Shown here: one piece after another, positions 1 through 64,000 of the stretch | How positions within the stretch are numbered: position 1 is the first letter of the stretch | How the letters are laid out: every line of letters starts with the position of its first letter | NCBI RefSeq assembly: GCF_028368995.1 | Contig: NZ_JAQNDL010000003.1 | Span: forward strand, 128,001 to 192,000 | Length of the DNA: 64,000 nucleotides | Reading direction: 5' to 3' | From: Nannocystis bainbridge | GTDB lineage: Bacteria; Myxococcota_A; Polyangia; Nannocystales; Nannocystaceae | Program-made: the position numbers and the translations under genes | The notes under the pieces: model-generated | The model's input: the letters and a program-made list of their open reading frames with translations, nothing else | Database searches by the model: none | Told to the model about the DNA's origin: nothing

Positions 1-2
1 CC

Positions 3-752
3 GTGCCGTGCGCGTGGGCGCTGGCCCGCGGCCTGCGAGCGGCCGGGCGCAGCCGCGACGACCGTCAGCCGCCAGCCGCCCGCGCCGGCCTCGCGGTGCT
101 CGTCGTCTGCGCCGCCCCGATCGCCGCGCTGGTAGTCCCGGCAGTGACATGGCCTTTGGGACAGGGCGATGCCCTCCTGGCCGCCCAGCTGCCCGCGACC
201 CTCGCCAGCGCCGGCGCCTCGGCCGTGCTCGCCGCGGCGCTCGGTTGCGTCACCGGCCTGGCCGCGCCCGCGCGCTGGAGCCCCGCGCTGCTGCTGCCGC
301 TGGCGCTGCCGCCGGCGGTCTACGGCGCGGCGTGGCTGGTGACCGCGCAACAGCTCGGCTGGCGGCCCGGGCCGCTCCTGACCTTTGTGACATTGCTTCC
401 GGGACAGGTTGCCATCGCCCACGCCGGCGCCGCCGCGGCCTTCGCCGACCTCGGGCGGCTCGCCGACGCTGCCCGCGACCTCGGGGCCGGGCCGGCCGCG
501 CGCGCCCGCTGGTTGTGGTGGCCGCTGGCGCGGCCGATCGGCGCCGCGCTGGCGCTGGTGGCCTTCGCCCTCGCCCTCGGCGACGCCGGCGCGGCCGGCT
601 TCACCTCCGGTCCTGGCGGCAGCACCCTCGCCGTCGGCCTCGAGATCCTCGGCCGCGGCGGCGATCTGGGCGCCGTGCCGCGCTGGGCGCTCGCCCTCGG
701 CCTCGTGCCCTTGCTGGCGGCCGCGCTTGCTGCTCTCCTGCGCCGGCGATGA
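3..752 (+). CDS. ABC transporter permease (PotB/PotC-like), 5'-truncated by window edge
   Basis: Multiple hydrophobic helices and an EAA-like loop (LADAARDLGAGP). The stop overlaps the next start (ATGA at 749-752). Confidence 0.8.
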   Translation: MPCAWALARGLRAAGRSRDDRQPPAARAGLAVLVVCAAPIAALVVPAVTWPLGQGDALLAAQLPATLASAGASAVLAAALGCVTGLAAPARWSPALLLPLALPPAVYGAAWLVTAQQLGWRPGPLLTFVTLLPGQVAIAHAGAAAAFADLGRLADAARDLGAGPAARARWLWWPLARPIGAALALVAFALALGDAGAAGFTSGPGGSTLAVGLEILGRGGDLGAVPRWALALGLVPLLAAALAALLRRR

Positions 753-1819
753 CGCTCTCGCTGCGCGCGCTGACCAAATCCTACGCCGGGCGCCTCGCGC
801 TCGCGGAGGTCGACGCCGAGCTGCCCGCGGGCGGCTACACCTGCCTCATGGGCGCCTCGGGCTCGGGCAAGACGACGCTGCTGCGGATCGTCGCCGGCCT
901 CGAGCGCCAGGATCGCGGCAGCGTGCTGCTCGACGGGCGCCCGCTCGACGATCTGCCGGCCGAGCGCCGCCCGGTCCACACCCTGTTCCAGGACTACGCC
1001 CTGTTCCCGCACCTCGACGCCGCCGACAACGTCGCCTTCGCCCCGCGCCTGCTCGGCCTGCGCGGCCGCGAGCTGACCGCCCGCGTGCGGGCATTGTTGG
1101 CAGATGTCGGATTGGACATGTCCTTCGAGACACGCAAGCCCGCGGCCATGTCCGGCGGCGAGCAGCAGCGGCTGGCCCTCGCCCGCGCCCTGGCCGGCGA
1201 GCCGCGCTGGCTGCTGCTCGACGAGCCGCTGGCCGCCCTCGATCGCCCGCTGCGGGCCGGCCTGCGCCGCCTGCTGCGCGACGTCACCCGCCGGCGCGGC
1301 CTCGGCTGCCTGCACGTCACCCACGACCCCGAGGAGGCGCTCGCGCTGGCCGACCGCCTGCTCGTGTTCGGCGGCGGCCGTCTGCTCGCCGCCGGCGCCC
1401 CCGCCGCGCTCTACGCCGCCCCGCCCTCGCTCCCCGTCGCCCGCCTGCTCGGCGAGATCACCCCCGAGCCGGGCGGCGACGGCTGGCTGCGCCCCGAGCA
1501 CCTGCGCCTCGCCGTCGGCGGCGCCTCGAAGGACATGTCCCCATCGACATGTCCCGAAGACCATGCCCTAAACGACATGCCCCATGGGCCTGCCGATCTG
1601 CCGCGAGGGTCAGGCGCCAGCGATCGCCCCGCCGCCCGCGCGCTCGGCACGGTGCGGGCCGTCGCCTGTCTCGGCGATCGCTGGGAGGTCGAGGTCGACA
1701 TCGGCGGGCGCGTCCATCTGTCGCGGGTCCCCGGCGATCCGCGCTGCGGGCCCGGAGAGCCCGCCTGCGTGACGTGGGACCGTGCGCGCGTGCTGCGGTT
1801 CGCCGGGCACGAGCCCTGA
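749..1819 (+). CDS. potA: Polyamine-type ABC transporter ATP-binding subunit
   Basis: Walker A GASGSGKT, Q-loop FQDYALFPH, signature MSGGEQQR, Walker B LLLDEP, H-loop VTHD, TOBE-like C-terminus. Start taken at ATG 749, coupled to the permease stop, not at ORF start 8. Confidence 0.88.
   Translation: MTLSLRALTKSYAGRLALAEVDAELPAGGYTCLMGASGSGKTTLLRIVAGLERQDRGSVLLDGRPLDDLPAERRPVHTLFQDYALFPHLDAADNVAFAPRLLGLRGRELTARVRALLADVGLDMSFETRKPAAMSGGEQQRLALARALAGEPRWLLLDEPLAALDRPLRAGLRRLLRDVTRRRGLGCLHVTHDPEEALALADRLLVFGGGRLLAAGAPAALYAAPPSLPVARLLGEITPEPGGDGWLRPEHLRLAVGGASKDMSPSTCPEDHALNDMPHGPADLPRGSGASDRPAARALGTVRAVACLGDRWEVEVDIGGRVHLSRVPGDPRCGPGEPACVTWDRARVLRFAGHEP
1532..1591. repeat. Tandem array of 14-bp units (GACA-TGTC-N6), in frame inside the ABC ATPase
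   Basis: GACATGTCcccatc GACATGTCccgaag ACCATGCCctaaac GACATGCCccatgg; period 14. Confidence 0.8.
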
Positions 1820-1840
1820 GCCTGTGGCATGGTGCCGCCC

Positions 1841-2875
1841 ATGCAGGGACTGAGCCGCCGCACCTTCCACCGCTTGCTCGGCGCCGGTGCGTGCGCCACC
1901 GCCTGCTCCGGCGGGGGCAGGACCCTCGCGCTCTACAACTGGGGCGACTACCTCGCGCCCGAGGTCATCGAGCGCTTCACCGCCGCCACCGGCTTCCGCG
2001 TCACCCAGGACTACTACCTCGCCGAGGCCGAGCTGGTGGCCAAGCTGGCGAGCGGCGCCGCCTACGACGTGGTGTTCCCGATCGACTACGTGCTCGAGCG
2101 CCTGCGCAAGCAAGCCCTCGTGATCCCGCTCGGGCGCGACAAGCTGCCCGGGCTCGCCAACCTCGACCCGCAGTTCGGCCCGTGGCTCGGCCCCGACAAC
2201 CAGATCTACGCCGTCCCGTACCTCTGGGGCACCACCGGCATCGGCTACGACAGCGACCACGTCGAGGCCCCGACCTCGTGGAAGGCCCTGTCCGACCCGC
2301 GCTACGCCGGCAAGATCAGCGTCATCGACAGCAAGGGCGACGTCTTCGATCAGGCCCTGCTCGCCGCCGGCATGGACATCAACACCACCGACAAGCCGGC
2401 CCTCCGCGAGCGCGTGTTTCCCCTGCTGCAGGCCCAGAAGCCGCTCCTGCGCGCGTATGACAGCAACCCGGCGCGGGCGCTGGTGTCGGGCGAGACGTGG
2501 ATCGCCCAGATCGACAGCGGCGACCTGTTCCGGGCCCAGAAGCAGCGGCCGAGCCTGCGCTACGCGATCCCCGACGAGGGCGCGGTGCTGTGGGTCGACT
2601 ATCTGGCGATCCCCGCCACCGCGCCGCTCTCCGCCGTCGCGGCGCGCTTCATCGATTTCTTGCTCGACCCCGAGATCGCGGCGCTCAACGCCAACGCCCT
2701 GCGCTTCGCCACCCCGAACCTGGCCGCGATCACGCGCGGCCTCGTCGCCGACGCCGCCGACCCCGCGCTGTACCCCTCGGCCGAGACGCGCAAGCGGCTG
2801 TTCGTGTCGGAGAACTGGTTCGGTCAGACCGAGGCCGTCGTCGACGAATTGTGGCTCGAGCTGCGCCGCGCCTGA
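1841..2875 (+). CDS. potD: Spermidine/putrescine-binding protein (PotD/PotF-like) with Tat-type/lipoprotein signal
   Basis: LYNWGDY, YDVVFP, PYLWGTTGIGY and EGAVLWVDYLAIP motifs; N-terminal SRRTFHRLL...AC. Alternative start 1829. Confidence 0.88.
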   Translation: MQGLSRRTFHRLLGAGACATACSGGGRTLALYNWGDYLAPEVIERFTAATGFRVTQDYYLAEAELVAKLASGAAYDVVFPIDYVLERLRKQALVIPLGRDKLPGLANLDPQFGPWLGPDNQIYAVPYLWGTTGIGYDSDHVEAPTSWKALSDPRYAGKISVIDSKGDVFDQALLAAGMDINTTDKPALRERVFPLLQAQKPLLRAYDSNPARALVSGETWIAQIDSGDLFRAQKQRPSLRYAIPDEGAVLWVDYLAIPATAPLSAVAARFIDFLLDPEIAALNANALRFATPNLAAITRGLVADAADPALYPSAETRKRLFVSENWFGQTEAVVDELWLELRRA

Positions 2876-2974
2876 GCCCCGCGAAGGCGTCACGGCGCGG
2901 GCGTCGGAGCTGCCGATCCAGCAGCAGACCGCCCCGCTGGCGGGGCATACGCGCACGCTGTCGCCGGGCCTCGC

Positions 2975-4231
2975 TCAGCGGAACGGGAGGTAGTCGTGGA
3001 TCCAGTGCGTGCCGTGGGTCGTCAGCGGCGCGGCGTGGGGGCGACGCTGCAGGTCGGCGACGATGCGGGCGCCATCGACCGTGCCGGTGAGCCGCAGGGT
3101 GTCGTCGCCGGTATGTTGATAGTCGAGCACGACGGCCAGAACGCCGGGGTGCGCGAAGCTCAGCGTGTGTGCCTCATCGTCGATCGTCAGCAGATACAGG
3201 GTGCCGGCGCCGTCGGCGGTCTGGATGGTGGCGAGGCCCTCCTGGTTGAGGGCGACGCGCAGCCAGCGGCGTTCGTCGGGCATATCGGCGTGGCCGTCGC
3301 CGGTGAAGGCGATCACGCGGTACACACCGTGCAGCGGTCCGATCGGGGCGAGTTCGCCGGTGCTGCGCATGAGGCCGAGGCAGACGACGAAGTGGTGGGT
3401 AGACATGCCGACGACCAGGGCGAGCCGGGTCCACCAGGCGGCGCGGCGCCACGCGCGGGAGGCGATCGGGAACGGGTCGGTCGTGCGCGCCGGGACGGCG
3501 TGGCCCCACAGCGCGGCGAGCAGACGGGTGAGCTCGGGGCCGGCGAGCAGCAGGGCGAGCAGCAGCAGGTGCGTCGCGTGCAGCTTGACCGGGACGTCGT
3601 AGCAATAGTTGAGGAGGACGACGTTCGTCATGACGACGACGGTCAACAGGGCGCCGGCGGGGCGGGTGCGGCGCCAGAACAGCAGCACGCCGGCGACGAC
3701 CTCGATCAGGCCGGTGGCGCTCTGATAGGCAGGGCTCGCGCCCATCAAGCTCCACAGCAGCAGCGTCGGCGAGGTGTCGCCGAGCGGGAGGATCGCCCGC
3801 TCGGGACCGATCGCGGGCATCTGCGTGGGGATCAGCTTGTACCAGCCGTAGGTGAGCATCTCGAGGCCGAGGTACACGGCTGCGTAGGCCCGGCCGCGAT
3901 CCATGGCCCGCAGCGACGGTTCAGAGGTACGTGTGACGAGTGGCCACAGCGTGGCGAGCACGCCGGCGAGCGCGAGCCGGGCGAGCGCTGAGACGTAGTA
4001 GTAGGCCTGATCGCCGGCGTCGCTGTCGATGCGCGGGACGGCCGCGAGGCCGATGCGGTCGCCGAGCCAAGCGACCAGCGCGAGCCACGGCTCCTCGTGG
4101 ACGTGGACCCACGGCAGGACGAGATCGCCGAGCATCCACAGCGGGAACAGCAGGAGGTAGAGCAGGAAATAGGCGAGCACCCAGCGCCACAGGAAGGCGG
4201 ATATGCGCGCATGCATGGACGACGGGGTCAC
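2975..4231 (-). CDS. DoxX-like multi-pass membrane protein
   Basis: Hydrophobic helices with YGWYKLIPTQM, LLWSLMGAS and NVVLLNYCYDVPVK motifs typical of this family; soluble beta-rich C-terminus. Confidence 0.7.
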   Translation of the reverse strand: MTPSSMHARISAFLWRWVLAYFLLYLLLFPLWMLGDLVLPWVHVHEEPWLALVAWLGDRIGLAAVPRIDSDAGDQAYYYVSALARLALAGVLATLWPLVTRTSEPSLRAMDRGRAYAAVYLGLEMLTYGWYKLIPTQMPAIGPERAILPLGDTSPTLLLWSLMGASPAYQSATGLIEVVAGVLLFWRRTRPAGALLTVVVMTNVVLLNYCYDVPVKLHATHLLLLALLLAGPELTRLLAALWGHAVPARTTDPFPIASRAWRRAAWWTRLALVVGMSTHHFVVCLGLMRSTGELAPIGPLHGVYRVIAFTGDGHADMPDERRWLRVALNQEGLATIQTADGAGTLYLLTIDDEAHTLSFAHPGVLAVVLDYQHTGDDTLRLTGTVDGARIVADLQRRPHAAPLTTHGTHWIHDYLPFR

Positions 4232-4738
4232 CGGGCCTGCATACTAGAGTCCGCTACGAATTGTTCCGGGCGCAGGGTGCTGCGCGGGCACCTGTGCTTT
4301 AAAATTTCCTGGGACATATGACGCCCGGACGAGCATGGTCGCCGAGGTGGATGTATCTCGTGGCCAATCGTAGTGGCTAAATGCCAGCGTCCGGCGTTGC
4401 GACAAATGACGGGCTTACCCAGCTTGTCAATTTCGTCTGCGCGATCGAGGCTCTCGCAATGGGTGTAAGACGGCATCGATCGCGAACGCGGGGCCAGGGT
4501 GAAAAGCAGCGCATCCTGGAGAAGCCGTGGGGCGAATTCGCGGCCGCGACCCTCGATGTCTGCTCGTGCAGGGCCCGGCGCGGTCCTGCACCCGGTTGAG
4601 CTCCCCGCTCGCCTCCCGCCGGGCCGCCACCGCAGGTGTGGTAGGCTCGGCCGGAAAAACGGCCACGGCGGACGTTGCCGACGGCGAGTGTGTAGAATGC
4701 CAAATCACGACAGTCCTTCGACGCGATGGATTCACCGC

Positions 4739-5545
4739 ATGCGGCCGCGGGCCCGGGCGACCGCCACGACCCTGCTGTTCGCCGGCCTCGCGGCATGCAC
4801 CCCGAAGCCCGTCGCCCCCGTCGTTGCCCCTGTGCCCGCCGACGCGCCTGCGGCCGCGACCGCGCACGCCTCGCCCGCGCCCACGAACACCCCCATGCCC
4901 TCGCACGCCTCGTTATCATTCGACCACGTGATCCTCCCCGCCGGCGGTGAGGTCCGCGTCCTCGACCTCGTGCTCACCGCGATCGAGGTCCGCGAGGAGC
5001 AATACGACCACAAGCCCGGTCACGGCGACGTGCTGGCCGCCACCCTGCACGTCCGCGCGGCCGGCAGCCCCGCGCCGTCGACCCGGGACATGGCCGCCCA
5101 GAGCGACGCCCTCGTCCGGGTCCGCTCCGACGCCGGCGCCGGCGGCACGACCTGGCAGCATTACCGGTTCGTCGTCACGGGCGGCGACCGGAACGCGGTC
5201 GTGCTCGCGGTGACCCCGTTCTCCCGCGCCGGATCGGCCGGCGGCGCGCCCCTCAAGCTCGATGCCCGCGGCGGCATCGGTGCGGCGGCGGGCCTCGCCT
5301 TCACCGTGCTCGAGGTCGTCGAGAAGTTCATGAACGACGGCAACACCATGATGCGCGTGAAGCTGCACGTGCGGCGCGCGGGCACCCCGGCGCCCTCCGC
5401 TGCCGAGCTCGCCGACGAGGATTCGCGGGTGACGCTGACGTCGGACCCGGGCTCCGACACCACCACGTGGAACGGCTTCCGCATCGACTACCTCGGCGGC
5501 TGGCGCGACGAGGTCGAGCTGCGCATCGTGCCACCGGCGAATTGA
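4739..5545 (+). CDS. Hypothetical lipoprotein with two tandem internal repeat domains
   Basis: Lipobox LAAC, Pro/Ala linker, duplicated segments HVRAAGSPAPS..TTWQHYRF and HVRRAGTPAPS..TTWNGFRI. Start placed at ATG 4739. Confidence 0.7.
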   Translation: MRPRARATATTLLFAGLAACTPKPVAPVVAPVPADAPAAATAHASPAPTNTPMPSHASLSFDHVILPAGGEVRVLDLVLTAIEVREEQYDHKPGHGDVLAATLHVRAAGSPAPSTRDMAAQSDALVRVRSDAGAGGTTWQHYRFVVTGGDRNAVVLAVTPFSRAGSAGGAPLKLDARGGIGAAAGLAFTVLEVVEKFMNDGNTMMRVKLHVRRAGTPAPSAAELADEDSRVTLTSDPGSDTTTWNGFRIDYLGGWRDEVELRIVPPAN

Positions 5546-5859
5546 TAGCCCTGCGTCGCGGACCTGGCGATTCCGCAGGCCCGCGAATGCGAATCGGCGC
5601 ATCCCGGAAGCCGCGCGGTTCCGTCCGACCGCGCCGGGGCCCCATGGATCGGCTCGCTGCTCAGCGAGCCCCCGGCCCTCCGCATGCGTCCCCCGATGAT
5701 TCGCTGGCGGACTCCATCGATTACGAGCCTGCCGCGACCGATGATTGGGGTCACCGCTCCTCGCCGCGAGGCCCCAATTGCGGCCGCTACACTGCGACGA
5801 TCGACCCGCGCGAATCGACGCCTTGACGCTATTTGCCGCCCGGTGATAAGGCCGCTGCC

Positions 5860-6966
5860 ATGGCCATGACCCTGCAAAATTGGTGGTTCGTCCTGCCCTC
5901 CCTGACGCTGCTCGCCGCGCCCGCGTGCGGGGGCGACGGCGGCGCCACGACCGGCACCACCGGCACCGACGGCACGACGGAGCCCGGCACGACCGACGGC
6001 ACCACCACCACGGGCAGCACCGGTCAGCCGGGCAACCCGAGCAGCCCGGCCACCAGCGAGACGCCGACCACCGACGGCACCACCCTCGAGCCCACGACCG
6101 CCACCACCGACGAGCCGGCGACCGTGACCACGGAGGAGCCGGGCACCACCACTACCACCGAGCCCGGCACCACCACCAGCGAGCCGGGCACCACTACCGA
6201 CACCACCACCGGCACCACCGGCCCCGTCGAACCTGGCCCTGACCATATCCCCGAGATCCCCGACGACGGCATGCCCTCGTCGGCCCACTTCAAGAAGATC
6301 CCGCTCGGCATGTCCGACGCCACCCAGGGCTTCTGGGAGTACACCCCGCCCGGCTACGGCGGCGGCGAGAAGTACCCGCTGCTGGTGTTCCTGCACGGCA
6401 TCGGCGAGAACGGCAACGGCGACAGCGAGCTCGACAAGGTGCCCAACGGCGGCGGCCCGCCGCGGCTGCAGAAGAACAACCAGTGGGACACCACCCTGCC
6501 GTTCGTCGTGCTCTCGCCGCAGCACCCCGGCGGCGGCTGCCCCGGCCCGGGCGAGATCCACTCGTTCATCGAGTTCGCGATGACGCACTACGACGTGAAC
6601 CCCGCGCGCGTCTACCTCACGGGCCTCAGCTGCGGCGCGATCGGCTCGTGGGGCTACCTCGGCGATTTCCTCGACGAGCAGATCGTGGCGATGGTCCCGA
6701 TCGCCGGCGACGGCAAGGGCGCGTTCAACAAGGCCAAGTGCGAGCTCGGCCGCGTCCCGATCTGGGCCTTCCACGGCGACGCCGACCCGACCGTCAACGT
6801 CAGCGGCACCATCGTCCCGGTGGAGGGCCTGCAGGCCTGCGACCCCAAGCCCGACGTCGAGATGGTGATCTATCCCGGCACCGGCCACGACTCGTGGTCC
6901 AAGACCTACGATCTGTCCGCCGGCCATGACATCTATTCGTGGCTGCTCGAGCGCTACAAGCAATAG
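5860..6966 (+). CDS. Lipoprotein esterase/peptidase (alpha/beta hydrolase) with Thr-rich linker
   Basis: Lipobox APAC, Thr/Glu/Pro-rich stalk, PLLVFLHG, nucleophile GLSCGA, WAFHGDAD, GHDSW. Confidence 0.85.
   Translation: MAMTLQNWWFVLPSLTLLAAPACGGDGGATTGTTGTDGTTEPGTTDGTTTTGSTGQPGNPSSPATSETPTTDGTTLEPTTATTDEPATVTTEEPGTTTTTEPGTTTSEPGTTTDTTTGTTGPVEPGPDHIPEIPDDGMPSSAHFKKIPLGMSDATQGFWEYTPPGYGGGEKYPLLVFLHGIGENGNGDSELDKVPNGGGPPRLQKNNQWDTTLPFVVLSPQHPGGGCPGPGEIHSFIEFAMTHYDVNPARVYLTGLSCGAIGSWGYLGDFLDEQIVAMVPIAGDGKGAFNKAKCELGRVPIWAFHGDADPTVNVSGTIVPVEGLQACDPKPDVEMVIYPGTGHDSWSKTYDLSAGHDIYSWLLERYKQ
6875..6964 (+). repeat. 90-bp direct repeat, copy 1 (3' end of the esterase gene)
   Basis: Ungapped match to 12382-12471 with 12 mismatches in 90 nt by manual alignment; the first 26 nt are identical. 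Confidence 0.9.
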
Positions 6967-7121
6967 CCCACCCATGCGCATTGTCCCCGCGCGCCCGCGA
7001 GGGCGCCCGCAGGGCCCTCGGCTCGCCCGACGAACGCCGCGCCTGCGACGTTCTCATCACGATCACCACCCGCGAGGCGAAGGCACTCGAGGCTGTCCCC
7101 AAGGACAGCTGGCGCCCTCGC

Positions 7122-8582
7122 CTACGGCGCGCGGCGGGCCGTGACGATCCAGGCGCATGATTCGAAGAGGACCCCCTCGCCGGTCTGGTGCGCGGCGAGG
7201 GTCGCGCGCAGCCTGCCCACTGCGCGCTGCGCCGCCGCCGACTCCATTCGCAGGAGCAGCTCCCGCGTCGAGATGAAGTCGCGCACGAGCTCCACCGCCG
7301 CGGACGCGTCGGGGCCGTAATAAACCGGCTCGCGCACCTCGGCGAAGGCGATGTTGGTGAAGCCAGCGGCGACGAGCAGGGACTCGACCGCGGGCGCATC
7401 GGCGAGCGAGAACGCATCCAGCGACCCTGGCGGCGGCCTGGCGCCCAGCGCCTCCTGGATCGCGGTGGCCCACTCGTTTCGCTCCCGGCTCTGCCACACC
7501 ATCATGACCAGGCGCCCGCCCGGACGCGTCGCGCGGGCGATGTTCTCGAACGCGGCCAGCGGGTCGGCGAAGAACATGGTGCCGAACCGACTGAGGACGA
7601 CGTCGAAGCTGCCCGGTGGCAACACATGGACCTGAGCGTCGCCGCGCTCGTAGGTCGCGTTCTGCACCCCCTCGTCCGCGGTGCGCCGGCGCGCGAGCTC
7701 CAGCAGCTCCGCGGAGACATCGATACCGACCGCGCTCCCGGGTGCCGCCGCCCGGGCCGCGTCGCGCGTGGACTGGCCGCCGCCGCAGCCGATGTCGAGC
7801 ACGCGGTCACCCGGGCGCACCCCCGCCGCCGCGCGCAGCCGCTCGTTGTGACGGCGCAGCTCGGCGTCGTAATGGTCGATGACCCGCAGCCGTGGCCGAC
7901 GCCGACGCCCGGCCTGCTCGAGCAAGCTGGCAAGCTCGACGGGGCGGCTCAGTGCCACACAGTGGCCGGCAGCGATCTCGTCGGGCACGACGCCGAGGCG
8001 CTCGGCCACCACGCGGCGCATGAAGGCGGGCGGGAAGAAGCGATCCTCGGTGCACAGGACGAAGCGGGTCGGCACCTCCGGCAATGCGTCGAGCGGCCAC
8101 GGCGACGCCATCGCGGCCTTCGCCGGGTGCGCACGCTCCTTGCCCATCGCCAGGGTGGCCAGCTCGCGCGGCACGTCGTGGTAGAAGCAGACGTACGGGT
8201 CGTCGCTGCCGGTCACCCCGCCGTCGCGCGCGGCCTGCTCCTCGACCGCCTGCCGGTATCGTGTGTTCTGCCACCAGTCGCGCGGCGCCTCGCCCGGAGC
8301 GGGCACCATCCCGCTCACGAACACCAGAGCATCGACCGGGAGCCGGGCCGCGACCAGCGGGGCCGTGAACCCGCCGAACGACTGGCCCACGACGACCAGG
8401 TCCCTGCGGTCGCCGACGGCGGCGACCACCGCGTCGGCGTAGTCCTCGAGCTCGAGCGAGTCGTCGTCGCCAGGCAGGTCGGGGGCCACCACGTCGTGCC
8501 CGCGCGCCCGCAGCTCGGCCTCGACCAGGTGCCAGTACCAGCCGACGTCGCCGGCGCCGTGAATCAGTACGAAGGTGCTCAT
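7122..8582 (-). CDS. Alpha/beta hydrolase fused to class I SAM-dependent methyltransferase
   Basis: N-half FVLIHGAG, GQSFGG; C-half VLDIGCGGG, FDVVLSRFGTMFF. Confidence 0.85.
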   Translation of the reverse strand: MSTFVLIHGAGDVGWYWHLVEAELRARGHDVVAPDLPGDDDSLELEDYADAVVAAVGDRRDLVVVGQSFGGFTAPLVAARLPVDALVFVSGMVPAPGEAPRDWWQNTRYRQAVEEQAARDGGVTGSDDPYVCFYHDVPRELATLAMGKERAHPAKAAMASPWPLDALPEVPTRFVLCTEDRFFPPAFMRRVVAERLGVVPDEIAAGHCVALSRPVELASLLEQAGRRRRPRLRVIDHYDAELRRHNERLRAAAGVRPGDRVLDIGCGGGQSTRDAARAAAPGSAVGIDVSAELLELARRRTADEGVQNATYERGDAQVHVLPPGSFDVVLSRFGTMFFADPLAAFENIARATRPGGRLVMMVWQSRERNEWATAIQEALGARPPPGSLDAFSLADAPAVESLLVAAGFTNIAFAEVREPVYYGPDASAAVELVRDFISTRELLLRMESAAAQRAVGRLRATLAAHQTGEGVLFESCAWIVTARRAP

Positions 8583-8642
8583 GCGATGCCCTCGGCGGAG
8601 GGTAGCGCGTTTCCTGGCGCCCGTGGCGACGACATCCCCAGC

Positions 8643-9329
8643 TCAGGCCGACGGGACGGAGCCGATGACAAACTCGCTGACGTCGCTGTGCTCCTCGCAA
8701 CCGTTCAGGATGGCGCCGACGACCAGGATGTCGTAGTCGCGGCCGCCGGCGCTCAGGCTGCCACGATTACCGCTGGCGATCGTCACCGCAGGACCGTCGG
8801 GGTGGGTGAAGGTGAAAGCATATTCTTGGCGACATTCGCTGCCGCAGCCAGCGGAATCGAGGCTCGCCGACAGCGGGACGAGGTCCTCGCTGGACACGGT
8901 GAGGCCGTTGAATTCCTGGGCGGCGAGCACGAGATCGCCGCTGGCGAGGTCGCGGAGGGCGATAAACATCCCGGCGAGGAAATCGTCGCGCACGATGTCC
9001 AGCTGCACGTCGGTCAGGCCGTCGAGGCCGAGCTTGAAGTCCGCCGGGACCGTCAAATCGAGGGAGACCTGCTTGTCCGCGCACATCATCTCGAGCGAGA
9101 CCTTGCCGGCGGCGTTGGATGCCTTGGTGACGGAGCACTCGTGGCTCCCCGTCAGGTTCATCGCGTCGGTGTACGTGAAGCTGGCGGCCTCGACGGCGGG
9201 ATCGGCAGCCGGACAGGGCTCGAAGGTGTCGGTGTCGGAGGTCGTGTCGCTGTCGGTCCCTTCGCCCTTCGTGGGCGCGCAGGCGGCGAGGAGGGCGAAG
9301 GCGGCGGCGAAGATCGATGTGCGTGCCAT
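8643..9329 (-). CDS. Hypothetical Cys-containing lipoprotein
   Basis: MARTSIFAAAFALLAAC lipobox and strong GC3 bias from ATG 9329; the upstream ORF extension looks non-coding. Confidence 0.7.
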   Translation of the reverse strand: MARTSIFAAAFALLAACAPTKGEGTDSDTTSDTDTFEPCPAADPAVEAASFTYTDAMNLTGSHECSVTKASNAAGKVSLEMMCADKQVSLDLTVPADFKLGLDGLTDVQLDIVRDDFLAGMFIALRDLASGDLVLAAQEFNGLTVSSEDLVPLSASLDSAGCGSECRQEYAFTFTHPDGPAVTIASGNRGSLSAGGRDYDILVVGAILNGCEEHSDVSEFVIGSVPSA

Positions 9330-9630
9330 GGTGCCGAAGGCCCTAGCAGCCGGTGTGCCGGCGCAAGTCACCCGGGATTGCAAGTCTTTGCAGTGCCAGT
9401 GCGGACCCGCATGACGGGCCTGTCTCCACGCCGGGGCGCGCGTGTCGCAATTCACGGGCGCAGCGTCGGGGACCGAGAGGCAGCACCCCGATCGCGCGCG
9501 CGACCACCGGTCGACTCTCGACGCGGAGTGAGGCGGACTCAGGGCGACGTCATCATCCACGGGCGCAACGGCAGCTCGCAGGCGCCGTCGCGGGAGTGTT
9601 AGGATGCGCGCCGGCTCGAACTGACGGCCC

Positions 9631-10869
9631 ATGGACGACACGCACACATCGGCTCGAGGCAGGTTTACGCAGGCAGCTCGGCGGATGCGTGCGAGGTCAA
9701 GTACGGCGGTGCTGCTGGCCTGTATCGGCGCGGCGGGCTGCGACGAGCGACAGGCGGACGCGGCGAAGGCGGAGCCGACGGTCGGTGAAACGGCGGCGCT
9801 CGCGGCGGCGCTCGACGAGGCGGTCGCCAAGGCGATGGCAACGGGCAGCCCCGGGATGGTGGTGGCCGTCGGACGCGGCGACCAGGTCGTGTTCGCCAGG
9901 GCCTACGGTCTCGCGAACCTCGAGGACGAGGTCGCGGTCGCGGTCGACACCGTGTTCCCGATCGCGTCGCTCACCAAGCAATTCACGGCGGCGGCGATCC
10001 TGCTGCTCGTCGAAGAGGGCAAGGTCGGGCTCGACGACCTGCTGTCGCGCTTCGTGCCGGAGGTGCCGCAGGCGCACCGCGTCACGGTCGCGCAGGCGCT
10101 CGTGCAGACGTCCGGGATCGCCGATTACGCGGAAGATCGCGCGGGGGAGCACCTCAAATCGGTGCGCCGCACGCCCGAGGAGATGGCGAGCTGGATCGCC
10201 GGCTTGCAGCCGCCGTTCGCGTTCGAGCCGGGCTCGTCGTGGGGATACAGCAATTCCAACTACGCGCTGCTCGGACTCGTCATCGCGCGCGCGAGCGGCG
10301 AGTCCTATCCGTCGTTCCTGGCCCGGCGCTTGTTCGCGCCGGCGGGTCTGGAGCACACGGCGTTCGACGATCCGGCCGACGTCGTCCCGCGACGAGCGCG
10401 AGGGTATCGCGCCAGCAAGACCGAGCCCGGGCGCTACCACAACGCCGACTGGATCAGCCCGACGATGCCCGGACCGGCGGGAGGACTGCGCTCGACCGCG
10501 GGCGATCTGCTGCGCTGGCACGCGGCGCTGTTCGGCGGGCGGATCCTGGCCCCCTCGAGCCTCGCGCAGATGACAATTCCCGGGCGGCTGGCCGACGGGC
10601 GCACCACGAAGGCGGCGATGCCCGCGCCGATGCAGGCGGCGTGGGGCTCCGACTACGCGATGGGCGTTCTGGTCGGCTCGCCGGACGGACGGGACCGGGT
10701 CTGGCACTCCGGTGACATCGACGGCTTCTCGTCGTGGGCCGCGTATTACCCGGACCGTCGGATCGGCATCGTCATCCTGCAGAACAGCCAGTCGGCGGAG
10801 CGCAACGAGGCGGCGATCGAGCGGATCGTGCTCGACGCCCTCGGAACAGCGCCCCGCGCGGGCGAATGA
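9631..10869 (+). CDS. Serine hydrolase, beta-lactamase/AmpC-like family
   Basis: SxxK (ASLTKQF), YxN (YSNSNY), WHSG; lipoprotein-like signal (AAGC). True start may be 9685. Confidence 0.88.
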   Translation: MDDTHTSARGRFTQAARRMRARSSTAVLLACIGAAGCDERQADAAKAEPTVGETAALAAALDEAVAKAMATGSPGMVVAVGRGDQVVFARAYGLANLEDEVAVAVDTVFPIASLTKQFTAAAILLLVEEGKVGLDDLLSRFVPEVPQAHRVTVAQALVQTSGIADYAEDRAGEHLKSVRRTPEEMASWIAGLQPPFAFEPGSSWGYSNSNYALLGLVIARASGESYPSFLARRLFAPAGLEHTAFDDPADVVPRRARGYRASKTEPGRYHNADWISPTMPGPAGGLRSTAGDLLRWHAALFGGRILAPSSLAQMTIPGRLADGRTTKAAMPAPMQAAWGSDYAMGVLVGSPDGRDRVWHSGDIDGFSSWAAYYPDRRIGIVILQNSQSAERNEAAIERIVLDALGTAPRAGE

Positions 10870-10968
10870 CGGCGCTCGCGTTCGCGGCGGCCGGTGTCGA
10901 GACGGCGCCGGGGTCGGCGGCGCCGACGATGCGACGGCTCGCGGGGCGTGTGGTACCCTGCGGCCTTC

Positions 10969-12321
10969 GTGCGAGTTGAAAGCGCCACCGAGCCGCACCC
11001 GCAGCGCAGCGGACGTCCGCTCTCGCCGGGCGACCTCGTCGCCGATCGCTACCGCATCGTCCGGGCGCTCGGGCGCGGCTCCTTCGGGCACACCTACCTC
11101 GCCGTCGACACCGCCGCCGGCGACCGCGAGGTCGCGGTCAAGCAGCTGCGCACCGACGGGGACAGCGGCTGGAAGGCGTTCGAGCTGTTCGAGCGCGAGG
11201 CCGCGGCGCTGCGGTCATTGCGTCACCACGGGATCCCCGAGATCTTCGATCACCGGCGCGAGACCGCCGGCGGCGCGCTGACGGCCTACCTGGTGATGGA
11301 GTACATCGAAGGGGTCTCGCTCGAGCAATGGATCGACGATGGCGCCAGCCTCGACCCGGCCGCGCTGCTGCGGGTGGCGCTCGGCCTGCTCGACATCCTC
11401 GAATACCTGCACGCCCGCGTCCCGCCGGTGCTGCACCGTGACATCAAGCCCGCGAACGTCGTCCTCCGCCCTGACGGCGCGCCGACGCTGGTCGACTTCG
11501 GCGCCGTGCGCACGGTGTTCCGCGCGGCCGAGGAGGGCGGCTCGACGGTGGTCGGAACTTTCGGCTACATGCCGATCGAGCAGACCATGGGTCAGGCCAG
11601 CCCTGCCAGCGACCTGTACGCCGTCGGGGCGACGCTGCTCCACCTGATCACCCGTCGCCCGCCGACGCAGTTCGCCTCGCGCGACGGCGTGATCGAGGTG
11701 CCTGCCGAATTGCCGGGCGGACCCGTCGTGCGCGGGGTGATCGCGCGGCTGCTCGCCCCGATCGCGTCGGCCCGCTATCAGTCGGCGAGGGAGGCCCGCG
11801 AGGCGCTGCTCGCCCCGGTCCTGGGCGCCGCGGCGGCGTCGCAGAGCGTCGCGCTCGCGCCGATCCCCCCGACGACGCTGGCCCTGCCGCCGACCCCCCG
11901 GGCGCTCGCGGGGGAGCTCGGTACCCGCTTCGAACGGGTGACCCTGTCGCCCATCCGCCTGCTGTTCTCCGACCTCCACCCGTCGCAGCCACTCTCGCTG
12001 GCCCAGCGCAGCTTGATGCTGCTGCTCGGGCTGATGTCTCTGGGCATCGCCCCGCTCATCTTCTGGTTCACGTGCCGTGCGCGGCGCACCCGGGCCCACC
12101 CCTTCTTCGTCCACGGCGTGCCGGTGTCCGGGCTCATCTTGCAGGTGCAGAGGACCGAGTGGATCCAGGTCACCTACGAGTTCGTGCACGCCGGCGCCAC
12201 CCATCGCGGCGTCGACACCATCATCCCGGCGGTGGCCGGACGCTGGCAACCCGGCGATGCGATCGAGCTGCTGGTACTGCCCGAGCGCAACCACGACAGC
12301 ATCATCGTCTCCAGCGCCTGA
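10969..12321 (+). CDS. Ser/Thr protein kinase with C-terminal membrane anchor
   Basis: LGRGSFG, VAVK, HRDIKPAN, DFG, GTFGYM. GTG start placed 9 nt after TACCCT. Confidence 0.9.
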   Translation: MRVESATEPHPQRSGRPLSPGDLVADRYRIVRALGRGSFGHTYLAVDTAAGDREVAVKQLRTDGDSGWKAFELFEREAAALRSLRHHGIPEIFDHRRETAGGALTAYLVMEYIEGVSLEQWIDDGASLDPAALLRVALGLLDILEYLHARVPPVLHRDIKPANVVLRPDGAPTLVDFGAVRTVFRAAEEGGSTVVGTFGYMPIEQTMGQASPASDLYAVGATLLHLITRRPPTQFASRDGVIEVPAELPGGPVVRGVIARLLAPIASARYQSAREAREALLAPVLGAAAASQSVALAPIPPTTLALPPTPRALAGELGTRFERVTLSPIRLLFSDLHPSQPLSLAQRSLMLLLGLMSLGIAPLIFWFTCRARRTRAHPFFVHGVPVSGLILQVQRTEWIQVTYEFVHAGATHRGVDTIIPAVAGRWQPGDAIELLVLPERNHDSIIVSSA

Positions 12322-12381
12322 CCTCGCATCCGCGACGCGGCTGGTGATTGACGGCCGGCACGGTCCGGCGGACGCTGAACT

Positions 12382-12471
12382 CCGGCACCGGCCACGACTC
12401 GTGGTCCAGGGCCCACGATCTGTCCGTCGGCCACGACATCGATTCACGACCGCTCGATCGCTACGAGCAAT
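12382..12471 (+). pseudogene. Decayed duplicate of the esterase 3' end (direct repeat copy 2)
   Basis: Translates GTGHDSWSRAHDLSVGHDIDSRPLDRYEQ versus GTGHDSWSKTYDLSAGHDIYSWLLERYKQ in 5860-6966. Intergenic, with no gene body. Confidence 0.85.
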
Positions 12472-12617
12472 CACTCGCGCCCGCCAATACACATTATCAC
12501 GACACGCCCGCCAGGACGGCCGCGCGCGCCGCATCTGCACCAGCGGAGGCCCGGCGCCGGCCGGCGCGCGTTTTCGTGGTATCGGCCGCGGCCCTCTCGT
12601 GGGTATGATCGACGGCC

Positions 12618-15557
<2,940 letters not shown>

Positions 15558-15878
15558 CGCTATTTACAGGTGACTCGCTGCGAGTCGAGGGCTGACCTCG
15601 ACCGCGGCGGAGCGAGCCTTCGGCACTCGCTGCGGCGCGCTGCGTCGGCCCGCGGGCCGCGACTCGCCCATCCGCCTCATCGCCCTCGTTTCCCCTTCGG
15701 GTCGCCCCCGAAGCCACGTCGGCCGCGATCTCGCGCATTGCGTCATATGTCCCGAAGGACATCTCGAATCGACGTTCACCGCGCCCGGGTGCGCGCTCGC
15801 CCGTGGGTGCCCGGGGAGACACGTCGACGCACGCATCGGCGGGCAATTGTTCCGCCGCCTGCTGACGCTCTGGTTTGT

Positions 15879-17897
15879 ATGCCCAGCACGCGAAAGTTCC
15901 TGTCCGCCTGCACCGCCCTCACGCTCGCTGCCGCGCCCGCAGCGGCCGGAGCCGCCTCGGTGCGGGTCAACGTCCAGGTCCCGTACGACATCCAGACCAA
16001 GACCTTCGACCTCGAGATGCTCGAGTACCAGAACCTGCAGCCGGTGTTCTACCGCCCGTTCGACATCCCCTACGACACCCTCGAGCCGATGCTCGACCAG
16101 CTGCTCGAGGACGTCGTCGGCCGCCACCACGAGTTCTACATCAAGTGCACCGGCCTCGGCATCGACGAGCTGTGCCCCGACACCGAGGTCGACGTCTTCC
16201 TCCACTCGAAGCTGCGGTTCACCAAGAAGAACCAGCCCAAGCTGACCCAGCTGGGCCCGGCCGCGGACAACAAGTTCCGCCTCGCGATCGACACCCAGGT
16301 CCGGATCGACCTCGACGCCCGGATCAAGCACGAGACCGGCATCTGGTACTCGAACAGCGAGACGGTCGAGCTGTGGGTCAAGATCGGCGCGCGCGCCAGC
16401 GTCGACCTCACGCTGTGGCCGACCCCGAAGGCCGAGAACCTCAAGGTCGAGCTCAAGAAGGAGGGCGGGGACGTCGTCATCCATGGCCTCGAGGAGCAGA
16501 TCATCGCCGCCGGCGCGATCGTCGGCGGCGTCACCCTCGGCCCGCTCGGCGCGGCGCTCGGCGCGATCCTCGGGGCCATCGGCGCCGACGCGGCCAACGA
16601 CGCCATCATCGACGTCATCAACGACGCCCTCACCGACCAGATCAACGCCGCCAACGTCCTCCTGCGCGAGCACGTGCAGGGGCTGATCGACCCCGCGATC
16701 GCGCAGGCCGTCGACTACCGCAATCAAGCGCTCAACACCAAGATCCCCCGGCTCGACATGACCATCGCCCAGGCGCTGGCGCTCAGCCCCGTCAGCCTCG
16801 ACGTGCGCACCTCCATCAAGAACGACGCGCTCGCGCTGGCCGCCACCGCCCGCATCGACCCGACCGGCAAGGGCAAGAGCCTCTCGGGCTTCTTGCGCTT
16901 CCCCAAGTCGAAGTGCAACTACATGGAGGGCGGCAACAAGACCGTCGGTTACTTCCAGATCCCGACCGAGGTCGTGCCGATGAACACCGACCTCGCGGGC
17001 AAGCCGTGCGCCTCGATCGTGTCGGCCTCGACCTTCGCCCGCTCGACCTACCTCGGCGAGAGCCCCAACCGCGTGCTCCACACCGGCGACCCGGCCGACC
17101 ATTTGCCGAGCTGGCAGTCGACCGGCACCGTCAGCACCAGCGGCAACGTGGTCGAAAAGGCCGACTACTACGAGTGCCCCTACACCCTCGGCAACCTGCC
17201 GAACGCGGCGATCCTCGAGCTCGCCACCGTCAAGGACTCGGTGCTGCACGAGCGCCTCGACCTCGGGGTGTTCCGCGCCCGCTTCCTGTTCGCCGCGGCG
17301 CTCAACCCGCTGAAGCTGTTCGATGCCAGGGGCAAGCTGCTCCCGGGCCCGCTGGTGTTCGGCGGCAAGGGCCCGAAGACCGTCGACGACTGCCCGAGCT
17401 ACGCCGGGCGCGGCAGCGGCCTGCGGCCCAACAAGCTCGAGCAGCTCAAGGACAAGTTCGACCCCGATACCTGCCCGACCTGCGGCCTGCTCGACGTATT
17501 CAACCACCTCGACCTGATCTCGAACCCGGCCGAGAAGGTCGTGCTCGAATCGGTGATCGACAAGGCCGGCATCACCAAGAAGTATGACCAGGTGCAGCAG
17601 CAACTGGCCAGCGAGGGCGCGCTCCAGAGCGTGCAGCGGCTCCAGAAGGTGCTCGACTCCGGCGTGATCGGCCGCGCCTGGGACGCCGTCGACAAGGCCC
17701 GCGCCAAGGTCGGCAACCTCAGCCCCAAGGGCGTCACCGTCAAGCAGGTCGGCACCGCGGCCGCGCGCAAGAAGTCCATCAAGGTGTTCGACGGCACCAA
17801 GGCCGTGAAGATGACCAGCGTGCGCCTCAAGGACAGCGCCCTGCCGACCGCCAAGGTCGAGGTCTTGGTGACGAAGGGCAAGAAGGCCGGCAAGTGA
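15879..17897 (+). CDS. Hypothetical secreted protein with Gly-zipper-like hydrophobic segment and Lys-rich tail
   Basis: Signal peptide MPSTRKFLSACTALTLAAAPAAAGA and strong coding bias from ATG 15879; no family recognised. Confidence 0.75.
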   Translation: MPSTRKFLSACTALTLAAAPAAAGAASVRVNVQVPYDIQTKTFDLEMLEYQNLQPVFYRPFDIPYDTLEPMLDQLLEDVVGRHHEFYIKCTGLGIDELCPDTEVDVFLHSKLRFTKKNQPKLTQLGPAADNKFRLAIDTQVRIDLDARIKHETGIWYSNSETVELWVKIGARASVDLTLWPTPKAENLKVELKKEGGDVVIHGLEEQIIAAGAIVGGVTLGPLGAALGAILGAIGADAANDAIIDVINDALTDQINAANVLLREHVQGLIDPAIAQAVDYRNQALNTKIPRLDMTIAQALALSPVSLDVRTSIKNDALALAATARIDPTGKGKSLSGFLRFPKSKCNYMEGGNKTVGYFQIPTEVVPMNTDLAGKPCASIVSASTFARSTYLGESPNRVLHTGDPADHLPSWQSTGTVSTSGNVVEKADYYECPYTLGNLPNAAILELATVKDSVLHERLDLGVFRARFLFAAALNPLKLFDARGKLLPGPLVFGGKGPKTVDDCPSYAGRGSGLRPNKLEQLKDKFDPDTCPTCGLLDVFNHLDLISNPAEKVVLESVIDKAGITKKYDQVQQQLASEGALQSVQRLQKVLDSGVIGRAWDAVDKARAKVGNLSPKGVTVKQVGTAAARKKSIKVFDGTKAVKMTSVRLKDSALPTAKVEVLVTKGKKAGK

Positions 17898-18164
17898 TCG
17901 CATAACGACGGGTCGTGAACATCGAAATCGCCTGCCCGGCGGCCGACCCGGCCGCCGAGCAGGCGTCATTTCGTGTTCACCAACTATCGCCATTCACCAC
18001 ACCTGGGACTCGCCGGCGAATATCCACAGTCTGCCGCGCTCGCGGCGTCGAGCTTCCCCCCCGTTCAGACCCCGCAGCAATCCTTGCGCCCCGCGGAAGA
18101 CCGCGCCCTCCGCGCGACGCCGATTCTCGCAACGGATCGCCCTCGCCTGGCGACTACCGCCACC

Positions 18165-18944
18165 ATGGGTCAGTCCGAGCAGGGTAGCGGGGTGCGGGCG
18201 TTGTTCGCCGCCTGGGCGGCCGCCGAGAGCGACGAGGCCGCGCTGGCGGGCCTGGCCGGGCTGCTCGCCGGCCCCGAGACCAGCGACGCCGGGGCGAGCT
18301 TGCGACGCCTGTGGCCCCCGCCCGCGCTCTCCACGGCGGAGCTCGCCCCCGCGCCCGCCGCTCGCCCCCGCGACCCCGCGCTCGAGCGGGCCATCGCCAC
18401 CGCGAGCGCGTGCGTCGGTCGCCTCGCCTCGGTCGACTCCGGCCACGTCCGGGCCCTCGCCACCGCCTGGCTCGTGCGCCCCGACCTGGCTGCCACCATT
18501 CGCAAGCCGCTCCTGCCCTGCCTCGCGCAGCTGACCCGCGGCGAGCGCAGCTTGCAGCTCGAGCTCGCCGGCGTCACCCCCGTGGCGGTGCGCGAGGTCC
18601 TCTACGTCGCCCCCGATTGCGACCTCGCGCTGCTGCGGGTCGCCGCGCAGCCGAGCTTCATCGCCCTCGCCCCCGGCGTCGCCCACGGTCACGAGCTGGC
18701 CGCGATCGACTGTAGTGATTCTCCGGAATCACAGGCCGGCGAGGCGCTGCCCGGCGGCCTGCGCCTGGTCCAGGGTCGGGTCCAGGAGGTCTCCTCGGTG
18801 CTGCTGCGCCACGACTGCGCGGGCCGTCCCGGCGGCGTGCTGCTCGATCTGGCCTCGGGCCAGGCGATCGGCCTCACCGTCGGCGGTCACGCGTCGGTGC
18901 CCGGCTGGCTGGTCCGCGAGCGGATCGAGCGGCTCACGCGATGA
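18165..18944 (+). CDS. Catalytically inactive trypsin-like protease paralog
   Basis: Aligns along its length with 22469-23332, but TNRH is TIRK and HDCTTLGGSSGG is HDCAGRPGG. Start placed at ATG 18165. Confidence 0.75.
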   Translation: MGQSEQGSGVRALFAAWAAAESDEAALAGLAGLLAGPETSDAGASLRRLWPPPALSTAELAPAPAARPRDPALERAIATASACVGRLASVDSGHVRALATAWLVRPDLAATIRKPLLPCLAQLTRGERSLQLELAGVTPVAVREVLYVAPDCDLALLRVAAQPSFIALAPGVAHGHELAAIDCSDSPESQAGEALPGGLRLVQGRVQEVSSVLLRHDCAGRPGGVLLDLASGQAIGLTVGGHASVPGWLVRERIERLTR

Positions 18945-18956
18945 CGGTCGCCCGCC

Positions 18957-19574
18957 TCACCGCGACGCCACGAGCTGGGCCCGCAGCCCGGCCGCCCATT
19001 GCTCGAGCCCGGAGATCGTGCTCTCCATCTCCGCCGCGCTGGCCTCGAGCCCACGAATCGCCGCCTCGAGCTGCTGCTTGGCCCGCCGCAGGCGGCTGCG
19101 CGCCGTGTCCTCCGGCACCCCGAGGAACGCCCCGAGCTCCGGCCCGCTCATGCGCTCCCAATAATAAAGCTCGAGGATCACCTGCGACGCGACCGGGATC
19201 TGCCGCAGCCCGTGCAGCAGCAGCCGCTGCTCCGCGTGCGCCGCCAGCAGCGACGTCGGGCTCGATCCCAGATCGACCAGCGACAGCTTCTCGAGGTCGA
19301 GCTCCTCCGGCGCCCGCCGGTTGCGGCGCAGGTGGTCGCGCAGGACGTTGTGGGCGATCGCAAACAGATACGTGCGAAACGAGGCGTCGCCGCGGAACCG
19401 GTCGCGGCCCTCCACGCAGCCGATGAAGGTCCGCTGCACGAGGTCCTCGGCCTGCTGCTCCACCTTGTTGCGAAAGAACCTGCGCACGGCGTCGAAATAG
19501 CGGTCGAACAACGTACTGCCCGCCTGGCGATCGCCGGCCCGCCAGGCGGTGAGGAGCTCCTGATCGCTCGACAT
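18957..19574 (-). CDS. ECF-type RNA polymerase sigma-70 factor
   Basis: sigma2 (AEDLVQRTF, FRTYLFAIAHN) and sigma4 (LELYYWE..ELGAFLGVPEDTARSRLRRAK). Confidence 0.93.
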   Translation of the reverse strand: MSSDQELLTAWRAGDRQAGSTLFDRYFDAVRRFFRNKVEQQAEDLVQRTFIGCVEGRDRFRGDASFRTYLFAIAHNVLRDHLRRNRRAPEELDLEKLSLVDLGSSPTSLLAAHAEQRLLLHGLRQIPVASQVILELYYWERMSGPELGAFLGVPEDTARSRLRRAKQQLEAAIRGLEASAAEMESTISGLEQWAAGLRAQLVASR

Positions 19575-19652
19575 GGCGCCACTCTACCACGAGGGCCAGG
19601 CCGCGAAACCCGCTGGCTGACGGACCCGCCCCTCGGAGACACTACCCCGGCC

Positions 19653-22466
<2,814 letters not shown>

Positions 22467-22468
22467 GC

Positions 22469-23332
22469 TCAAATCGAGCCCTCCAGCTGCGCCAGCCGCT
22501 GCTGCACCACCCACCCCGGCACCCCGAGATTGACGCGGCGGTCGCGTGATTCGCCGAAGTTGAGGCCGATCACCGATCCGCGGACCAGGTCGACGATCAC
22601 CCCGCCCGAGCTGCCACCGAGCGTGGTGCAGTCGTGCTCGAGCAACGTGTCCGACGTCGACACCAGGCGCCCGAGCGAGATCCGCTTGAACCCGCGGCCC
22701 TCGCGGTCGAACCAGCCGTCCCCGAAGATCTGCTGGTACTCGGGCTCCGCGTAGCCGCCCTCCGCGTGGCTCGGGAAACCGATCACCGCCACGGGATTGG
22801 CGGTGACGATCGAATCGACGACGACCAGCCCGACCTGGGGCGCCCCGCGCTGCTTGACTCGCAAGAACGCCAGGTCGTGGATCGGGTCGATGTAGAGCAC
22901 CCGGGTGACCGGGCAGTGGAGCACCGCGGAACCGTCGGCCTCGGCGCTCAGGTTCACGCGCAACGTCCGGGCGCCGCGCTGCACGTCGTCGAGGAGCGAC
23001 AGGATCGTGTGGCGATTGGTCACCGCCACGTCGGGACGGATCAACCATGCCGAGCCGCACTGCGTCAGCGGCCCGAGCTCGGGGCACTCGAGTCGGCCGA
23101 CCGCCCCCACCATCGCCTCCAGATGCCGTCTGGCCGCGTGGACCACCGCGCGCCAGGCCGGCTCGGGCGGCAGCGCGAAGCTCCCGTCGCGGACCGTCAG
23201 CGGGGCCGGGAACCACTGATGGACGAGCTCCAGCCCGTCCGCCTCGGCCGCGGTCAGCGTCTGCAGCGGCTCGCCGGGCGGCGCGGCGAGGCCGACCTCG
23301 TGACTCTCCAGGGTGTCCTCGGACGTCGTCAT
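22469..23332 (-). CDS. Trypsin-like serine protease (cytoplasmic, intact triad)
   Basis: His in TNRH, Asp in HDLAFL, Ser in HDCTTLGGSSGG; no signal peptide. Start may be 23376 or further upstream. Confidence 0.88.
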   Translation of the reverse strand: MTTSEDTLESHEVGLAAPPGEPLQTLTAAEADGLELVHQWFPAPLTVRDGSFALPPEPAWRAVVHAARRHLEAMVGAVGRLECPELGPLTQCGSAWLIRPDVAVTNRHTILSLLDDVQRGARTLRVNLSAEADGSAVLHCPVTRVLYIDPIHDLAFLRVKQRGAPQVGLVVVDSIVTANPVAVIGFPSHAEGGYAEPEYQQIFGDGWFDREGRGFKRISLGRLVSTSDTLLEHDCTTLGGSSGGVIVDLVRGSVIGLNFGESRDRRVNLGVPGWVVQQRLAQLEGSI

Positions 23333-23526
23333 CTGCGTCGCTCCTCCGGCCTTCGTCTCTTCGGGTGATAGTCGCATCGGCATCCCCTTCCGTGCATCTA
23401 CACCGCGAGATCGATCATTTGTCGCGACGGCGTGAACGGTTCGCCGACGTCTTGGCACTACCGGTTCACAGCGCGACGGCGTCGGCGATGTCCGCCGGGC
23501 CGGCGCGTCACAGGAGTTGTATTGTC

Positions 23527-23925
23527 ATGGCAGTCACATGGACTTTGAAGGATAGCTCGGGGGCCAATCTCAGCACGCAGCCGACCTCGACCGGCACGCT
23601 CGCGCTGACCTTCAACAACAGCGGCTATCCCTACTACGCCCCCGGCGAGATCATCACCGAGGTCCTCGCCGAGGTCGACAGCACCGGCCCGGTGACGATC
23701 ACGCTATCGCCGCAGAACGAGGGCTATTACCTCGACGAGAGCCGCAGCGACCCGCAGGAGCTGCCCTCGTCCCACGGCGGCGTGATGTCCTGGTCCCAGA
23801 GCGGCCCCGTCACGACCCTCACCTTCACCGCGCCCGGCACCGTCAGCAACGAGTGGTCCTGGGGCTTCGGCGGCCTGACCCCGCCGGTCGGGCTGAAGAT
23901 CAAGGTGCGCGTGCGGCGGGCCTGA
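23527..23925 (+). CDS. Hypothetical 132-aa beta-rich protein with basic C-terminus
   Basis: Coding-like GC3 bias from ATG 23527; ends [10 protein letters not shown]. Confidence 0.7.
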
Positions 23926-24025
23926 CGATCCGACGCCGCGAGGCGAGCGAGGCGCGCGGAACCTGCTCTTTAAGCCAGGTCATCGCGCGTCGCGCTCGCC
24001 TCGCCGACCTGTTACCATCCGCCGC

Positions 24026-25018
24026 GTGTCTGCGCTCCCGGTCCTCGACCTCTCGCCGCTCCGACACGACCCTGCCGCCGCCGACGCGCTCGCGCGGGCC
24101 ATCGCCGCCGCGTGCCGCGACAGCGGCTTCTTCTACGTCGTCGGCCACGGCCTCGACCCAACCTTGCTCGCCCGCCTCGAGGCCCTGAGCCGCCGCTTCT
24201 TCGCCGCCGCCGACGCCGACAAGCAGGCCCTCGCGATGCACCACGGCGGCCGCGCCTGGCGCGGGTGGTTCCCGCTCGGCGGCGAGCTCACCTCGGGCCA
24301 GCCCGACCTCAAGGAGGGCCTGTACTTCGGGACAGAGCTGCCCGCCGACCACCCGCGCGTGCGCGCCGGCGTCCCGCTGCACGGCGCCAACCTGTGGCCG
24401 GCGTGGCTGCCGGAGCTGCGCCCGGTCGTGCTCGCCGTCATGGCGCAGCTGGCCGAAGTCGCCCAGCTGGTGCTCGAGGGCGTGGCCCGCAGCCTCGGCC
24501 TCGCGCCCGAGTGGTTCCGCGTGCACTACACCGGCGGGACGGGCGAGCCGACGCAGCTGTTCCGGATCTTCCACTACCCGGCGACGCCGCAGCCGGGCTG
24601 GGGCGTCGGCGAACACACCGACTACGGCCTCCTGACGCTGCTCGTGCAGGACGACGTCGGCGGCCTGCAGGTCAAGACCCCGCGCGGATGGATCGACGCC
24701 CCGCCGCTGCCCGGGGCGCTCGTGTGCAACATCGGCGACATGCTCGACCGCCTCACCGGCGGCTGGTACCGCTCGACCCCGCACCGCGTGCGCGCCTCGA
24801 CCGCGCGCGATCGCCTGTCGTTCCCGTTCTTCTTCGACCCCGCGTGGGACGCCGAGATCGTGCCCCTGCCGCGCGCCGCCGACCTGCCCGACGACGCCGC
24901 CGAGCGCTGGGATTCCGCCAGCGTGCACGCCTTTCGCGGCACCTACGGCGAATACCTGCTCGGCAAGGTGGCCCGCGTCTTCCCCGCCCTGCACGCCGCC
25001 GTAAAGGCCGAGATGTGA
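24026..25018 (+). CDS. 2-oxoglutarate/Fe(II) oxygenase, isopenicillin N synthase family
   Basis: [14 protein letters not shown] (HxD), NIGDML, HRV, RLSFPFF. Confidence 0.93.
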
Positions 25019-25154
25019 CCCAGGCGCCCGCCACGCGGGCCGCAGCCACAGCCGACCTCTGCCGCGCTCGCATCGCCTGAGTCGGATATTGAACAATGTA
25101 CAGTGGTCACTCCGCGGCACTTCCCTACGTTGTGAAATTGCGGAGGGAACAGCC

Positions 25155-25628
25155 ATGCGTGCGAAGCACCACACCAGCGATCGCGAGAGCACCCGCGCGA
25201 ACACCGACTCGGAGGCGCCGTTCGAGGAGTTCATCGATCCCGGCTTCCGCTCCCAGGGCCTCTACGGCGAGGTGACGTGGCCGGACAGCGAGCCCCAACC
25301 GTGGCCATCGGCGCCACGGGCCCGCGAGGGCGAGGCGCTGCTCGCGTCGGAGTCCGGCCGCGGCCGCTTCGTCGGCTGCGGGCCGCGGACCTACCGCCGC
25401 TCCGACGCCCGGATCGCCGAGGACATCAACGAGGCCCTCACCTGGCACCCCGACATCGACGCCAGCGAGGTGGAGGTCGCCGTGGCGAGCGGCATCGTGA
25501 CCCTCAGCGGCCTCGTCTACGACCCGAACACGCGCCGCCTGATCGTCGAGCTGGCGCTGCAGACCGCCGGCGTCGGCGAGCTCGACGACCGCATGGCGGT
25601 CGCCGGCGGCAAGGCGTCCACCGCGTGA
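25155..25628 (+). CDS. BON domain protein
   Basis: GPRTYRRSDARIAEDINEAL..IDASEVEVAVASGIVTLSG; SD GGAGG upstream of ATG 25155. Confidence 0.85.
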   Translation: MRAKHHTSDRESTRANTDSEAPFEEFIDPGFRSQGLYGEVTWPDSEPQPWPSAPRAREGEALLASESGRGRFVGCGPRTYRRSDARIAEDINEALTWHPDIDASEVEVAVASGIVTLSGLVYDPNTRRLIVELALQTAGVGELDDRMAVAGGKASTA

Positions 25629-25708
25629 CAGCGCGGCTGTCCTGAAGGGCATCTCACAGCATGTCTCAGTTGCCTTGAGGCGTGCTGACGCGTGGCTGCG
25701 AGCGCGGG

Positions 25709-26971
25709 TCAGCGAGGACTGGCGACCTTGAAGGTCGGCGGGCGGCTGCCGACGCGCCGGCGCGACCACACGGTCCATTCCCACTGGCTGACGCCGGCGA
25801 GGTCGTCGCCTTCGGCCGTGATCTCGCCGGACTCGTAAAGGGCGACCAGCGTGTCGAGCAGCGACTCGATGTCGTAGGCGACGATCTGGCGGTCGTTGTC
25901 GTCGTGCCAGAAGCTGACGAGCTCGTCGGCCTCGCCGCCGAACTCACCGCCGGGGTCGAGGCAGATGTCGTTGCCCGACGGATCGTGCAGCAACGGCAGC
26001 CAGGCTGGGTTCCACCACTGGGGCTCGTCGGCGAACCACTTGCGGCAGTCGGTGCGCCGGGCCACGGCCTCGTCGATCGAATAGAGCGAGTAGACGAACG
26101 CGATCGGCATCAACTCGCCGCCGCCGTCGTGCCAGGCCCACAGCTGGCGCAGCGCCGGCGGCAGCGGACGGCCGAGCTCGCGCTCGCAGGCGTCGAGCCG
26201 CGCCGGGTCGGCGCCCGGCCGCAGCTCGGCGTGGACGGCGGGGGTATGAGTCGCGAGCCAGCGCTCGAGGCGAACGAGCAGGCCGTCGACGCGGGCGCGC
26301 TGGGCCGCGGCCTCGCGCTCACGCCACGCGAGCACCTCGGGGATCCACGGCGGCGGCTCGTCGGGCGGCTCCGGCAGGCGCTCGGCCCACCGCCAGATTG
26401 CGTCGAGGTGAGAGAGGTACTGCGACTCGATCAGGGCCTCACGGGCCTCGCCGTCGACGCGGCGTAGCTCGTGGTCGAACGCGGCGATCCGCAGGTGCGT
26501 CAGCATATCGTCGTCGCGCGCGTCCGAGCCGCGCCCGAGGAATGCGTCGTTGCGATCCTCGCGATCCTGCTCGACGCGCTTGACGAGCTCGGCCAGCATG
26601 CGGCGGCGCGGGCCGGGGCGCCGCGCCTCGATGTAATTCGAGAAAGCGGCGCACTGCTCCGGCGAGCCCTCCCCGTCGAGCACGCGCAGCATGTGGGCCG
26701 TCTGCGCGGGGTCAGCGAGGCCTCTCGCGCAGGCGCGCCGGGCCCTGAGCCGGAGCATCAAGAAGCGGGCACGCACGATGGTCCCGCGTTCGGGTTGAAC
26801 CATGCTCGCGCCCCACAGGTGCTGCTCGTCGGGCCTCGGCCACACGCCGGCGAGGAACGGGTAGCCGACCTCCTCCATCGTGAAGCGGCCGGTCGTCGGA
26901 TCGAGCCGGCACGCTTCGGTGAGCTCGAGGCCCTCGATGATCAGGTCGAGGTCGGGCCAGTGGATCTTCAT
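25709..26971 (-). CDS. SMI1/KNR4 (SUKH) domain protein with uncharacterised N-terminal domain
   Basis: LRPGADPARLDACERELGRPLPPALRQLWAWHDG..WLPLLHDPSGNDICLD. Start placed at ATG 26971. Confidence 0.82.
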   Translation of the reverse strand: MKIHWPDLDLIIEGLELTEACRLDPTTGRFTMEEVGYPFLAGVWPRPDEQHLWGASMVQPERGTIVRARFLMLRLRARRACARGLADPAQTAHMLRVLDGEGSPEQCAAFSNYIEARRPGPRRRMLAELVKRVEQDREDRNDAFLGRGSDARDDDMLTHLRIAAFDHELRRVDGEAREALIESQYLSHLDAIWRWAERLPEPPDEPPPWIPEVLAWREREAAAQRARVDGLLVRLERWLATHTPAVHAELRPGADPARLDACERELGRPLPPALRQLWAWHDGGGELMPIAFVYSLYSIDEAVARRTDCRKWFADEPQWWNPAWLPLLHDPSGNDICLDPGGEFGGEADELVSFWHDDNDRQIVAYDIESLLDTLVALYESGEITAEGDDLAGVSQWEWTVWSRRRVGSRPPTFKVASPR

Positions 26972-27212
26972 CAGCGCCTGTCGGCGGAATCGTGGCACGC
27001 CGGCAGGCCGCGCGCAAGACCGCGCGCCGGCGCCGACCCCAAGCTCCCACGAAGGCGATGGCACGGCTGTCCCGAAGGACAGCTCCCATCCGAATCGCGA
27101 CCGGTCGGCCAGCTCACAGCCTGCGCGCGAGCGTCAACCCCGCTCGACGATCCGGCATCACCGCATCGTCGAGGCAGGTCGAGCGCAATCGCCGACGCGC
27201 CGGCGACCTCGC

Positions 27213-30200
27213 TCAGCGAGCCCGGCGCCGGCGCAGCGTCAGCAGCAGCAGCGTCAGCGCCGACAGCCCGGCCCCGCCGGGCCCGTCCTGGCGGCAGCCG
27301 CAGCCGCTCTCGTCGGTCGCGCCGCCGCCCGTGTCGCTGTCCGTGTCGCCGCCCGAGCCCGTCGAATCACTCGCCTCGGTGTCGCTGCCCGCGTCCGTCG
27401 CCGAGGTGGTCGGCTCCGGCCCGGTCTCGCTCGAAGCACCCGTCGTCGGCAATTGCCCGCTCGAGCCGTCCGAGTCCGACCCGCCGCTCGTCGTCGAGTC
27501 ACCGTCCACCGAGCAATCGGCCTCGCAGCCGTCGCCGCCCGCCGCGTTGCCGTCGTCGCACTGCTCCCCGCTGTCGACCACCCCGTCGCCGCAGCCGGCG
27601 TCCGAGCAGTCGGTGCGGCACGCGTCGGCCGCCTCGTCGCTGTTGTTCGCGCCCTCGTCGCAATCCTCGCCGACGCTGACGATCCCGTCGCCGCACACCG
27701 CCGCCGGCGCGTCGACCACCCCGACCACGCACAGCGCGTCGAGCGTCCAGCCGCCCATCTCGAGCCCGCCGTCGCTGCGCAGCTCGTACTTCAGCGTCAC
27801 CGCGTCGTTCACCACCGACGCCGTCAGGTCGACGTCGTGGAACCGCCACTCGCGGTCCGTGTGGTGCGTGCTCGCGTCGTTCATCATCAGGCTGGCGAAG
27901 TTGGTCCACACCGGCTCGTCGTTGGCGTAGATGCGCGCGCGGTCGAAGAACCCGTCCTCGATGTTGAGCCAGCGGCGGTACTGCAGGCGCACCTGCGAAT
28001 AGCCGGTCGTGTCGATCACCGGCGACTGCGCGAAGTTGGTCTTTTCCGACTGATACGTCCCGTTGAAGTTGCCGCCGCCGAGGTCGTTGCCGAACACGCG
28101 CGTCCCGTCGAACGCCGCCTGCGGGTCGCCCGACGCCGTCGGCGAGAGCGGCTCCTGCCACATCCAGTCGTCGGCGCCCTCGCCTTGCTGCCCCATCGAC
28201 AGCCCGTGCGTCCAGCCGTCGGCGGCCGGGTCGGACTCGAAATCGGTGCAGTAGATCTCCTCGACCGCGCCGACGAAGAACTCGTAGAACGGATCGGCCG
28301 CGTTCTCCGGGTACTGCAATTCGGTCGCGTCCGCGAACGTGATCTTGACCTGGTACTGCACCACGCTGCCGGCCGGCTGCTGCGGGATCTTGGCCGTGAT
28401 CTGATCGGGCGCCACGTCCATGGCGATCACCCCGCCGACGTCCTGCTGCTCGCGCAGGCGCCACGTCAGCTCCGCCGACTCGATCGCCCCGCCGCTGCAC
28501 TGCCCGCCCGCGCCGTCGACCGCGACCGACACCGTGTACTCGGCCAGCTGCGGCAGCGCCACCCCCGGCGCCTCGACGTCGACCCCGAGCTTGAACAGCC
28601 CGTGCTTGGCGAACGCGCTGTTGATCAGGCACTGGTTGGGCGTGCCGTTGGCGAGGTCGCCGTCGTCGTCGTCGGCCGCCAGCGCCTCGAAGTACATGCT
28701 CGGGATGTCGACCGCGCGGCGGATCGACTCGTAGTAGATGTGATCGGCGTGGGCCACCGCGCCCGGCCCCTGGTCCTCGACCAGCGCCTTGCGCAGGTCC
28801 CACAGCGCGCCGGCGATGATGAGGCCCGTGATGTGCGTGTCGCCGTCGACGTCGTCGGGCCACACCGCCTCGCTGCCGTTGGGGTCGATGTGGCGCAGCG
28901 GCCCGGGGTCGTTGAGGAAGAAGCCGATGCCCATCGCCGGGTCGTCGACCACCGTCGCCGCCAGGTAGTCGCTCACGCCCTCGGACAGCGCCGGGTCGAA
29001 GTTACCGACGCCCTGGATGATGGCGTGGTCGTGCACCCCGTGGCCGTACTCGTGATAGACGATGTCGGCCACCCGCCCGGTGTTGTTGCACTGGTTGCTC
29101 TGGCGGAAGAAATTGATGTTGCCGTCGTAATAGGCGTTGCAGCTCTCGTTGATGTTGACGGTCGCGGCGAGCTGCTGGGCGACGAACTCGAAGGTGGGGT
29201 CGATCTGGCGCACGTAGTCGATCACGTGGTTGGCGTGCACGAACGTCGAGATCTGCGCGTCGACCAGCTCGTCGTTGGCCGCGTTCCAGTTGACCGTCTG
29301 GTTCGGCTGCAGGTTGAGGTTCGCGGTCGCCTCGTTGCCCGCGTCGTTGGCGACCGTCACCTGCGTGCCGCTGGCCCGCGTCGTCACCATGGTCGCATTG
29401 TTGCCGTTCCACATCACGTCGCCGGTCGGCGAGCTGGTGACGTTCATCCCGCCCACCGTCAGCGCCGCGCGGTTGGCCGGCCAGTTCTGCCGCTCGCCGC
29501 CGGGCTCGCGCACTGGCGCGTTGTAGGCCACCTTGCCGCTGGCGAACAGCAGCGTCTGCTTGCGCGCCACCGGCTCGCCCGTGGCCGCGTCGACGTAGAC
29601 CCGCCAGCGCCCCAGCGGCGCCGTGGTCGCCAGCTCGACCGGCACCACCGTCGCGTACTCGACCCCGCCCCCGCGCACCAGCGGCAGCACCACCGCCTCG
29701 TGCGCGGCCTCGAAGGAGACTGTCCCCGGGGACAGGTCGCGCTCCAGCCACTCGCTCGCGGCCGTGCGCGCCTGGGCGGCGCCCACCTGGCGGACCGCCG
29801 GCGCCGGCACGTGCGGCAGCGCCTCCGAGCCGATCATGAACAGGCGGTCGTTGCGGAAGCGGAAGCTGACCTGCCCGCCCTCGACCGCCACCCCGCGGAC
29901 CCGCTGCACGAACCCGAGTGTGCGCATTCCGCCGCTCTCGACATTCGCCACCAATGTGAAGTCCGCCGCCGACGCCCCCGGCGCCAGCAGGCCGACGTGA
30001 CGGGCCAGGAACGCCCGCGCGAGCCGCTCGGCCGCCACGGGCGAACCCGCGCTCCCGGGCGCCGCGATCCCGGCGCCCCAGATCCGCCGCACCACGTCGG
30101 TATCGCGGTCCCACACCGCCCACGTCTGCGGCCCCATCTCGGCCACCAGCCGCGCCCACGCGCCCCCGTGCCGCGCCGGCGCCTGGTACCACGTCAGGTC

Positions 30201-30347
30201 GGCCAGCGCCCGCACCGGAGCCCCCCGGGCGACCTCCACGGCGGGCCGCCGCGCGTGCGCAGCAGGGGTCTGAACCGCGCTCGCGGTCGGGCTGACGGCC
30301 ATCAAAGTGGCCGCGGTGAGGGTGGCAATTCCGTGGGCGAGTCTCAT
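27213..30347 (-). CDS. Secreted zinc metallopeptidase (M4/M36-like gluzincin) with Cys-rich repeats and MYXO-CTERM
   Basis: HEYGH plus SEGVSDY, propeptide region, CGDG..CD repeats, GCGC..hydrophobic..RRRRAR tail; SD GGAGGAG. Confidence 0.88.
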   Translation of the reverse strand: MRLAHGIATLTAATLMAVSPTASAVQTPAAHARRPAVEVARGAPVRALADLTWYQAPARHGGAWARLVAEMGPQTWAVWDRDTDVVRRIWGAGIAAPGSAGSPVAAERLARAFLARHVGLLAPGASAADFTLVANVESGGMRTLGFVQRVRGVAVEGGQVSFRFRNDRLFMIGSEALPHVPAPAVRQVGAAQARTAASEWLERDLSPGTVSFEAAHEAVVLPLVRGGGVEYATVVPVELATTAPLGRWRVYVDAATGEPVARKQTLLFASGKVAYNAPVREPGGERQNWPANRAALTVGGMNVTSSPTGDVMWNGNNATMVTTRASGTQVTVANDAGNEATANLNLQPNQTVNWNAANDELVDAQISTFVHANHVIDYVRQIDPTFEFVAQQLAATVNINESCNAYYDGNINFFRQSNQCNNTGRVADIVYHEYGHGVHDHAIIQGVGNFDPALSEGVSDYLAATVVDDPAMGIGFFLNDPGPLRHIDPNGSEAVWPDDVDGDTHITGLIIAGALWDLRKALVEDQGPGAVAHADHIYYESIRRAVDIPSMYFEALAADDDDGDLANGTPNQCLINSAFAKHGLFKLGVDVEAPGVALPQLAEYTVSVAVDGAGGQCSGGAIESAELTWRLREQQDVGGVIAMDVAPDQITAKIPQQPAGSVVQYQVKITFADATELQYPENAADPFYEFFVGAVEEIYCTDFESDPAADGWTHGLSMGQQGEGADDWMWQEPLSPTASGDPQAAFDGTRVFGNDLGGGNFNGTYQSEKTNFAQSPVIDTTGYSQVRLQYRRWLNIEDGFFDRARIYANDEPVWTNFASLMMNDASTHHTDREWRFHDVDLTASVVNDAVTLKYELRSDGGLEMGGWTLDALCVVGVVDAPAAVCGDGIVSVGEDCDEGANNSDEAADACRTDCSDAGCGDGVVDSGEQCDDGNAAGGDGCEADCSVDGDSTTSGGSDSDGSSGQLPTTGASSETGPEPTTSATDAGSDTEASDSTGSGGDTDSDTGGGATDESGCGCRQDGPGGAGLSALTLLLLTLRRRRAR

Positions 30348-30670
30348 CGGTCTCCTCCGCGGGTGCGCCAGAGCGCACCACGCCGGCACCCTACCAAAAC
30401 GCAAGACCCTGGAGGTATGTTTGTGTCTAGCGCGTGCTCACAGGGAGAACCCTGTCTCCGCCAGACCCCTCGCCCTGCCCCCAGGCGGCGCGTACCCTGA
30501 GGCGATGCATCACATGTCTCCGAGGACATGTTGCTTCAGACATACCCCATGGCGAAGAGTGCCAGCGGCCGAGGCGAGGCCGGTCGGGGCGGCCTCGCCG
30601 ATGGACGTGCAGGTCATCCCCAGCGACAGTGCCAAGAATGGCCAGGGGATTTTGCGTATGCTGACCGCGA

Positions 30671-31786
30671 ATGGCCAACAGCAAGACGACGAAGCCAAAG
30701 ACCTCAGGCAAGGCCGCGGCGGGCAAACCCAAGACGGGCAAAGCCACCGCGAAGAAATCCGCCGCGAAGAAGGCCGCCGCGAAGAAGGCCTCCACGAAGA
30801 AGACCACGGCGAACAAGACCACGGTGAAGAAGACCGCGGTGAAGAAGACCGCGGTGAAGAAGCCCTCGGCGAAGAAGACCACGGCGAAGAAGACCACGGC
30901 GAAGAAGACCCCCGCGAAGAAGACCGCCGCGAAGAAGACCGCCGCGAAGAAGACCCCCGCGAAGAAGACCCCCGCGAAGAGGGCCACAACCAAGAAGCCC
31001 ACCGCGAACAAGCCCACTGCGAGCAAGCCCACCGCGAGCTTTCCGACGGACGAGGTGCTGAGCGAGATCGAGGACAACCTGATCTCGTACTCCTACAATT
31101 TCAGATCGCCGGCCACCGACCGCGAGGGCAAGGCCTGGCGGAAGATCGCCTTCTCGGGTCCGCTCAAGCTCCTGGCCAAGCTCGTCAAGCACCCCGTGGC
31201 GCAGCAGCTGGAGACGCTCACCATCGTCGGCATCGACGCGAAGGCCGACAAGGTCATCCGCGTGCTGTCCGAGGGCCCTCCGCTCGCGGCGTTGCGCGAG
31301 CTGCGTCTTGGCTTCCTGCCCGAGGGTCAGAGCGATTTGGTCGGCTTCGAAGAGCGCGACTGCGGCGACCTGACCGCCCTGTCCCGGGCCTGCCCGCGCC
31401 TGGAGATCCTGCGGCTGCTCTGCCCTGGCTTCGTGGCCGCCGATCACCCCACGCTCCGGGTCCTGGACGCGCGCACGGGGGCCCGGCCGGCGTCGGTGGC
31501 CTCGCTGGCCAAGGCGTCGCTACCGCGCCTGGAGGAGCTTCACCTCGGCTTCGGGGTCGAGGACGACGAGCCCCTGTATGCATCGCTGATCTGGCCGCCG
31601 AACACGCTCCAGCCGCTGCTCGACGGCAAGGCGCTGCCGACGCTGCGCCGGCTGTGCCTGTGGCCCATGCCGGAGGACGACGGCCTGTTCAAGCTGGCCA
31701 GGGCCTCGCCGCTGGCGAAGCGCGCGAAGATCGAGCTGCGCAGCACCGACGACCTCGAGGCCGACACCGACGCTTACACGCTCTGA
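30671..31786 (+). CDS. Histone H1-like Lys/Ala-rich N-terminus fused to LRR-like domain
   Basis: About 110 aa of KK(T/A)xA pentamers, then LRELRLG..CPRLEILRL..LPRLEELHLGFG..LPTLRRLCL. Confidence 0.8.
   Translation: MANSKTTKPKTSGKAAAGKPKTGKATAKKSAAKKAAAKKASTKKTTANKTTVKKTAVKKTAVKKPSAKKTTAKKTTAKKTPAKKTAAKKTAAKKTPAKKTPAKRATTKKPTANKPTASKPTASFPTDEVLSEIEDNLISYSYNFRSPATDREGKAWRKIAFSGPLKLLAKLVKHPVAQQLETLTIVGIDAKADKVIRVLSEGPPLAALRELRLGFLPEGQSDLVGFEERDCGDLTALSRACPRLEILRLLCPGFVAADHPTLRVLDARTGARPASVASLAKASLPRLEELHLGFGVEDDEPLYASLIWPPNTLQPLLDGKALPTLRRLCLWPMPEDDGLFKLARASPLAKRAKIELRSTDDLEADTDAYTL
30750..31036 (+). repeat. 15-bp coding tandem repeat (GCGAAGAAGACC..) encoding AKKT(A/P/T)
   Basis: Visible periodic gaagaagacc units. 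Confidence 0.85.
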
Positions 31787-31955
31787 CCGGGCTCACAGCT
31801 CGGCCACCGCTCGCCTGTCCACATATCGTGCGAGCGGCCCGACGTCTGCACGTCGCATAGCCGCACGAACACGTCGGTCCACGCGTGCTCGAGAAGCACA
31901 CCTCCGCGCGCGGCCGGGGACATGTCCCGAAAGACATCCCCCGTTTCGACCCTGC

Positions 31956-32720
31956 TCAGCGCCGCACCGGCTCGAGCTCGAGCCGCGCGATCGACAGCTG
32001 CACCCACGCGTCGTACGCCTGGGCCTCGACGTTGAACCGGTAGTCGCGCCAGCTCCACCCCTGCGGCCGCGCCTCGGTGCCCACGTGGAGCTCGAAGCGC
32101 TCCGCCTCGGCGCGAAACGGCTGGTACTCGAGCGCCACCAGCAGCGGCGGCTCCTCCCCGGCGTCGATCTGCTTGGTCGAGTGGCCGAGGAACTTCATCC
32201 GCGTCGAGCCGAGCTCGATCTCGGCGCCTCGCTGCAGCCGCGCCGCGATCGGCTGGCCGGGCCGCACGCGCTCGGTGACCTGCTCGGCGGTCACCACCAG
32301 CCGCGGCTTGCGGCTCGGATCTTCGACCTCGACGACCTCGACCCGCCAGCGCTCGAACCACGCCTCGCGCACCGACTCGTAGCCCGCCGAGAGCAGGCTG
32401 ATCTCGCGGCGCACCGGCGCCCCCATGCCCTCGAAGATCAGCATCAGCGTGATCCCGCTGCCGCCCGGATAGCTGCCGTCGGGGCTGGCCTCGATCGATT
32501 CGACGGTCACGCCTTCAAAATGCACCGTGACCCCGCCGCCGAGCGGCAGCCGCTCGTTCGGCGCGAGCGTCATGCGGGGTGCGGGGCTGGCGGGCGCGGT
32601 GGTCTTCGGCGGATCGGGGGGTTGCATGGTCGGCGCGGGGGCAGGAGCGGCGCACGCGGCGAGCAGGCAGACCACGAGGCCGCCGCGCGCCGCCATCGCA
32701 TCGCGAATCACAGCACTCAT
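31956..32720 (-). CDS. Hypothetical lipoprotein translationally coupled to alpha-2-macroglobulin
   Basis: ATGA overlap with the A2M stop at 32717-32720; lipobox LLAAC; Pro-rich linker; two beta-rich repeats. Confidence 0.72.
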   Translation of the reverse strand: MSAVIRDAMAARGGLVVCLLAACAAPAPAPTMQPPDPPKTTAPASPAPRMTLAPNERLPLGGGVTVHFEGVTVESIEASPDGSYPGGSGITLMLIFEGMGAPVRREISLLSAGYESVREAWFERWRVEVVEVEDPSRKPRLVVTAEQVTERVRPGQPIAARLQRGAEIELGSTRMKFLGHSTKQIDAGEEPPLLVALEYQPFRAEAERFELHVGTEARPQGWSWRDYRFNVEAQAYDAWVQLSIARLELEPVRR

Positions 32721-35700
32721 TCGACGATCACCTTCGCGCTCCACCCGCGGCCGAACGTCTCCGGGTGGTACATCTCCTCCGCCTTCGGCGGCGGCACCAC
32801 GAACACCCCCGGCGTGGTCGCCAGCGCCACGTACGTGTATGTGTGCACGCCCTCCCACAGCAGCGAAGTGAACGCCTCGGCTCGCTCGTCGCGCAGGTTC
32901 TGGTGCTCGAACCACGGGCGGTTCCACCACCACCACGGCGACTGCTTGCTCAGCGCCTGCGGGTCCTCCGGCAGCGCCCCGGTCGTCATCAGCGCCGGGT
33001 TCTGCGGCTCGAGCCCGGCCGGCAGCGGGTCGACCAGCGCCACGTGGTAGCGGCGGGTCGGCGCCACCATCGTCAGGCGCACCCGCACGCGCGCCCCGCC
33101 CTTGATCCGCCACGTCCCGTCGGCGTCGCGCTTTACGTCCTTCGGGTCGTCGATCGGCTCGTACGCGCGGTCGACCACGAACCCGTGATCGCTCGGCGGC
33201 ATCATCAGATCGGTCGGTGCGTAGCGCATCCCGATCCGGTAGTACAGGCGGCCTTTGCCCTCCTTTTGCAGGATCAGGTCGCCCGACCCGATCGCCGCCA
33301 CCTCCGCCATCGGGATGTCGATCCGCCGGCGGTCGGTCTGCCGACCGGCGAACTTCTGCTCGCCGGCGTAGCGCGCTCCCAGCCACACCCGCGCCACGAA
33401 ATCGGGCGTGATCTTCTCGTAGGTGTTGAAGTAGCGGTCGAGCGCCACCAGCACGAACGCGTTCTCCTGCGTGCTGCTCCACCGGCCCGCCTTGCGGTGG
33501 GCCATCAGCCCCTCGACCAGCTTCGGGATCAGGTCGCTCTTCGGCTGATCGGCGATCAGCGCCTCGAGCATCAACGCGTCGACCCGGCGGTCCGAGTGCA
33601 GCAGCACGTGCCCGCCGTCGCTGTACGAGGTCACGAAGTGGGCCGCGCCCGCGGTCTCCTCGGCCCGGTTGCGGACGATCAGGCGGATCGCCTCGAGCTC
33701 GGCGGTCGAGGCCGGATCGCCCTGCAGCGCCGAGTACAGCCACGCCACCGCCTCCATCCCCATCTTCTCGATCCCGCCGGCCTCCTTGATCAGCTCGCGC
33801 GCCGCCGTCGGGTTGCCGCGGCCGAGCTGGCGCAGGGTGTAGAGCGCGTAGGCCCGCAGCACCTGCTTCTCGACCGGCCCGTACGACTCGGGGATCCGGT
33901 AGCGGATCGACTGCAGGTAGTTGACTGCCTTTTGGGTCATGTCCTTGGGGACATTGAAGCCCTTGGCGTCGGCGCGGGCCAGCGCGTGCGCGACGTGGAT
34001 CGAAAGGTACGGGTACGAGCGCTCGCCCCAGCGCCAGAAGCCCCAGCCGCCGTCATAGTTCTGCAGCTTGGCCAGCCGCAGCAGGTCCTGGCGCACGCCG
34101 GCCTCGAGCTCCTTCGGCGGCGGCAGGCCCTCGGCCGCGAACGCGGACAGCACGTCGCGCAGCGACGCGATCGCCATCACCCGCGACGACACCTGCTCCG
34201 CGCAGTCGAACGGGTAGCGGACCAGGTACAGCAGCGCGTCGGTCAGCCCGGCCAGCGCCGTCGAAGTCGTCGTCACCTCGAGCCCGCCGAACTCGCGCCA
34301 CACCTGGCCCGGCGCCTTGACCGGCTGGGCCACCGCGCCGCTGTCGAGCGTGCCGTAGGTCGCGAACGCCTCGGTGGTCGCCGGCGTCCACACCGGCAGC
34401 GACACCTCGGCCGCGTCGGTGTGCTTGCCGCTGGCGACCGCGAATTGGAACCGCGCCGTGCCGGCCAGCTCGGTCGTGGCCGGGAACCGGACCTCGACCC
34501 GGTCGCCCGCCGGCACCTGCACCTTGCGACCTGTCCCTGCGGTCAGCTTGGCATTGCCGGCGCGGACCGCCACCTCGACCGTCAGCGGCTTCTTGCCCTG
34601 GTTCTGCACCACCACCGGCAGCTCGAGCTTGTCGCCGAAGTTGAGGAAGCGCGGCGGCGACGGCCGGACCATCAGCGGCCGGCTCGCGGTCACCGTCGCC
34701 TCGCCGCTGCCGAACGCGCCCGTGCCCGCGGCCGCGACCGCCATCACGCGATAGCGCGTGAGGTTGTCGGGCAGCTTGAGCTTCACCTGCGCCTTGCCCT
34801 TGCTGTCCGTCGGGACAGCCGCGGCGAACAGCGCCAGCGCGCTGAAGTCGGTCCGCAGCGCGATCGCCCCCTCCTCCTGCTGCGCGCCCGACTCGTCGTC
34901 CGTGGGCTTCGAGACCTCGGCCTTCTTCTCCTCCTCCGGCGCCGGCGCCATCACCGGCGCCCCCGGGGCCATGCCGGCGTTCTTCTTGCTCGCCCGCTTC
35001 GGCGCGGCCTCGGCCCGATCGTCGCTGTCGCCGTCGCGCGAGCTGCCGACCGCGCCCGTCAGCTGCAGCTTGGCCAGATCGGGCCGCGCCAACAGCAAGA
35101 GCTCGCGCAGGTGATGCTCGCGCACCCCGCCGTCGCGGTCGAGGTAGAACGTCGCCACCGGGTCGGGCCACGAATAACCGGTCAGCGACAGCACCGCCTC
35201 GTCGACCACCGCCAGCGCCACCTCGCCGCCGGCGACCGGCTTGCCCTCGGCGTCCTTCAGCTCGACGTCGACCACCGTCTCCGCACCCGGCGGCAACTCC
35301 TCGTCGCGCGGCTTGGCCGTCAATTGCAGCGTGCGCCGGCGCGGCGGGACCCGCAGGTTGACCGACCCGGCCGCATACGCTGGCCGCGGGGCCAGGCCCG
35401 GATCGGCCGTCCCGTCGTCGCGGGTCCGCGGGGCCGCGCCGACCAGGTCGACGTGGACGTGCAGGTTCGGCACGTGGCCCTCCTCGATCGGCACCCGCAG
35501 CTTGGCCGCCCCGTCCTCGACCTTGAACCGCTCGCTGCGCACCAGCCCCGAGCGGCGGATCGTCATCACGCCCTCGGCCTGCGGCCACGGCGACACCACC
35601 AGCAGCTCGGCGACATCGCCGGCCCCGTACTCCTTCTTGTCGGTCAGCAGCCCGACCTTCTCCTGCTCGATCGTGCGGCTCGGCGGCGTGTCACCGCCCG

Positions 35701-38700
35701 CCACCCACAGGTCCGTGCGCGTCACGCTGGCGCGCCCGCGGGCGTCGGCCACCGTCGCCTCGAGCCGCAGCGTGCCGCCGCGCCGGGCCACGAAGTCACA
35801 GCGGGCCGCACCCTTGCTCGAGCTGACCGGGCAGTTCTGGGTGTCGACGACCTTCTCCGTCCATTGCCCGCGCTCCTGCACCCACTCGAATTGCTGGGCC
35901 AGCACCGTCGCCGTCTTGCCCTCGATCAGCTTGCCGTCGAGGTCGGCGATCACCGCCTCGACGCTGAACTTGTCGCCCTTGTTGTAGAACGGCCGCGACG
36001 TCTTGAGCCCGACGTAGAGGTCGGCCGGATGGACCACGAGGCGGGTGCGCCCGGTCCATTTCTGCCGGTTCACGTCCTGCGCCGAGCCCTCGGCCGTGAC
36101 CGTGTACGCGCGCGCCGGCCGGCTCCACACGAAATCGGCGCGGATCCGGTGCTGGCCGGCGGCGTCGGTCTTGCCGGTGAACGTGAACTCGCGCCCCTGC
36201 GGTCGGGCGTCGCGGCGCCACCAGGACCAGCTCTCGGTGAAGCCGAAGCTGTACTCGTCGAGCCCCGGCGGGCTGAAGCTCGCCGGCTCGCTGCGCACCC
36301 GCCAGTCGACTTCTGCGCCCGCGAGCCCGCCGCCCGAGAAATAATTGGCGCTCAGCGTCAGCTCGGCGCTGGTGCCGACCAGGTGCGGCCCCGGCGACGC
36401 CTCGACCTTCACCTCGTACTCCGGCCGGCGGAACTCCTCGACCTTGAGGTTGTGATAATGCGTGCGCCCGCCGACCTCGATGTGCAGCGGCGCCGGCCCG
36501 GTGTTGATATTACCCGGCAGCGCCAGCGTCAGCTCGAACCCGCCGGCCGCGTTGACCGGCACCTCGCCCTTCAGCACCTCGCTGCCGCGCGGGTCGTAGA
36601 GCCGATAATTCGCCGTCGACGCCGAGGTCAGGCCGATGTCGCCGCGCTCGCCCCCGCCGACGCTGCGCACCCAACCCTTGACCTTGGCCGTCTCGCCCGG
36701 CTTGTAGAGCCCGCGGTCCTCCGCCACGTAAAAGCGGTAGTCGTCGCCCTGCGAATACGCGCTCCAGCCGGTCGAGTCGGGCGAATAATAGTACATGTTC
36801 TCGGGCACGAACGCGACGTCCCCGCCCTTGCTGGCGATCAGCAATTGCCCGCGATCGCCCAGCGGCAGGGTCGCCAGCCCGTCGGCCCCGCTCCGCCCCG
36901 TCCCGCCCTGCGGCACGATCTTCACGTCGACCCCGGAGAGCGGCGCCCCGTCGGCCAGGTTGGTCGCCCACGTCACCATCTCGCCGGGATCGACGAACGC
37001 GGTCAGGCCGATGCGGGTCACCTGCGCCCACGCCATCGCGTACTGCCGCTGCCAGCAGTCCCGCGGCTGCCGCGGCGGCTCGACGAACGCGATCACGTGC
37101 CCGAGCCCGTTCTTCAGCGCCGGCGACAGATCGATCGCCGTCTCGACCAGCGCGTCGGGCCGGTCGTCGACCTTGACCGTCGTCGTCGCCACCAGCCGCC
37201 CCGGCGGCGGCGGGATCGGCTTGCCGTCGCGGCAATCCATGTCGCGGCGATAATTGAGGTACTTCCCGTAGTCCTCCGGCGTGATCGCGAACAGCTGCAC
37301 CTTCAGCTTCGGCCGGTTGATCGTGAACACCGAGAGCTTCGGCCCGCCGCTCGGATCGAGGACCACGAAATCGCGCGGCGGCCCCTGCAGCTGCGGCTCG
37401 GCGCGCGTGGTCGTGAACCGCGACACGGCCGGCTTCTCCGACGCCTGCCCGAACACGTCGGGCAGCCCGGCGGCGACCGTCACCGAGTAGGTCGTGCGGC
37501 CGACCGTCGCGCCGGTGATGGTGATCGTATTGCCGCCGGCGCTGATGTTCATGCCCGGGATCGACGGCTCGACATGGACCGATTTGGGGTCGAAGCGCTC
37601 GAGGTCGATCGGATTTGTGAACTCGACCTGCAGCGGCATCAGCGGCCGGCACTCGCCGCCCCAGCTGCAATGCGCCCCGGTGTGCTGCATCGGCCCGTAG
37701 GTGTAAAAACCGAACGAGTGGGGCAGCTTGGTGCGCCGCGGCCCCTCGGCCGACGGCGTGCCCGCCCCGACCGTCACCGAGACCGAGGTCCCGCGCGGCA
37801 GCGGCTCGACCGCCCGGAACGCCACGCTGCGCCCCGGCTCGCTCGCCGCCACCAGCCCACGCGCCGTCGCGTCGGCCTCGATCTCCGCCGCGGTCGCCAG
37901 CCGGATCGCCCGCTTGCCGCCGGCGTCGACGGTGAGGACCTCGAGGACCGCCTGCGGATCGATCTTCTGATCGAAGCCGACCACCATGACCGGCTCGAGG
38001 TCATGTGGGCCGCCCATCGGCGTCATGGTGAGCACCTTCGGCGGCGGCGTCGAGAACGTCCACTCCTTGGCCGTGGCCAGCGCCCCGCCGACGCTCGACT
38101 TGACCTGCGCCGGCACGCGGACCTTGTAGTCCGTCGCCATCGGGAACCGCCCCTCCGGTTCGAACATCACGGTCTTCGCCCCGACCCACCGCCACGATCC
38201 GGGCGGCTGCGGCGACAGCTCGACCGGCACCTTCAGCTTGGCAAGCTCCGCGTGGCTCGTCACCGCCACCATCGGCTGCGAGAACGACACCGAAAGATGC
38301 GGCGCCAGCTCGACCTCGCCCTCGGGCATCGACCGCGTCACCGCCAGCGGCCCCGCCTCGGCCCGCTCCGGCGCCGCCGCCTCGGCCGGCGGCGGGAAGG
38401 CCTGCGTCACCGTCTTGCCCGGCCGCGGCGCCGGCAAGCTGCTCTCGCGCAGGGCGAAGTTCTGCCTGTCACCTGTCTTTTCGGTCAGCGCCGGCAGGCG
38501 CGCCAGCAGCTTGGCCGCGCGCGCCTCGGACAGCGGCTCCGCGGGCGCCGGAGGCCGCCCGGCCAGCGCCCCGCCCTTCGGCTCCTCGCTCGCGCGCAGC
38601 CGGACCTCGAGCCCCTCGGGCGCGTCCTGCGGCGCCTTCTGCAGGTCGATGTCCCGCGTGCCCGACTCCGCCGACAGCGGCCCGTCGGGCACCGCCACCA

Positions 38701-38794
38701 CCACCGCCGAGCCCTTGGTGGCCGGACAGCTCGTCATCAACGCGAGCGAGAGACTGGAAGCGCAGACGATTCGGAGCGGACGACCGGGACGCAC
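32717..38794 (-). CDS. Bacterial alpha-2-macroglobulin family lipoprotein
   Basis: Thioester motif YPFDCAEQ, DRGLYKPGE, EEFRRPEYEV, LPDNLTRYR, PPPKAEEMYHPE; 2025 aa. Confidence 0.95.
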   Translation of the reverse strand: MRPGRPLRIVCASSLSLALMTSCPATKGSAVVVAVPDGPLSAESGTRDIDLQKAPQDAPEGLEVRLRASEEPKGGALAGRPPAPAEPLSEARAAKLLARLPALTEKTGDRQNFALRESSLPAPRPGKTVTQAFPPPAEAAAPERAEAGPLAVTRSMPEGEVELAPHLSVSFSQPMVAVTSHAELAKLKVPVELSPQPPGSWRWVGAKTVMFEPEGRFPMATDYKVRVPAQVKSSVGGALATAKEWTFSTPPPKVLTMTPMGGPHDLEPVMVVGFDQKIDPQAVLEVLTVDAGGKRAIRLATAAEIEADATARGLVAASEPGRSVAFRAVEPLPRGTSVSVTVGAGTPSAEGPRRTKLPHSFGFYTYGPMQHTGAHCSWGGECRPLMPLQVEFTNPIDLERFDPKSVHVEPSIPGMNISAGGNTITITGATVGRTTYSVTVAAGLPDVFGQASEKPAVSRFTTTRAEPQLQGPPRDFVVLDPSGGPKLSVFTINRPKLKVQLFAITPEDYGKYLNYRRDMDCRDGKPIPPPPGRLVATTTVKVDDRPDALVETAIDLSPALKNGLGHVIAFVEPPRQPRDCWQRQYAMAWAQVTRIGLTAFVDPGEMVTWATNLADGAPLSGVDVKIVPQGGTGRSGADGLATLPLGDRGQLLIASKGGDVAFVPENMYYYSPDSTGWSAYSQGDDYRFYVAEDRGLYKPGETAKVKGWVRSVGGGERGDIGLTSASTANYRLYDPRGSEVLKGEVPVNAAGGFELTLALPGNINTGPAPLHIEVGGRTHYHNLKVEEFRRPEYEVKVEASPGPHLVGTSAELTLSANYFSGGGLAGAEVDWRVRSEPASFSPPGLDEYSFGFTESWSWWRRDARPQGREFTFTGKTDAAGQHRIRADFVWSRPARAYTVTAEGSAQDVNRQKWTGRTRLVVHPADLYVGLKTSRPFYNKGDKFSVEAVIADLDGKLIEGKTATVLAQQFEWVQERGQWTEKVVDTQNCPVSSSKGAARCDFVARRGGTLRLEATVADARGRASVTRTDLWVAGGDTPPSRTIEQEKVGLLTDKKEYGAGDVAELLVVSPWPQAEGVMTIRRSGLVRSERFKVEDGAAKLRVPIEEGHVPNLHVHVDLVGAAPRTRDDGTADPGLAPRPAYAAGSVNLRVPPRRRTLQLTAKPRDEELPPGAETVVDVELKDAEGKPVAGGEVALAVVDEAVLSLTGYSWPDPVATFYLDRDGGVREHHLRELLLLARPDLAKLQLTGAVGSSRDGDSDDRAEAAPKRASKKNAGMAPGAPVMAPAPEEEKKAEVSKPTDDESGAQQEEGAIALRTDFSALALFAAAVPTDSKGKAQVKLKLPDNLTRYRVMAVAAAGTGAFGSGEATVTASRPLMVRPSPPRFLNFGDKLELPVVVQNQGKKPLTVEVAVRAGNAKLTAGTGRKVQVPAGDRVEVRFPATTELAGTARFQFAVASGKHTDAAEVSLPVWTPATTEAFATYGTLDSGAVAQPVKAPGQVWREFGGLEVTTTSTALAGLTDALLYLVRYPFDCAEQVSSRVMAIASLRDVLSAFAAEGLPPPKELEAGVRQDLLRLAKLQNYDGGWGFWRWGERSYPYLSIHVAHALARADAKGFNVPKDMTQKAVNYLQSIRYRIPESYGPVEKQVLRAYALYTLRQLGRGNPTAARELIKEAGGIEKMGMEAVAWLYSALQGDPASTAELEAIRLIVRNRAEETAGAAHFVTSYSDGGHVLLHSDRRVDALMLEALIADQPKSDLIPKLVEGLMAHRKAGRWSSTQENAFVLVALDRYFNTYEKITPDFVARVWLGARYAGEQKFAGRQTDRRRIDIPMAEVAAIGSGDLILQKEGKGRLYYRIGMRYAPTDLMMPPSDHGFVVDRAYEPIDDPKDVKRDADGTWRIKGGARVRVRLTMVAPTRRYHVALVDPLPAGLEPQNPALMTTGALPEDPQALSKQSPWWWWNRPWFEHQNLRDERAEAFTSLLWEGVHTYTYVALATTPGVFVVPPPKAEEMYHPETFGRGWSAKVIVE

Positions 38795-39078
38795 GCCGCG
38801 ATTGTATGCGCACGCAGCCGGGCCCGATACGCCCGCCCACGGGGCGATTTCGTCCGATCCGCGCGCTCAGGGTTCGACTTCGCAGCGCCCGCGAGCCTCG
38901 CCCGCGCGAAAGCTCCCGCCCGATGCAGGAAGATCTCGAAGCATCATCGCAGCCCACCTCCGATGAAACACGTTCTTCATGGCCCATTCCACCATTCACA
39001 ACACCATCACACTGCTCATTTACGACACGACATCGAATGCAACGAACGCATCAATCCATTCAAATCATGGCACCACCC

Positions 39079-39127
39079 AATACAAAGACCCCCGACGCCG
39101 GGTCTCTCGGACCACTCGCATCGGGGG
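39079..39127 (-). terminator. Probable rho-independent terminator
   Basis: On the minus strand a CCCCCGA..TCGGGGG stem is followed by TCTTTGTATT, just downstream of the stop at 39175. Confidence 0.6.
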
Positions 39128-39174
39128 CGTTCGTCACCGCCGGCAGTCGCTGACGGTGTCTGCGGCGCGCGGGT

Positions 39175-40404
39175 TCAAGCGCCGTCGCCGAGCCGGCGCG
39201 CGAGCATCTGCAGGCGCGAACGGGCCAGGCCCATGCTGCTGCTCGTGCGATCGAGCTCGACGAACAGGTAGCAGCCGGTCCGCGGCGTGCGCTGCAGCAG
39301 GTGCAGACGGGGGCCGCGCGTCACGAGGATGTCGTCGATGCAATCGTCGACATCCTCACTATGGAGGAGGCGGGTCAGCGCGTGGACCAGCCCGTCGTCG
39401 AGCGGGTCGCCGCGGCGGGCCAGGAATTGCCCGCGGTCGCTGTCGAGCAGCGCCGCCGCCTGGGCGCCGTCGAGCGCCATCGCCTCGTCGAGGCACGTGC
39501 GCATGGCCGCGTCGATCTCGAGCGGCGGCGCGATCAGCCGCGGCAGCGCCGGCGGCTCGACCAGGCCCGCCGGCGTCGGCAGCAGCTCCGACAGCGCGAA
39601 CGTCATGCTGCTGGTGTAGCGGCGCTGCTGCGGCACGAACATCACCACGTCGTGGCGGCGCTCCATCAGCTTCTGCAGCTTGGCCGCCAGCCAGCGCTGC
39701 AGCCGCTGCTCGAGCGCCTCGGCGGTGACGATCTCCCACTCGATCAGCACGTCGGCGAAGTGCCGCCCGGCGGTGAAGCACTCCTCCAACACCGCGGTGA
39801 CGTCGTCGGCGCGCACGTCCGGCAGGTCGCGCAACAGGTCATGGAGGGAGCCTGTCTCCGAGGACAGGTGCACCCACGCCACGCGTCCGCCGTGGAAGAA
39901 CACCCGCCCGACCTCGGTCCCGCTGCGCAGCAGCAGATCTCCCCCGGGGCTCGCGGCCGCCTCGGCCAGCGCCGCCGTCAGCCCCGGCGTCGCCGTCGCC
40001 AGCGCCAGCGCCCGCTCGGCCGCCTGCACCCGCGCCACCACCTCGCAGCTCGTCAGCGGCTTTACCAAAAAGTCGTCGGCCCCGGCGGCGAATCCGTCGA
40101 CCATATCGGCGTGGCGGTTCCTCGCCGTCACCAGCACCACGTGGGCCAGCGGGCGCCGCGGCATCTCACGCAGCCGGCGGCACACCTCGATCCCGGTCAT
40201 CCGCGGCATCATCCAATCGAGTAGTACGATCTGCGGCGGCGCGGCCTCGCTGAGGTAACTCCACGCCGACGCCCCGTCCTCCGCCTCGCTTACCGCATAG
40301 CCGCGCTCTTGTAATGGACCGGAGAGCATCGCCCGCGCCACGGGATCGTCGTCGGCGACGAGGACGCGAGGTTGAGGTGCGTTCGACGGAGCGTAAAAAT
40401 TCAT
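39175..40404 (-). CDS. Response regulator: receiver + DUF4388/PatA-N-like domain + Roadblock-like domain
   Basis: VLVADDD, LLDWMMP, GADDFLVKP; GRVFFHGGRVAWV; C-terminal EAMALDGAQAAALLD..IDDILVT..MGLARSRL. Start could be 40452. Confidence 0.82.
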   Translation of the reverse strand: MNFYAPSNAPQPRVLVADDDPVARAMLSGPLQERGYAVSEAEDGASAWSYLSEAAPPQIVLLDWMMPRMTGIEVCRRLREMPRRPLAHVVLVTARNRHADMVDGFAAGADDFLVKPLTSCEVVARVQAAERALALATATPGLTAALAEAAASPGGDLLLRSGTEVGRVFFHGGRVAWVHLSSETGSLHDLLRDLPDVRADDVTAVLEECFTAGRHFADVLIEWEIVTAEALEQRLQRWLAAKLQKLMERRHDVVMFVPQQRRYTSSMTFALSELLPTPAGLVEPPALPRLIAPPLEIDAAMRTCLDEAMALDGAQAAALLDSDRGQFLARRGDPLDDGLVHALTRLLHSEDVDDCIDDILVTRGPRLHLLQRTPRTGCYLFVELDRTSSSMGLARSRLQMLARRLGDGA

Positions 40405-40668
40405 GGCCGGTACTTCGAACCGAGAATCGTCGGTCCATGCCTGGTTGTCCATGGGATTGTTGGACGGAGCCGCCGCCCGGGCAATCACCCGCGCGCCCTT
40501 GAACGGCAATGTACACACCTTCTACAGCTCACGTACGGCCCCACGGACAGCTGTACGCGGACGATCGCACATAGTACATATCTCGAGGCATACACGCGAT
40601 TACCGCCCGCTTTCACCGATTTCCTCTTGCGCGAGCAACCATCACGTGCGACCTTCGCCCGCAGGTGA

Positions 40669-41499
40669 ATGGCTGGCGATTCGAGCGCACGCACTCTTGT
40701 AGTCGGCGACGTGGCCGCAATCTCGGGGCTCCCGGCGTCGGCACTCGACGATGCCTGCGCCGGCACCCAGGTCTCGCGGCCGGTCCTGCGCTCGGAAGTG
40801 CTGCGAATCATCCGCGACGAACCCGTCGACGTCATGATCACGACCGGCGGCGCGACGTTCCTGGCCGGCGAGGAGTTCCTCGCCGCCTTCGCCGCGCGCG
40901 AGGCGCCGATCGCGGTGTTGATGGCGACGCGGCGCACGGACACCAAGGTCCTCGCCCGCCTGCGCGAAGCAGGCGTCCCCGTCGAGCGCATCGAGTTCCC
41001 GATCGACGTGGACGAGCTGCGGGACCGCGTTCAGGCCAGCTTGCGGGCGGCGCACGAACCGCGCCCGCAGCCGGACCCAGACCCGACCATTGCGCACCCG
41101 GAATCCGACGAAGCACAGGTTGAAGAGGAGAGCATGCCCAACATCAACAAGACCCTCGAAGAAGCGATGAAGATCGACGGCGCGATCGCGGCGGCGCTGG
41201 CCGACTGGGAGTCCGGGTTCTGCCTCGGCACCGCCGGCGGCGGCACCCGCCTCAACATCGAGATCGCGGCCGCGGGCAATTGCCAGGTGGTCAAGGCCAA
41301 GATGGCGACCATGAACGAGCTCGGCATCAAGGGCGCGATCCATGACATCCTCATCACGCTGGACGACCAGATCCACCTGATCCGCCCGCTCCGCCGCGGC
41401 GACACCCTCTTCCTCTACGTGGCGATCGACAAGGTCAAGGGCAACCTCGGGCTCGCGCGCCACCGCCTGCAGAAGCTCGAGGCCGAGCTCGTGGTGTGA
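40669..41499 (+). CDS. Pseudo-receiver fused to Roadblock/LC7-like domain (possible internal start at 41134)
   Basis: C-half MPNINKTLEEAMKIDGAIAAALADWESG..IHDILITLDDQIHLIRPL..NLGLARHRL; N-half is CheY-like without the phospho-Asp. Confidence 0.78.
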   Translation: MAGDSSARTLVVGDVAAISGLPASALDDACAGTQVSRPVLRSEVLRIIRDEPVDVMITTGGATFLAGEEFLAAFAAREAPIAVLMATRRTDTKVLARLREAGVPVERIEFPIDVDELRDRVQASLRAAHEPRPQPDPDPTIAHPESDEAQVEEESMPNINKTLEEAMKIDGAIAAALADWESGFCLGTAGGGTRLNIEIAAAGNCQVVKAKMATMNELGIKGAIHDILITLDDQIHLIRPLRRGDTLFLYVAIDKVKGNLGLARHRLQKLEAELVV

Positions 41500-41538
41500 T
41501 TGCCCCGCCGCCGCCGCCGCCCTGTCGTGACAGCAAGA

Positions 41539-42804
41539 TTACGCGGGGTCGGGGGGCGGCCCCCAATGTGTCGCCACGGCCGGGCTCGTCGGCCGTGGCG
41601 TGTAGTCCGGGACCACGAATGCGTCGTGCAGGCGCGCTACGCCGCCGCGCAGCCGGCTGAGCGCCCGCAGCCACGACACCGGCACGTGCTGGAACACCCG
41701 GGTCGATTGCGCGAACAGCCATAGCGCCAGCGGGCTGCCCGGCAGCAGCCGCCGCGCCGCGGCCAGGGCGAACGCCCGGCTGCTCGTCACGTACGGCCGC
41801 AGCGTCTCCTCGCAATTGCGGAAGCCTCGCACGTGGTCGCCTCCGGCCGCGGCCAGCTCGCCCGCCAGCACATAGGCCCCGACGATCGCCAGACTGGTGC
41901 TGCCGCCGACCGCCGCCCCCGGCGAATAGCCGGCGTCCCCGACCAGAGTCACCCGTCCGCGCGTCCAGGTGTCCATGCGCAATTGCGTGATGGTGTCGAA
42001 GTAAAACGCAGACGCCTGCTGCGCCGCCGCCAGCAGCCCCGGCACCTCCCAGCCCATACCCGCGAACGCCTGCGCCAGCAGCTGCTTCTGCCGCGCGACA
42101 TCGCGGTGGTGGTATTCGAGCTCACCCTCGCTGCGAAACAGGAACAGCGCGCGGGCGTCCCCCATGTGCCGCGCGGCGTACACGGCGACCAGCCGGTCGA
42201 CCCCGCTGACGAGGATTACCCGGTCGCGCAGACCCAGGTCGTTGGCGATCGTCGCCACCGCCAGGTGAGCGCCGATGGGGCGCGAGAATTGCCGCTCGGG
42301 GCCGAACACCAGCCGGCGCACGTTCGAATGCAGGCCGTCGGCGCCGACCACCAGGTCGAAGCGCCGTGGTGCGCCGCGCTCGAAGGTCACGTCGACCCCG
42401 GCGTCGTCCTGCTGCAGCGAGGCGATCGAATCGTCGTACACGTACTCGACCTCGCCCCGGCTGGCGCCGATGAGGACCTCCGCCAATTCGTCGCGCATGA
42501 CCTCGGCGTGGCGGCGCGACACCGCCTGCATCACCCGCTTCACGTCGAGCTCGATCGGCCGCTTTACCCCGTCGCGCCGCAGCGTCAACCACTCCGTCCC
42601 GGAGTGGCGCGCCTCGACCTCCGCCAGCACCCCCATCTTCTCGACGATGTCCATGGCCGGCCGGAACAGGTCGACCGCGTGTCCGCCGGTCTTGCGCAGA
42701 CCGGGGGCCCGCTCGACCACCGTGGGCTCGAACCCGTGACGCTTCAGCCAATACGCCAGCACCGGCCCGGCGACGCTGGCGCCGGAGATCAGGACTCTCT
42801 TCAT
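41539..42804 (-). CDS. FAD-dependent monooxygenase
   Basis: ISGASVAG, GADGLHSNVR, LVGDAGY; SD AAGGAG. Confidence 0.92.
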   Translation of the reverse strand: MKRVLISGASVAGPVLAYWLKRHGFEPTVVERAPGLRKTGGHAVDLFRPAMDIVEKMGVLAEVEARHSGTEWLTLRRDGVKRPIELDVKRVMQAVSRRHAEVMRDELAEVLIGASRGEVEYVYDDSIASLQQDDAGVDVTFERGAPRRFDLVVGADGLHSNVRRLVFGPERQFSRPIGAHLAVATIANDLGLRDRVILVSGVDRLVAVYAARHMGDARALFLFRSEGELEYHHRDVARQKQLLAQAFAGMGWEVPGLLAAAQQASAFYFDTITQLRMDTWTRGRVTLVGDAGYSPGAAVGGSTSLAIVGAYVLAGELAAAGGDHVRGFRNCEETLRPYVTSSRAFALAAARRLLPGSPLALWLFAQSTRVFQHVPVSWLRALSRLRGGVARLHDAFVVPDYTPRPTSPAVATHWGPPPDPA

Positions 42805-42816
42805 CGTGGCTCCTTA

Positions 42817-42832
42817 CTTACCGATAGGTAAG
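42817..42832. promoter_or_regulatory. Putative TetR operator CTTACC-N4-GGTAAG
   Basis: Perfect 6-4-6 inverted repeat between the divergent monooxygenase and TetR genes. Confidence 0.65.
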
Positions 42833-42889
42833 CACGTGGCCGCGCCGTTTTCAAGCCGCTGCGGCCCGCTCCGGCGATATCCTCCGCGG

Positions 42890-43480
42890 GTGTCCCGGCC
42901 CACCGACACCAAGGCGCGGATCCACGCGGTCGCCCGCGCGCTGTTCATGCAGCAGGGCGTGCAGCAGACCAGCCTGCGCCAGATCGCGGACCAGCTCGGC
43001 ATCACCAAGCCCGCCCTCTACTACCACTTCGATTCGCGCGAGGCCCTGGTCGCCAGCATGTTCCAGCCGCTGCTCGCCGACATGGAGGCCCACCTCGCGG
43101 CCCTCGAGGCGGCCCCGCCGAGCGACCCTCGCGTGCTGCTCGGCCAGCACTTCGACCTGCTCTCGCGCCATCGCGACCTCATCGTCATGCTCGTGCGCGA
43201 CTTCAGCATCCTCACCGAGCTCGATCTGGTGGCCCGCATGTTCGCCTGGCGCCATCGCCTCATGACCCTGCTGGTCGGCCCTGCCCCCTCGGTCGAGGCC
43301 CGCGTGCGGGCCGTCGTCGCCATCGGCGGCATGGCCGACACCGCCGTCGAGTTCCCCGACGTGCCGATGGACCGCATCAAGCCCACCGCCATCGAGGCCG
43401 CCTGCGCCGCCCTCGGCCTGCCGCCTGCGCCTCGCCCACCCGTGCGCGCCGCGGCCAAGCGCCCGCGCCGGGCCACCTGA
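42890..43480 (+). CDS. TetR/AcrR family transcriptional regulator
   Basis: TSLRQIADQLGITKPALYYHFDSREAL HTH. GTG start placed 6 nt after TATCCT. Confidence 0.93.
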   Translation: MSRPTDTKARIHAVARALFMQQGVQQTSLRQIADQLGITKPALYYHFDSREALVASMFQPLLADMEAHLAALEAAPPSDPRVLLGQHFDLLSRHRDLIVMLVRDFSILTELDLVARMFAWRHRLMTLLVGPAPSVEARVRAVVAIGGMADTAVEFPDVPMDRIKPTAIEAACAALGLPPAPRPPVRAAAKRPRRAT

Positions 43481-43531
43481 GGCAATGGCCGGAGCGTGGC
43501 GACGATCCCCGTCCGGCCGATACGAGTGACA

Positions 43532-43613
43532 GGACAATGTCCGCACCCCGACGGACACTGTCTCGCGGTCTCCACCCAATCGCGGGACAATGTCCGCACC
43601 CCGATGGACACTG
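43532..43613. repeat. Two 29-bp direct repeats with 24-bp spacer
   Basis: GGACAATGTCCGCACCCCGAYGGACACTG at 43532-43560 and 43585-43613, one mismatch. Confidence 0.88.
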
Positions 43614-43852
43614 GTGTGAGTACAGATTGGTGGCACCCGTGAGGTGACGTCCGGATCGCCGGACGCGATCGACGATGACCGCGGGCTCGCGGCCGCGCCC
43701 GAGCGACATGCCCTTTGCGACATGTCTCAAAAAACATACGAGAGCGCCCGAGCGAATCCTCGTCCAACGTGGTGCTTCGGGCTCGCGGGCCGGCGGGCTC
43801 GTCCGCGATCGCGCGGCCCCGCGGGCGTGGGGACTCGGCTATCGTGTCCCAC

Positions 43853-45472
43853 ATGTCGATGCATTCCCGACCGCTCTCGCTGCTCCTGCTCGGCGTCCTG
43901 GCCTCCGCCTGCCAGGGCGACGGCGGCGCCACCGACGGCTCCACCGACGCCACGGGCGCCACCACCGACACGGCGGGCCCGGCCACGGACGCGAGCTCCG
44001 ATGCGTCCGCCGATCCGACCGACGGCTCCACGAGCACCGCCTCGTCGACCAGCGCGACCGCCTCGACCACCGGACCCACCTCGACTGCCACCACCGACGC
44101 TCCGACCGCCACCAGCACCGATCCCTCTGCCACCGATACCGACACCGACACCGGCGCGCAGGGCCTCACCTGTCCGCTCGGCGATCGGCCCGGCGTGCAG
44201 CAGCTGGCGCTCGCCCCCGCGCTGTTCAGCGAGGGAGCAGATCTCTCCGATTCGGAGGTGTGCGCGATCGTCAACCCCGAGCGGGGCTTCCACGCCTATA
44301 CCAACCTGCGCGACCTCGACGGCGGCAGCCTGGCGAACATCGCCGCCACCGGGCAATCGGTCGTCTACGGCCAGGTGCTGCTGCCCGAGTACCGCCAGGC
44401 CCCGCTCGACGCCGTCGTGCTCGACGAGGTCGCGGCCGGCTTCGACGCCGTGCGCGAGGCCGGCATGAAGGTCGTGCCGCGCTTTCACTACTCCAACGCC
44501 GGCGACGAGCCCGACGCCGAGCTGTCGCGGATCCTGGGGCACATCGAGCAGCTCACGCCGCTGCTGCAGGAGCACGCCGACGTGATCCTCACCCTGCAGG
44601 CCGGCTTCATCGGCGCGTGGGGTGAATGGCACTCCTCGCAGCACGGCCTCGACGCGCCAGGTCCGCGCAAGGAGGTCCTCGACGCCCTGCTCGCCGCGCT
44701 GCCGCCCGAGCGGACCGTGACGGTGCGCCGGCCCTCGTTCAAGCAGGACGCCTACGGCGGCCCGCTGACCGCCGACACCGCCCACGACGGCAGCCCCCTG
44801 GCCCGCGTCGGCCACGTCAACGACTGCTTCCTCGCCTCCGACAGCGACTTCGGCACCTACGACGAGCCGGGCGAGAAGGACTACGCGATCGCCGATTCGC
44901 CGTTCGTGGCGGTCGGCGGGGAGACCTGCGCCGTGAATCCGCCGCGCTCCGAGTGCCCCTCGGCGCTCGCCGAGCTGGCCCTCCACAGCTGGACGCACCT
45001 CAATTCGTCATACAACACCGACGTGCTCGACAGCTGGAAGGAGGACGGCTGCTTCGCCGAGGTCGCCTGCCGCCTCGGCTATCGCCTCGCCGTCCGCGAG
45101 CTGCGCTGGGCCGACACCGCCGCCGCGGGCAGCACGCTGCCGGTCTCGCTCGATCTGGTCAACGACGGCTTCGCCGCGCCCGTCAATGCGCGCCCGCTGG
45201 TGCTCGTATTCGCCGGCCCGACCACCTTCAGCGCCACGGTCGACGCCTTCGACATCCGCACGGTCCGGCCCGGCGAGCCGCACAGCCTGTGCGCCGACGC
45301 GGCCATCCCCGCCGACGCCCCGCCCGGGATGTACCGGATCGGCCTGCGCCTCGCCGATCCGGCCCCGAGCCTCGAAGCCGACCCGCGCCAGGCGATCCGC
45401 CTCGCCAACGACACCGGGGTCGAATGGAGCGAGGGCGTCAACTGGTTCGATGCGACCGTCGTGGTCGAGTGA
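43853..45472 (+). CDS. DUF4874/DUF4832-like lipoprotein (putative glycoside hydrolase-like) with Thr/Ser linker
   Basis: NPERGF, QAGFIGAWGEWH, GHVNDCFLAS, VGGETC, RLGYRL; lipobox LASAC. Confidence 0.8.
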   Translation: MSMHSRPLSLLLLGVLASACQGDGGATDGSTDATGATTDTAGPATDASSDASADPTDGSTSTASSTSATASTTGPTSTATTDAPTATSTDPSATDTDTDTGAQGLTCPLGDRPGVQQLALAPALFSEGADLSDSEVCAIVNPERGFHAYTNLRDLDGGSLANIAATGQSVVYGQVLLPEYRQAPLDAVVLDEVAAGFDAVREAGMKVVPRFHYSNAGDEPDAELSRILGHIEQLTPLLQEHADVILTLQAGFIGAWGEWHSSQHGLDAPGPRKEVLDALLAALPPERTVTVRRPSFKQDAYGGPLTADTAHDGSPLARVGHVNDCFLASDSDFGTYDEPGEKDYAIADSPFVAVGGETCAVNPPRSECPSALAELALHSWTHLNSSYNTDVLDSWKEDGCFAEVACRLGYRLAVRELRWADTAAAGSTLPVSLDLVNDGFAAPVNARPLVLVFAGPTTFSATVDAFDIRTVRPGEPHSLCADAAIPADAPPGMYRIGLRLADPAPSLEADPRQAIRLANDTGVEWSEGVNWFDATVVVE

Positions 45473-45481
45473 CGCACCGGC

Positions 45482-45533
45482 GGCATGTCCCCGGGGACAT
45501 GTCCGATGAGCGCTGTCCGAACGGACAGCGCTC
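45482..45533. repeat. TGTC-N6-GACA tandem array / hairpin between convergent genes
   Basis: TGTC at 45486, 45500 and 45514 (14-bp phase); includes the hairpin GAGCGCTGTCCG-AA-CGGACAGCGCTC. Confidence 0.8.
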
Positions 45534-45535
45534 CC

Positions 45536-46000
45536 TCACGGCAGCATTGCGCCGGACGTCAGGTCGAAGGTGTAGGGCATCGGCGAGTCGGAGCCGTTGA
45601 GGGTGATGTTGAACTTCCAGGCCGCGATCTTCGCCTGCATGCAGGCGAACAGCGCGTCGTGCTTGAGGGTGCTGCGCTGCGGGTCGAAGCTCGTCTTCTT
45701 GACCTTGCCGTCGCCGTCGACCACGATCGTCGCCTTGACCCGCCCGGTCGGCGCATCCGGGGCCTTGCCGGCCGTTTCCTGCCAACAGGCCACGATCTCG
45801 CCGGCGTGCTCCTCGACCTTGCGGTTGAAGTTGGCGACGTCGAGGTACGGCGACTCCTCCTCGTCCGCAGGCGCCGCCGGATCGGCCGGCGCCGCCTCCT
45901 CGCGAACGTCAGCCGTCGGCGGCGGGCTCGACGCTGCCTCCTTCTTGCAGCCGAAGGTCAGGAGCAGCACCGAGACGAGCGCGAGGCGGAGCGAAGACAT
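45536..46000 (-). CDS. AgmX/PglI C-terminal (TonB-C-like) domain lipoprotein
   Basis: Lipobox TFGC; EIVACW..GRVKATIVVDGDGKV..LFACMQAKIAAWKF..YTF. Confidence 0.72.
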   Translation of the reverse strand: MSSLRLALVSVLLLTFGCKKEAASSPPPTADVREEAAPADPAAPADEEESPYLDVANFNRKVEEHAGEIVACWQETAGKAPDAPTGRVKATIVVDGDGKVKKTSFDPQRSTLKHDALFACMQAKIAAWKFNITLNGSDSPMPYTFDLTSGAMLP

Positions 46001-46177
46001 CGGCGCCGACGGTATCACAATCGCCGGCTGACCCGCCCACGCGCGCGACCGGGCGCGGGTCCGCTCGCCGCCACGCGCGGCCGGCAAACTAGCCCCGCTC
46101 ACGCGACACGGCCACGGCCGAGCGAGTTGCCCATCATCACATGTCCCGAAGGACATCCGCTCGGGCGCAAAGCCCAA

Positions 46178-47347
46178 TCAACCGAGCCCGGGCGGCAGCT
46201 CGCCCGACCACAGCGGCACCCCGCGCTCGTGCAGCGCCGCCGTCAACGCCGCCGCCTGCTCGCGCTGCCAATCCAGGCTGCCGGCGGCCGCCCAGCGCGG
46301 CTCGGCGAACTCCTGCTCTGCGCCCTCGACCCCGTGGAGCACGTCGACCCGCACCGACCCCGCGCATTCGGCCAGCGCGTCGGCCAGCGGCGCGATCGGC
46401 CCCGGCAGCAGCGGCTGCACGATCGCAAACGTGCGCAGCCCCGCCGCCTTGCACGCCTGCAGGGCCGCCAGCCGGGCCGGGATGCTGGCCGCTCGCGGCT
46501 CGAAGTGCCGCCGCGCCTCCTCGTCGATCGTCGGGATCGAGATCCCCGCCCACGCATTGGCGATCGCCGGCAGGACGTCGAGGTCGCGCTCGATCAGCCC
46601 CGAGCGCGTCAACAGCAGCACCCCCGCCTGCCACTGCGCGTCGCGCAGCGCCAGCAGCATGCGCCGCGTCAGCTGCAGCTTGCGCTCGATCGCGTGGTAC
46701 GGGTCGCTGACCACCGCGCAGAACTTGATCGGCGCCGGCGGCGAGGTCATGAGCTCGGCCGCCAGCACCTCGGGCGCGTTGACCCTCACGTCCACGTAGG
46801 AGCCCCACGGCGCCGGCGCCAGCCCCAGCAGCGCCCGCGTCTCGGCCACGTGCGACTGCGCGTAGCAGAACTTGCAGCCGATCAGGCACCCGACATACGG
46901 CGTCACCGTGTAATAGCGGCCGCCCTCGGCCGGCTCGAGCAGGCGCTCGACCGTCACCCCCCGCACGCGCGCGCCGGGCTCTTCACCTGTCTCTTCGGCC
47001 ATCTCGGCGTCGTGGGCCAGGGCCGCCAGCACCGCCTCCTCGCGGACCGCCGCGGCGCTCGCCACCGCCCGGCAGACGGTGACCCCGAGCGCGCGCAGGT
47101 CCGCCGAGACGACCTCGTCGAAGCGGTACGACAGCCCGAGCCGGCGCGTCTGCACCGCGCTGCGGCGGCCCGGGACCAGGCGGGCGACCTCGACGTGGAC
47201 CCGCGTGCCACCTGTCTCGAAGGTCAGGCGCGGCCCGCACTCGGTCGTGACCTCGGCGAGGCGCAGCCCCGGCGCGAGCTCGTCACCGCGAGCGAGCCCG
47301 CCGACGAGCGCGCGCAGGTGGACCTCGAGATCGCGGGCGCCGGGCAT
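46178..47347 (-). CDS. Radical SAM protein, spore photoproduct lyase-like family
   Basis: PYVGCLIGCKFCYA (CxxxCxxC), SDPY, LLTRS, FEPRAAS..RL. Confidence 0.85.
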   Translation of the reverse strand: MPGARDLEVHLRALVGGLARGDELAPGLRLAEVTTECGPRLTFETGGTRVHVEVARLVPGRRSAVQTRRLGLSYRFDEVVSADLRALGVTVCRAVASAAAVREEAVLAALAHDAEMAEETGEEPGARVRGVTVERLLEPAEGGRYYTVTPYVGCLIGCKFCYAQSHVAETRALLGLAPAPWGSYVDVRVNAPEVLAAELMTSPPAPIKFCAVVSDPYHAIERKLQLTRRMLLALRDAQWQAGVLLLTRSGLIERDLDVLPAIANAWAGISIPTIDEEARRHFEPRAASIPARLAALQACKAAGLRTFAIVQPLLPGPIAPLADALAECAGSVRVDVLHGVEGAEQEFAEPRWAAAGSLDWQREQAAALTAALHERGVPLWSGELPPGLG

Positions 47348-47411
47348 GCCGCCGTCGCCTATACCATGACATCGAGGCCGCAGCGGGCCAACGCCGGGAC
47401 CCATGACGAGA

Positions 47412-47441
47412 ACGACCTGGCGGCCATGGCCGCCAGGTCGT
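47412..47441. other. Perfect 30-bp palindrome
   Basis: ACGACCTGGCGGCCA|TGGCCGCCAGGTCGT. Confidence 0.8.
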
Positions 47442-47466
47442 CCTGGTTGCTCGGTGTTCTACTCGG

Positions 47467-47691
47467 CTAGCGTGTCAGACCGGCGCTCGCGTTCACCGCC
47501 TCGGAGGGGCGGTTCGCGGGGCGCTGCGGCCATTCGATCGCGAGCTTGAGAATGCGGCGCTTGAGCGCGTGGCGAGTGATCCCGAGCAACGCGGCGGCGC
47601 CGACGATGTTGCCGGCCTGGCTGAGAGCCTCGGCGCACAGTCGCCGCTCGGCCTTCTCGAGGTTGAATTCGTCAAGGATGATTTGGGCCAA
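47467..47691 (-). CDS. Stand-alone Fis-type HTH protein (74 aa)
   Basis: NLEKAERRLCAEALSQAGNIVGAAALLGITRHALKRRILKL; TTG start with GGAGG 5 nt upstream. Confidence 0.8.
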   Translation of the reverse strand: MAQIILDEFNLEKAERRLCAEALSQAGNIVGAAALLGITRHALKRRILKLAIEWPQRPANRPSEAVNASAGLTR

Positions 47692-48328
47692 TGAAACCTC
47701 CGTTTCGATACTCGCGGGAACGGGCAACATAATCCCGGCGAGCTCCAGATGCGAACAGCGCCAACTCACGGCCGCGCGGCCCCCACGAGCCGGTCCCGCG
47801 GCCCGAGATCGCGCATTGGAGTGTGGCTGGCAGCCCCCTGTGAATCGAGCGAGCTGTTCATATCATCAGTGTGTTCGCCGATTGCGGGCCGAATGATCTG
47901 ACCCGGCAGGTATCACCGCATCGCACATCGCCCGCGGCGGCGAGCGCGCGACCGGCGGAAGCCGCCCATACGTGGTGGCGAGGCCGCAGACCCGCCCCTC
48001 ACGCATGCGGCAGAGCCCGGCAAGCCACGGCAGCGTCGTGTCGCCGTCGCCACTCGCCGCGCCATTAGTCCGGTGCAACAGCAACCATTCATCGCCTGTC
48101 TCTCGGGCCATGTATTGTAAATATCCAGTCCATTGGATGTCGCCATCACTTCGCTTCGCAGTCTCGTGATTCGGCTCCAGTACGCGCTGCGCACCCGCAA
48201 CCCGCCGTCCGCAAACATCACAACCACGTCACGCCCGCGCGGCGCCGCGGTGAACTCCGCCGTGAGGCCGTTTCGCAGCGAAATCGCCAGTTCGCGTGTA
48301 CGCTCGGCCCGCTCCCCCGCGCCTCGCC

Positions 48329-49036
48329 ATGCCCGCCTCGATCCTCGTCGTCGACGATGAGCGCGATCTACGGTCCGCGATCTGTCACGCGCTCACGCGC
48401 GAAGGGTTCCACCCGCGCACGGCCGATACCGGCGCGCAGGGCCTCCTGCTGGCCCGCAGCGAGCCCCTGCCCGATCTCGTGCTGCTCGACCTCGACCTCC
48501 CGGACATGTCGGGCATCGCCGTGTGCCAGGCCCTCCGCGCCGACCCTGTCACGCGCGCGCTGCCAGTGATGATCGTCAGCGCGCGCGCCGAGGAGATCGA
48601 TCGCGTGCTCGGGTTCGAGGTCGGGGCCGACGATTACGTGACCAAGCCGTACAGCCTGCGCGAGCTGGTGCTGCGGATCCGCGCCGTGCTGCGCCGCCAG
48701 GCCCCGGCGCCCGCGGTCACCGAACGGGTCACCTGCGGCCGCGTGCGCGTCGACGCCGGCGCCCAGCGAGTCTGGCTCGACGACCGCGAGCTCTCGCTCA
48801 CCGCCCTGGAGCTGCGGCTCCTGATCCTGCTCGTGACCCGTCAGGGCCGCGTGCACACCCGCGAGGCGCTGCTCGCCGAGGTCTGGGGCCTGTCGCCGCA
48901 CGTCACCACGCGCACCGTCGACACCCACGTGCTGCGCCTGCGCGCCAAGCTGGGCCCGGCCGCCGGGCAGCTGCAGACGCTCCGCGGCGTCGGCTATCGC
49001 TTCGCGCCCGACGACGGCCTCGTCGAGCCGGAGTGA
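48329..49036 (+). CDS. OmpR/PhoB family response regulator (no adjacent kinase)
   Basis: ILVVDDE, LLDLDLP, GADDYVTKP, TRTVDTHVLRLRAKL, TLRGVGY. Confidence 0.93.
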   Translation: MPASILVVDDERDLRSAICHALTREGFHPRTADTGAQGLLLARSEPLPDLVLLDLDLPDMSGIAVCQALRADPVTRALPVMIVSARAEEIDRVLGFEVGADDYVTKPYSLRELVLRIRAVLRRQAPAPAVTERVTCGRVRVDAGAQRVWLDDRELSLTALELRLLILLVTRQGRVHTREALLAEVWGLSPHVTTRTVDTHVLRLRAKLGPAAGQLQTLRGVGYRFAPDDGLVEPE

Positions 49037-49173
49037 TCCCGCAATCGAACCACGCGCCCGGGTCTGCGCCTGAACGTGCAGCCGGGGCGAACCCGGGCGA
49101 GCCGCCGCCCTCGACGCGGCGCGCAGGCAGATCGGCCCGGCCCGCGCCCACGGGTCACGGGCCCGCGGGGCCA

Positions 49174-50031
49174 TCAATGCGTGACGAAGCGATCGCTCTC
49201 GCGCAGGCACGCCTGCAGCGCGTCCTGCAGGTTGCGGTGGCTGAGGAACGGCGAGATGTCGACCCCGAGGTTCGTCATCGTCTGCGCGATCGCGGGGTTG
49301 ACCCCCGACAGCCGCACCTGCCCGCCCAGCAGCCCGACCGCGCGGATGATGCGATACAGCTGCTCGGCCGTGGTCGAGTCGACCGAATCGACGCCGGTCA
49401 TGTCCATGATCGCGTAGCGGGCCCGCAGCCGCACCACCTCGGCCAGCAGCCGGTCCATGATCTCGGACGCCCGCTCGGCATTGACCGCACCGACCAGCGG
49501 CAGCGTGATGATGTTGTCCCACAGCTGAATGATCGGGGTCGAGAGGGCCCGGATCGCCTTTTGCTGGCGGGTGATGAGCTCGAGCTGATCGCGCGCGGTC
49601 TCCTCGGCGAGCTTGAGCGTGGTGATGTCGCGGACCACCCCGATCGCGCGGATCTTGCCCTTGTTGTCGGCGTCGGGCAGCGAATCGCCGAACACCTGCC
49701 ACCAGCGGATCTCGCCCTGGCGGTTGATCACCCGGTACTCGGCGAAGATCGGCTTGCCGGTCATCAGGTGGTCGGCGATCGCTTTCGACGACGTCCCCAC
49801 GTCCTCCGGGTGAATGGCGTCCCACCAGCTGCTGGCGACCTGGGGGAAGCCGCGCTCGGGGTAGCCGAGGAGCTCGGGGAACCGCTCCGAATAATGCACG
49901 GGGATGTTGCGGTGGAACGCCTGCTCGGGATCGACGGCCGGGTACTCCCAGATCCCGTCGCCAGAGACCGCTATCGCCATTGCATATCGTTCGAGAAGAC
50001 GGCGGATCTCCGTCTCGTCGTTCATCATCAT
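49174..50031 (-). CDS. PAS + STAS domain protein (RsbR-like)
   Basis: GDGIWEY..WWDAIHPED..EYRV..IRW PAS; LSTPIIQLWDNIITLPLVG..DMTGV..VDSTTA STAS; SD GGAGGA. Confidence 0.88.
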   Translation of the reverse strand: MMMNDETEIRRLLERYAMAIAVSGDGIWEYPAVDPEQAFHRNIPVHYSERFPELLGYPERGFPQVASSWWDAIHPEDVGTSSKAIADHLMTGKPIFAEYRVINRQGEIRWWQVFGDSLPDADNKGKIRAIGVVRDITTLKLAEETARDQLELITRQQKAIRALSTPIIQLWDNIITLPLVGAVNAERASEIMDRLLAEVVRLRARYAIMDMTGVDSVDSTTAEQLYRIIRAVGLLGGQVRLSGVNPAIAQTMTNLGVDISPFLSHRNLQDALQACLRESDRFVTH

Positions 50032-50411
50032 CGGCCCCTGTCCTCCGCGCCTCACCCTATCAGCCGGAGCCGTCGGCGAAAAGCGGCAAAGTTCCCGCCT
50101 GCTTCGTTCCCAACTCTCCACAAATGCATGCAGTGGGCGCGGTTTCGCTCATTCTTAGGCGAGGCCCCGACGACGAGTCGCGCAGCATCGAGCGGCCGCA
50201 GCGCGCCGCCGGGGCGCCTCTGCATCGGTTCCTCCGACCGCGCCGCACACGCCGGCGCAAACTCCGCGACGGGCGCCGATGTGAGTCTCCATTCTCCGGC
50301 TTTTCCGCGCACCCCCCTTCCGCCGCTGTGGTCGGCGTGGCATAGACCCGGGCGAATGGTGGCTGCACGTGGTGTAGCCATTCGGGTGGCCGTCGAGGAC
50401 GGGGGGCCGAC

Positions 50412-51572
50412 ATGATCGAGACCGAAGCGTGGGTGCTCTACGAGCGCTCCGGCGGCAGCGAATCCGCGCTGGATTCCGACGACTTCCGCCGCGAGACGTT
50501 CGCGTTCCCGGGGCCGGCCGGCGACGAATTGCTGGTGGAGCCGCTGTTCGGCAGCTGGGAGGGCAACATGACCCATTCGCTGCAGCGGCGGCCGATCGAC
50601 ATCTGCAAGCAGCGCGGCGAGCGGCGCGTCGTCATCGGCAACGGCAGCGTCCTGCGGGTCCTGCGGGCCGGGGCGGACGTCCGAGGGATCCACGAGGGCG
50701 ACGTGGGGATCCTTCACGGCGGGCATGTGCAGGATGAATTCGGCTACACGGTCCTGGTCCAGGGCTACGACGCGCCAGGCACCGTCGGCGTGCTCGCCAA
50801 GCGGACCAAGATCGCCGCGCGCAACTTCTTGCCGCTGCCGCTCGAATCACACCACCGCCTCGAACAGTGGGCCGCGTTCTCGGTCCGCTACCTGACCGCG
50901 TGGTCGAATTATCACCTCGCCCTCGGCGCCTACCGGCTGCAGGTAAACGAGCCGCTGGACCCCGCCCCCTTCGTGCTCGGCTGGGGCGGCGGCTCGACGC
51001 TCGCCGCCCTCGACCTGGCCCGCCGGGCCGGCTGTCGCGCCGCGATGGTGTCAGGCAGCCCCCAGCGACTCGCCGAGCTGGCCCGCATGGGCATCGTCGG
51101 CATCGACCGCAGGGCCTTCGCCGGGCTCGAATTCGACGAGGGGCGCTATGCGAGCGACCCCGAGTATCACGCGGCCTACCGCGCCGCCGAGAGGGCCTTC
51201 CTCGCGGCCGTGCACGACTGGACCGGCGGCCGCGGCGCGGCGATCGTGTTCGATTACATCGGCGCCCCGGTGTTTCGCGCCAGCGTCAAAGCGCTCGGCC
51301 GCCAGGGCGTGCTGGCGACCGCCGGCTGGCTCCTGGGCATGCAGACGACCGTCAATCGCGCGATCGAGTGCATCGGCCGCCACGTCCACGTGCATTCGCA
51401 TTACATCCGCCGCGCCGACTCGCCGAAGGCGATGCGCTACGCCGAGCGCGAGGGCTGGATGCCGCAGGTGTCGGAGATCTATTCGTGGGAGGAGATCGGC
51501 GGCCTGGCCCGCGCCGCCGCCGCCGGGCGCTTGCGCTCGTACTTCCCGGTCTATCGCGTCAACCCGGTCTGA
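50412..51572 (+). CDS. MDR-superfamily (zinc-binding dehydrogenase-like) oxidoreductase
   Basis: GroES-like N-domain, YLTAW, VLGWGGG, TGGRGAAIVFDYIG..SVKALGRQG; immediately upstream of the NRPS/PKS. Confidence 0.75.
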   Translation: MIETEAWVLYERSGGSESALDSDDFRRETFAFPGPAGDELLVEPLFGSWEGNMTHSLQRRPIDICKQRGERRVVIGNGSVLRVLRAGADVRGIHEGDVGILHGGHVQDEFGYTVLVQGYDAPGTVGVLAKRTKIAARNFLPLPLESHHRLEQWAAFSVRYLTAWSNYHLALGAYRLQVNEPLDPAPFVLGWGGGSTLAALDLARRAGCRAAMVSGSPQRLAELARMGIVGIDRRAFAGLEFDEGRYASDPEYHAAYRAAERAFLAAVHDWTGGRGAAIVFDYIGAPVFRASVKALGRQGVLATAGWLLGMQTTVNRAIECIGRHVHVHSHYIRRADSPKAMRYAEREGWMPQVSEIYSWEEIGGLARAAAAGRLRSYFPVYRVNPV

Positions 51573-51635
51573 CCGGGCCCCGGCGGCGTCCGTGGCGTGG
51601 CCACGGTGCCACGATTGCTGCGAAGGAGTGAGGAC

Positions 51636-54600
51636 ATGAAATCGGGGCTGCCCCTTGAATCGGTAGATCTCGCGGCGGCGCGGCGGGCCGTGATCGACGA
51701 TTGGAACGCCACCGCGATCGATCTCGACGGCGAGCGCTGCCTCCACGCCTGCGTCGCGGCCCAGGTCGCGCGCACCCCCGAGCGAATCGCCGTCGTCGCC
51801 GAGAGCGGCAGCTGGACCTACGCCGAGCTCGATCGCCGCGCCGATGCGATCGCCGCCGAGCTGCAGCGCCGCGGGGCCCGCCGCGGCACGCTCGTCGCAG
51901 TCTGCGCCGACCGCTCGTGCGAGCTGCTCGCGGGCCTGCTCGGCGTGCTCAGGGCAGGTGCCGCCTATGTGCCGCTCGATCCGGAGCACCCGCGCGAGCG
52001 CCTGGAGTTCATGCTCGCCGATTGTGGTGCCCCCCTGGTCCTGGCCCAGCGCCGCCACGCCGCGCTCCTGTCGGCGGCCGCGGCCACGCTCGTCGTCCTG
52101 GACGCATCATTCCCGCCCGCCGGGCCCGTCGCCGCCGAGGTCGGGCCCGACGATCTGATCTACGTCATGTACACCTCGGGCTCGACCGGTCGGCCCAAGG
52201 GCGTGATGAACATTCACCGCGGTGTCGTCAATCGCCTGCTCGACATGCAGCGCACCCTGCCGCTCGGCGCCGACGATCGCGTGCTGCAGAAGACCCCGTG
52301 CGGCTTCGACATCTCGGTCTACGAGCTGTTCTGGCCGCTGCTGGCCGGCGCGACGCTGGTGATGGCCCGCCCTGGCGGCCACCGCGATCCCGCCTACCTC
52401 GTCGAAACGATCGCCAGCCACGCGATCACCACCATTCATTTCGTGCCGCCGATGCTGGCCGCGTTCCTCGAGCAGGACGACCTCGGCCCGTGTCACTCGC
52501 TGCGGCGCGTCCTGTGCACCGGCGACGTGCTCGCGCCCGCGCTCGTCCAGGCCTGCCACGCGCGGCTCGACGTCGAGGTCTACAACCTCTACGGACCCAC
52601 CGAGGCCGCCATCGAGGTCACCGCCCACCGCTGCGAGCGCGACAGCGACACCGCCTCGGTCCCGATCGGCAAGCCGATCGCCAATTGCACGATCTACGTG
52701 CTCGATCCCGCCGGCGAGCCGGTCCCGCCCGGCACCGCGGGAGAGCTCCACATCGGCGGCGTGCAGGTCAGCCGCGGCTATTGGGGTCGCCCTGCCCTCA
52801 CCGCCGAGCGCTTCGTCCCCGATCCATTCACGGCAGCGCCCGCCCGGCGGCTGTATCGCACCGGCGACCTCGCGCGCTGGCGAAGCGACGGCGTGCTCGA
52901 GTTCCTCGGGCGCCTCGACCATCAGGTGAAGATCCGCGGCGTCCGCGTCGAGCCCGGCGAGATCGAGGCGGTCCTGCGCGAGCATTCGCAGGTCCGCGAC
53001 GCCCTGGTCGTCGTGCACGAACAGGCCAGCGAGCGCCGGCTCGTCGCGTATGTCGTGTTCGCCGGCGAATCACCCCACGACCTCGCCGCGCTGCGCGCGA
53101 GCCTGGCGAACCGCCTGCCCGCGGCGATGGTGCCGGCCGCGCTCGTGCCCCTCGCCGCGATCCCGGTGCTCTCGAACGGCAAGATCGATCGCAGCGCCCT
53201 GCCGCGGCCCGAGGCGCAATCACCCGAGCGCGTCGCGCCGCGCGGCCCGATCGAACTGGCGATCGCCGAGCTCTGGCAATCCGTGCTCGGCGCCGGTGAG
53301 TGCGGGGTGAAGGACGAATTCCTGGCGATCGGCGGTCATTCGCTGCACGCGGCCCAGATCGTCGCGCGCATGCGGCGAGCGTTGGGCAGGTCGATCTCGC
53401 TGGCGGAGTTCTTCGCCCACCCGACGATCGCGGGGCAAGCCGCGTTGCTCGCCGAACGCGCGCGCCCGGCCGAGGATGCGATCCCTGCGCTCTCTGCCGA
53501 TTCAGGCCCGCTCTCGTTCGCCGAGGAGCGGCTGTACTTCCTGCACCAGCTCGCGCCGGCCAGCCCCGCCTATCATTGCCCGCACGCGTTTCACATCACC
53601 GGCGAATGCGACGAGGCGCGGCTCGAGGCCGCCCTGCTGGCGCTGGTCGGCCGCCACGACGTCCTGCGCACCCGATACCTCGCCGAGGCCGGCCTCCCGC
53701 GGCGCGCGATCGATCGCCAAGCGCGCCTCGACCTCGCTCGCCGCGACCTGTCCCATCTCGCACCGGAGGCCCGCAGCGAGGTCCTCGCGGCCATGCTCGC
53801 CACCGAGGTCGGCCGGCCCTTCGACCTCGCTGCCGGCCCGCCGCTACGCGCCGGCCTCGTGCGCCTGGACCGCGACGCGCGGGTGCTGTGGCTCGTGCAG
53901 CACCACATCGTCACCGACGGCTGGACCGACGCGCTGCTGCTGCGCGAGCTCGGCCAGCTCTACGAGTTCGGGCAGATCGACGCCGCCCCGTCGTTGAACT
54001 ACGCCGACTACGCCGCGTGGCAGCGTCATGACCGGTCTGACCAGCATCACGCAGCCCTCGCGCGCTGGCAGGCTCGCCTCGCGGGCGCGCCGGCCCTGCT
54101 CACATTGCCGATCGATCGCCCGCGCAGTGATGCCTCGACGGGTCGCGGCGCGCGCGTGACCTTCGCCGTCTCGCCGACGACCCTGGCCCCGCTGCGTCAC
54201 CTGGCCCGGGCCGCGGGCGCCACCCTCGCGCACGCGCTCCTGAGCGTCTTCGTGGCCGTCCTGCGCCGCTTCGCCGATCAGGACGACATGGTCGTCGGCT
54301 TGACCACGGCCGCGCGCGCGCGCGTCGAGCTCGAGGAAGTCGCCGGCTTCTTCGTCAACACCTTGCCGATCCGGCTCGACCTCGCCGACGATCCGACGCT
54401 GCCCACCTTGCTCGCGCGGGTACGCGACGCGGTGCTCGCGGCCCACGCCGACGAAACCGTCCCGTTCGAGCAGATCGTGCGCACCGTGCGAGCCCCGCGC
54501 GACCTCGGCGGTTCACCGCTGGTGCAGGTCGCGTTCGCCCCGCAGCCGCGGATCGACACCAGCCTGCGACTGCGCGGCTGCGCGGTGCGGCCGATCGACC

Positions 54601-57600
54601 TGCACGCCGGCGGCGCCATCTTTGACCTGACCCTGCTCACCCGCGAGACCGAGGACGACGGCCTCGCGGCCGCGCTCGAGTACAGCACCGACCGCTTCGA
54701 TCGCTGGCGCATCGAGCAGCTTGCCCGCGCGATCGAGGTCGTGCTCGCCGAACTCACAGCGCCTCCGGTCCCGATCTCCGAGCTGCCGCTTTTGACGCCA
54801 GTTGAGCAATCACAGCAGTTCGCGCTCGCCTGCGGACCGCCGCAGGACAGCGCGCCGGGCGGGGTGCACGCTCGCTTCGAGGCTCAGGTCGACCACACGC
54901 CCGACGCCGTCGCCCTCGTCGACGGCGACGCGCGCGTGACCTACGCGCAACTGGAGCGCCGCGCCAATCGCCTGTCTCATCATTTGCGCGGGCTCGGGGT
55001 CAGGCGCGGCAGCCTCGTCGGCGTGGTCGCCACGCGCACCGCTGCCACCTTCGTCGCCGTGCTCGCCGTCCTCAAGGCTGGTGGTGCCTACGTCCCGCTC
55101 GATCCGTCCTACCCCGCCCAGCGGCTCGCGCACATCCTCGAGGACGCCGGCCTGCGCTGGATCGTCGCCGAGCCCGACGCCGCAGCCCTCCTCCCGCCGC
55201 ACACGGCCCGACTCGTCGAGCCCGACGCACCCTCGCCCGACGCACACCGGCTCGAGCCTTCGGACCTCGGCCCCGACGACCTCGCCTACGTGCTCTACAC
55301 CTCGGGCTCGACCGGCCGACCGAAGGGCGTGGCGATGCCGCACGGGCCGCTGCACAACCTCGTGGGTTGGCATCTGCGCGACCCTCGGCTCGGGCGTCCG
55401 GCGCGGACCCTGCAATTTGCCTCGCTCAACTTCGACGTCTCGGCGCAGGAGTTTCTCACCACCTGGGCCACCGGCGGCGCGCTGATCCTCGTGGCCGAGG
55501 ACGCCCGTCGAGACGCGCGGGCGCTGCTGGCCCTGCTCGCGCGCCAGGCCGTCGAGCGGTTGTTCCTCCCCTTCGTGTTCTTGCAGCACCTCGCCGAGGG
55601 GCCCCCGGCGCCGTCTCTCGTCGATGTCATCACCGCCGGCGAACAGCTCAAGCTCTCGCCGGCGCTCCGCGAGTGGTTCGGGCGCATGCCGGCGTGCGCG
55701 CTCCACAATCACTACGGCCCGACCGAGGCCCACGTCGTCACCGCGCACGTCCTGCTCGAGTCACGCGAATCGTGGCCGAGCTTGCCGCCGATCGGCGCGC
55801 CGATCTCCAATACCCGGATCTACCTGCTCGACGCCCATCAACGCCCGGTCCCGCCCGGCGTCACCGGCGAGCTCCACATCGCTGGCGCCGCCCTGGCCCG
55901 CGGCTACCTCGGCCAGCCCGCCCACACCGCCGAGCGCTTCGTGCCCGATCCATGGTGTCCCGGCCAGAGGATGTACCGCACCGGCGACCTCGCCCGCCGC
56001 GCGCCGGACGGCGACCTCGAATACGTCGGTCGTCGCGATTCGCAGGTCAAGCTGCGCGGCGTCCGGGTCGAGCTTGGCGAGATCGAGGCCGTCCTGACCG
56101 AGGATCTCGCCGTGACCGCCGCCGCGGCCGTCGTGCGCGAAGATGTCCCCGGGGACAGGCGGCTCGTCGCTTACGTCGCCGCCAGCGGGCCGCTCGACCT
56201 CGACTCGCTGCGCGCGCGCCTGCGGGCCCGCCTGCCCGCGCCGATGCTGCCCGCCGAGCTGGTCCCGCTGCCCCGCTTGCCGCTGCTGCCGAGCGGCAAG
56301 CTCGATCGCCATGCCCTGCCGCCCCCTCCGCAGCGCTCCGCCGCGCCGCCGCGCGACACGCCTGCTTCGACGCTCGAGCAGCAGATCGCCGCGAGCTGGC
56401 GCGAGCTGCTCCAGCTCGACCACGTCGACCTCGACGATCGCTTCTTCGACCTCGGTGGTCACTCGCTGCTGCTCGCCCAGGTCCGCGCTCGCCTCGAGCG
56501 CACCACCGGGCGCACGATCGCCCTCGTCGAGCTGTTCCGCCACCCGACGATCCGCGAGCTCGCGCGTCACCTCGGCGGCGCCAATGACAGCCGTGATTCA
56601 CCAGCCTCGCCGCCGCCACCGCTCACCGCGCCGACCGGCGACGCGCGGGCGATCGCCATCATCGGCATGGCCGGTCGCTTCCCCGGCGCCGCCAGCGTCG
56701 ACGCGCTGTGGGCCGCCCTCGTGGCCGGGCGCGAGCTCATCACCTTCTCCACCCGCGAGCAGCTCGTGGCCGCCGGCGTCGATCCGGCCCTTATCGACGC
56801 CCCGCGGTTCGTGCCCGCCATCGGCGTCATGCCCGACGCCATGTGCTTCGACGCCGCCTTCTTCGGCTACGGCCCGCGCGAGGCCCGGCTCCTCGATCCG
56901 CAGCAGCGCGTCCTGCTCGAGGTCGCCTGGGCCGCGCTCGAACACGCCGGCCACGCCCCCCGCGGCAGCGAGCGCCCGGTCGGCGTGTTCGCCGGCTGCG
57001 AGGTCCCGCGCCACTGGCTCGAGCGAATCGGTGCACCGGGCGGCCCGCTCAGCATCGAGGAGTACGAGGTCGGCTTCGCCAACATGAACGACACCCTCGC
57101 CACCCGGGTCGCCTACGAGCTCGGCCTGCGCGGCCCCGCCTTCACCGTCCAGACCGCCTGCTCGACCTCGCTGGTCGCGGTCCACCTCGCCTGTCAGAGC
57201 CTGCTCACCGGCGAATGCGAGCTGGCGCTCGCCGGCGGCGCCGTCGTCATGCCGCCCGACCGGCTCGGTCACGTCTCCGAGGGCGGCTCGGTGGTCGCGC
57301 CCGACGGCCGCTGCCGGCCGTTCGACGCCGACGCCCAGGGCATCGTCGGCGGCAACGGGGTCGGCGTCGTCGTGCTGAAGCGCCTCGCCGACGCTCTGGC
57401 CGACGGTGACAGCATTCACGCAGTGATTCATGCCACCGCGATCAACAACGACGGCGCGCGCAAGGTCGGCTTCACCGCCCCGAGCGTGCCGGGGCAGATC
57501 GAGGTGATCGAGCGCGCGCTGGCCCTCGCCGCCGTCGACCCGGTTCGGATCGGCCTCGTCGAGGCTCACGGCACCGCCACGCGCCTCGGCGACCCGATCG

Positions 57601-60347
57601 AGGTCGCCGCGCTCACCCAGGCCTGGCGCCGGTCGACCGCCGCGCGGGGTTACTGCGCGCTCGGCTCGATCAAGGGCAACATCGGCCACCTCGGGGCCGC
57701 CGCCGGCATCGCCGGGCTGATCAAGGCCGCGCTGGCGCTGGCGCGCGAGGCCATCCCGCCGACCCTGCACTTCCGCGCCGCCAACCCCGAGCTCGCGCTC
57801 GACACCAGCCCGTTCTTCGTCAACAGCGATACAATAACATGGCCCAAAAGCCATGTTCCACGATTCGCCGCCGTCAGCGCGTTCGGGGTCGGCGGCACCA
57901 ACGCCCACGCAATCCTCGGCGAGGCCCCCGCGATCGCCCCGGGCGAACCGTCGCGGCCGGTGCAGTTGCTGGTGCTGTCGGCGCAATCCCCCGCCTCGCT
58001 GGCCGAGGGCGCCACGCGGCTCGCCGACGCCCTGAGCGGTCCCGACGCGCCCGCGCTGGCCGATGTCGCCCACACCCTCGCCCGCGGCCGCACGCCCATG
58101 CGCCATCGTCGGGCCGTCGTCGCCCGCGACGCCGCCGCGGCCGCCGTCGCCCTGCAGACCGGCGATCGGGCCCGGGTGGTCGACGGCCTCGCCGGCGACC
58201 GACCGCCGCGCATCGCCTTCATGTTCCCCGGCGGCGGCACCCAGACCGTCGGCATGGGCCGCGAGCTCTATACCGCCGACCCGTCGTTCCGCGCCGAGTT
58301 CGACGCCGCCGCCGATCGCTTCGCCGCCGAGCTCGAGCTCGACGTCCGCGCCCTGCTGTTCACCGCCGATCCCGACGAAGCTGCCCGCGGATTGCTGCGC
58401 CCGACGCGATTTTTGCCCGCGATCTTCTGCTGTGAATACGCGCTGGCCCGGCGGCTCATCGCGCTCGGCGTCGTACCGGCCGCGGTCACCGGTCACAGCC
58501 TCGGCGAATACACCGCGGCCGCGATCGCCGGGGTCCTCTCGCTCGCCGACGCGGCGCGCCTGCTGGCCATCCGCGCCCGGCTGCACGAATCGATCGAGCT
58601 GCCCGCCGGCCTGCTCGTCGTCAGCCTGTCCGAGGCCGCCCTGACGCGACGGCTCACGCCCGACCTAGACATCGCCGCCGTCAACGCCGAGGACAGCTGC
58701 GTGGTCGCCGGCCACCTCGCCGCAATTGAATCCTTCGAGGCCGAGCTCGCCCGCGACAGCGTCGAATGCCGGCGCCTGCCGGTCTCGGGCGCCTCGCATT
58801 GCGCGCTGGTCGATCCGCTGCTGGCCCCCCTGGCCGCCTGCGCCCGCGAGCTCGACCTCGCCGCGCCGACCATTCCGCTCGTCTCCAACGTCACTGGCGA
58901 TTGGCTCGGCGACGACGAGGCCCGCGATCCGCAGCACTGGTGCCGTCACCTGCGCGGCGCCGTGCGCTTCGCCGACGGCCTCGGCCGCTTGCTCGCCGAT
59001 CGCGACCTGCTGCTCGTCGAGGTCGGCCCCGGCCGCACCCTCGCCGGGCTCGCGCGCCGCCACCCCGACGCTGGCGGCCGCCCGATCGTCGCCACCATGG
59101 CCGCGCGCGGCGGCGGCCGCACCGACCTCGAGGCGTTCACCCACGCGCTCGCCCAGCTGTGGTGCCGCGGCGTCGACCTGCGCTGGGACGCGCTGTTCGC
59201 CGGCGAACGCCGCCGCCGCGTGCCGCTGCCGACCTACGCGTTCGCGCGGGTCCACCACGAGCACCCCGTCGCCCCGGCCCGGCGCGGCCGAGACGTCGCA
59301 GCATTCCCGATCACCGATGCGCCCGTCGCTCCTGCCATCATTCCCGCCGACGCCCTCGCCGACCCGATCGCGCGGACCCTCGCCGACGTGTTCGCCGAGG
59401 TCCTCGGCGTGCCCGCGCCGGGCCTCGCCGACAATTTCTTCGACCTCGGCGGCTCCTCATTTTTGGCCCTGCGCGTGCGCGTCCGCGTCGAGGAGCTGCT
59501 CGCGGTCAAGCTGCCGGTGCATGCATTCGTCGAGCACCCCACCCTCGCCGGCCTCGCCGACCTCGTGCGCGCCCGCCTGCCCACGGTCGCCGCGCCCGTC
59601 CCCGCGCAAGCGCGGCTCACCGTCGCATTGCGCCCGGGCCCTGGTCGGCGCCTGTTCCTGTTCCAGCCGATCGGCGGCACCGTCTTCACCTACCTGCCGC
59701 TGGCGCGGCGCCTCGAGCCCTCGCTTCACGTCATCGGCGTGCGCGCCTCCGGCATGGAACCCGGGGAGCCCGTCTTCGATCGCCTGGACCCGCTGCTCGA
59801 TCGTCTGCTCGACGAAGTCCGCGCCTGCCAACCGCACGGCCCCTACCTGCTCGGCGGCCACTCGGCGGGCGGTGTGCTCGCCTTCGAGCTGGCGCGGCGG
59901 TTGCTCGCGGCCGGCGAGCGCGTCGAGAATATCGTCATGCTCGACACCGCCTCGCTCGCGCTGGTGCGGCGGCTGGTCATCACCAGCGACGAGGACGTGT
60001 TCGAGATCGCGGGGCGCATGCGCAGCGACTCCTCCCACGCTTACGAACAATTCGCGGCGACCTTGCGCGACGACCCCAGCTTCCGCACCCTCGTGCGCAC
60101 CACCTGGAGCGCCCTCGCCGGCTGCGAACCGGGTCCGCTCGCCGCCGAGGTCCTCTACGTCAAGGCCCGCGTGCAGCCGGACGACGACCGCCACGCCGAC
60201 CACGCGTGGATGGCTCTCGTCGAAGGAGCGTTCGCGCGTATCACCGTCGACGCCGATCATTTCTCGATGATGGACGAGCCCGCCGTGGCCCACGTCGCCG
60301 CCGCCATGAACGCCGCGCTCGCCGCCCCGCCTCGCTCGACGCCATGA
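51636..60347 (+). CDS. Hybrid NRPS/type I PKS: A-T-C-A-T-KS-AT-ACP-TE
   Basis: YTSGSTGRPKG twice, GGHSL (53331, 56454), HHIVTDG (53901), TACSTS (57153), GHSLG (58491), GGSSF (59448), GHSAG (59856); SD upstream of ATG 51636. Confidence 0.96.
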   Translation: MKSGLPLESVDLAAARRAVIDDWNATAIDLDGERCLHACVAAQVARTPERIAVVAESGSWTYAELDRRADAIAAELQRRGARRGTLVAVCADRSCELLAGLLGVLRAGAAYVPLDPEHPRERLEFMLADCGAPLVLAQRRHAALLSAAAATLVVLDASFPPAGPVAAEVGPDDLIYVMYTSGSTGRPKGVMNIHRGVVNRLLDMQRTLPLGADDRVLQKTPCGFDISVYELFWPLLAGATLVMARPGGHRDPAYLVETIASHAITTIHFVPPMLAAFLEQDDLGPCHSLRRVLCTGDVLAPALVQACHARLDVEVYNLYGPTEAAIEVTAHRCERDSDTASVPIGKPIANCTIYVLDPAGEPVPPGTAGELHIGGVQVSRGYWGRPALTAERFVPDPFTAAPARRLYRTGDLARWRSDGVLEFLGRLDHQVKIRGVRVEPGEIEAVLREHSQVRDALVVVHEQASERRLVAYVVFAGESPHDLAALRASLANRLPAAMVPAALVPLAAIPVLSNGKIDRSALPRPEAQSPERVAPRGPIELAIAELWQSVLGAGECGVKDEFLAIGGHSLHAAQIVARMRRALGRSISLAEFFAHPTIAGQAALLAERARPAEDAIPALSADSGPLSFAEERLYFLHQLAPASPAYHCPHAFHITGECDEARLEAALLALVGRHDVLRTRYLAEAGLPRRAIDRQARLDLARRDLSHLAPEARSEVLAAMLATEVGRPFDLAAGPPLRAGLVRLDRDARVLWLVQHHIVTDGWTDALLLRELGQLYEFGQIDAAPSLNYADYAAWQRHDRSDQHHAALARWQARLAGAPALLTLPIDRPRSDASTGRGARVTFAVSPTTLAPLRHLARAAGATLAHALLSVFVAVLRRFADQDDMVVGLTTAARARVELEEVAGFFVNTLPIRLDLADDPTLPTLLARVRDAVLAAHADETVPFEQIVRTVRAPRDLGGSPLVQVAFAPQPRIDTSLRLRGCAVRPIDLHAGGAIFDLTLLTRETEDDGLAAALEYSTDRFDRWRIEQLARAIEVVLAELTAPPVPISELPLLTPVEQSQQFALACGPPQDSAPGGVHARFEAQVDHTPDAVALVDGDARVTYAQLERRANRLSHHLRGLGVRRGSLVGVVATRTAATFVAVLAVLKAGGAYVPLDPSYPAQRLAHILEDAGLRWIVAEPDAAALLPPHTARLVEPDAPSPDAHRLEPSDLGPDDLAYVLYTSGSTGRPKGVAMPHGPLHNLVGWHLRDPRLGRPARTLQFASLNFDVSAQEFLTTWATGGALILVAEDARRDARALLALLARQAVERLFLPFVFLQHLAEGPPAPSLVDVITAGEQLKLSPALREWFGRMPACALHNHYGPTEAHVVTAHVLLESRESWPSLPPIGAPISNTRIYLLDAHQRPVPPGVTGELHIAGAALARGYLGQPAHTAERFVPDPWCPGQRMYRTGDLARRAPDGDLEYVGRRDSQVKLRGVRVELGEIEAVLTEDLAVTAAAAVVREDVPGDRRLVAYVAASGPLDLDSLRARLRARLPAPMLPAELVPLPRLPLLPSGKLDRHALPPPPQRSAAPPRDTPASTLEQQIAASWRELLQLDHVDLDDRFFDLGGHSLLLAQVRARLERTTGRTIALVELFRHPTIRELARHLGGANDSRDSPASPPPPLTAPTGDARAIAIIGMAGRFPGAASVDALWAALVAGRELITFSTREQLVAAGVDPALIDAPRFVPAIGVMPDAMCFDAAFFGYGPREARLLDPQQRVLLEVAWAALEHAGHAPRGSERPVGVFAGCEVPRHWLERIGAPGGPLSIEEYEVGFANMNDTLATRVAYELGLRGPAFTVQTACSTSLVAVHLACQSLLTGECELALAGGAVVMPPDRLGHVSEGGSVVAPDGRCRPFDADAQGIVGGNGVGVVVLKRLADALADGDSIHAVIHATAINNDGARKVGFTAPSVPGQIEVIERALALAAVDPVRIGLVEAHGTATRLGDPIEVAALTQAWRRSTAARGYCALGSIKGNIGHLGAAAGIAGLIKAALALAREAIPPTLHFRAANPELALDTSPFFVNSDTITWPKSHVPRFAAVSAFGVGGTNAHAILGEAPAIAPGEPSRPVQLLVLSAQSPASLAEGATRLADALSGPDAPALADVAHTLARGRTPMRHRRAVVARDAAAAAVALQTGDRARVVDGLAGDRPPRIAFMFPGGGTQTVGMGRELYTADPSFRAEFDAAADRFAAELELDVRALLFTADPDEAARGLLRPTRFLPAIFCCEYALARRLIALGVVPAAVTGHSLGEYTAAAIAGVLSLADAARLLAIRARLHESIELPAGLLVVSLSEAALTRRLTPDLDIAAVNAEDSCVVAGHLAAIESFEAELARDSVECRRLPVSGASHCALVDPLLAPLAACARELDLAAPTIPLVSNVTGDWLGDDEARDPQHWCRHLRGAVRFADGLGRLLADRDLLLVEVGPGRTLAGLARRHPDAGGRPIVATMAARGGGRTDLEAFTHALAQLWCRGVDLRWDALFAGERRRRVPLPTYAFARVHHEHPVAPARRGRDVAAFPITDAPVAPAIIPADALADPIARTLADVFAEVLGVPAPGLADNFFDLGGSSFLALRVRVRVEELLAVKLPVHAFVEHPTLAGLADLVRARLPTVAAPVPAQARLTVALRPGPGRRLFLFQPIGGTVFTYLPLARRLEPSLHVIGVRASGMEPGEPVFDRLDPLLDRLLDEVRACQPHGPYLLGGHSAGGVLAFELARRLLAAGERVENIVMLDTASLALVRRLVITSDEDVFEIAGRMRSDSSHAYEQFAATLRDDPSFRTLVRTTWSALAGCEPGPLAAEVLYVKARVQPDDDRHADHAWMALVEGAFARITVDADHFSMMDEPAVAHVAAAMNAALAAPPRSTP

Positions 60348-60420
60348 TATGTCTCAAAGGACAGGACGATCGCACAGGCCCCGCACGATCGCCTGTCCCT
60401 CGGGACATCTTATTTCGAGC

Positions 60421-61533
60421 TCAGGCCGCGCCCTTGACCGGCGTCGTCGGGGCAGCCGCGGGGATCCCATAATACAGCCGCGCCGCCAGCCCGCCTTCCT
60501 CGGCGACGCGCTCGGCCGCCGCGCCGGCCACAAGCTCGATGCGCGCCCCCGCGGCCATCGCCAGCTCGGGCAGCCGCACCCGCAGGTCGACCTCGGCCAG
60601 CGGCCACGGCACCAGCAACAGCTCGACCTGCTTGTTCTTCAGGCAGTCGAGCACCGTGGCGATGCCGAGCGCCCCGCGGCCGCCGGCCTTGGCCAGGTCG
60701 ACCACCTCGTCCACCAGCGCGCTCTCGTACGCGCGCTCGTGCTCGAGCGCGTGCGGCATCAGGTGGTCCCACGTCGCCTGGTCGGTCAGGTGCAGCGGCG
60801 TCGGCACGATCGCGATCACGGCCTTGCGGACCGTGTCGTGCATGAGGCCCTCGACCGCCCGCGCCGCGCCATCCATCCCTGCGAGCACGATCCGCTTCGC
60901 ACCTGACTCTTCGAGCAGGTTCGCGCATTGCTCGGCGACCTGGCGGTAGAACCGGCGCGCATGATCCTCGATCGTCGCCTCGAAGGCGTCGCGGTTGCTG
61001 CCGCCCTGGGTGTAACCGCCCTCGCCGCGGCCGGTCGCCGGCAGGTATTTCGGCGGGAAGTCGTACTCGCGGACCTCGTTGTAGCGGGTCCCGCCGAGCC
61101 CGGCGCGGCCGAGCCGGGCGACGAAGAAGCGGACCTTCTCCGAGTCGACAAGGGCCACCACGTACGGCTCGTACTCGTCGAGCAGCCACAGCAGCGAGGC
61201 CACCGCCGGCCGCCCGAAGTGGACCTCCGGCGCCACGATCGGCACCTGCAGTCTCAGCACCTCCTCGCCGGTCGGGGTGAAGAACGCCGCCACCGCCTTG
61301 CACTCCGGCCGCAGCGTGGCGAAGAACTGTTCGGCCCGCGCCAGCAGCTCCGGCAGCGCCGGGTCGTCGGAACTCGCCTTCAGGTCGCGCAGCGAGTTCT
61401 TGACCAAAATCCGCCAGCCGGGCGTGCGGCCCTGATTCTCGAGCAGCGACGGGTCGACCTGGGCGTAGATCGAGAGCGTCTTGTCGGCCCCCGGTTGGCT
61501 GAGCACGCGATGGACATCGGTAATTTTGAGCAT
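60421..61533 (-). CDS. Bacterial aeRF1/pelota-superfamily (baeRF-type) protein
   Basis: LSIYAQVDP N-domain, LLDEYEPYVVALVDSEKVRFF RNase H-like domain, GALGIATVLDCL..VELLLV..GARIELV..GGLAARLYY C-domain. Confidence 0.75.
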   Translation of the reverse strand: MLKITDVHRVLSQPGADKTLSIYAQVDPSLLENQGRTPGWRILVKNSLRDLKASSDDPALPELLARAEQFFATLRPECKAVAAFFTPTGEEVLRLQVPIVAPEVHFGRPAVASLLWLLDEYEPYVVALVDSEKVRFFVARLGRAGLGGTRYNEVREYDFPPKYLPATGRGEGGYTQGGSNRDAFEATIEDHARRFYRQVAEQCANLLEESGAKRIVLAGMDGAARAVEGLMHDTVRKAVIAIVPTPLHLTDQATWDHLMPHALEHERAYESALVDEVVDLAKAGGRGALGIATVLDCLKNKQVELLLVPWPLAEVDLRVRLPELAMAAGARIELVAGAAAERVAEEGGLAARLYYGIPAAAPTTPVKGAA

Positions 61534-61784
61534 GCAGACCTCGTTGCCGCGAAGTCTGGGCAATTGCCGCGCTCGTGCAAACGCCGGACGAGCTCTGCCG
61601 CCGCGATCGCACCGCCGCTCGCCAATGGTGGCAGGCGCAGCCGCGACGCCGGCGCCGGGGCGACGGGTGCGCTCGGTGCATGCCTCGGGATCGCCGGCGG
61701 CCGCCCGCTCTCACGAGCGCTGATATTCCGGACTACGCATTCGCCGATCGACGCGAGCGACCAGCGAGCCCGACCTTTGGCGAA

Positions 61785-61816
61785 TGTCCGTTCGGACATG
61801 TCTTACGAGACATGTC
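61785..61816. repeat. TGTC-N6-GACA tandem array
   Basis: TGTCcgttcgGACA TGTCttacgaGACA TGTC. Confidence 0.85.
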
Positions 61817-61843
61817 CCGAGTCGCGTCTCGAGCCCCGCTCGC

Positions 61844-62596
61844 TCAGCGCTCCACCGGCCCGAGCACCTCGGCGAGGAACCCGTCGATCGCCTGCTGCGC
61901 GCGGCGGGCCGCGTCGGCGTCGTATTGCAGCCCGCGCTCGGGCATCTGCGCGCCGGGGAACGTGAAAGCGTGCATCGCGTGCCCGTACGCGTGAAGCTGC
62001 CAGTCGGCGCGCGCGGCCGTCAGCTCGCGGGCCAGCACCAGCACGTCCTCCGGCGGCGCCACCGGGTCCTCCCAGCCGTGCAGCACCAGGATCTTGGCGG
62101 TGATGCGCGGCTGCTCGGCGAAGCCCGGCGGCTTCAGCACCCCGTGGATCGACACCACCCCGCGGACCCCGCCTGCGTTGCAGCGGGCAGCGTCGAGGGC
62201 ACACAGGCCGCCGAAGCACCAGCCGATCACCACCAGCCGATCGGGGTCGACGAGCGGGTGCTGCCGGGCCGCCGCGACCCCGGCGACCAGACGATCGCGC
62301 AGGTGGCCGCGGTCGTTGAGCAGCGGCATCATCAGCCGCGCGTTGTCGCCGGTCTCCTCGCCGCGCACGCCCTTGCCATAGAGGTCGAGGGCGAACGCGA
62401 CGCGCCCCTGGGCCGCGAATTCCTCGGCGCGGGCGCGGATCGATCCGTTCTGCCCGTCCCACGCGTGGGCCAGCACGACGCACGGCCGCGGCCGCCCGGT
62501 CGCGCCGTCGTGGGCGACGTAGGCCTCGCCCACGACATCACCGGCGGGGTAATCGACGAATTCGGTGATGAGCGGGCGGCTCGCGGCGGCGGTCAT
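61844..62596 (-). CDS. Dienelactone hydrolase family protein
   Basis: GWCFGG nucleophile, LHGWEDP, HAFT. Confidence 0.9.
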   Translation of the reverse strand: MTAAASRPLITEFVDYPAGDVVGEAYVAHDGATGRPRPCVVLAHAWDGQNGSIRARAEEFAAQGRVAFALDLYGKGVRGEETGDNARLMMPLLNDRGHLRDRLVAGVAAARQHPLVDPDRLVVIGWCFGGLCALDAARCNAGGVRGVVSIHGVLKPPGFAEQPRITAKILVLHGWEDPVAPPEDVLVLARELTAARADWQLHAYGHAMHAFTFPGAQMPERGLQYDADAARRAQQAIDGFLAEVLGPVER

Positions 62597-62649
62597 CGGT
62601 GACAATTGATTCGCACGAGCGGCCGTCCTCGACAAGCCCCCGCGCCGCC

Positions 62650-63978
62650 TCACGGCCCGCGCCGGTCCGCGTTCGCCGGCGGGAACGTCGCCAGCGACGC
62701 CGGCCGCGCCGCCTGCAGCCGGACCGCCGTCGCCTCGGCCGCCCGCAGCACGCGGAGCAGGTTGCGCCCGGCGAGCTTCTCCAGCTCCGCGTCGGTCCAC
62801 CCGCGACGGGCCAGCTCGGCCAGCAAATGCGGGTACTTCGAGACGTCCTCGAGGCCGACCGGCGCCGCCGACATGCCGTCGAAATCGCCGCCCAGCCCGA
62901 CGTGGTCGACGCCCGCCACCCGCCGCACGTGCTCGACGTGATCGGCGACCTGCGCCAGCGTCGCCCGCGGCTGCGGCTCGGCGTCGATCTCGGCCAGACG
63001 CAGGGCCCGGGCCGCGAGATCGCCGATCTTGGCCGCCTCGGCCCGCGCCTTCCGCCGGGCTTCGCGGGCCTCCCCGGCCGCCTGCGACACGTAGGCCGGC
63101 AGGAAGGTGACCATCACGATGCCACCATTGTCGGGGATCCGCCGCAACACGTCGTCAGGCACGTTGCGCGGCGTGTCGGCGATCGCCCGCGCCGACGAGT
63201 GGGAGAAGATGAGCGGCGCCTCGCTGACCCGCAGCGCGTCGTCCATGGTCGCCGGCGATACGTGCGAGAGGTCGACCAGCATGCCGAGCCGGTTCATCTC
63301 GCGCACGACCTCCTCGCCGAACGGGGTCAGGCCGCCGTGACGCGGCGGCAGCACGGCGCAGTCGGCCCAGTCGGTATGCACATTGTGGGTCAGCGTCAGG
63401 TAACGGACCCCGAGCGCGTGATAGGCCCGTAGCGTCCCCAGCGAATTGACGAGCGTGTGCCCGCCCTCGGCCCCGAGCAGCGACGCCACCCGCCCGGCGC
63501 GGAACGCCTGCTCGACCTCGTCGGCGGTCAGCGCCAGCGCGAGATCGTCAGGATAATGCGCGATCATCCGCCGGGCCAGATCGATCTGCTCGAGCTGCAG
63601 GCGCACGAGATCGCCGGCAGGCCGATCACCGGGCACGTACACCGACCAGAACTGCGCGCCGACCCGCCCCGCGCGCAGCCGCGGCAGATCGGTGTGACCG
63701 GGAGTGGCCGCGCGCAGGTCGTAGGCCGCCACGTCGCCGGGCGCCTGCTTGTATTCGCGGATCGTCCACGGCAAATCGTTGTGGCCGTCGATCAGCGGCA
63801 CGCGGGCGAGCACCGCGTGGGCTCGTCCCAGCGGATCGTCCGCCAGCGCCGGATCGTTCGCCGACGCCGAATCAGCCGAATCCGATGAATCGCGGGTGGG
63901 GTCCGGCGCCGCCGCGCGCGGCGATTCAGGCCCCGCGATCGCGGTCGCCAGCCCAGCGCCCGGCAATGGCTCGGACAC
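62650..63978 (-). CDS. Membrane dipeptidase (M19), start possibly beyond window edge
   Basis: DGHNDLP, GAEGGH, TLTH, EMNRLGMLVDLSH, FSHS, GGDFDG. Confidence 0.92.
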   Translation of the reverse strand: MSEPLPGAGLATAIAGPESPRAAAPDPTRDSSDSADSASANDPALADDPLGRAHAVLARVPLIDGHNDLPWTIREYKQAPGDVAAYDLRAATPGHTDLPRLRAGRVGAQFWSVYVPGDRPAGDLVRLQLEQIDLARRMIAHYPDDLALALTADEVEQAFRAGRVASLLGAEGGHTLVNSLGTLRAYHALGVRYLTLTHNVHTDWADCAVLPPRHGGLTPFGEEVVREMNRLGMLVDLSHVSPATMDDALRVSEAPLIFSHSSARAIADTPRNVPDDVLRRIPDNGGIVMVTFLPAYVSQAAGEAREARRKARAEAAKIGDLAARALRLAEIDAEPQPRATLAQVADHVEHVRRVAGVDHVGLGGDFDGMSAAPVGLEDVSKYPHLLAELARRGWTDAELEKLAGRNLLRVLRAAEATAVRLQAARPASLATFPPANADRRGP

Positions 63979-64000
63979 AGGCGCGGCGCGTCGCTCGGGC

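What the first reader, a model, noticed from the sequence alone, without database searches (positions are those of the whole stretch)
1105..61816. Highly over-represented bipartite palindrome TGTC-N6-GACA in 14-bp-phased arrays: candidate chromosome-wide binding or modification signal
Seen in the sequence: exact TGTC-N6-GACA copies start at 1105, 1119, 1536, 7094, 15748, 27068, 29721, 30515, 31923, 33940, 34804, 45486, 45514, 46142, 56144, 60350, 60394, 61785 and 61799 (19 found by eye). One-off variants occur at 25638, 34532, 38474, 43709, 43723 and 47213. A rough estimate at ~72% GC gives under one chance copy in 64 kb. Spacers vary, with CCGAAG and CCCGGG favoured, and copies chain head-to-tail as (GACATGTC-N6)n with strict 14-bp period. 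There is no conserved flank, TIR/TSD or transposase, so it does not look like a classical REP or MITE. Inference: a recognition site for an abundant dimeric DNA-binding or DNA-modifying protein that may bind cooperatively on phased sites, functionally comparable to HIP1, matS, or SlmA/Noc sites. I do not recognise this motif as described.
Basis: partly seen in the sequence, partly recalled or inferred. Interest (0 to 1): 0.85.

Follow-up and report, generated by a model that had tools for sequence, protein, structure and literature searches.

The report
Conserved gene-end palindrome in Nannocystis
A 14-base two-part palindrome occurs thousands of times in this soil myxobacterium, mostly just after genes but also inside them, and related species keep it intact, so it is most likely the recognition site of a still unknown protein.

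Summary
The window has 20 exact TGTC-N6-GACA copies against 0.67 expected. The 11-Mb genome has 3663, against 29-175 for other spacings. It is the strongest gapped palindrome in the genome. The fuller consensus is CATGTCC-N4-GGACATG.

Sixty-four percent of copies are intergenic and concentrated just after stop codons. Density per kb is 3.0 in convergent spacers, 1.2 in tandem, 0.44 in divergent and 0.14 in coding sequence. A unit is present in 563 of 766 mid-sized convergent spacers.

Coding copies number 1270, against 99 in codon-preserving shuffles. Both arms are kept in a sister species in 62 of 74 cases, against 16 expected. Control spacings behave neutrally.

The half-sites vary independently and the spacing is rigid. 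There is no bias relative to transcription direction, no U-tract and no shared flanks. No RAYT was found, and the small GIY-YIG (Ssn-like) gene shows no association with the motif.

The enrichment covers the genus Nannocystis and is weaker in two sister genera.

Best reading: a selected, sequence-recognised REP/dRS3-like gene-end element bound by an unknown symmetric factor. Its function is inferred, not shown.

The parts
1105..1132 (.). Two abutting exact units (1105-1118 and 1119-1132) inside a gene
   Evidence: They lie in my called gene 749-1819(+), within its ABC_tran domain, residues 19-162.
1536..1549 (.). Exact unit followed by degenerate 14-bp units (one-mismatch unit at 1564), inside the same called gene
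   Evidence: The position falls in the stretch with a weak TOBE_2 match, residues 247-350.
7094..7107 (.). Exact unit in a convergent spacer
   Evidence: It lies between called genes 5860-6966(+) and 7122-8582(-).
15748..15761 (.). Exact unit in a tandem spacer, 191 nt after the upstream stop
   Evidence: It lies between 12618-15557(+) and 15960-17897(+). As RNA it folds at -6.5 kcal/mol.
25638..25651 (.). One-mismatch unit (TGTCCTGAAGGGCA) just after a gene end
   Evidence: It lies 10 nt after the stop of 25155-25628(+).
27068..27081 (.). Exact unit downstream of gene 27213-30239(-)
   Evidence: The orthologous spacer in G005 is 297 bp long and has three copies.
29721..29734 (.). Exact unit inside gene 27213-30239(-)
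   Evidence: The arms are identical in G005 and G007.
30515..30542 (.). Exact unit plus an abutting one-mismatch unit upstream of gene 27213-30239(-)
   Evidence: G005 and G007 have motif copies at the corresponding place with other spacers.
31923..31936 (.). Exact unit 20 nt after the stop of 31956-32696(-), in a convergent spacer
   Evidence: G007 has an exact copy and G005 a one-mismatch copy at the same gene end, although the neighbouring genes differ.
33940..33953 (.). Exact unit inside the alpha-2-macroglobulin gene 32717-38737(-)
   Evidence: The arms are kept in G005 and G007, with a spacer change in G007.
34804..34817 (.). Exact unit inside the same gene
39853..39866 (.).
   Evidence: The arms are kept in G005 and G007, with a spacer change in G007. 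The gene matches Response_reg.
43709..43736 (.). Two abutting one-mismatch units
45486..45527 (.). Two exact units (45486 and 45514) in a convergent spacer. The second lies within a longer 11-bp-stem palindrome.
   Evidence: The stretch folds as two hairpins at -37.7 kcal/mol, z -6.4. The 45514 copy is kept in G005 and G007, with compensatory changes in its flanks. The 45486 copy is absent there.
46142..46155 (.). Exact unit 23 nt after the stop of 46178-47347(-)
56144..56157 (.). Exact unit inside the NRPS-PKS gene 51690-60347(+)
   Evidence: The arms are kept in G005 and G007, with a spacer change in G005.
60350..60407 (.). Two exact units (60350 and 60394) filling a 73-nt convergent spacer. 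They can also pair with each other.
   Evidence: The whole stretch folds as one hairpin at -30.6 kcal/mol, z -5.5.
61785..61812 (.). Two abutting exact units plus a following half unit, downstream of 61844-62596(-)
   Evidence: No such array is present at the corresponding place in the five relatives examined.

Best explanation
TGTC-N6-GACA is the core of a lineage-specific bipartite palindrome, CATGTCC-N4-GGACATG. Selection or biased transmission keeps it in place as a nucleotide word across the genomes of Nannocystis.

A symmetric, most likely dimeric, factor recognises it by the sequence of its two 5-bp half-sites at a fixed distance. It does not act as a generic hairpin and it is not a copy of a mobile element.

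Sites sit where they are tolerated and apparently wanted. These places are directly behind stop codons, in most convergent spacers and, at lower density, inside genes. They are avoided in front of start codons.

Tandem arrays arise locally by 14-bp slippage, because the ACATGT ends of one unit are both direct and inverted repeats.

What is shown: abundance, geometry, placement, independence of the half-sites, and conservation. What is inferred: that a protein binds, and that the element works at gene ends, in factor-dependent termination or insulation, control of DNA topology between converging genes, or protection of 3' ends.
For: Enrichment and geometry:
- The genome has 3663 copies at k=6, against 29-175 at other spacings.
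- It gives the top signals in an unbiased scan of all 4-mer inverted pairs at gaps 0-16.
- TGTCC-N4-GGACA occurs 1987 times, against a median of 5 for other spacings.

Recognition by sequence rather than by pairing:
- Symmetric positions pair no more often than their base frequencies predict: 0.57 observed against 0.54 expected at 5/10, and 0.34 against 0.32 at 6/9.
- Single-arm mutants far outnumber compensated doubles (695 against 146, 786 against 78, 868 against 127). The doubles occur at about the rate expected from the product of the singles.

No link to transcription direction:
- Loop sequences are equally frequent in both orientations: CGAA 57 against TTCG 53, and CGAG 68 against CTCG 64.
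- The flanks are symmetric and there is no T tract.

Selection:
- In 972 kb aligned with G005, 62 of 74 coding copies keep all 8 arm bases, against 16.0 expected from codon-position and base-specific identity.
- In spacers, 26 of 37 copies do so, against 10.2 expected.
- Arm identity is 0.971 in coding sequence and 0.946 in spacers. Spacer identity is 0.867 and 0.743.
- Pairs at control spacings are neutral: 29 of 68 kept, against 26.6 expected.
- An isolated TGTC with its T at codon position 3 is kept in 12 of 61 cases. Inside motifs it is kept in 6 of 6.
- Coding sequence holds 1270 copies, against 98.8 in codon-preserving shuffles.

Placement:
- Density is 6.6 per kb in the first 20 nt after convergent stops and 0.1 per kb next to divergent starts.
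- 563 of 766 convergent spacers of 80-300 nt hold a unit, against 24-118 for wrong spacings.

Not a copied element: 3637 distinct 30-mers among 3663 copies.

Range: all 10 other genomes of the genus carry 240-3957 copies, against 6-48 for the control pattern.
Against: - No binding protein was identified. The 20 genes most densely flanked by units belong to unrelated families.
- Every unit can also fold as a hairpin. A single unit is worth -6.5 kcal/mol as RNA.
- Some copies sit inside long stems with compensatory change between species, as at 45514. Its stretch folds at -37.7 kcal/mol, and the two copies at 60350 and 60394 pair at -30.6 kcal/mol.
- The placement is what terminators and REPs show.
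- One asymmetry on the sense strand fits G-U tolerance in RNA: A12>G occurs 93 times against 50 for the mirror change T3>C. Position 5/10 goes the other way, 79 against 100.
- Intergenic copies turn over. Of 140 gene ends compared with G005, 9 carry an exact copy in both genomes, 12 only in G000 and 9 only in G005.
- Conservation inside genes could come from biased transmission rather than from a benefit of each site.
- All statements about genes rest on my own codon-statistics gene caller, not on a curated annotation.
Confidence: 0.5

Rival explanations
1. The units are plain nucleic-acid hairpins in RNA. They act as factor-independent, bidirectional terminators or 3'-end protectors, in a genome that lacks classical stem-plus-U-tract terminators. 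The shared stem sequence is a historical accident.
For: - The motif starts directly after stops and is present in most convergent spacers.
- It is rare in short tandem spacers, which are likely to lie within operons.
- The consensus scan found no classical terminator at gene ends in 20 kb of the window.
- Some copies are embedded in strong hairpins with compensatory changes.
- A12>G outnumbers T3>C by 93 to 50 on the sense strand.
Against: - A single unit is weak, at -6.5 kcal/mol.
- There is no T tract.
- There is no covariation, and single mismatches are several times commoner than compensated pairs.
- Loops of 3 or 5 nt are at background levels, about 400 times rarer than 4 nt.
- The loop shows no orientation bias.
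- The 1270 coding copies are conserved against codon bias, and a terminator hairpin gives no reason for that.
Confidence: 0.2
2. It is a selfish miniature mobile element of the REP/REPIN, dRS3/NTS or MITE kind. An unrecognised transposase or nuclease spreads it, and it accumulates where insertions do least harm.
For: - The placement is REP-like.
- It forms arrays.
- It is restricted to one lineage.
- Presence and absence differ between species at orthologous gene ends.
- Another genus of the family has a different abundant palindrome.
Against: - No Y1 transposase was found in a genome estimated 90% complete.
- The only small GIY-YIG gene is not flanked by units. It also occurs in motif-poor genomes and is split in motif-rich G007.
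- Units share no flanks or spacers.
- A 14-bp insertion would break a reading frame, yet coding copies are 13 times enriched and conserved.
- The arms are under constraint while the spacers drift.
Confidence: 0.12
3. It is a DNA uptake signal or another target of biased transmission. It is kept by molecular drive, as USS and DUS are, and tends to sit behind genes.
For: - It occurs in genes and spacers alike, and is conserved inside genes without protein-level cause.
- Its flanks differ between genera, like dialects: CA/TG in Nannocystis and CC/GG in G013.
- Recalled, not tested here: DUS and USS often stand as inverted pairs behind genes, and Myxococcus xanthus can be transformed naturally.
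Against: - Known uptake signals are contiguous asymmetric words of 9-12 bases. Here a lone half-site is only weakly enriched and the pair is the unit.
- The density is about 0.33 per kb.
- The steep fall with distance from the stop is not predicted.
- Nothing on competence was tested.
Confidence: 0.08
4. It is a by-product of DNA modification, restriction or repair bias acting on the CATG or GACATGTC core, with no function of its own.
For: The junction of two units is the palindrome GACATGTC, present 2237 times against 52-161 for most other spacings of GACA and TGTC. 972 of these have no exact partner arm.
Against: - Restriction targets are usually avoided, not enriched. This is recalled, not tested here.
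- Enrichment of about 400-fold with a fixed 4-bp gap, placement at gene ends and conservation between species go beyond known repair biases.
- No methylation data were available.
Confidence: 0.05

Closest known systems
REP / BIME elements (palindromic units) of Escherichia coli and Pseudomonas, with their RAYT transposases
   Same: - Both are abundant, short extragenic palindromes placed after genes and densest between convergent genes.
- Both cluster in arrays and are restricted to a lineage.
- Some REPs also lie inside genes, as stated in the abstract of PMC3733652 (passages seen).
- Recalled: REPs bind host proteins such as gyrase and IHF, and stabilise upstream mRNA.
   Different: - The unit is only 14-20 bp, made of two 5-bp arms and a free 4-bp centre.
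- Units abut head to tail at exactly 14 bp, instead of alternating with linkers.
- There is no GTAG or CGTC tag and no RAYT.
- There is no sign of common descent of the copies.
- The half-sites are independent.
- Conservation inside genes is strong.
Neisseria dRS3 / NTS repeats and the Ssn single-strand nucleases (PMC11893778; I read the abstract, part 1 of the Results, and sections 10 and 17)
   Same: - dRS3 is ATTCCC-N8-GGGAAT, with conserved inverted arms around a variable centre.
[quoted passage not shown] This is the same architecture.
   Different: - The arm sequence and the gap differ.
- The motif carries no oriented flank like that of the NTS.
- The one small GIY-YIG gene here (99 aa, G000:C4:546334-546633) is not flanked by units. 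It is also found in motif-poor genomes and is split in motif-rich G007.
HIP1 (GCGATCGC) of cyanobacteria (recalled, no paper read here)
   Same: Both are hyper-abundant palindromes found in genes and spacers and shared by a lineage, with an unknown reader.
   Different: - HIP1 is a contiguous 8-mer.
- This motif is bipartite, forms phased arrays, and is about 20 times denser in 3' spacers than in genes.
USS / DUS uptake sequences (recalled)
   Same: - Both are conserved inside genes at the nucleotide level.
- Both are frequent behind genes as inverted repeats.
- Both show dialect-like variants between genera.
   Different: - Uptake sequences are asymmetric contiguous words that act singly.
- Here only the pair at fixed spacing is enriched.
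matS, SlmA and Noc binding sites (recalled)
   Same: All are palindromic sites for dimeric proteins scattered over a chromosome.
   Different: - Those sites number in the tens and are confined to chromosome regions.
- This motif has thousands of copies spread evenly over all contigs, with no change at the GC-skew switch.

Membership tests
REP/REPIN-RAYT | Imperfect palindrome of 20-40 bp that forms a stable stem-loop | tested here: not met
   The core is 14 bp, or 20 bp with the ACA/TGT extension. A single unit folds at only -6.5 kcal/mol as RNA and -4.5 to -4.8 as DNA. Flank positions pair hardly more often than expected.
REP/REPIN-RAYT | Terminal GTAG (or CGTC) tetranucleotide tag | tested here: not met
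   The flank consensus of 3663 copies is ACA before and TGT after the motif, with no GTAG or CGTC. The definition of the tags is taken from PMC3733652 (passages).
REP/REPIN-RAYT | Extragenic, at the 3' ends of genes, and clustered | tested here: met
   Density per kb is 3.04 in convergent spacers, about 1.2 in tandem, 0.44 in divergent and 0.14 in coding sequence. Density peaks right after stops. There are 554 arrays of period 14.
REP/REPIN-RAYT | A cognate RAYT (Y1/HUH transposase, PF01797) in the genome | tested here: not met
   There is no match in G000, which is estimated 90.5% complete. The same search hit 6 of 14 control genomes.
Ssn / SRM (NTS, dRS3) system | A single-domain GIY-YIG (cd10448) gene flanked by its repeats and co-occurring with them | tested here: not met
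   Two GIY-YIG matches were found. One is a 795-aa UvrC-like gene and one a 99-aa gene. The nearest intergenic units lie about 2.5 kb from the 99-aa gene, and two further copies lie inside the adjacent gene. Homologues occur in motif-poor G020 and G022, and the copy in motif-rich G007 is split. Assignment to cd10448 could not be tested with these tools.
Ssn / SRM (NTS, dRS3) system | The repeat fits the published SRM search sequence HGTCWY... | tested here: not met
   By inspection against the pattern quoted in section 17 of PMC11893778: position 5 should be A or T, but here it is C in 75% and T in 16% of copies. The motif also lacks the oriented flanks. No pattern search was run.
Intrinsic (Rho-independent) terminator | Stable G+C-rich stem-loop followed by a U tract, downstream of a stop codon | tested here: not met
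   The position criterion is met. Stem stability is low for single units. No T enrichment is seen downstream in sense orientation in 860 oriented copies.
Uptake signal sequences (USS/DUS) | A contiguous asymmetric word enriched as single copies, and preferential uptake of DNA that carries it | tested here: inconclusive
   The word is bipartite and palindromic. Enrichment belongs to the pair at k=6. Uptake cannot be tested with these tools.
matS / SlmA / Noc type chromosome-region markers | Sites confined to, or excluded from, the terminus or origin region | tested here: not met
   Full 250-kb bins on all five contigs hold 33-130 copies. There is no change across the GC-skew sign switch on contig C3. 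The origin and terminus were not mapped independently.
HIP1-like hyper-abundant palindrome | A palindromic word far above expectation in both coding and non-coding DNA of a whole lineage | tested here: met
   It differs in being bipartite and strongly biased towards 3' spacers.

The most novel reading that the evidence does not exclude
Nannocystis and its nearest relatives use a dedicated, abundant dimeric protein that reads CATGTCC-N4-GGACATG on duplex DNA. The protein marks most gene and operon ends and lines up on 14-bp arrays. Three units make 42 bp, about four helical turns. It also marks about 1200 selected intragenic positions. This would be a previously undescribed gene-end or chromosome-organising system, acting in roadblock termination, insulation or supercoil management between converging genes, in a bacterium with few classical terminators.
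Probability: 0.3. Interest if true: 0.85.

Novelty: new variant of a known kind. Interest (0 to 1): 0.68.

Why it matters
How transcription units end in very G+C-rich bacteria such as myxobacteria is poorly understood, because classical stem-plus-U-tract terminators are rare there.

This element occupies about three quarters of mid-sized convergent spacers. Its arms are under measurable purifying constraint even inside genes. That makes it a concrete and testable candidate for a factor-dependent gene-end signal.

It also gives a clean case for an old question about REP-like repeats and HIP1-like words: whether they are selfish, structural or read by a protein. The unit is tiny and its geometry is rigid. 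Related genomes supply natural variants.

For practical work, the motif could help to delimit transcription units and biosynthetic gene clusters in Nannocystis genomes. It would also matter for designing expression constructs.

Tried and rejected
- RAYT/REP link: no PF01797 match in the genome.
- Ssn link: the only small GIY-YIG gene shows no association with the motif.
- Search for a cognate gene by flanking units: 128 genes have at least 2 units within 200 nt on both sides. I scanned only the top 20 of the 128 against Pfam. They belong to unrelated families (kinase, sigma-54 activator, TonB-type, dehydrogenases, transporters). One is a generic Exo_endo_phos protein, and 4 have no family.
- Rfam: no family reached its gathering score in the window.
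- Classical terminator scan of window 27001-47000: 10 hits against 5.4 expected, none at a called gene end. The first attempt was over the size limit.
- RNA evidence: no RNA holder was listed for window 40000-49999.
- Metagenome contigs: I laid the contigs of four soil-metagenome runs on window 44001-64000. The pieces were short and mixed, with nothing usable on the arms or on unit number. 564 differences were not shown.
- First attempt to find named relatives: one search found none. The second attempt worked.
- Distribution relative to origin and terminus: no pattern.
- G-U wobble test for RNA pairing: one position fits and one goes the other way, so it is inconclusive.
- Literature: searches found no description of this motif in Nannocystis, Sorangium or myxobacteria. 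PMC3696898 and PMC3372372 (passages only) do not mention it. Supplementary tables of the REP and Ssn surveys could not be seen and might list myxobacterial repeats.
- I first guessed the organism to be Sorangium from genome size and G+C content. One search showed that guess to be wrong.

Full report
OBSERVATION. Dinucleotide-preserving shuffles give 0.67 (sd 0.79), and none of 100 reached 20. The six one-off variants are real. The window is G000:C2:128001-192000 of an 11.05-Mb genome in five contigs, with 71-72% G+C.

Genome-wide there are 3663 copies at k=6, against 29-175 for every other spacing from 0 to 19. The 984 at k=20 come from units in 14-bp phase, only 144 of them two exact abutting units. 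I scanned all 256 four-base words against their reverse complements at gaps 0-16. The top hits are all registers of one motif: ATGT-N8-ACAT 2000, TGTC-N6-GACA 3663, CATG-N10-CATG 3736, GTCC-N4-GGAC 2651.

The second fails too. With 8 flanking bases on each side, 3637 of 3663 copies are distinct, so they are not pieces of a longer element.

ANATOMY. The consensus is ACA-TGTCC-Y-NN-R-GGACA-TGT. With 5-bp arms the word TGTCC-N4-GGACA occurs 1987 times, against a median of 5 for nine other spacings. Within a half-site, G2 is nearly invariant and T3 is the loosest position.

Exact units chain at 14 bp in 134 doubles and 5 triples. Distances of 14, 28, 42 and 56 bp between copies are the commonest. 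Tandem Repeats Finder (TRF) finds 554 arrays of period 14 with at least 2.5 copies, against 107 for period 13 and 53 for period 16. Of 510 non-overlapping arrays, 359 match CATGTCC....GGA at 7 or more of 10 positions after the best rotation. Units within one array share a spacer, and different arrays do not. This points to local slippage.

PLACEMENT. Gene positions come from my own codon-log-odds caller, which gave 8142 genes covering 83.6% of the genome. This is a caveat for everything below.
- 2344 copies are intergenic and 1319 coding.
- Density per kb is 3.04 in convergent spacers, 1.15-1.31 in tandem, 0.44 in divergent and 0.14 in coding sequence.
- Normalised for available positions, density is 6.6 per kb in the first 20 nt after convergent stops and 3.2 per kb after tandem stops. 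It falls with distance, to 0.1 per kb next to divergent starts.
- Motif starts are near zero in the last 40 coding bases and jump to 20-50 per position from 2 nt after the stop. 2018 starts lie within -13 to +100 of the 8139 stops examined. A copy between convergent genes can count twice in that figure.
- An exact copy is present in 562 of 1361 convergent spacers, 757 of 3923 tandem spacers and 170 of 1480 divergent spacers.
- A unit with at most one mismatch is present in 563 of 766 convergent spacers of 80-300 nt, against 24-118 for wrong spacings.
- Short tandem spacers rarely carry it: 2% of those of 14-40 nt, against 36% of those of 300-600 nt.
- Full 250-kb bins on all contigs hold 33-130 copies, with no change at the GC-skew switch.

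HAIRPIN OR WORD?
- Symmetric positions outside the fixed arms pair no more than chance: 0.57 against 0.54 at 5/10, and 0.34 against 0.32 at 6/9. The flanks behave likewise.
- Single-arm variants greatly outnumber compensated double variants. The doubles occur at about the rate expected from independent halves.
- Spacer sequences are equally frequent in both orientations relative to the upstream gene.
- The flanks of 860 oriented copies are symmetric and lack a T tract.
- One asymmetry fits G-U tolerance: A12>G 93 against T3>C 50. Position 5/10 goes the other way, 79 against 100.
- A single unit folds at -6.5 kcal/mol as RNA. Some loci form strong structures: 45480-45535 at -37.7 and 60344-60413 at -30.6 kcal/mol.
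- The consensus scan found no classical terminator at gene ends in 20 kb, and Rfam has no hit in the window.

SELECTION. Coding sequence holds 1270 copies, against 98.8 (sd 13.3) in five shuffles that keep each protein and its codon set. The other spacings match their shuffles. Copies use frames 2 (630), 1 (487) and 0 (100), so no single peptide explains them. In the window they lie in ABC-transporter, alpha-2-macroglobulin, response-regulator and NRPS-PKS genes.

I aligned a 1.68-Mb sample of the sister genome G005 with G000, which gave 972 kb of alignment.
- 62 of 74 coding copies keep all eight arm bases, against 16.0 expected from identities specific to codon position and base.
- 26 of 37 intergenic copies do so, against 10.2 expected.
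- Arm identity is 0.971 in coding sequence and 0.946 in spacers. Spacer identity is 0.867 and 0.743.
- TGTC/GACA pairs at control spacings are neutral: 29 of 68 kept against 26.6 expected, and 4 of 11 against 3.0.
- In the other direction, 62 coding copies of G005 are shared and 23 are G005-only. For spacers the figures are 26 and 13.
- A or T at third codon positions is normally kept in only 39-47% of cases. An isolated TGTC with T at position 3 is kept in 12 of 61 cases, but in 6 of 6 inside motifs.

TURNOVER.
- Of 140 gene ends aligned with G005, an exact copy lies downstream in both genomes in 9, only in G000 in 12, only in G005 in 9, and in neither in 110. The odds ratio is 9.2 and P = 1.5e-4.
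- Orthologous arrays keep arms and phase while spacers drift.
- The array at 61785 is absent at the corresponding place in the five relatives examined.
- Several motif-bearing spacers are also places where gene content differs between species.

RANGE.
- All 10 other genomes of the genus carry 240-3957 copies, against 6-48 for the control pattern.
- Two other genera of the family are moderately enriched: 623 against 98, and 422 against 18. The rest of the class is near background.
- Named relatives of a window protein, at 86-91% identity, are Nannocystis species.
- In a 200-kb sample, G013 shows CC/GG flanks instead of CA/TG. G011 has a different dominant palindrome, CCCC-N7-GGGG.

KNOWN SYSTEMS. 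No Y1 transposase was found. The Ssn/NTS work shows that dRS3-like hairpin repeats can be targets of small GIY-YIG single-strand nucleases whose genes are flanked by their repeats. I read the abstract, part 1 of the Results, and sections 10 and 17 of PMC11893778. Here the only small GIY-YIG gene is not so flanked. It also occurs in motif-poor genomes and is split in motif-rich G007. The 20 genes most densely flanked by units are unrelated. Six literature searches found no description of this motif.

VERDICT. The motif is a real, genus-wide bipartite palindrome under constraint. Its placement is REP-like. It is read as a word at rigid spacing and does not behave as a generic hairpin or a copied element. 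The most likely mechanism is recognition by an unknown symmetric protein acting at gene ends (confidence 0.5). The binding partner and the function are inferred, not shown.

Noticed in passing
L054-L063 (G011:C24:900001-1100000): Another genus of the same family (G+C 61%) has a different dominant gapped palindrome in a 200-kb sample: CCCC-N7-GGGG at 102 against a median of 6, and TCCC-N10-GGGA at 51 against 2. Each genus may therefore have its own abundant palindrome.
   Followed up: no
G000:C3:712627-717846 (outside the window): A 1740-aa, largely low-complexity protein carries 14 motif copies, all in one frame, encoding PV(P/L)xD-like peptides. They include 42-bp (three-unit, 14-residue) tandem repeats. 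The word can thus expand inside genes in frame-preserving triples.
   Followed up: partly
window 25629-27212, 30484-31954, 45994-46183, 60322-60419: Spacers that carry the motif are also places where gene content differs between G000, G005 and G007, with insertions of 1.3-5.3 kb on one side or the other. Motif copies often lie at the borders. I did not test whether this exceeds what any spacer would show.
   Followed up: partly
window 60344-60413: The two copies in this 73-nt convergent spacer are part of a larger inverted repeat and can pair with each other at -30.6 kcal/mol, z -5.5. The arrangement resembles a REPIN.
   Followed up: no
window 30671-31786 (+): This gene starts with a long lysine- and alanine-rich repeat (AKKT/AKKA-like), reminiscent of histone-H1-like bacterial proteins. 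It is absent from the corresponding place in G005 and G007. I read the repeat from the DNA printed and did not search with it.
   Followed up: no
window 60421-61533 (-): The protein matches Pfam baeRF_family10 (bacterial archaeo-eukaryotic release-factor-like), E 1.7e-22.
   Followed up: no
window 51690-60347 (+): A 2885-aa hybrid NRPS-PKS with the domain order A-C-A-PCP-KS-AT-PCP-TE, by Pfam. It is conserved at about 82% DNA identity in G005 and G007.
   Followed up: no
G007:C2:1991007-1991296: The small GIY-YIG gene appears in two pieces in different frames in G007. It may be a frameshift or an assembly error.
   Followed up: no
window 27001-47000: No stem-plus-T-tract terminator lies at any called gene end in 20 kb. 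All 10 consensus hits lie inside called genes.
   Followed up: partly

Follow-up and report, generated by a model that had tools for sequence, protein, structure and literature searches.

We report a five-gene block in a Nannocystis genome that encodes a sigma factor and a membrane kinase together with two versions of a protease, one active and one dead, and a small protein. Because four of these genes share a conserved promoter-like motif, we read the five as one unit, and they look like one self-contained signal-to-proteolysis module. On balance, and with modest confidence, we favour a reading in which a kinase-gated ECF sigma would serve a mini-regulon of four promoters.

Organization of the locus

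The window analysed is the whole stretch of 64,000 nucleotides in which the block lies. A first-pass annotation had proposed five genes in mirrored order, and the ORF listing and codon-position GC indicate that all five are real and the order exact. From left to right they encode a pseudo-protease (18165-18944, plus strand, 259 aa; ORF listing with codon-position GC), an ECF sigma factor (18957-19574, minus strand, 205 aa; ORF listing, Pfam and NCBIfam), a Hanks-type Ser/Thr kinase (19653-22466, plus strand, 937 aa; ORF listing and Pfam), an active serine protease (22469-23332, minus strand, 287 aa; ORF listing and Pfam), whose start was set by comparison with database orthologues and by the ribosome-binding site GGAGGAG, and a small beta-rich protein whose family Pfam does not include (23527-23925, plus strand, 132 aa; ORF listing). 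GC3 is 0.85-0.92 in the block genes, and along the small-protein gene it rises to 0.93-1.0 (codon-position GC).

The intergenic gaps measure 12, 78, 2 and 194 nt, and direct reading of the sequence returned the values previously given for the two convergent ends: 12 nt from stop to stop between the pseudo-protease and sigma genes (TGA-CGGTCGCCCGCC-TCA) and 2 nt between the kinase and active-protease genes (TGA-GC-TCA). The sigma and kinase genes are divergent and 78 nt apart. [quoted passage not shown] We did not find a STAND, MoxR-vWA, Hachiman or other NTPase-type sensor in the five genes and the 31 other window proteins scanned, nor mobile-element genes at the locus, whose position is chromosomal and syntenic.

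A promoter-like motif shared by four genes

The motif tGAMCGG-N17-ACTAYC was found just upstream of the pseudo-protease, the kinase, the active protease and the small protein, each time in the right orientation and with a 17-nt spacer. Upstream of the pseudo-protease it reads ACGG-N17-ACTACC (18132..18158, plus strand), an exact pattern match present at the same place in L001-L004; because only 6 nt separate its end from the ATG at 18165, it implies that the pseudo-protease mRNA would be leaderless or near-leaderless. The kinase copy, ACGG-N17-ACTACC (19620..19646, plus strand), likewise ends 6 nt before the ATG (19653), and its core positions are invariant (12/12) in five genomes. On the minus strand, ACGG-N17-ACTATC (23367..23393) lies about 34 nt upstream of the active-protease start and is followed by GGAGGAG; it is present in 5/5 genomes, with one mismatch (ACTAAC) in L003. 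The copy belonging to the small protein, ACGG-N17-ACTACC (23436..23462, plus strand), lies 64 nt ahead of the ATG, and AGGAG precedes the start; relatives have CCGG instead of ACGG.

Six exact matches to the motif core occur in the 64-kb window, compared with 0.06 expected from shuffles, and none of 100 shuffles reached six. The two extra matches are intragenic, and the one of them lying in sequence that L001, L002 and L004 also have is not conserved in those genomes. Over five Nannocystis genomes the strict pattern is found at 19 of 20 sites, and the 20th has one mismatch. Motif core positions are invariant at 42/48, compared with 166/333 in the rest of the same intergenic DNA (five genomes), a comparison that is partly circular because the motif was discovered in these same regions.

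Both pattern matching and alignment showed that the shared motif is absent upstream of the sigma gene, indicating that the sigma is not autoregulated by it and counting against the four sites being a sigma regulon. For the sigma gene we make a weak call of a housekeeping-type candidate promoter, TTTCGC-N16-TAGAGT (19581..19608, minus strand), which ends 6 nt before the ATG; only its -10-like TAnnGT is conserved in the alignment, and a sigma-70-consensus scan of 17500-24500 returned no sites, not even this candidate; the lack of such promoters counts for the sigma-regulon reading. A typical ECF promoter has AAC in the -35 and CGT in the -10. The shared motif does not resemble it, a second point against the sigma-regulon reading. 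No group motif in the available part of the PMC7826278 supplement matched a few substrings of the shared motif.

The ECF sigma factor and its group

The sigma factor consists of sigma2 and sigma4 domains only, over about 200 aa, which places it among the ECF (group 4 sigma-70) factors. All its Pfam scores are above the cut-offs (Sigma70_r2 54.9, Sigma70_r4_2 32.4 and Sigma70_ECF 31.8 bits), and NCBIfam TIGR02937 gives 95.9 bits against a cut-off of 42.9. It is 91-93% identical across Nannocystis species (dN/dS 0.15) and, in the alignment, ends in a conserved tail of about 30 residues that its relative in L067, a Nannocystaceae MAG, also has. Kinase-associated ECF sigmas are numerous in myxobacteria, planctomycetes and acidobacteria, and phosphorylation can switch on those without an anti-sigma (EcfP/PknT, EcfK/PknS). 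The earlier statement that some ECFs are controlled by neighbouring Ser/Thr kinases finds support here, in that the pairing with a Hanks kinase and the lack of an anti-sigma match groups described in parts of PMC7826278, PMC8999054 and PMC13147305.

As in ECF43 (EcfP/PknT of Vibrio parahaemolyticus, EcfK/PknS of Xanthomonas citri), the sigma gene is adjacent to a gene for a transmembrane Hanks-type Ser/Thr kinase, with no anti-sigma gene. Membership of ECF43 was considered and rejected. In that group the DAED/DxxD of sigma2.2 is replaced by an uncharged QTTA/STTA with a conserved (phospho-)threonine (sections of PMC13147305 and PMC8999054), whereas sigma2.2 is QAEDLVQR in all five Nannocystis orthologues and VEDLVQD in the L067 relative. 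Because it keeps these acidic residues, and has no uncharged threonine motif, the sigma is not ECF43-like, and since QAED is kept, the ECF43 logic of a sigma "intrinsically inactive until phosphorylated" may not apply. ECF43 regulons concern polymyxin resistance or a type VI secretion system, while the candidate regulon in Nannocystis is a protease set. Ser/Thr residues (S104, S105, T107 and S108) lie at the end of the sigma2-sigma4 linker, LGSSPTSLL, as does T106 in EcfK (PMC13147305, in part). The patch, LG(S/A)S(P/A)TSLL, is conserved and short, with 3-4 Ser/Thr in 6 residues, a count for which the ECF283 source gives no threshold; the L067 relative has acidic residues at this position.

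ECF283 fits the sigma better than ECF43, as judged on the published description and features of the group, and the kinase encoded divergently alongside has a single membrane helix. At the time when ECF283 was defined, "Proteobacteria" took in myxobacteria. The available part of the PMC7826278 supplement reports ECF283 from "Proteobacteria", with a transmembrane kinase at position -1 or +2 and a promoter hint of CCTT in the -35 and AG in the -10, and describes neither a characterised member nor a protease regulon. Upstream of the Nannocystis sigma gene this hint was not found, except for the AG within TAGAGT. ECF54, from Actinobacteria, is similar in being an ECF without an anti-sigma among protease genes, namely subtilase, CHAT-TPR and carboxypeptidase-regulatory-like genes (PMC8999054 and PMC7826278 supplement, both in part), and L067 also has a CHAT protein. 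It differs in phylum, in protease families and in promoter motif (GTATCAG / CTCC; same part of the PMC7826278 supplement), and in these portions of the two sources no kinase is described for the group.

The membrane kinase

The kinase begins with a conserved 45-residue N-terminal segment, followed by the kinase domain, a membrane helix, a cysteine-containing domain and TPR repeats (Pfam domains Pkinase and TPR_12). Its translation contains VAVK, HRD and DFG, which we take to be the catalytic motifs, and one clear membrane segment at residues 323-341 (Kyte-Doolittle 2.01). Beyond this helix lie the conserved cysteines 350, 407, 427 and 466, adjoining the TPR part. The TPR domain is predicted to be periplasmic; since it lies past the single helix, next to the four cysteines, it could not contact cytoplasmic proteases, and the earlier idea that it binds them is not borne out.

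The active protease, its dead paralogue and the small protein

The active protease scores 55.8 bits with Trypsin_2 (Pfam cut-off 27.6) and has the intact His-Asp-Ser triad of a chymotrypsin-fold serine peptidase (H108, D153 and S242, invariant across a 26-sequence alignment). Its best PDB profile matches are glutamyl endopeptidases (E = 3e-11), and we predict a cytoplasmic trypsin-fold enzyme nearest to the V8/glutamyl-endopeptidase (S1B) group. The S1B enzymes (V8, Spl proteases, exfoliative toxins) are the closest solved structures (E = 3e-11 to 1e-7) and share the triad order and GxSGG motif. However, they are secreted, whereas the Nannocystis protease has no signal peptide by hydropathy, its N-terminal region of about 100 residues is specific to the family, and its HDC motif is invariant (alignment). 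Signal-peptide-like hydrophobicity is absent from both proteases, as had been claimed, and from the small protein (maximum 0.94; Kyte-Doolittle, 19-residue windows starting in residues 1-40).

BLASTP confirms that the two proteases are clear paralogues (32% identity over 251 residues, E = 1e-26). The dead copy reaches only 24.3 bits with Trypsin_2, under the 27.6 cut-off, and its triad is broken: TIRK replaces TNRH (His->Lys), the Asp is kept, and AGRPGG replaces TLGGSSGG (Ser->Pro, with a 3-residue deletion in the S1 loop). It is without 8 of the 22 residues invariant in the protease-family alignment and keeps the family fold without being an enzyme of the chymotrypsin-fold family. Because the Lys and Pro at the triad positions are conserved in 5/5 Nannocystis genomes, the frame is open in 4/5 and dN/dS is about 0.49, we regard it as a maintained pseudo-enzyme and not a decaying gene. 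A search for its homologues returned only proteins of Nannocystis spp. and of one further contig (7 matches including the window's own protein), and in a quick tree the active and dead groups fall on one side of a branch (SH-aLRT 92). The pair recalls caspase-8/cFLIP, by analogy only: an active and a catalytically dead paralogue are encoded together and the loss of catalytic residues is conserved across species, although the fold there is that of caspases and here that of trypsin.

The small protein had no match in Pfam, NCBIfam, PADLOC or PHROGs. Pfam contains models for Trypco1/2; we found no Pfam family shared at E <= 5 by the 24 small-protein members that would indicate kinship with Trypco1, Trypco2 or Pepco. 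The protein had been called an orphan, a label that does not stand: the family gave 29 profile matches, about 24 of them small proteins, and reaches beyond the genus. W112, L123 and a basic C-terminal strand, LKxKVRVKR, are conserved; this C-terminus looks like a structured amphipathic strand and not a disordered cleavable tail, and weak leads suggest that the fold is possibly an Ig-like sandwich. The protease and the small protein probably share three further contigs (4777, 10310 and 8337 nt), to judge only from equal sizes.

The protease family outside Nannocystis

We surveyed the best 80 of 222 confirmed protease-family loci, 76 of them outside Nannocystis. In 60 of these 76 the protease domain is fused to a nuclease, phospholipase-D or subtilase domain (Endonuclease_NS in 51, 3 of them also with Peptidase_S8; PLDc_2 in 8; TPR-S plus S8 in 1). 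The family occurs on 15 plasmids, 9 of them typed conjugative, has CHAT, S8 and EAD1-trypsin genes as neighbours and is patchily distributed across phyla; in L052, another ORF with two dead trypsin domains stands beside an active fusion. These fusions and contexts are consistent with the first-pass view that proteases of this type occur in conflict systems. The Nannocystis proteases themselves have no nuclease domain (Pfam). PADLOC gave no system-specific match: the kinase hit generic models only (C3a189, PD-T4-6 and mad6), the protease matches were weak (PDC-M35A at 2.7e-8, RT-Protease_XI), the sigma had a marginal GajB match (E = 0.008), and the dead copy had none.

Activation of a small protein by the trypsin-like protease encoded next to it is described for Pepco and EACC1 (PMC12642450, in part) and for Trypco (PMC7159879, in part), the latter paper also proposing inactive trypsin domains as dominant-negative parts. 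The Nannocystis block resembles such modules (Trypco-trypsin, Pepco, EACC1, trypsin-MBL nuclease) in having a trypsin-fold protease beside a small protein assigned to no known enzyme family, in its dead copy, and in the nuclease or phospholipase-D domains borne by relatives of its protease. It differs from the Trypco/Pepco type, where the protease is fused to or beside an NTPase sensor, in that the sensor would be a transcriptional kinase/sigma pair, and its small protein has no detectable Pfam relation to theirs.

Conservation of the neighbourhood

A check of gene-neighbourhood conservation, suggested with the first-pass annotation, gave a divided result. The block is present at 4/4 Nannocystis species loci and was found in this one genus only, whose genomes are collinear from about 12.4 to 30.5 kb (78-90% nucleotide identity); because both flanks are syntenic too, its conservation is weak evidence of linkage. 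Two of five genomes have frameshifts, in the pseudo-protease (L002) and the kinase (L004), which either come from faulty assembly or indicate that the component is dispensable. In the block genes, the sigma excepted, dN is 1.4-5 times that of the flanks (0.108-0.273 vs 0.058-0.075), a faster evolution, and dN/dS is below 1 for all genes compared. The window has three kinases in a span of 12 kb.

Outside Nannocystis, an ECF sigma and a kinase both lie within 10 kb of the protease at 3/76 loci (best 80 of 222), a count made with a sigma profile built from close relatives, which distant ECFs may escape. The protease stands with a sigma and a kinase at the 4/4 Nannocystis species loci and at these three, and does not at the other 73. 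L067 has, on one strand, an ECF sigma, a kinase-TPR, an unknown ORF, a family protease and a CHAT protein; in L013, an Acidobacteriota MAG, ECF sigma and kinase genes stand side by side, 1.8 kb away from a protease-nuclease fusion. Both are independent partial recurrences of the block.

Proposed mechanism and alternative explanations

In the explanation that we favour, an ECF sigma without an anti-sigma would be made from its own, different promoter and activated by the divergently encoded membrane Hanks kinase, whose periplasmic cysteine-rich/TPR ectodomain would sense an envelope or extracellular cue. We infer that the kinase phosphorylates the sigma, most likely in the Ser/Thr patch ending the sigma2-sigma4 linker, and that the activated sigma reads the four promoters tGAMCGG-N17-ACTAYC. 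Its regulon would comprise the kinase (positive feedback), the cytoplasmic V8-like protease, the dead paralogue and the small beta-rich protein. Because the four promoters would drive the protease, its dead paralogue and the small protein, the output would be regulated cytoplasmic proteolysis. We likewise infer what the protease may target: the small protein would be its likeliest partner, as substrate, latent effector or inhibitor, and the dead paralogue a likely competitor or modulator. Kinase-gated transcription coupled to a protease switch, as first proposed, gains from the shared motif and the maintained dead copy and loses from the restriction to one genus and the predicted periplasmic position of the TPR domain.

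It is possible, if unlikely, that the block is an anti-phage or anti-competitor conflict or programmed-death module, in which the kinase/sigma pair replaces STAND or MoxR-type sensors, the small protein is a latent toxic effector that the protease switches on, and the dead paralogue serves as decoy or brake. Elsewhere the protease family is mostly fused to killing domains, and its plasmid carriage, its CHAT/S8/EAD1-trypsin neighbours and its patchy phyla point the same way, as do the faster evolution (1.4-5 times the flanks) of the block genes bar the sigma, the published protease-activated small proteins and inactive-trypsin parts (PMC12642450 and PMC7159879, in part) and the L052 ORF with its two dead trypsin domains. 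The Nannocystis proteases, however, are without a nuclease and have no NTPase sensor nearby, the small protein lacks a Pfam match (0/24 members) and seems to lack a disordered cleavable tail, PADLOC gave generic matches only and PHROGs none, the locus is chromosomal and syntenic without mobile-element genes, and every dN/dS is below 1. Such a module would be a more specific version of the output stage of the favoured explanation. A quite unlikely extension is a new class of conflict or cell-fate module with a Hanks kinase and ECF sigma in place of cytoplasmic NTPase sensors. Here a cue from outside, be it phage adsorption, a predator, a competitor or a kin signal, would induce transcription of a latent cytoplasmic protease-effector set, the stand-alone Ig-like small protein would be effector or inhibitor of the protease, the pseudo-protease would set the threshold, and the arms would also interfere with each other through convergent transcription without terminators across the 12-nt and 2-nt gaps.

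Myxobacteria have many sigma/kinase pairs, and the block could be an ordinary pair among unrelated genes, its arrangement kept as the genus is young. The collinearity of about 12.4 to 30.5 kb among Nannocystis genomes, the three kinases within 12 kb and the rarity of the protease near a sigma and kinase (3/76 other loci) would all suit this, but the conserved shared motif, which is confined to this block, the tight packing with no space for other genes, and the partial recurrences in L067 and L013 make it improbable. The order of control might also be reversed, with the dead paralogue or the small protein holding the sigma inactive and the active protease freeing it. This agrees with the lack of a recognisable anti-sigma, with the conserved ~30-residue sigma tail, also in L067, as a docking or cleavage site, with the 12-nt convergence of the pseudo-protease gene on the sigma gene, and with the suggestion that ECF54 is regulated by protease neighbours (PMC8999054 and PMC7826278 supplement, in part). 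Yet the neighbouring kinase already gives a known control route, and the dead paralogue is limited to core Nannocystis, while protease and small protein seem to reach farther relatives. As a rule a sigma shares its transcript with its regulators, and here the sigma alone is without the shared motif. We regard this order as very doubtful.

In the available parts of PMC7826278, PMC8999054 and PMC13147305, only two kinase/ECF pairs, EcfP/PknT and EcfK/PknS, are characterised in detail, and a third, from Hyphomonas, is mentioned in PMC8999054; for kinase-linked groups other than ECF43, these sources give neither an activation mechanism nor a regulon. If true, the favoured explanation would show what a kinase-linked ECF outside ECF43 controls and which promoters it recognises, and would provide a bacterial active/dead trypsin-fold pair under common control and a tie between a transcriptional sensor and a protease domain otherwise fused to nucleases or phospholipases; if it fails, what is left is an ordinary sigma/kinase pair flanked by lineage-specific genes. 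The locus is a compact testable case, with one sigma, one kinase and four candidate promoters with a defined motif, and a candidate output that, besides the kinase feedback, is limited to the active protease, the dead copy and a single small protein. The promoter-like motif shared upstream of four block genes is new here.

A five-gene block conserved in Nannocystis

With a G+C content of about 70%, the window yields crowded lists of open reading frames (ORFs), and genuine frames were chosen by codon-position GC. Together with Pfam searches, these frames bear out both the span and the description of the five-gene block at 18165..23925 proposed in the first-pass annotation. The block consists of a pseudo-protease gene, here called the dead copy (18165-18944, + strand, 259 aa; Trypsin_2 at 24.3 bits, under the 27.6 cut-off); an ECF sigma factor gene (18957-19574, - strand, 205 aa; Sigma70 r2, r4_2 and ECF); a Ser/Thr kinase gene (19653-22466, + strand, 937 aa; Pkinase and TPR_12); an active protease gene (22469-23332, - strand, 287 aa; Trypsin_2 at 55.8 bits); and a gene for a small protein (23527-23925, + strand, 132 aa; no Pfam domain). 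Stop-to-stop distances agree with the claimed convergent gaps of 12 nt (18944-18957) and 2 nt (22466-22469). Both convergent pairs are without a terminator-like hairpin, and Rfam gave zero matches across the window.

Scanning species-representative genomes with an alignment of the protease family gave 232 pattern matches, of which 222 were confirmed and the best 80 of these 222 examined. Among these 80, four loci from other Nannocystis genomes (L001-L004; N. exedens, N. pusilla, N. punicea and Nannocystis sp.) carry the entire block in the same order. Their amino-acid identity to the window is 91-93% for the sigma factor, 80-89% for the small protein, 70-74% for the active protease, 68-78% for the dead copy and 52-64% for the kinase. 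The flanks of the block are also collinear in these relatives, so that its conservation within the genus is weak evidence of function.

In the relatives a second kinase-TPR gene (12618-15557 in the window) directly adjoins the dead copy; in the window only, a 2.5-kb insertion (about 15560-18077/18132) parts the two. None of the four other Nannocystis genomes has the inserted stretch (15560-18132), whose G+C content is below that of its flanks (~67-69% vs ~75%). It contains a 672-aa ORF (15879-17897) with a signal-peptide-like start and a weak DUF1269 match, which we rejected as a block member because it sits in this insertion.

Rates of change were estimated as pairwise Nei-Gojobori means over five genomes (the window genome and L001-L004). 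Because of frameshifts, the L002 dead copy entered with 170 codons and the L004 kinase with 775; the partial L002 sequence was left out of the second kinase, and the gene at 27213 was one genome short (n = 4). All genes compared are under purifying selection. The sigma factor is the most constrained (dN 0.033, dS 0.24, dN/dS 0.15), followed by the small protein (0.108, 0.32, 0.35), the active protease (0.142, 0.36, 0.39), the kinase (0.273, 0.59, 0.46) and the dead copy (0.146, 0.31, 0.49); four flanking genes gave dN 0.058-0.075, dS 0.17-0.30 and dN/dS 0.25-0.38. The non-sigma block genes thus evolve 1.4-5 times faster than their surroundings; an arms race would fit this difference, and so would a looser constraint.

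A promoter-like motif ahead of four of the five genes

Three intergenic regions were aligned across the five genomes, and repeated conserved blocks in them were turned into a pattern search. Every gene of the block except the sigma gene proved to have ACGG/CCGG-N17-ACTA(C/T)C upstream, on its own coding strand and with a spacer of constant length. The exact core occurs six times in the 64-kb window, vs 0.06 expected (100 shuffles; maximum of one per shuffle). The two extra matches, at 2989-3015 (- strand) and 6130-6156 (+ strand), are both intragenic and alone exceed that chance expectation; codon bias may explain them. The match at 6130-6156 falls in a Thr/Pro-rich linker whose DNA is common to L001, L002 and L004, yet has no match there. 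In L001-L004, all exact matches fall within the block. The strict pattern was recovered at 19 of the 20 expected sites (five genomes, four sites each), and the last one, at the active protease of L003, has one mismatch. The core is invariant at 42 of 48 positions vs 166 of the 333 remaining intergenic columns, a comparison that is partly circular, the motif having been discovered there.

The kinase and dead-copy genes have their ATG 6 nt beyond the end of the -10-like element, which suggests that these two mRNAs would be leaderless; the active protease and small protein genes have Shine-Dalgarno-like sequences. The motif is absent upstream of the sigma gene, where a conserved TAnnGT lies 6 nt ahead of the ATG. 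A sigma-70 consensus scan missed this element, and predicted no promoter in the block and one terminator-like site outside it. From these alignments we infer that the four motif sites are probably promoters read by the block's own sigma factor. A search of the accessible part of the PMC7826278 supplement with a few motif substrings returned no matching ECF group motif. Transcripts from the motif-bearing promoters would enter the sigma gene antisense, and those of the kinase and the active protease would collide; transcriptional interference is possible at both convergent ends.

The sigma factor and its kinase

According to the available parts of three papers, Ser/Thr kinases are associated with groups ECF43, ECF59-62, ECF217, ECF267 and ECF283, in which an anti-sigma factor is usually missing, EcfP and EcfK are phosphorylated by their respective kinases, and in ECF43 the acidic DAED/DxxD motif of sigma2.2 is swapped for an uncharged, threonine-bearing one (PMC7826278, PMC8999054, PMC13147305). 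The block sigma retains QAED in sigma2.2 and therefore does not fit ECF43 in this respect. With ECF283 it shares an adjoining transmembrane kinase, and the short Ser/Thr patch at its linker end (LGSSPTSLL) may correspond to the Ser/Thr-rich one described for that group. Compared by group description, it would be a better fit to ECF283 than to ECF43.

The kinase translation carries the catalytic motifs VAVK, HRD and DFG, and hydropathy indicates a single strong membrane segment (residues 323-341). Cysteines 350, 407, 427 and 466, conserved among the orthologues, come after this segment, with the TPR repeats beyond them. Given this placement, the TPR domain is predicted to be periplasmic, and therefore not a docking site for cytoplasmic proteases; the topology makes a TPR-protease contact, as had been proposed, unlikely. 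The best-conserved part of the kinase is its first 45 residues (window 19653-19787; 88% mean pairwise identity among orthologues, vs 72% for the kinase domain). In a small sample, this segment aligns with a sigma-paired kinase from outside the genus (locus L067), not with the unpaired paralogue at 12618-15557; it may be where the sigma factor docks. The kinase of Nannocystis sp. RBIL2 (L004, about 11148-13976) is cut to 840 aa.

The active protease and its dead copy

As the first-pass annotation had stated, the two proteases are paralogues (32% identity over 251 residues, E = 1e-26), and neither has a hydrophobic N-terminus that could be a signal peptide; hydropathy gave the same result for the small protein. 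The catalytic residues H108, D153 and S242 are invariant among 26 aligned members of the protease family. In the dead copy, Lys replaces the His, Pro replaces the Ser and three residues are deleted from the loop preceding the serine; overall, it lacks 8 of the 22 residues invariant in the family. These catalytic changes are identical in all five Nannocystis genomes compared. The frame is intact in four of the five and conserved in blocks; in N. pusilla Na p29 (L002, about 6922-7714) it is frameshifted after approximately residue 170, and intact copies are present in other N. pusilla records. On these grounds we rejected decay into a pseudogene as an explanation for the dead copy. The L002 frameshift and the L004 kinase truncation may be long-read assembly errors or genuine losses.

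A quick maximum-likelihood tree was built from 87 protease domains, without the broken L002 copy. One branch has all the Nannocystis sequences, five active and four dead, on the same side; its SH-aLRT support of 92 falls short of the 95 mark, and a long branch leads to the dead group. The topology would fit a duplication within the Nannocystis lineage, with long-branch effects possible. The nearest relatives of the active protease are in Nannocystis species (59-74% identity). A search for homologues of the dead copy returned seven matches, including the window's own protein, confined to Nannocystis spp. and one further contig. A comparison of the family profile with solved structures puts V8-type glutamyl endopeptidases, Spl proteases and exfoliative toxins closest, ahead of HtrA/DegQ.

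The small protein

The small protein had been considered an orphan; a profile search recovers relatives. Pfam, NCBIfam, PADLOC and PHROGs all came back empty for it, as did a tblastn search of plasmids, and its best match to a PDB sequence (E = 0.027) is unconvincing. When 1.84 billion representatives were searched with a profile built on the five orthologues, 29 proteins passed E <= 1e-3. Of these, about 24 are 111-148 aa long and have W112, L123 and a basic C-terminal strand in common. Pfam was run on four long, weak matches: P0074, P0077 and P0082 are repeat proteins in which it recognises PKD, Big_13 or cadherin domains, and P0071 gave DUF4443 alone, under cut-off. No Pfam family is common to the members. 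All relatives with organism names are Nannocystis, and the same profile run against the 80 loci matched in Nannocystis only (0 of 76 others). Three relatives (61-62% identity) agree with three protease relatives (48-60%) in the length of their longest contig, a hint that the protease/small-protein pair may have a wider range than the dead copy. No feature match came from the ESM Atlas; the structural neighbours of its model of the small protein (pLDDT 0.50) are Ig-like, an Inhibitor_I42 cluster at TM 0.57 among them. Such neighbours are of low confidence because of the model's pLDDT, and a possible Ig-like affinity is to be taken as a lead, not as evidence.

The protease family outside Nannocystis

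Among the best 80 of the 222 confirmed matches, 76 are from outside Nannocystis, and in 62 of these the frame runs at least 400 nt past the protease domain. The C-terminal extension has an Endonuclease_NS domain in 51 loci (three with Peptidase_S8 as well), PLDc_2 in eight, TPR-S plus Peptidase_S8 in one, and no Pfam domain in two. The 14 loci without such an extension include a two-trypsin-domain protein (L026) and a frame with an internal stop (L029). These fusions, with an N-terminal trypsin-fold protease bearing TNRH/HDC/GGSSG motifs, are widespread and phylogenetically patchy (examples are L006:1039-2982, L025:1-3324 and L024:9644-12544). They also occur on 15 plasmids (for example L081:4731-6833); the one on an Agrobacterium Ti plasmid has a CHAT protein and an S8 peptidase next to it. 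Our literature search found no published description of the family. Because the family elsewhere is mostly fused to killing domains, the Nannocystis proteases are, judged by their domain architecture, stand-alone derivatives of a domain that normally precedes a killing domain. At L052:11748-15207, an EAD1-trypsin gene neighbours a protease-nuclease fusion, as does an ORF whose two trypsin-like domains both lack catalytic residues; dead trypsin domains seem to accompany an active one independently here as well.

Sigma factors near these loci were searched with a profile of six sequences, which is narrow and may miss distant ECFs; it matched in L013, L067 and L076. A kinase-domain search matched in L005, L007, L013, L043, L067 and L076. 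In the three loci with both, Pfam confirmed the sigma and kinase matches that were checked. Conservation of the neighbourhood, proposed as a check in the first-pass annotation, was therefore found for the entire block in L001-L004, but outside the genus an ECF sigma and a kinase lie within 10 kb of the protease in only 3 of 76 loci, forming an adjacent pair in two (L013 and L067). The phyla of these loci are rich in sigma/kinase pairs, so this count cannot be read as an excess over chance. The most telling of the three is L067:3164-11796, from a Nannocystaceae MAG, where a sigma factor, a kinase-TPR, a 636-aa ORF, a protease of the family and a CHAT protein follow on one strand with coding-type GC3. 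The 636-aa ORF has no Pfam match; by eye only, it has caspase-like His and Cys motifs. L067 has zero copies of the Nannocystis motif, and none is evidently shared among its own upstream regions. Its sigma factor has acidic residues at the linker position, echoing the Ser/Thr or Asp/Glu reported, in the available part of the source, for most ECF43 members at the position of EcfK T106 (PMC13147305).

Interpretation of the block

The block is a lineage-restricted combination of kinase-associated ECF signalling and protease-plus-small-protein modules, both of known kinds. Its best reading, towards which we lean with some reserve, is a kinase-linked ECF sigma factor with a dedicated four-promoter protease regulon. 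This retains the kinase-linked sigma of the earlier interpretation and parts with its TPR-protease contact on grounds of topology. A further reading, by analogy with cFLIP, is that the dead copy might act as a switch on the active protease. The contexts of the protease family elsewhere are, in the available parts of PMC7159879, PMC12642450 and PMC12799240, typical of conflict systems; a conflict or death function of the Nannocystis block itself seems to us unlikely. [quoted passage not shown]

Other features of the window

Collinearity with L001, L002 and L004 is lost over 6973-12379, where a third Ser/Thr kinase gene (10969-12321) accompanies a hydrolase-methyltransferase fusion and a gene of the beta-lactamase family. 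Downstream of the block lie a SUKH-1 (SMI1/KNR4) family protein (25709-26971), whose family is known to supply immunity proteins against polymorphic toxins, and beside it a conserved 1030-aa protein with weak thermolysin/InhA-like matches only (27213-30305). Further on, the window encodes a 2007-aa bacterial alpha-2-macroglobulin (32717-38740), a 2885-aa hybrid NRPS-PKS with a thioesterase (51690-60347) and a baeRF family-10 (release-factor-like) protein (60421-61563).
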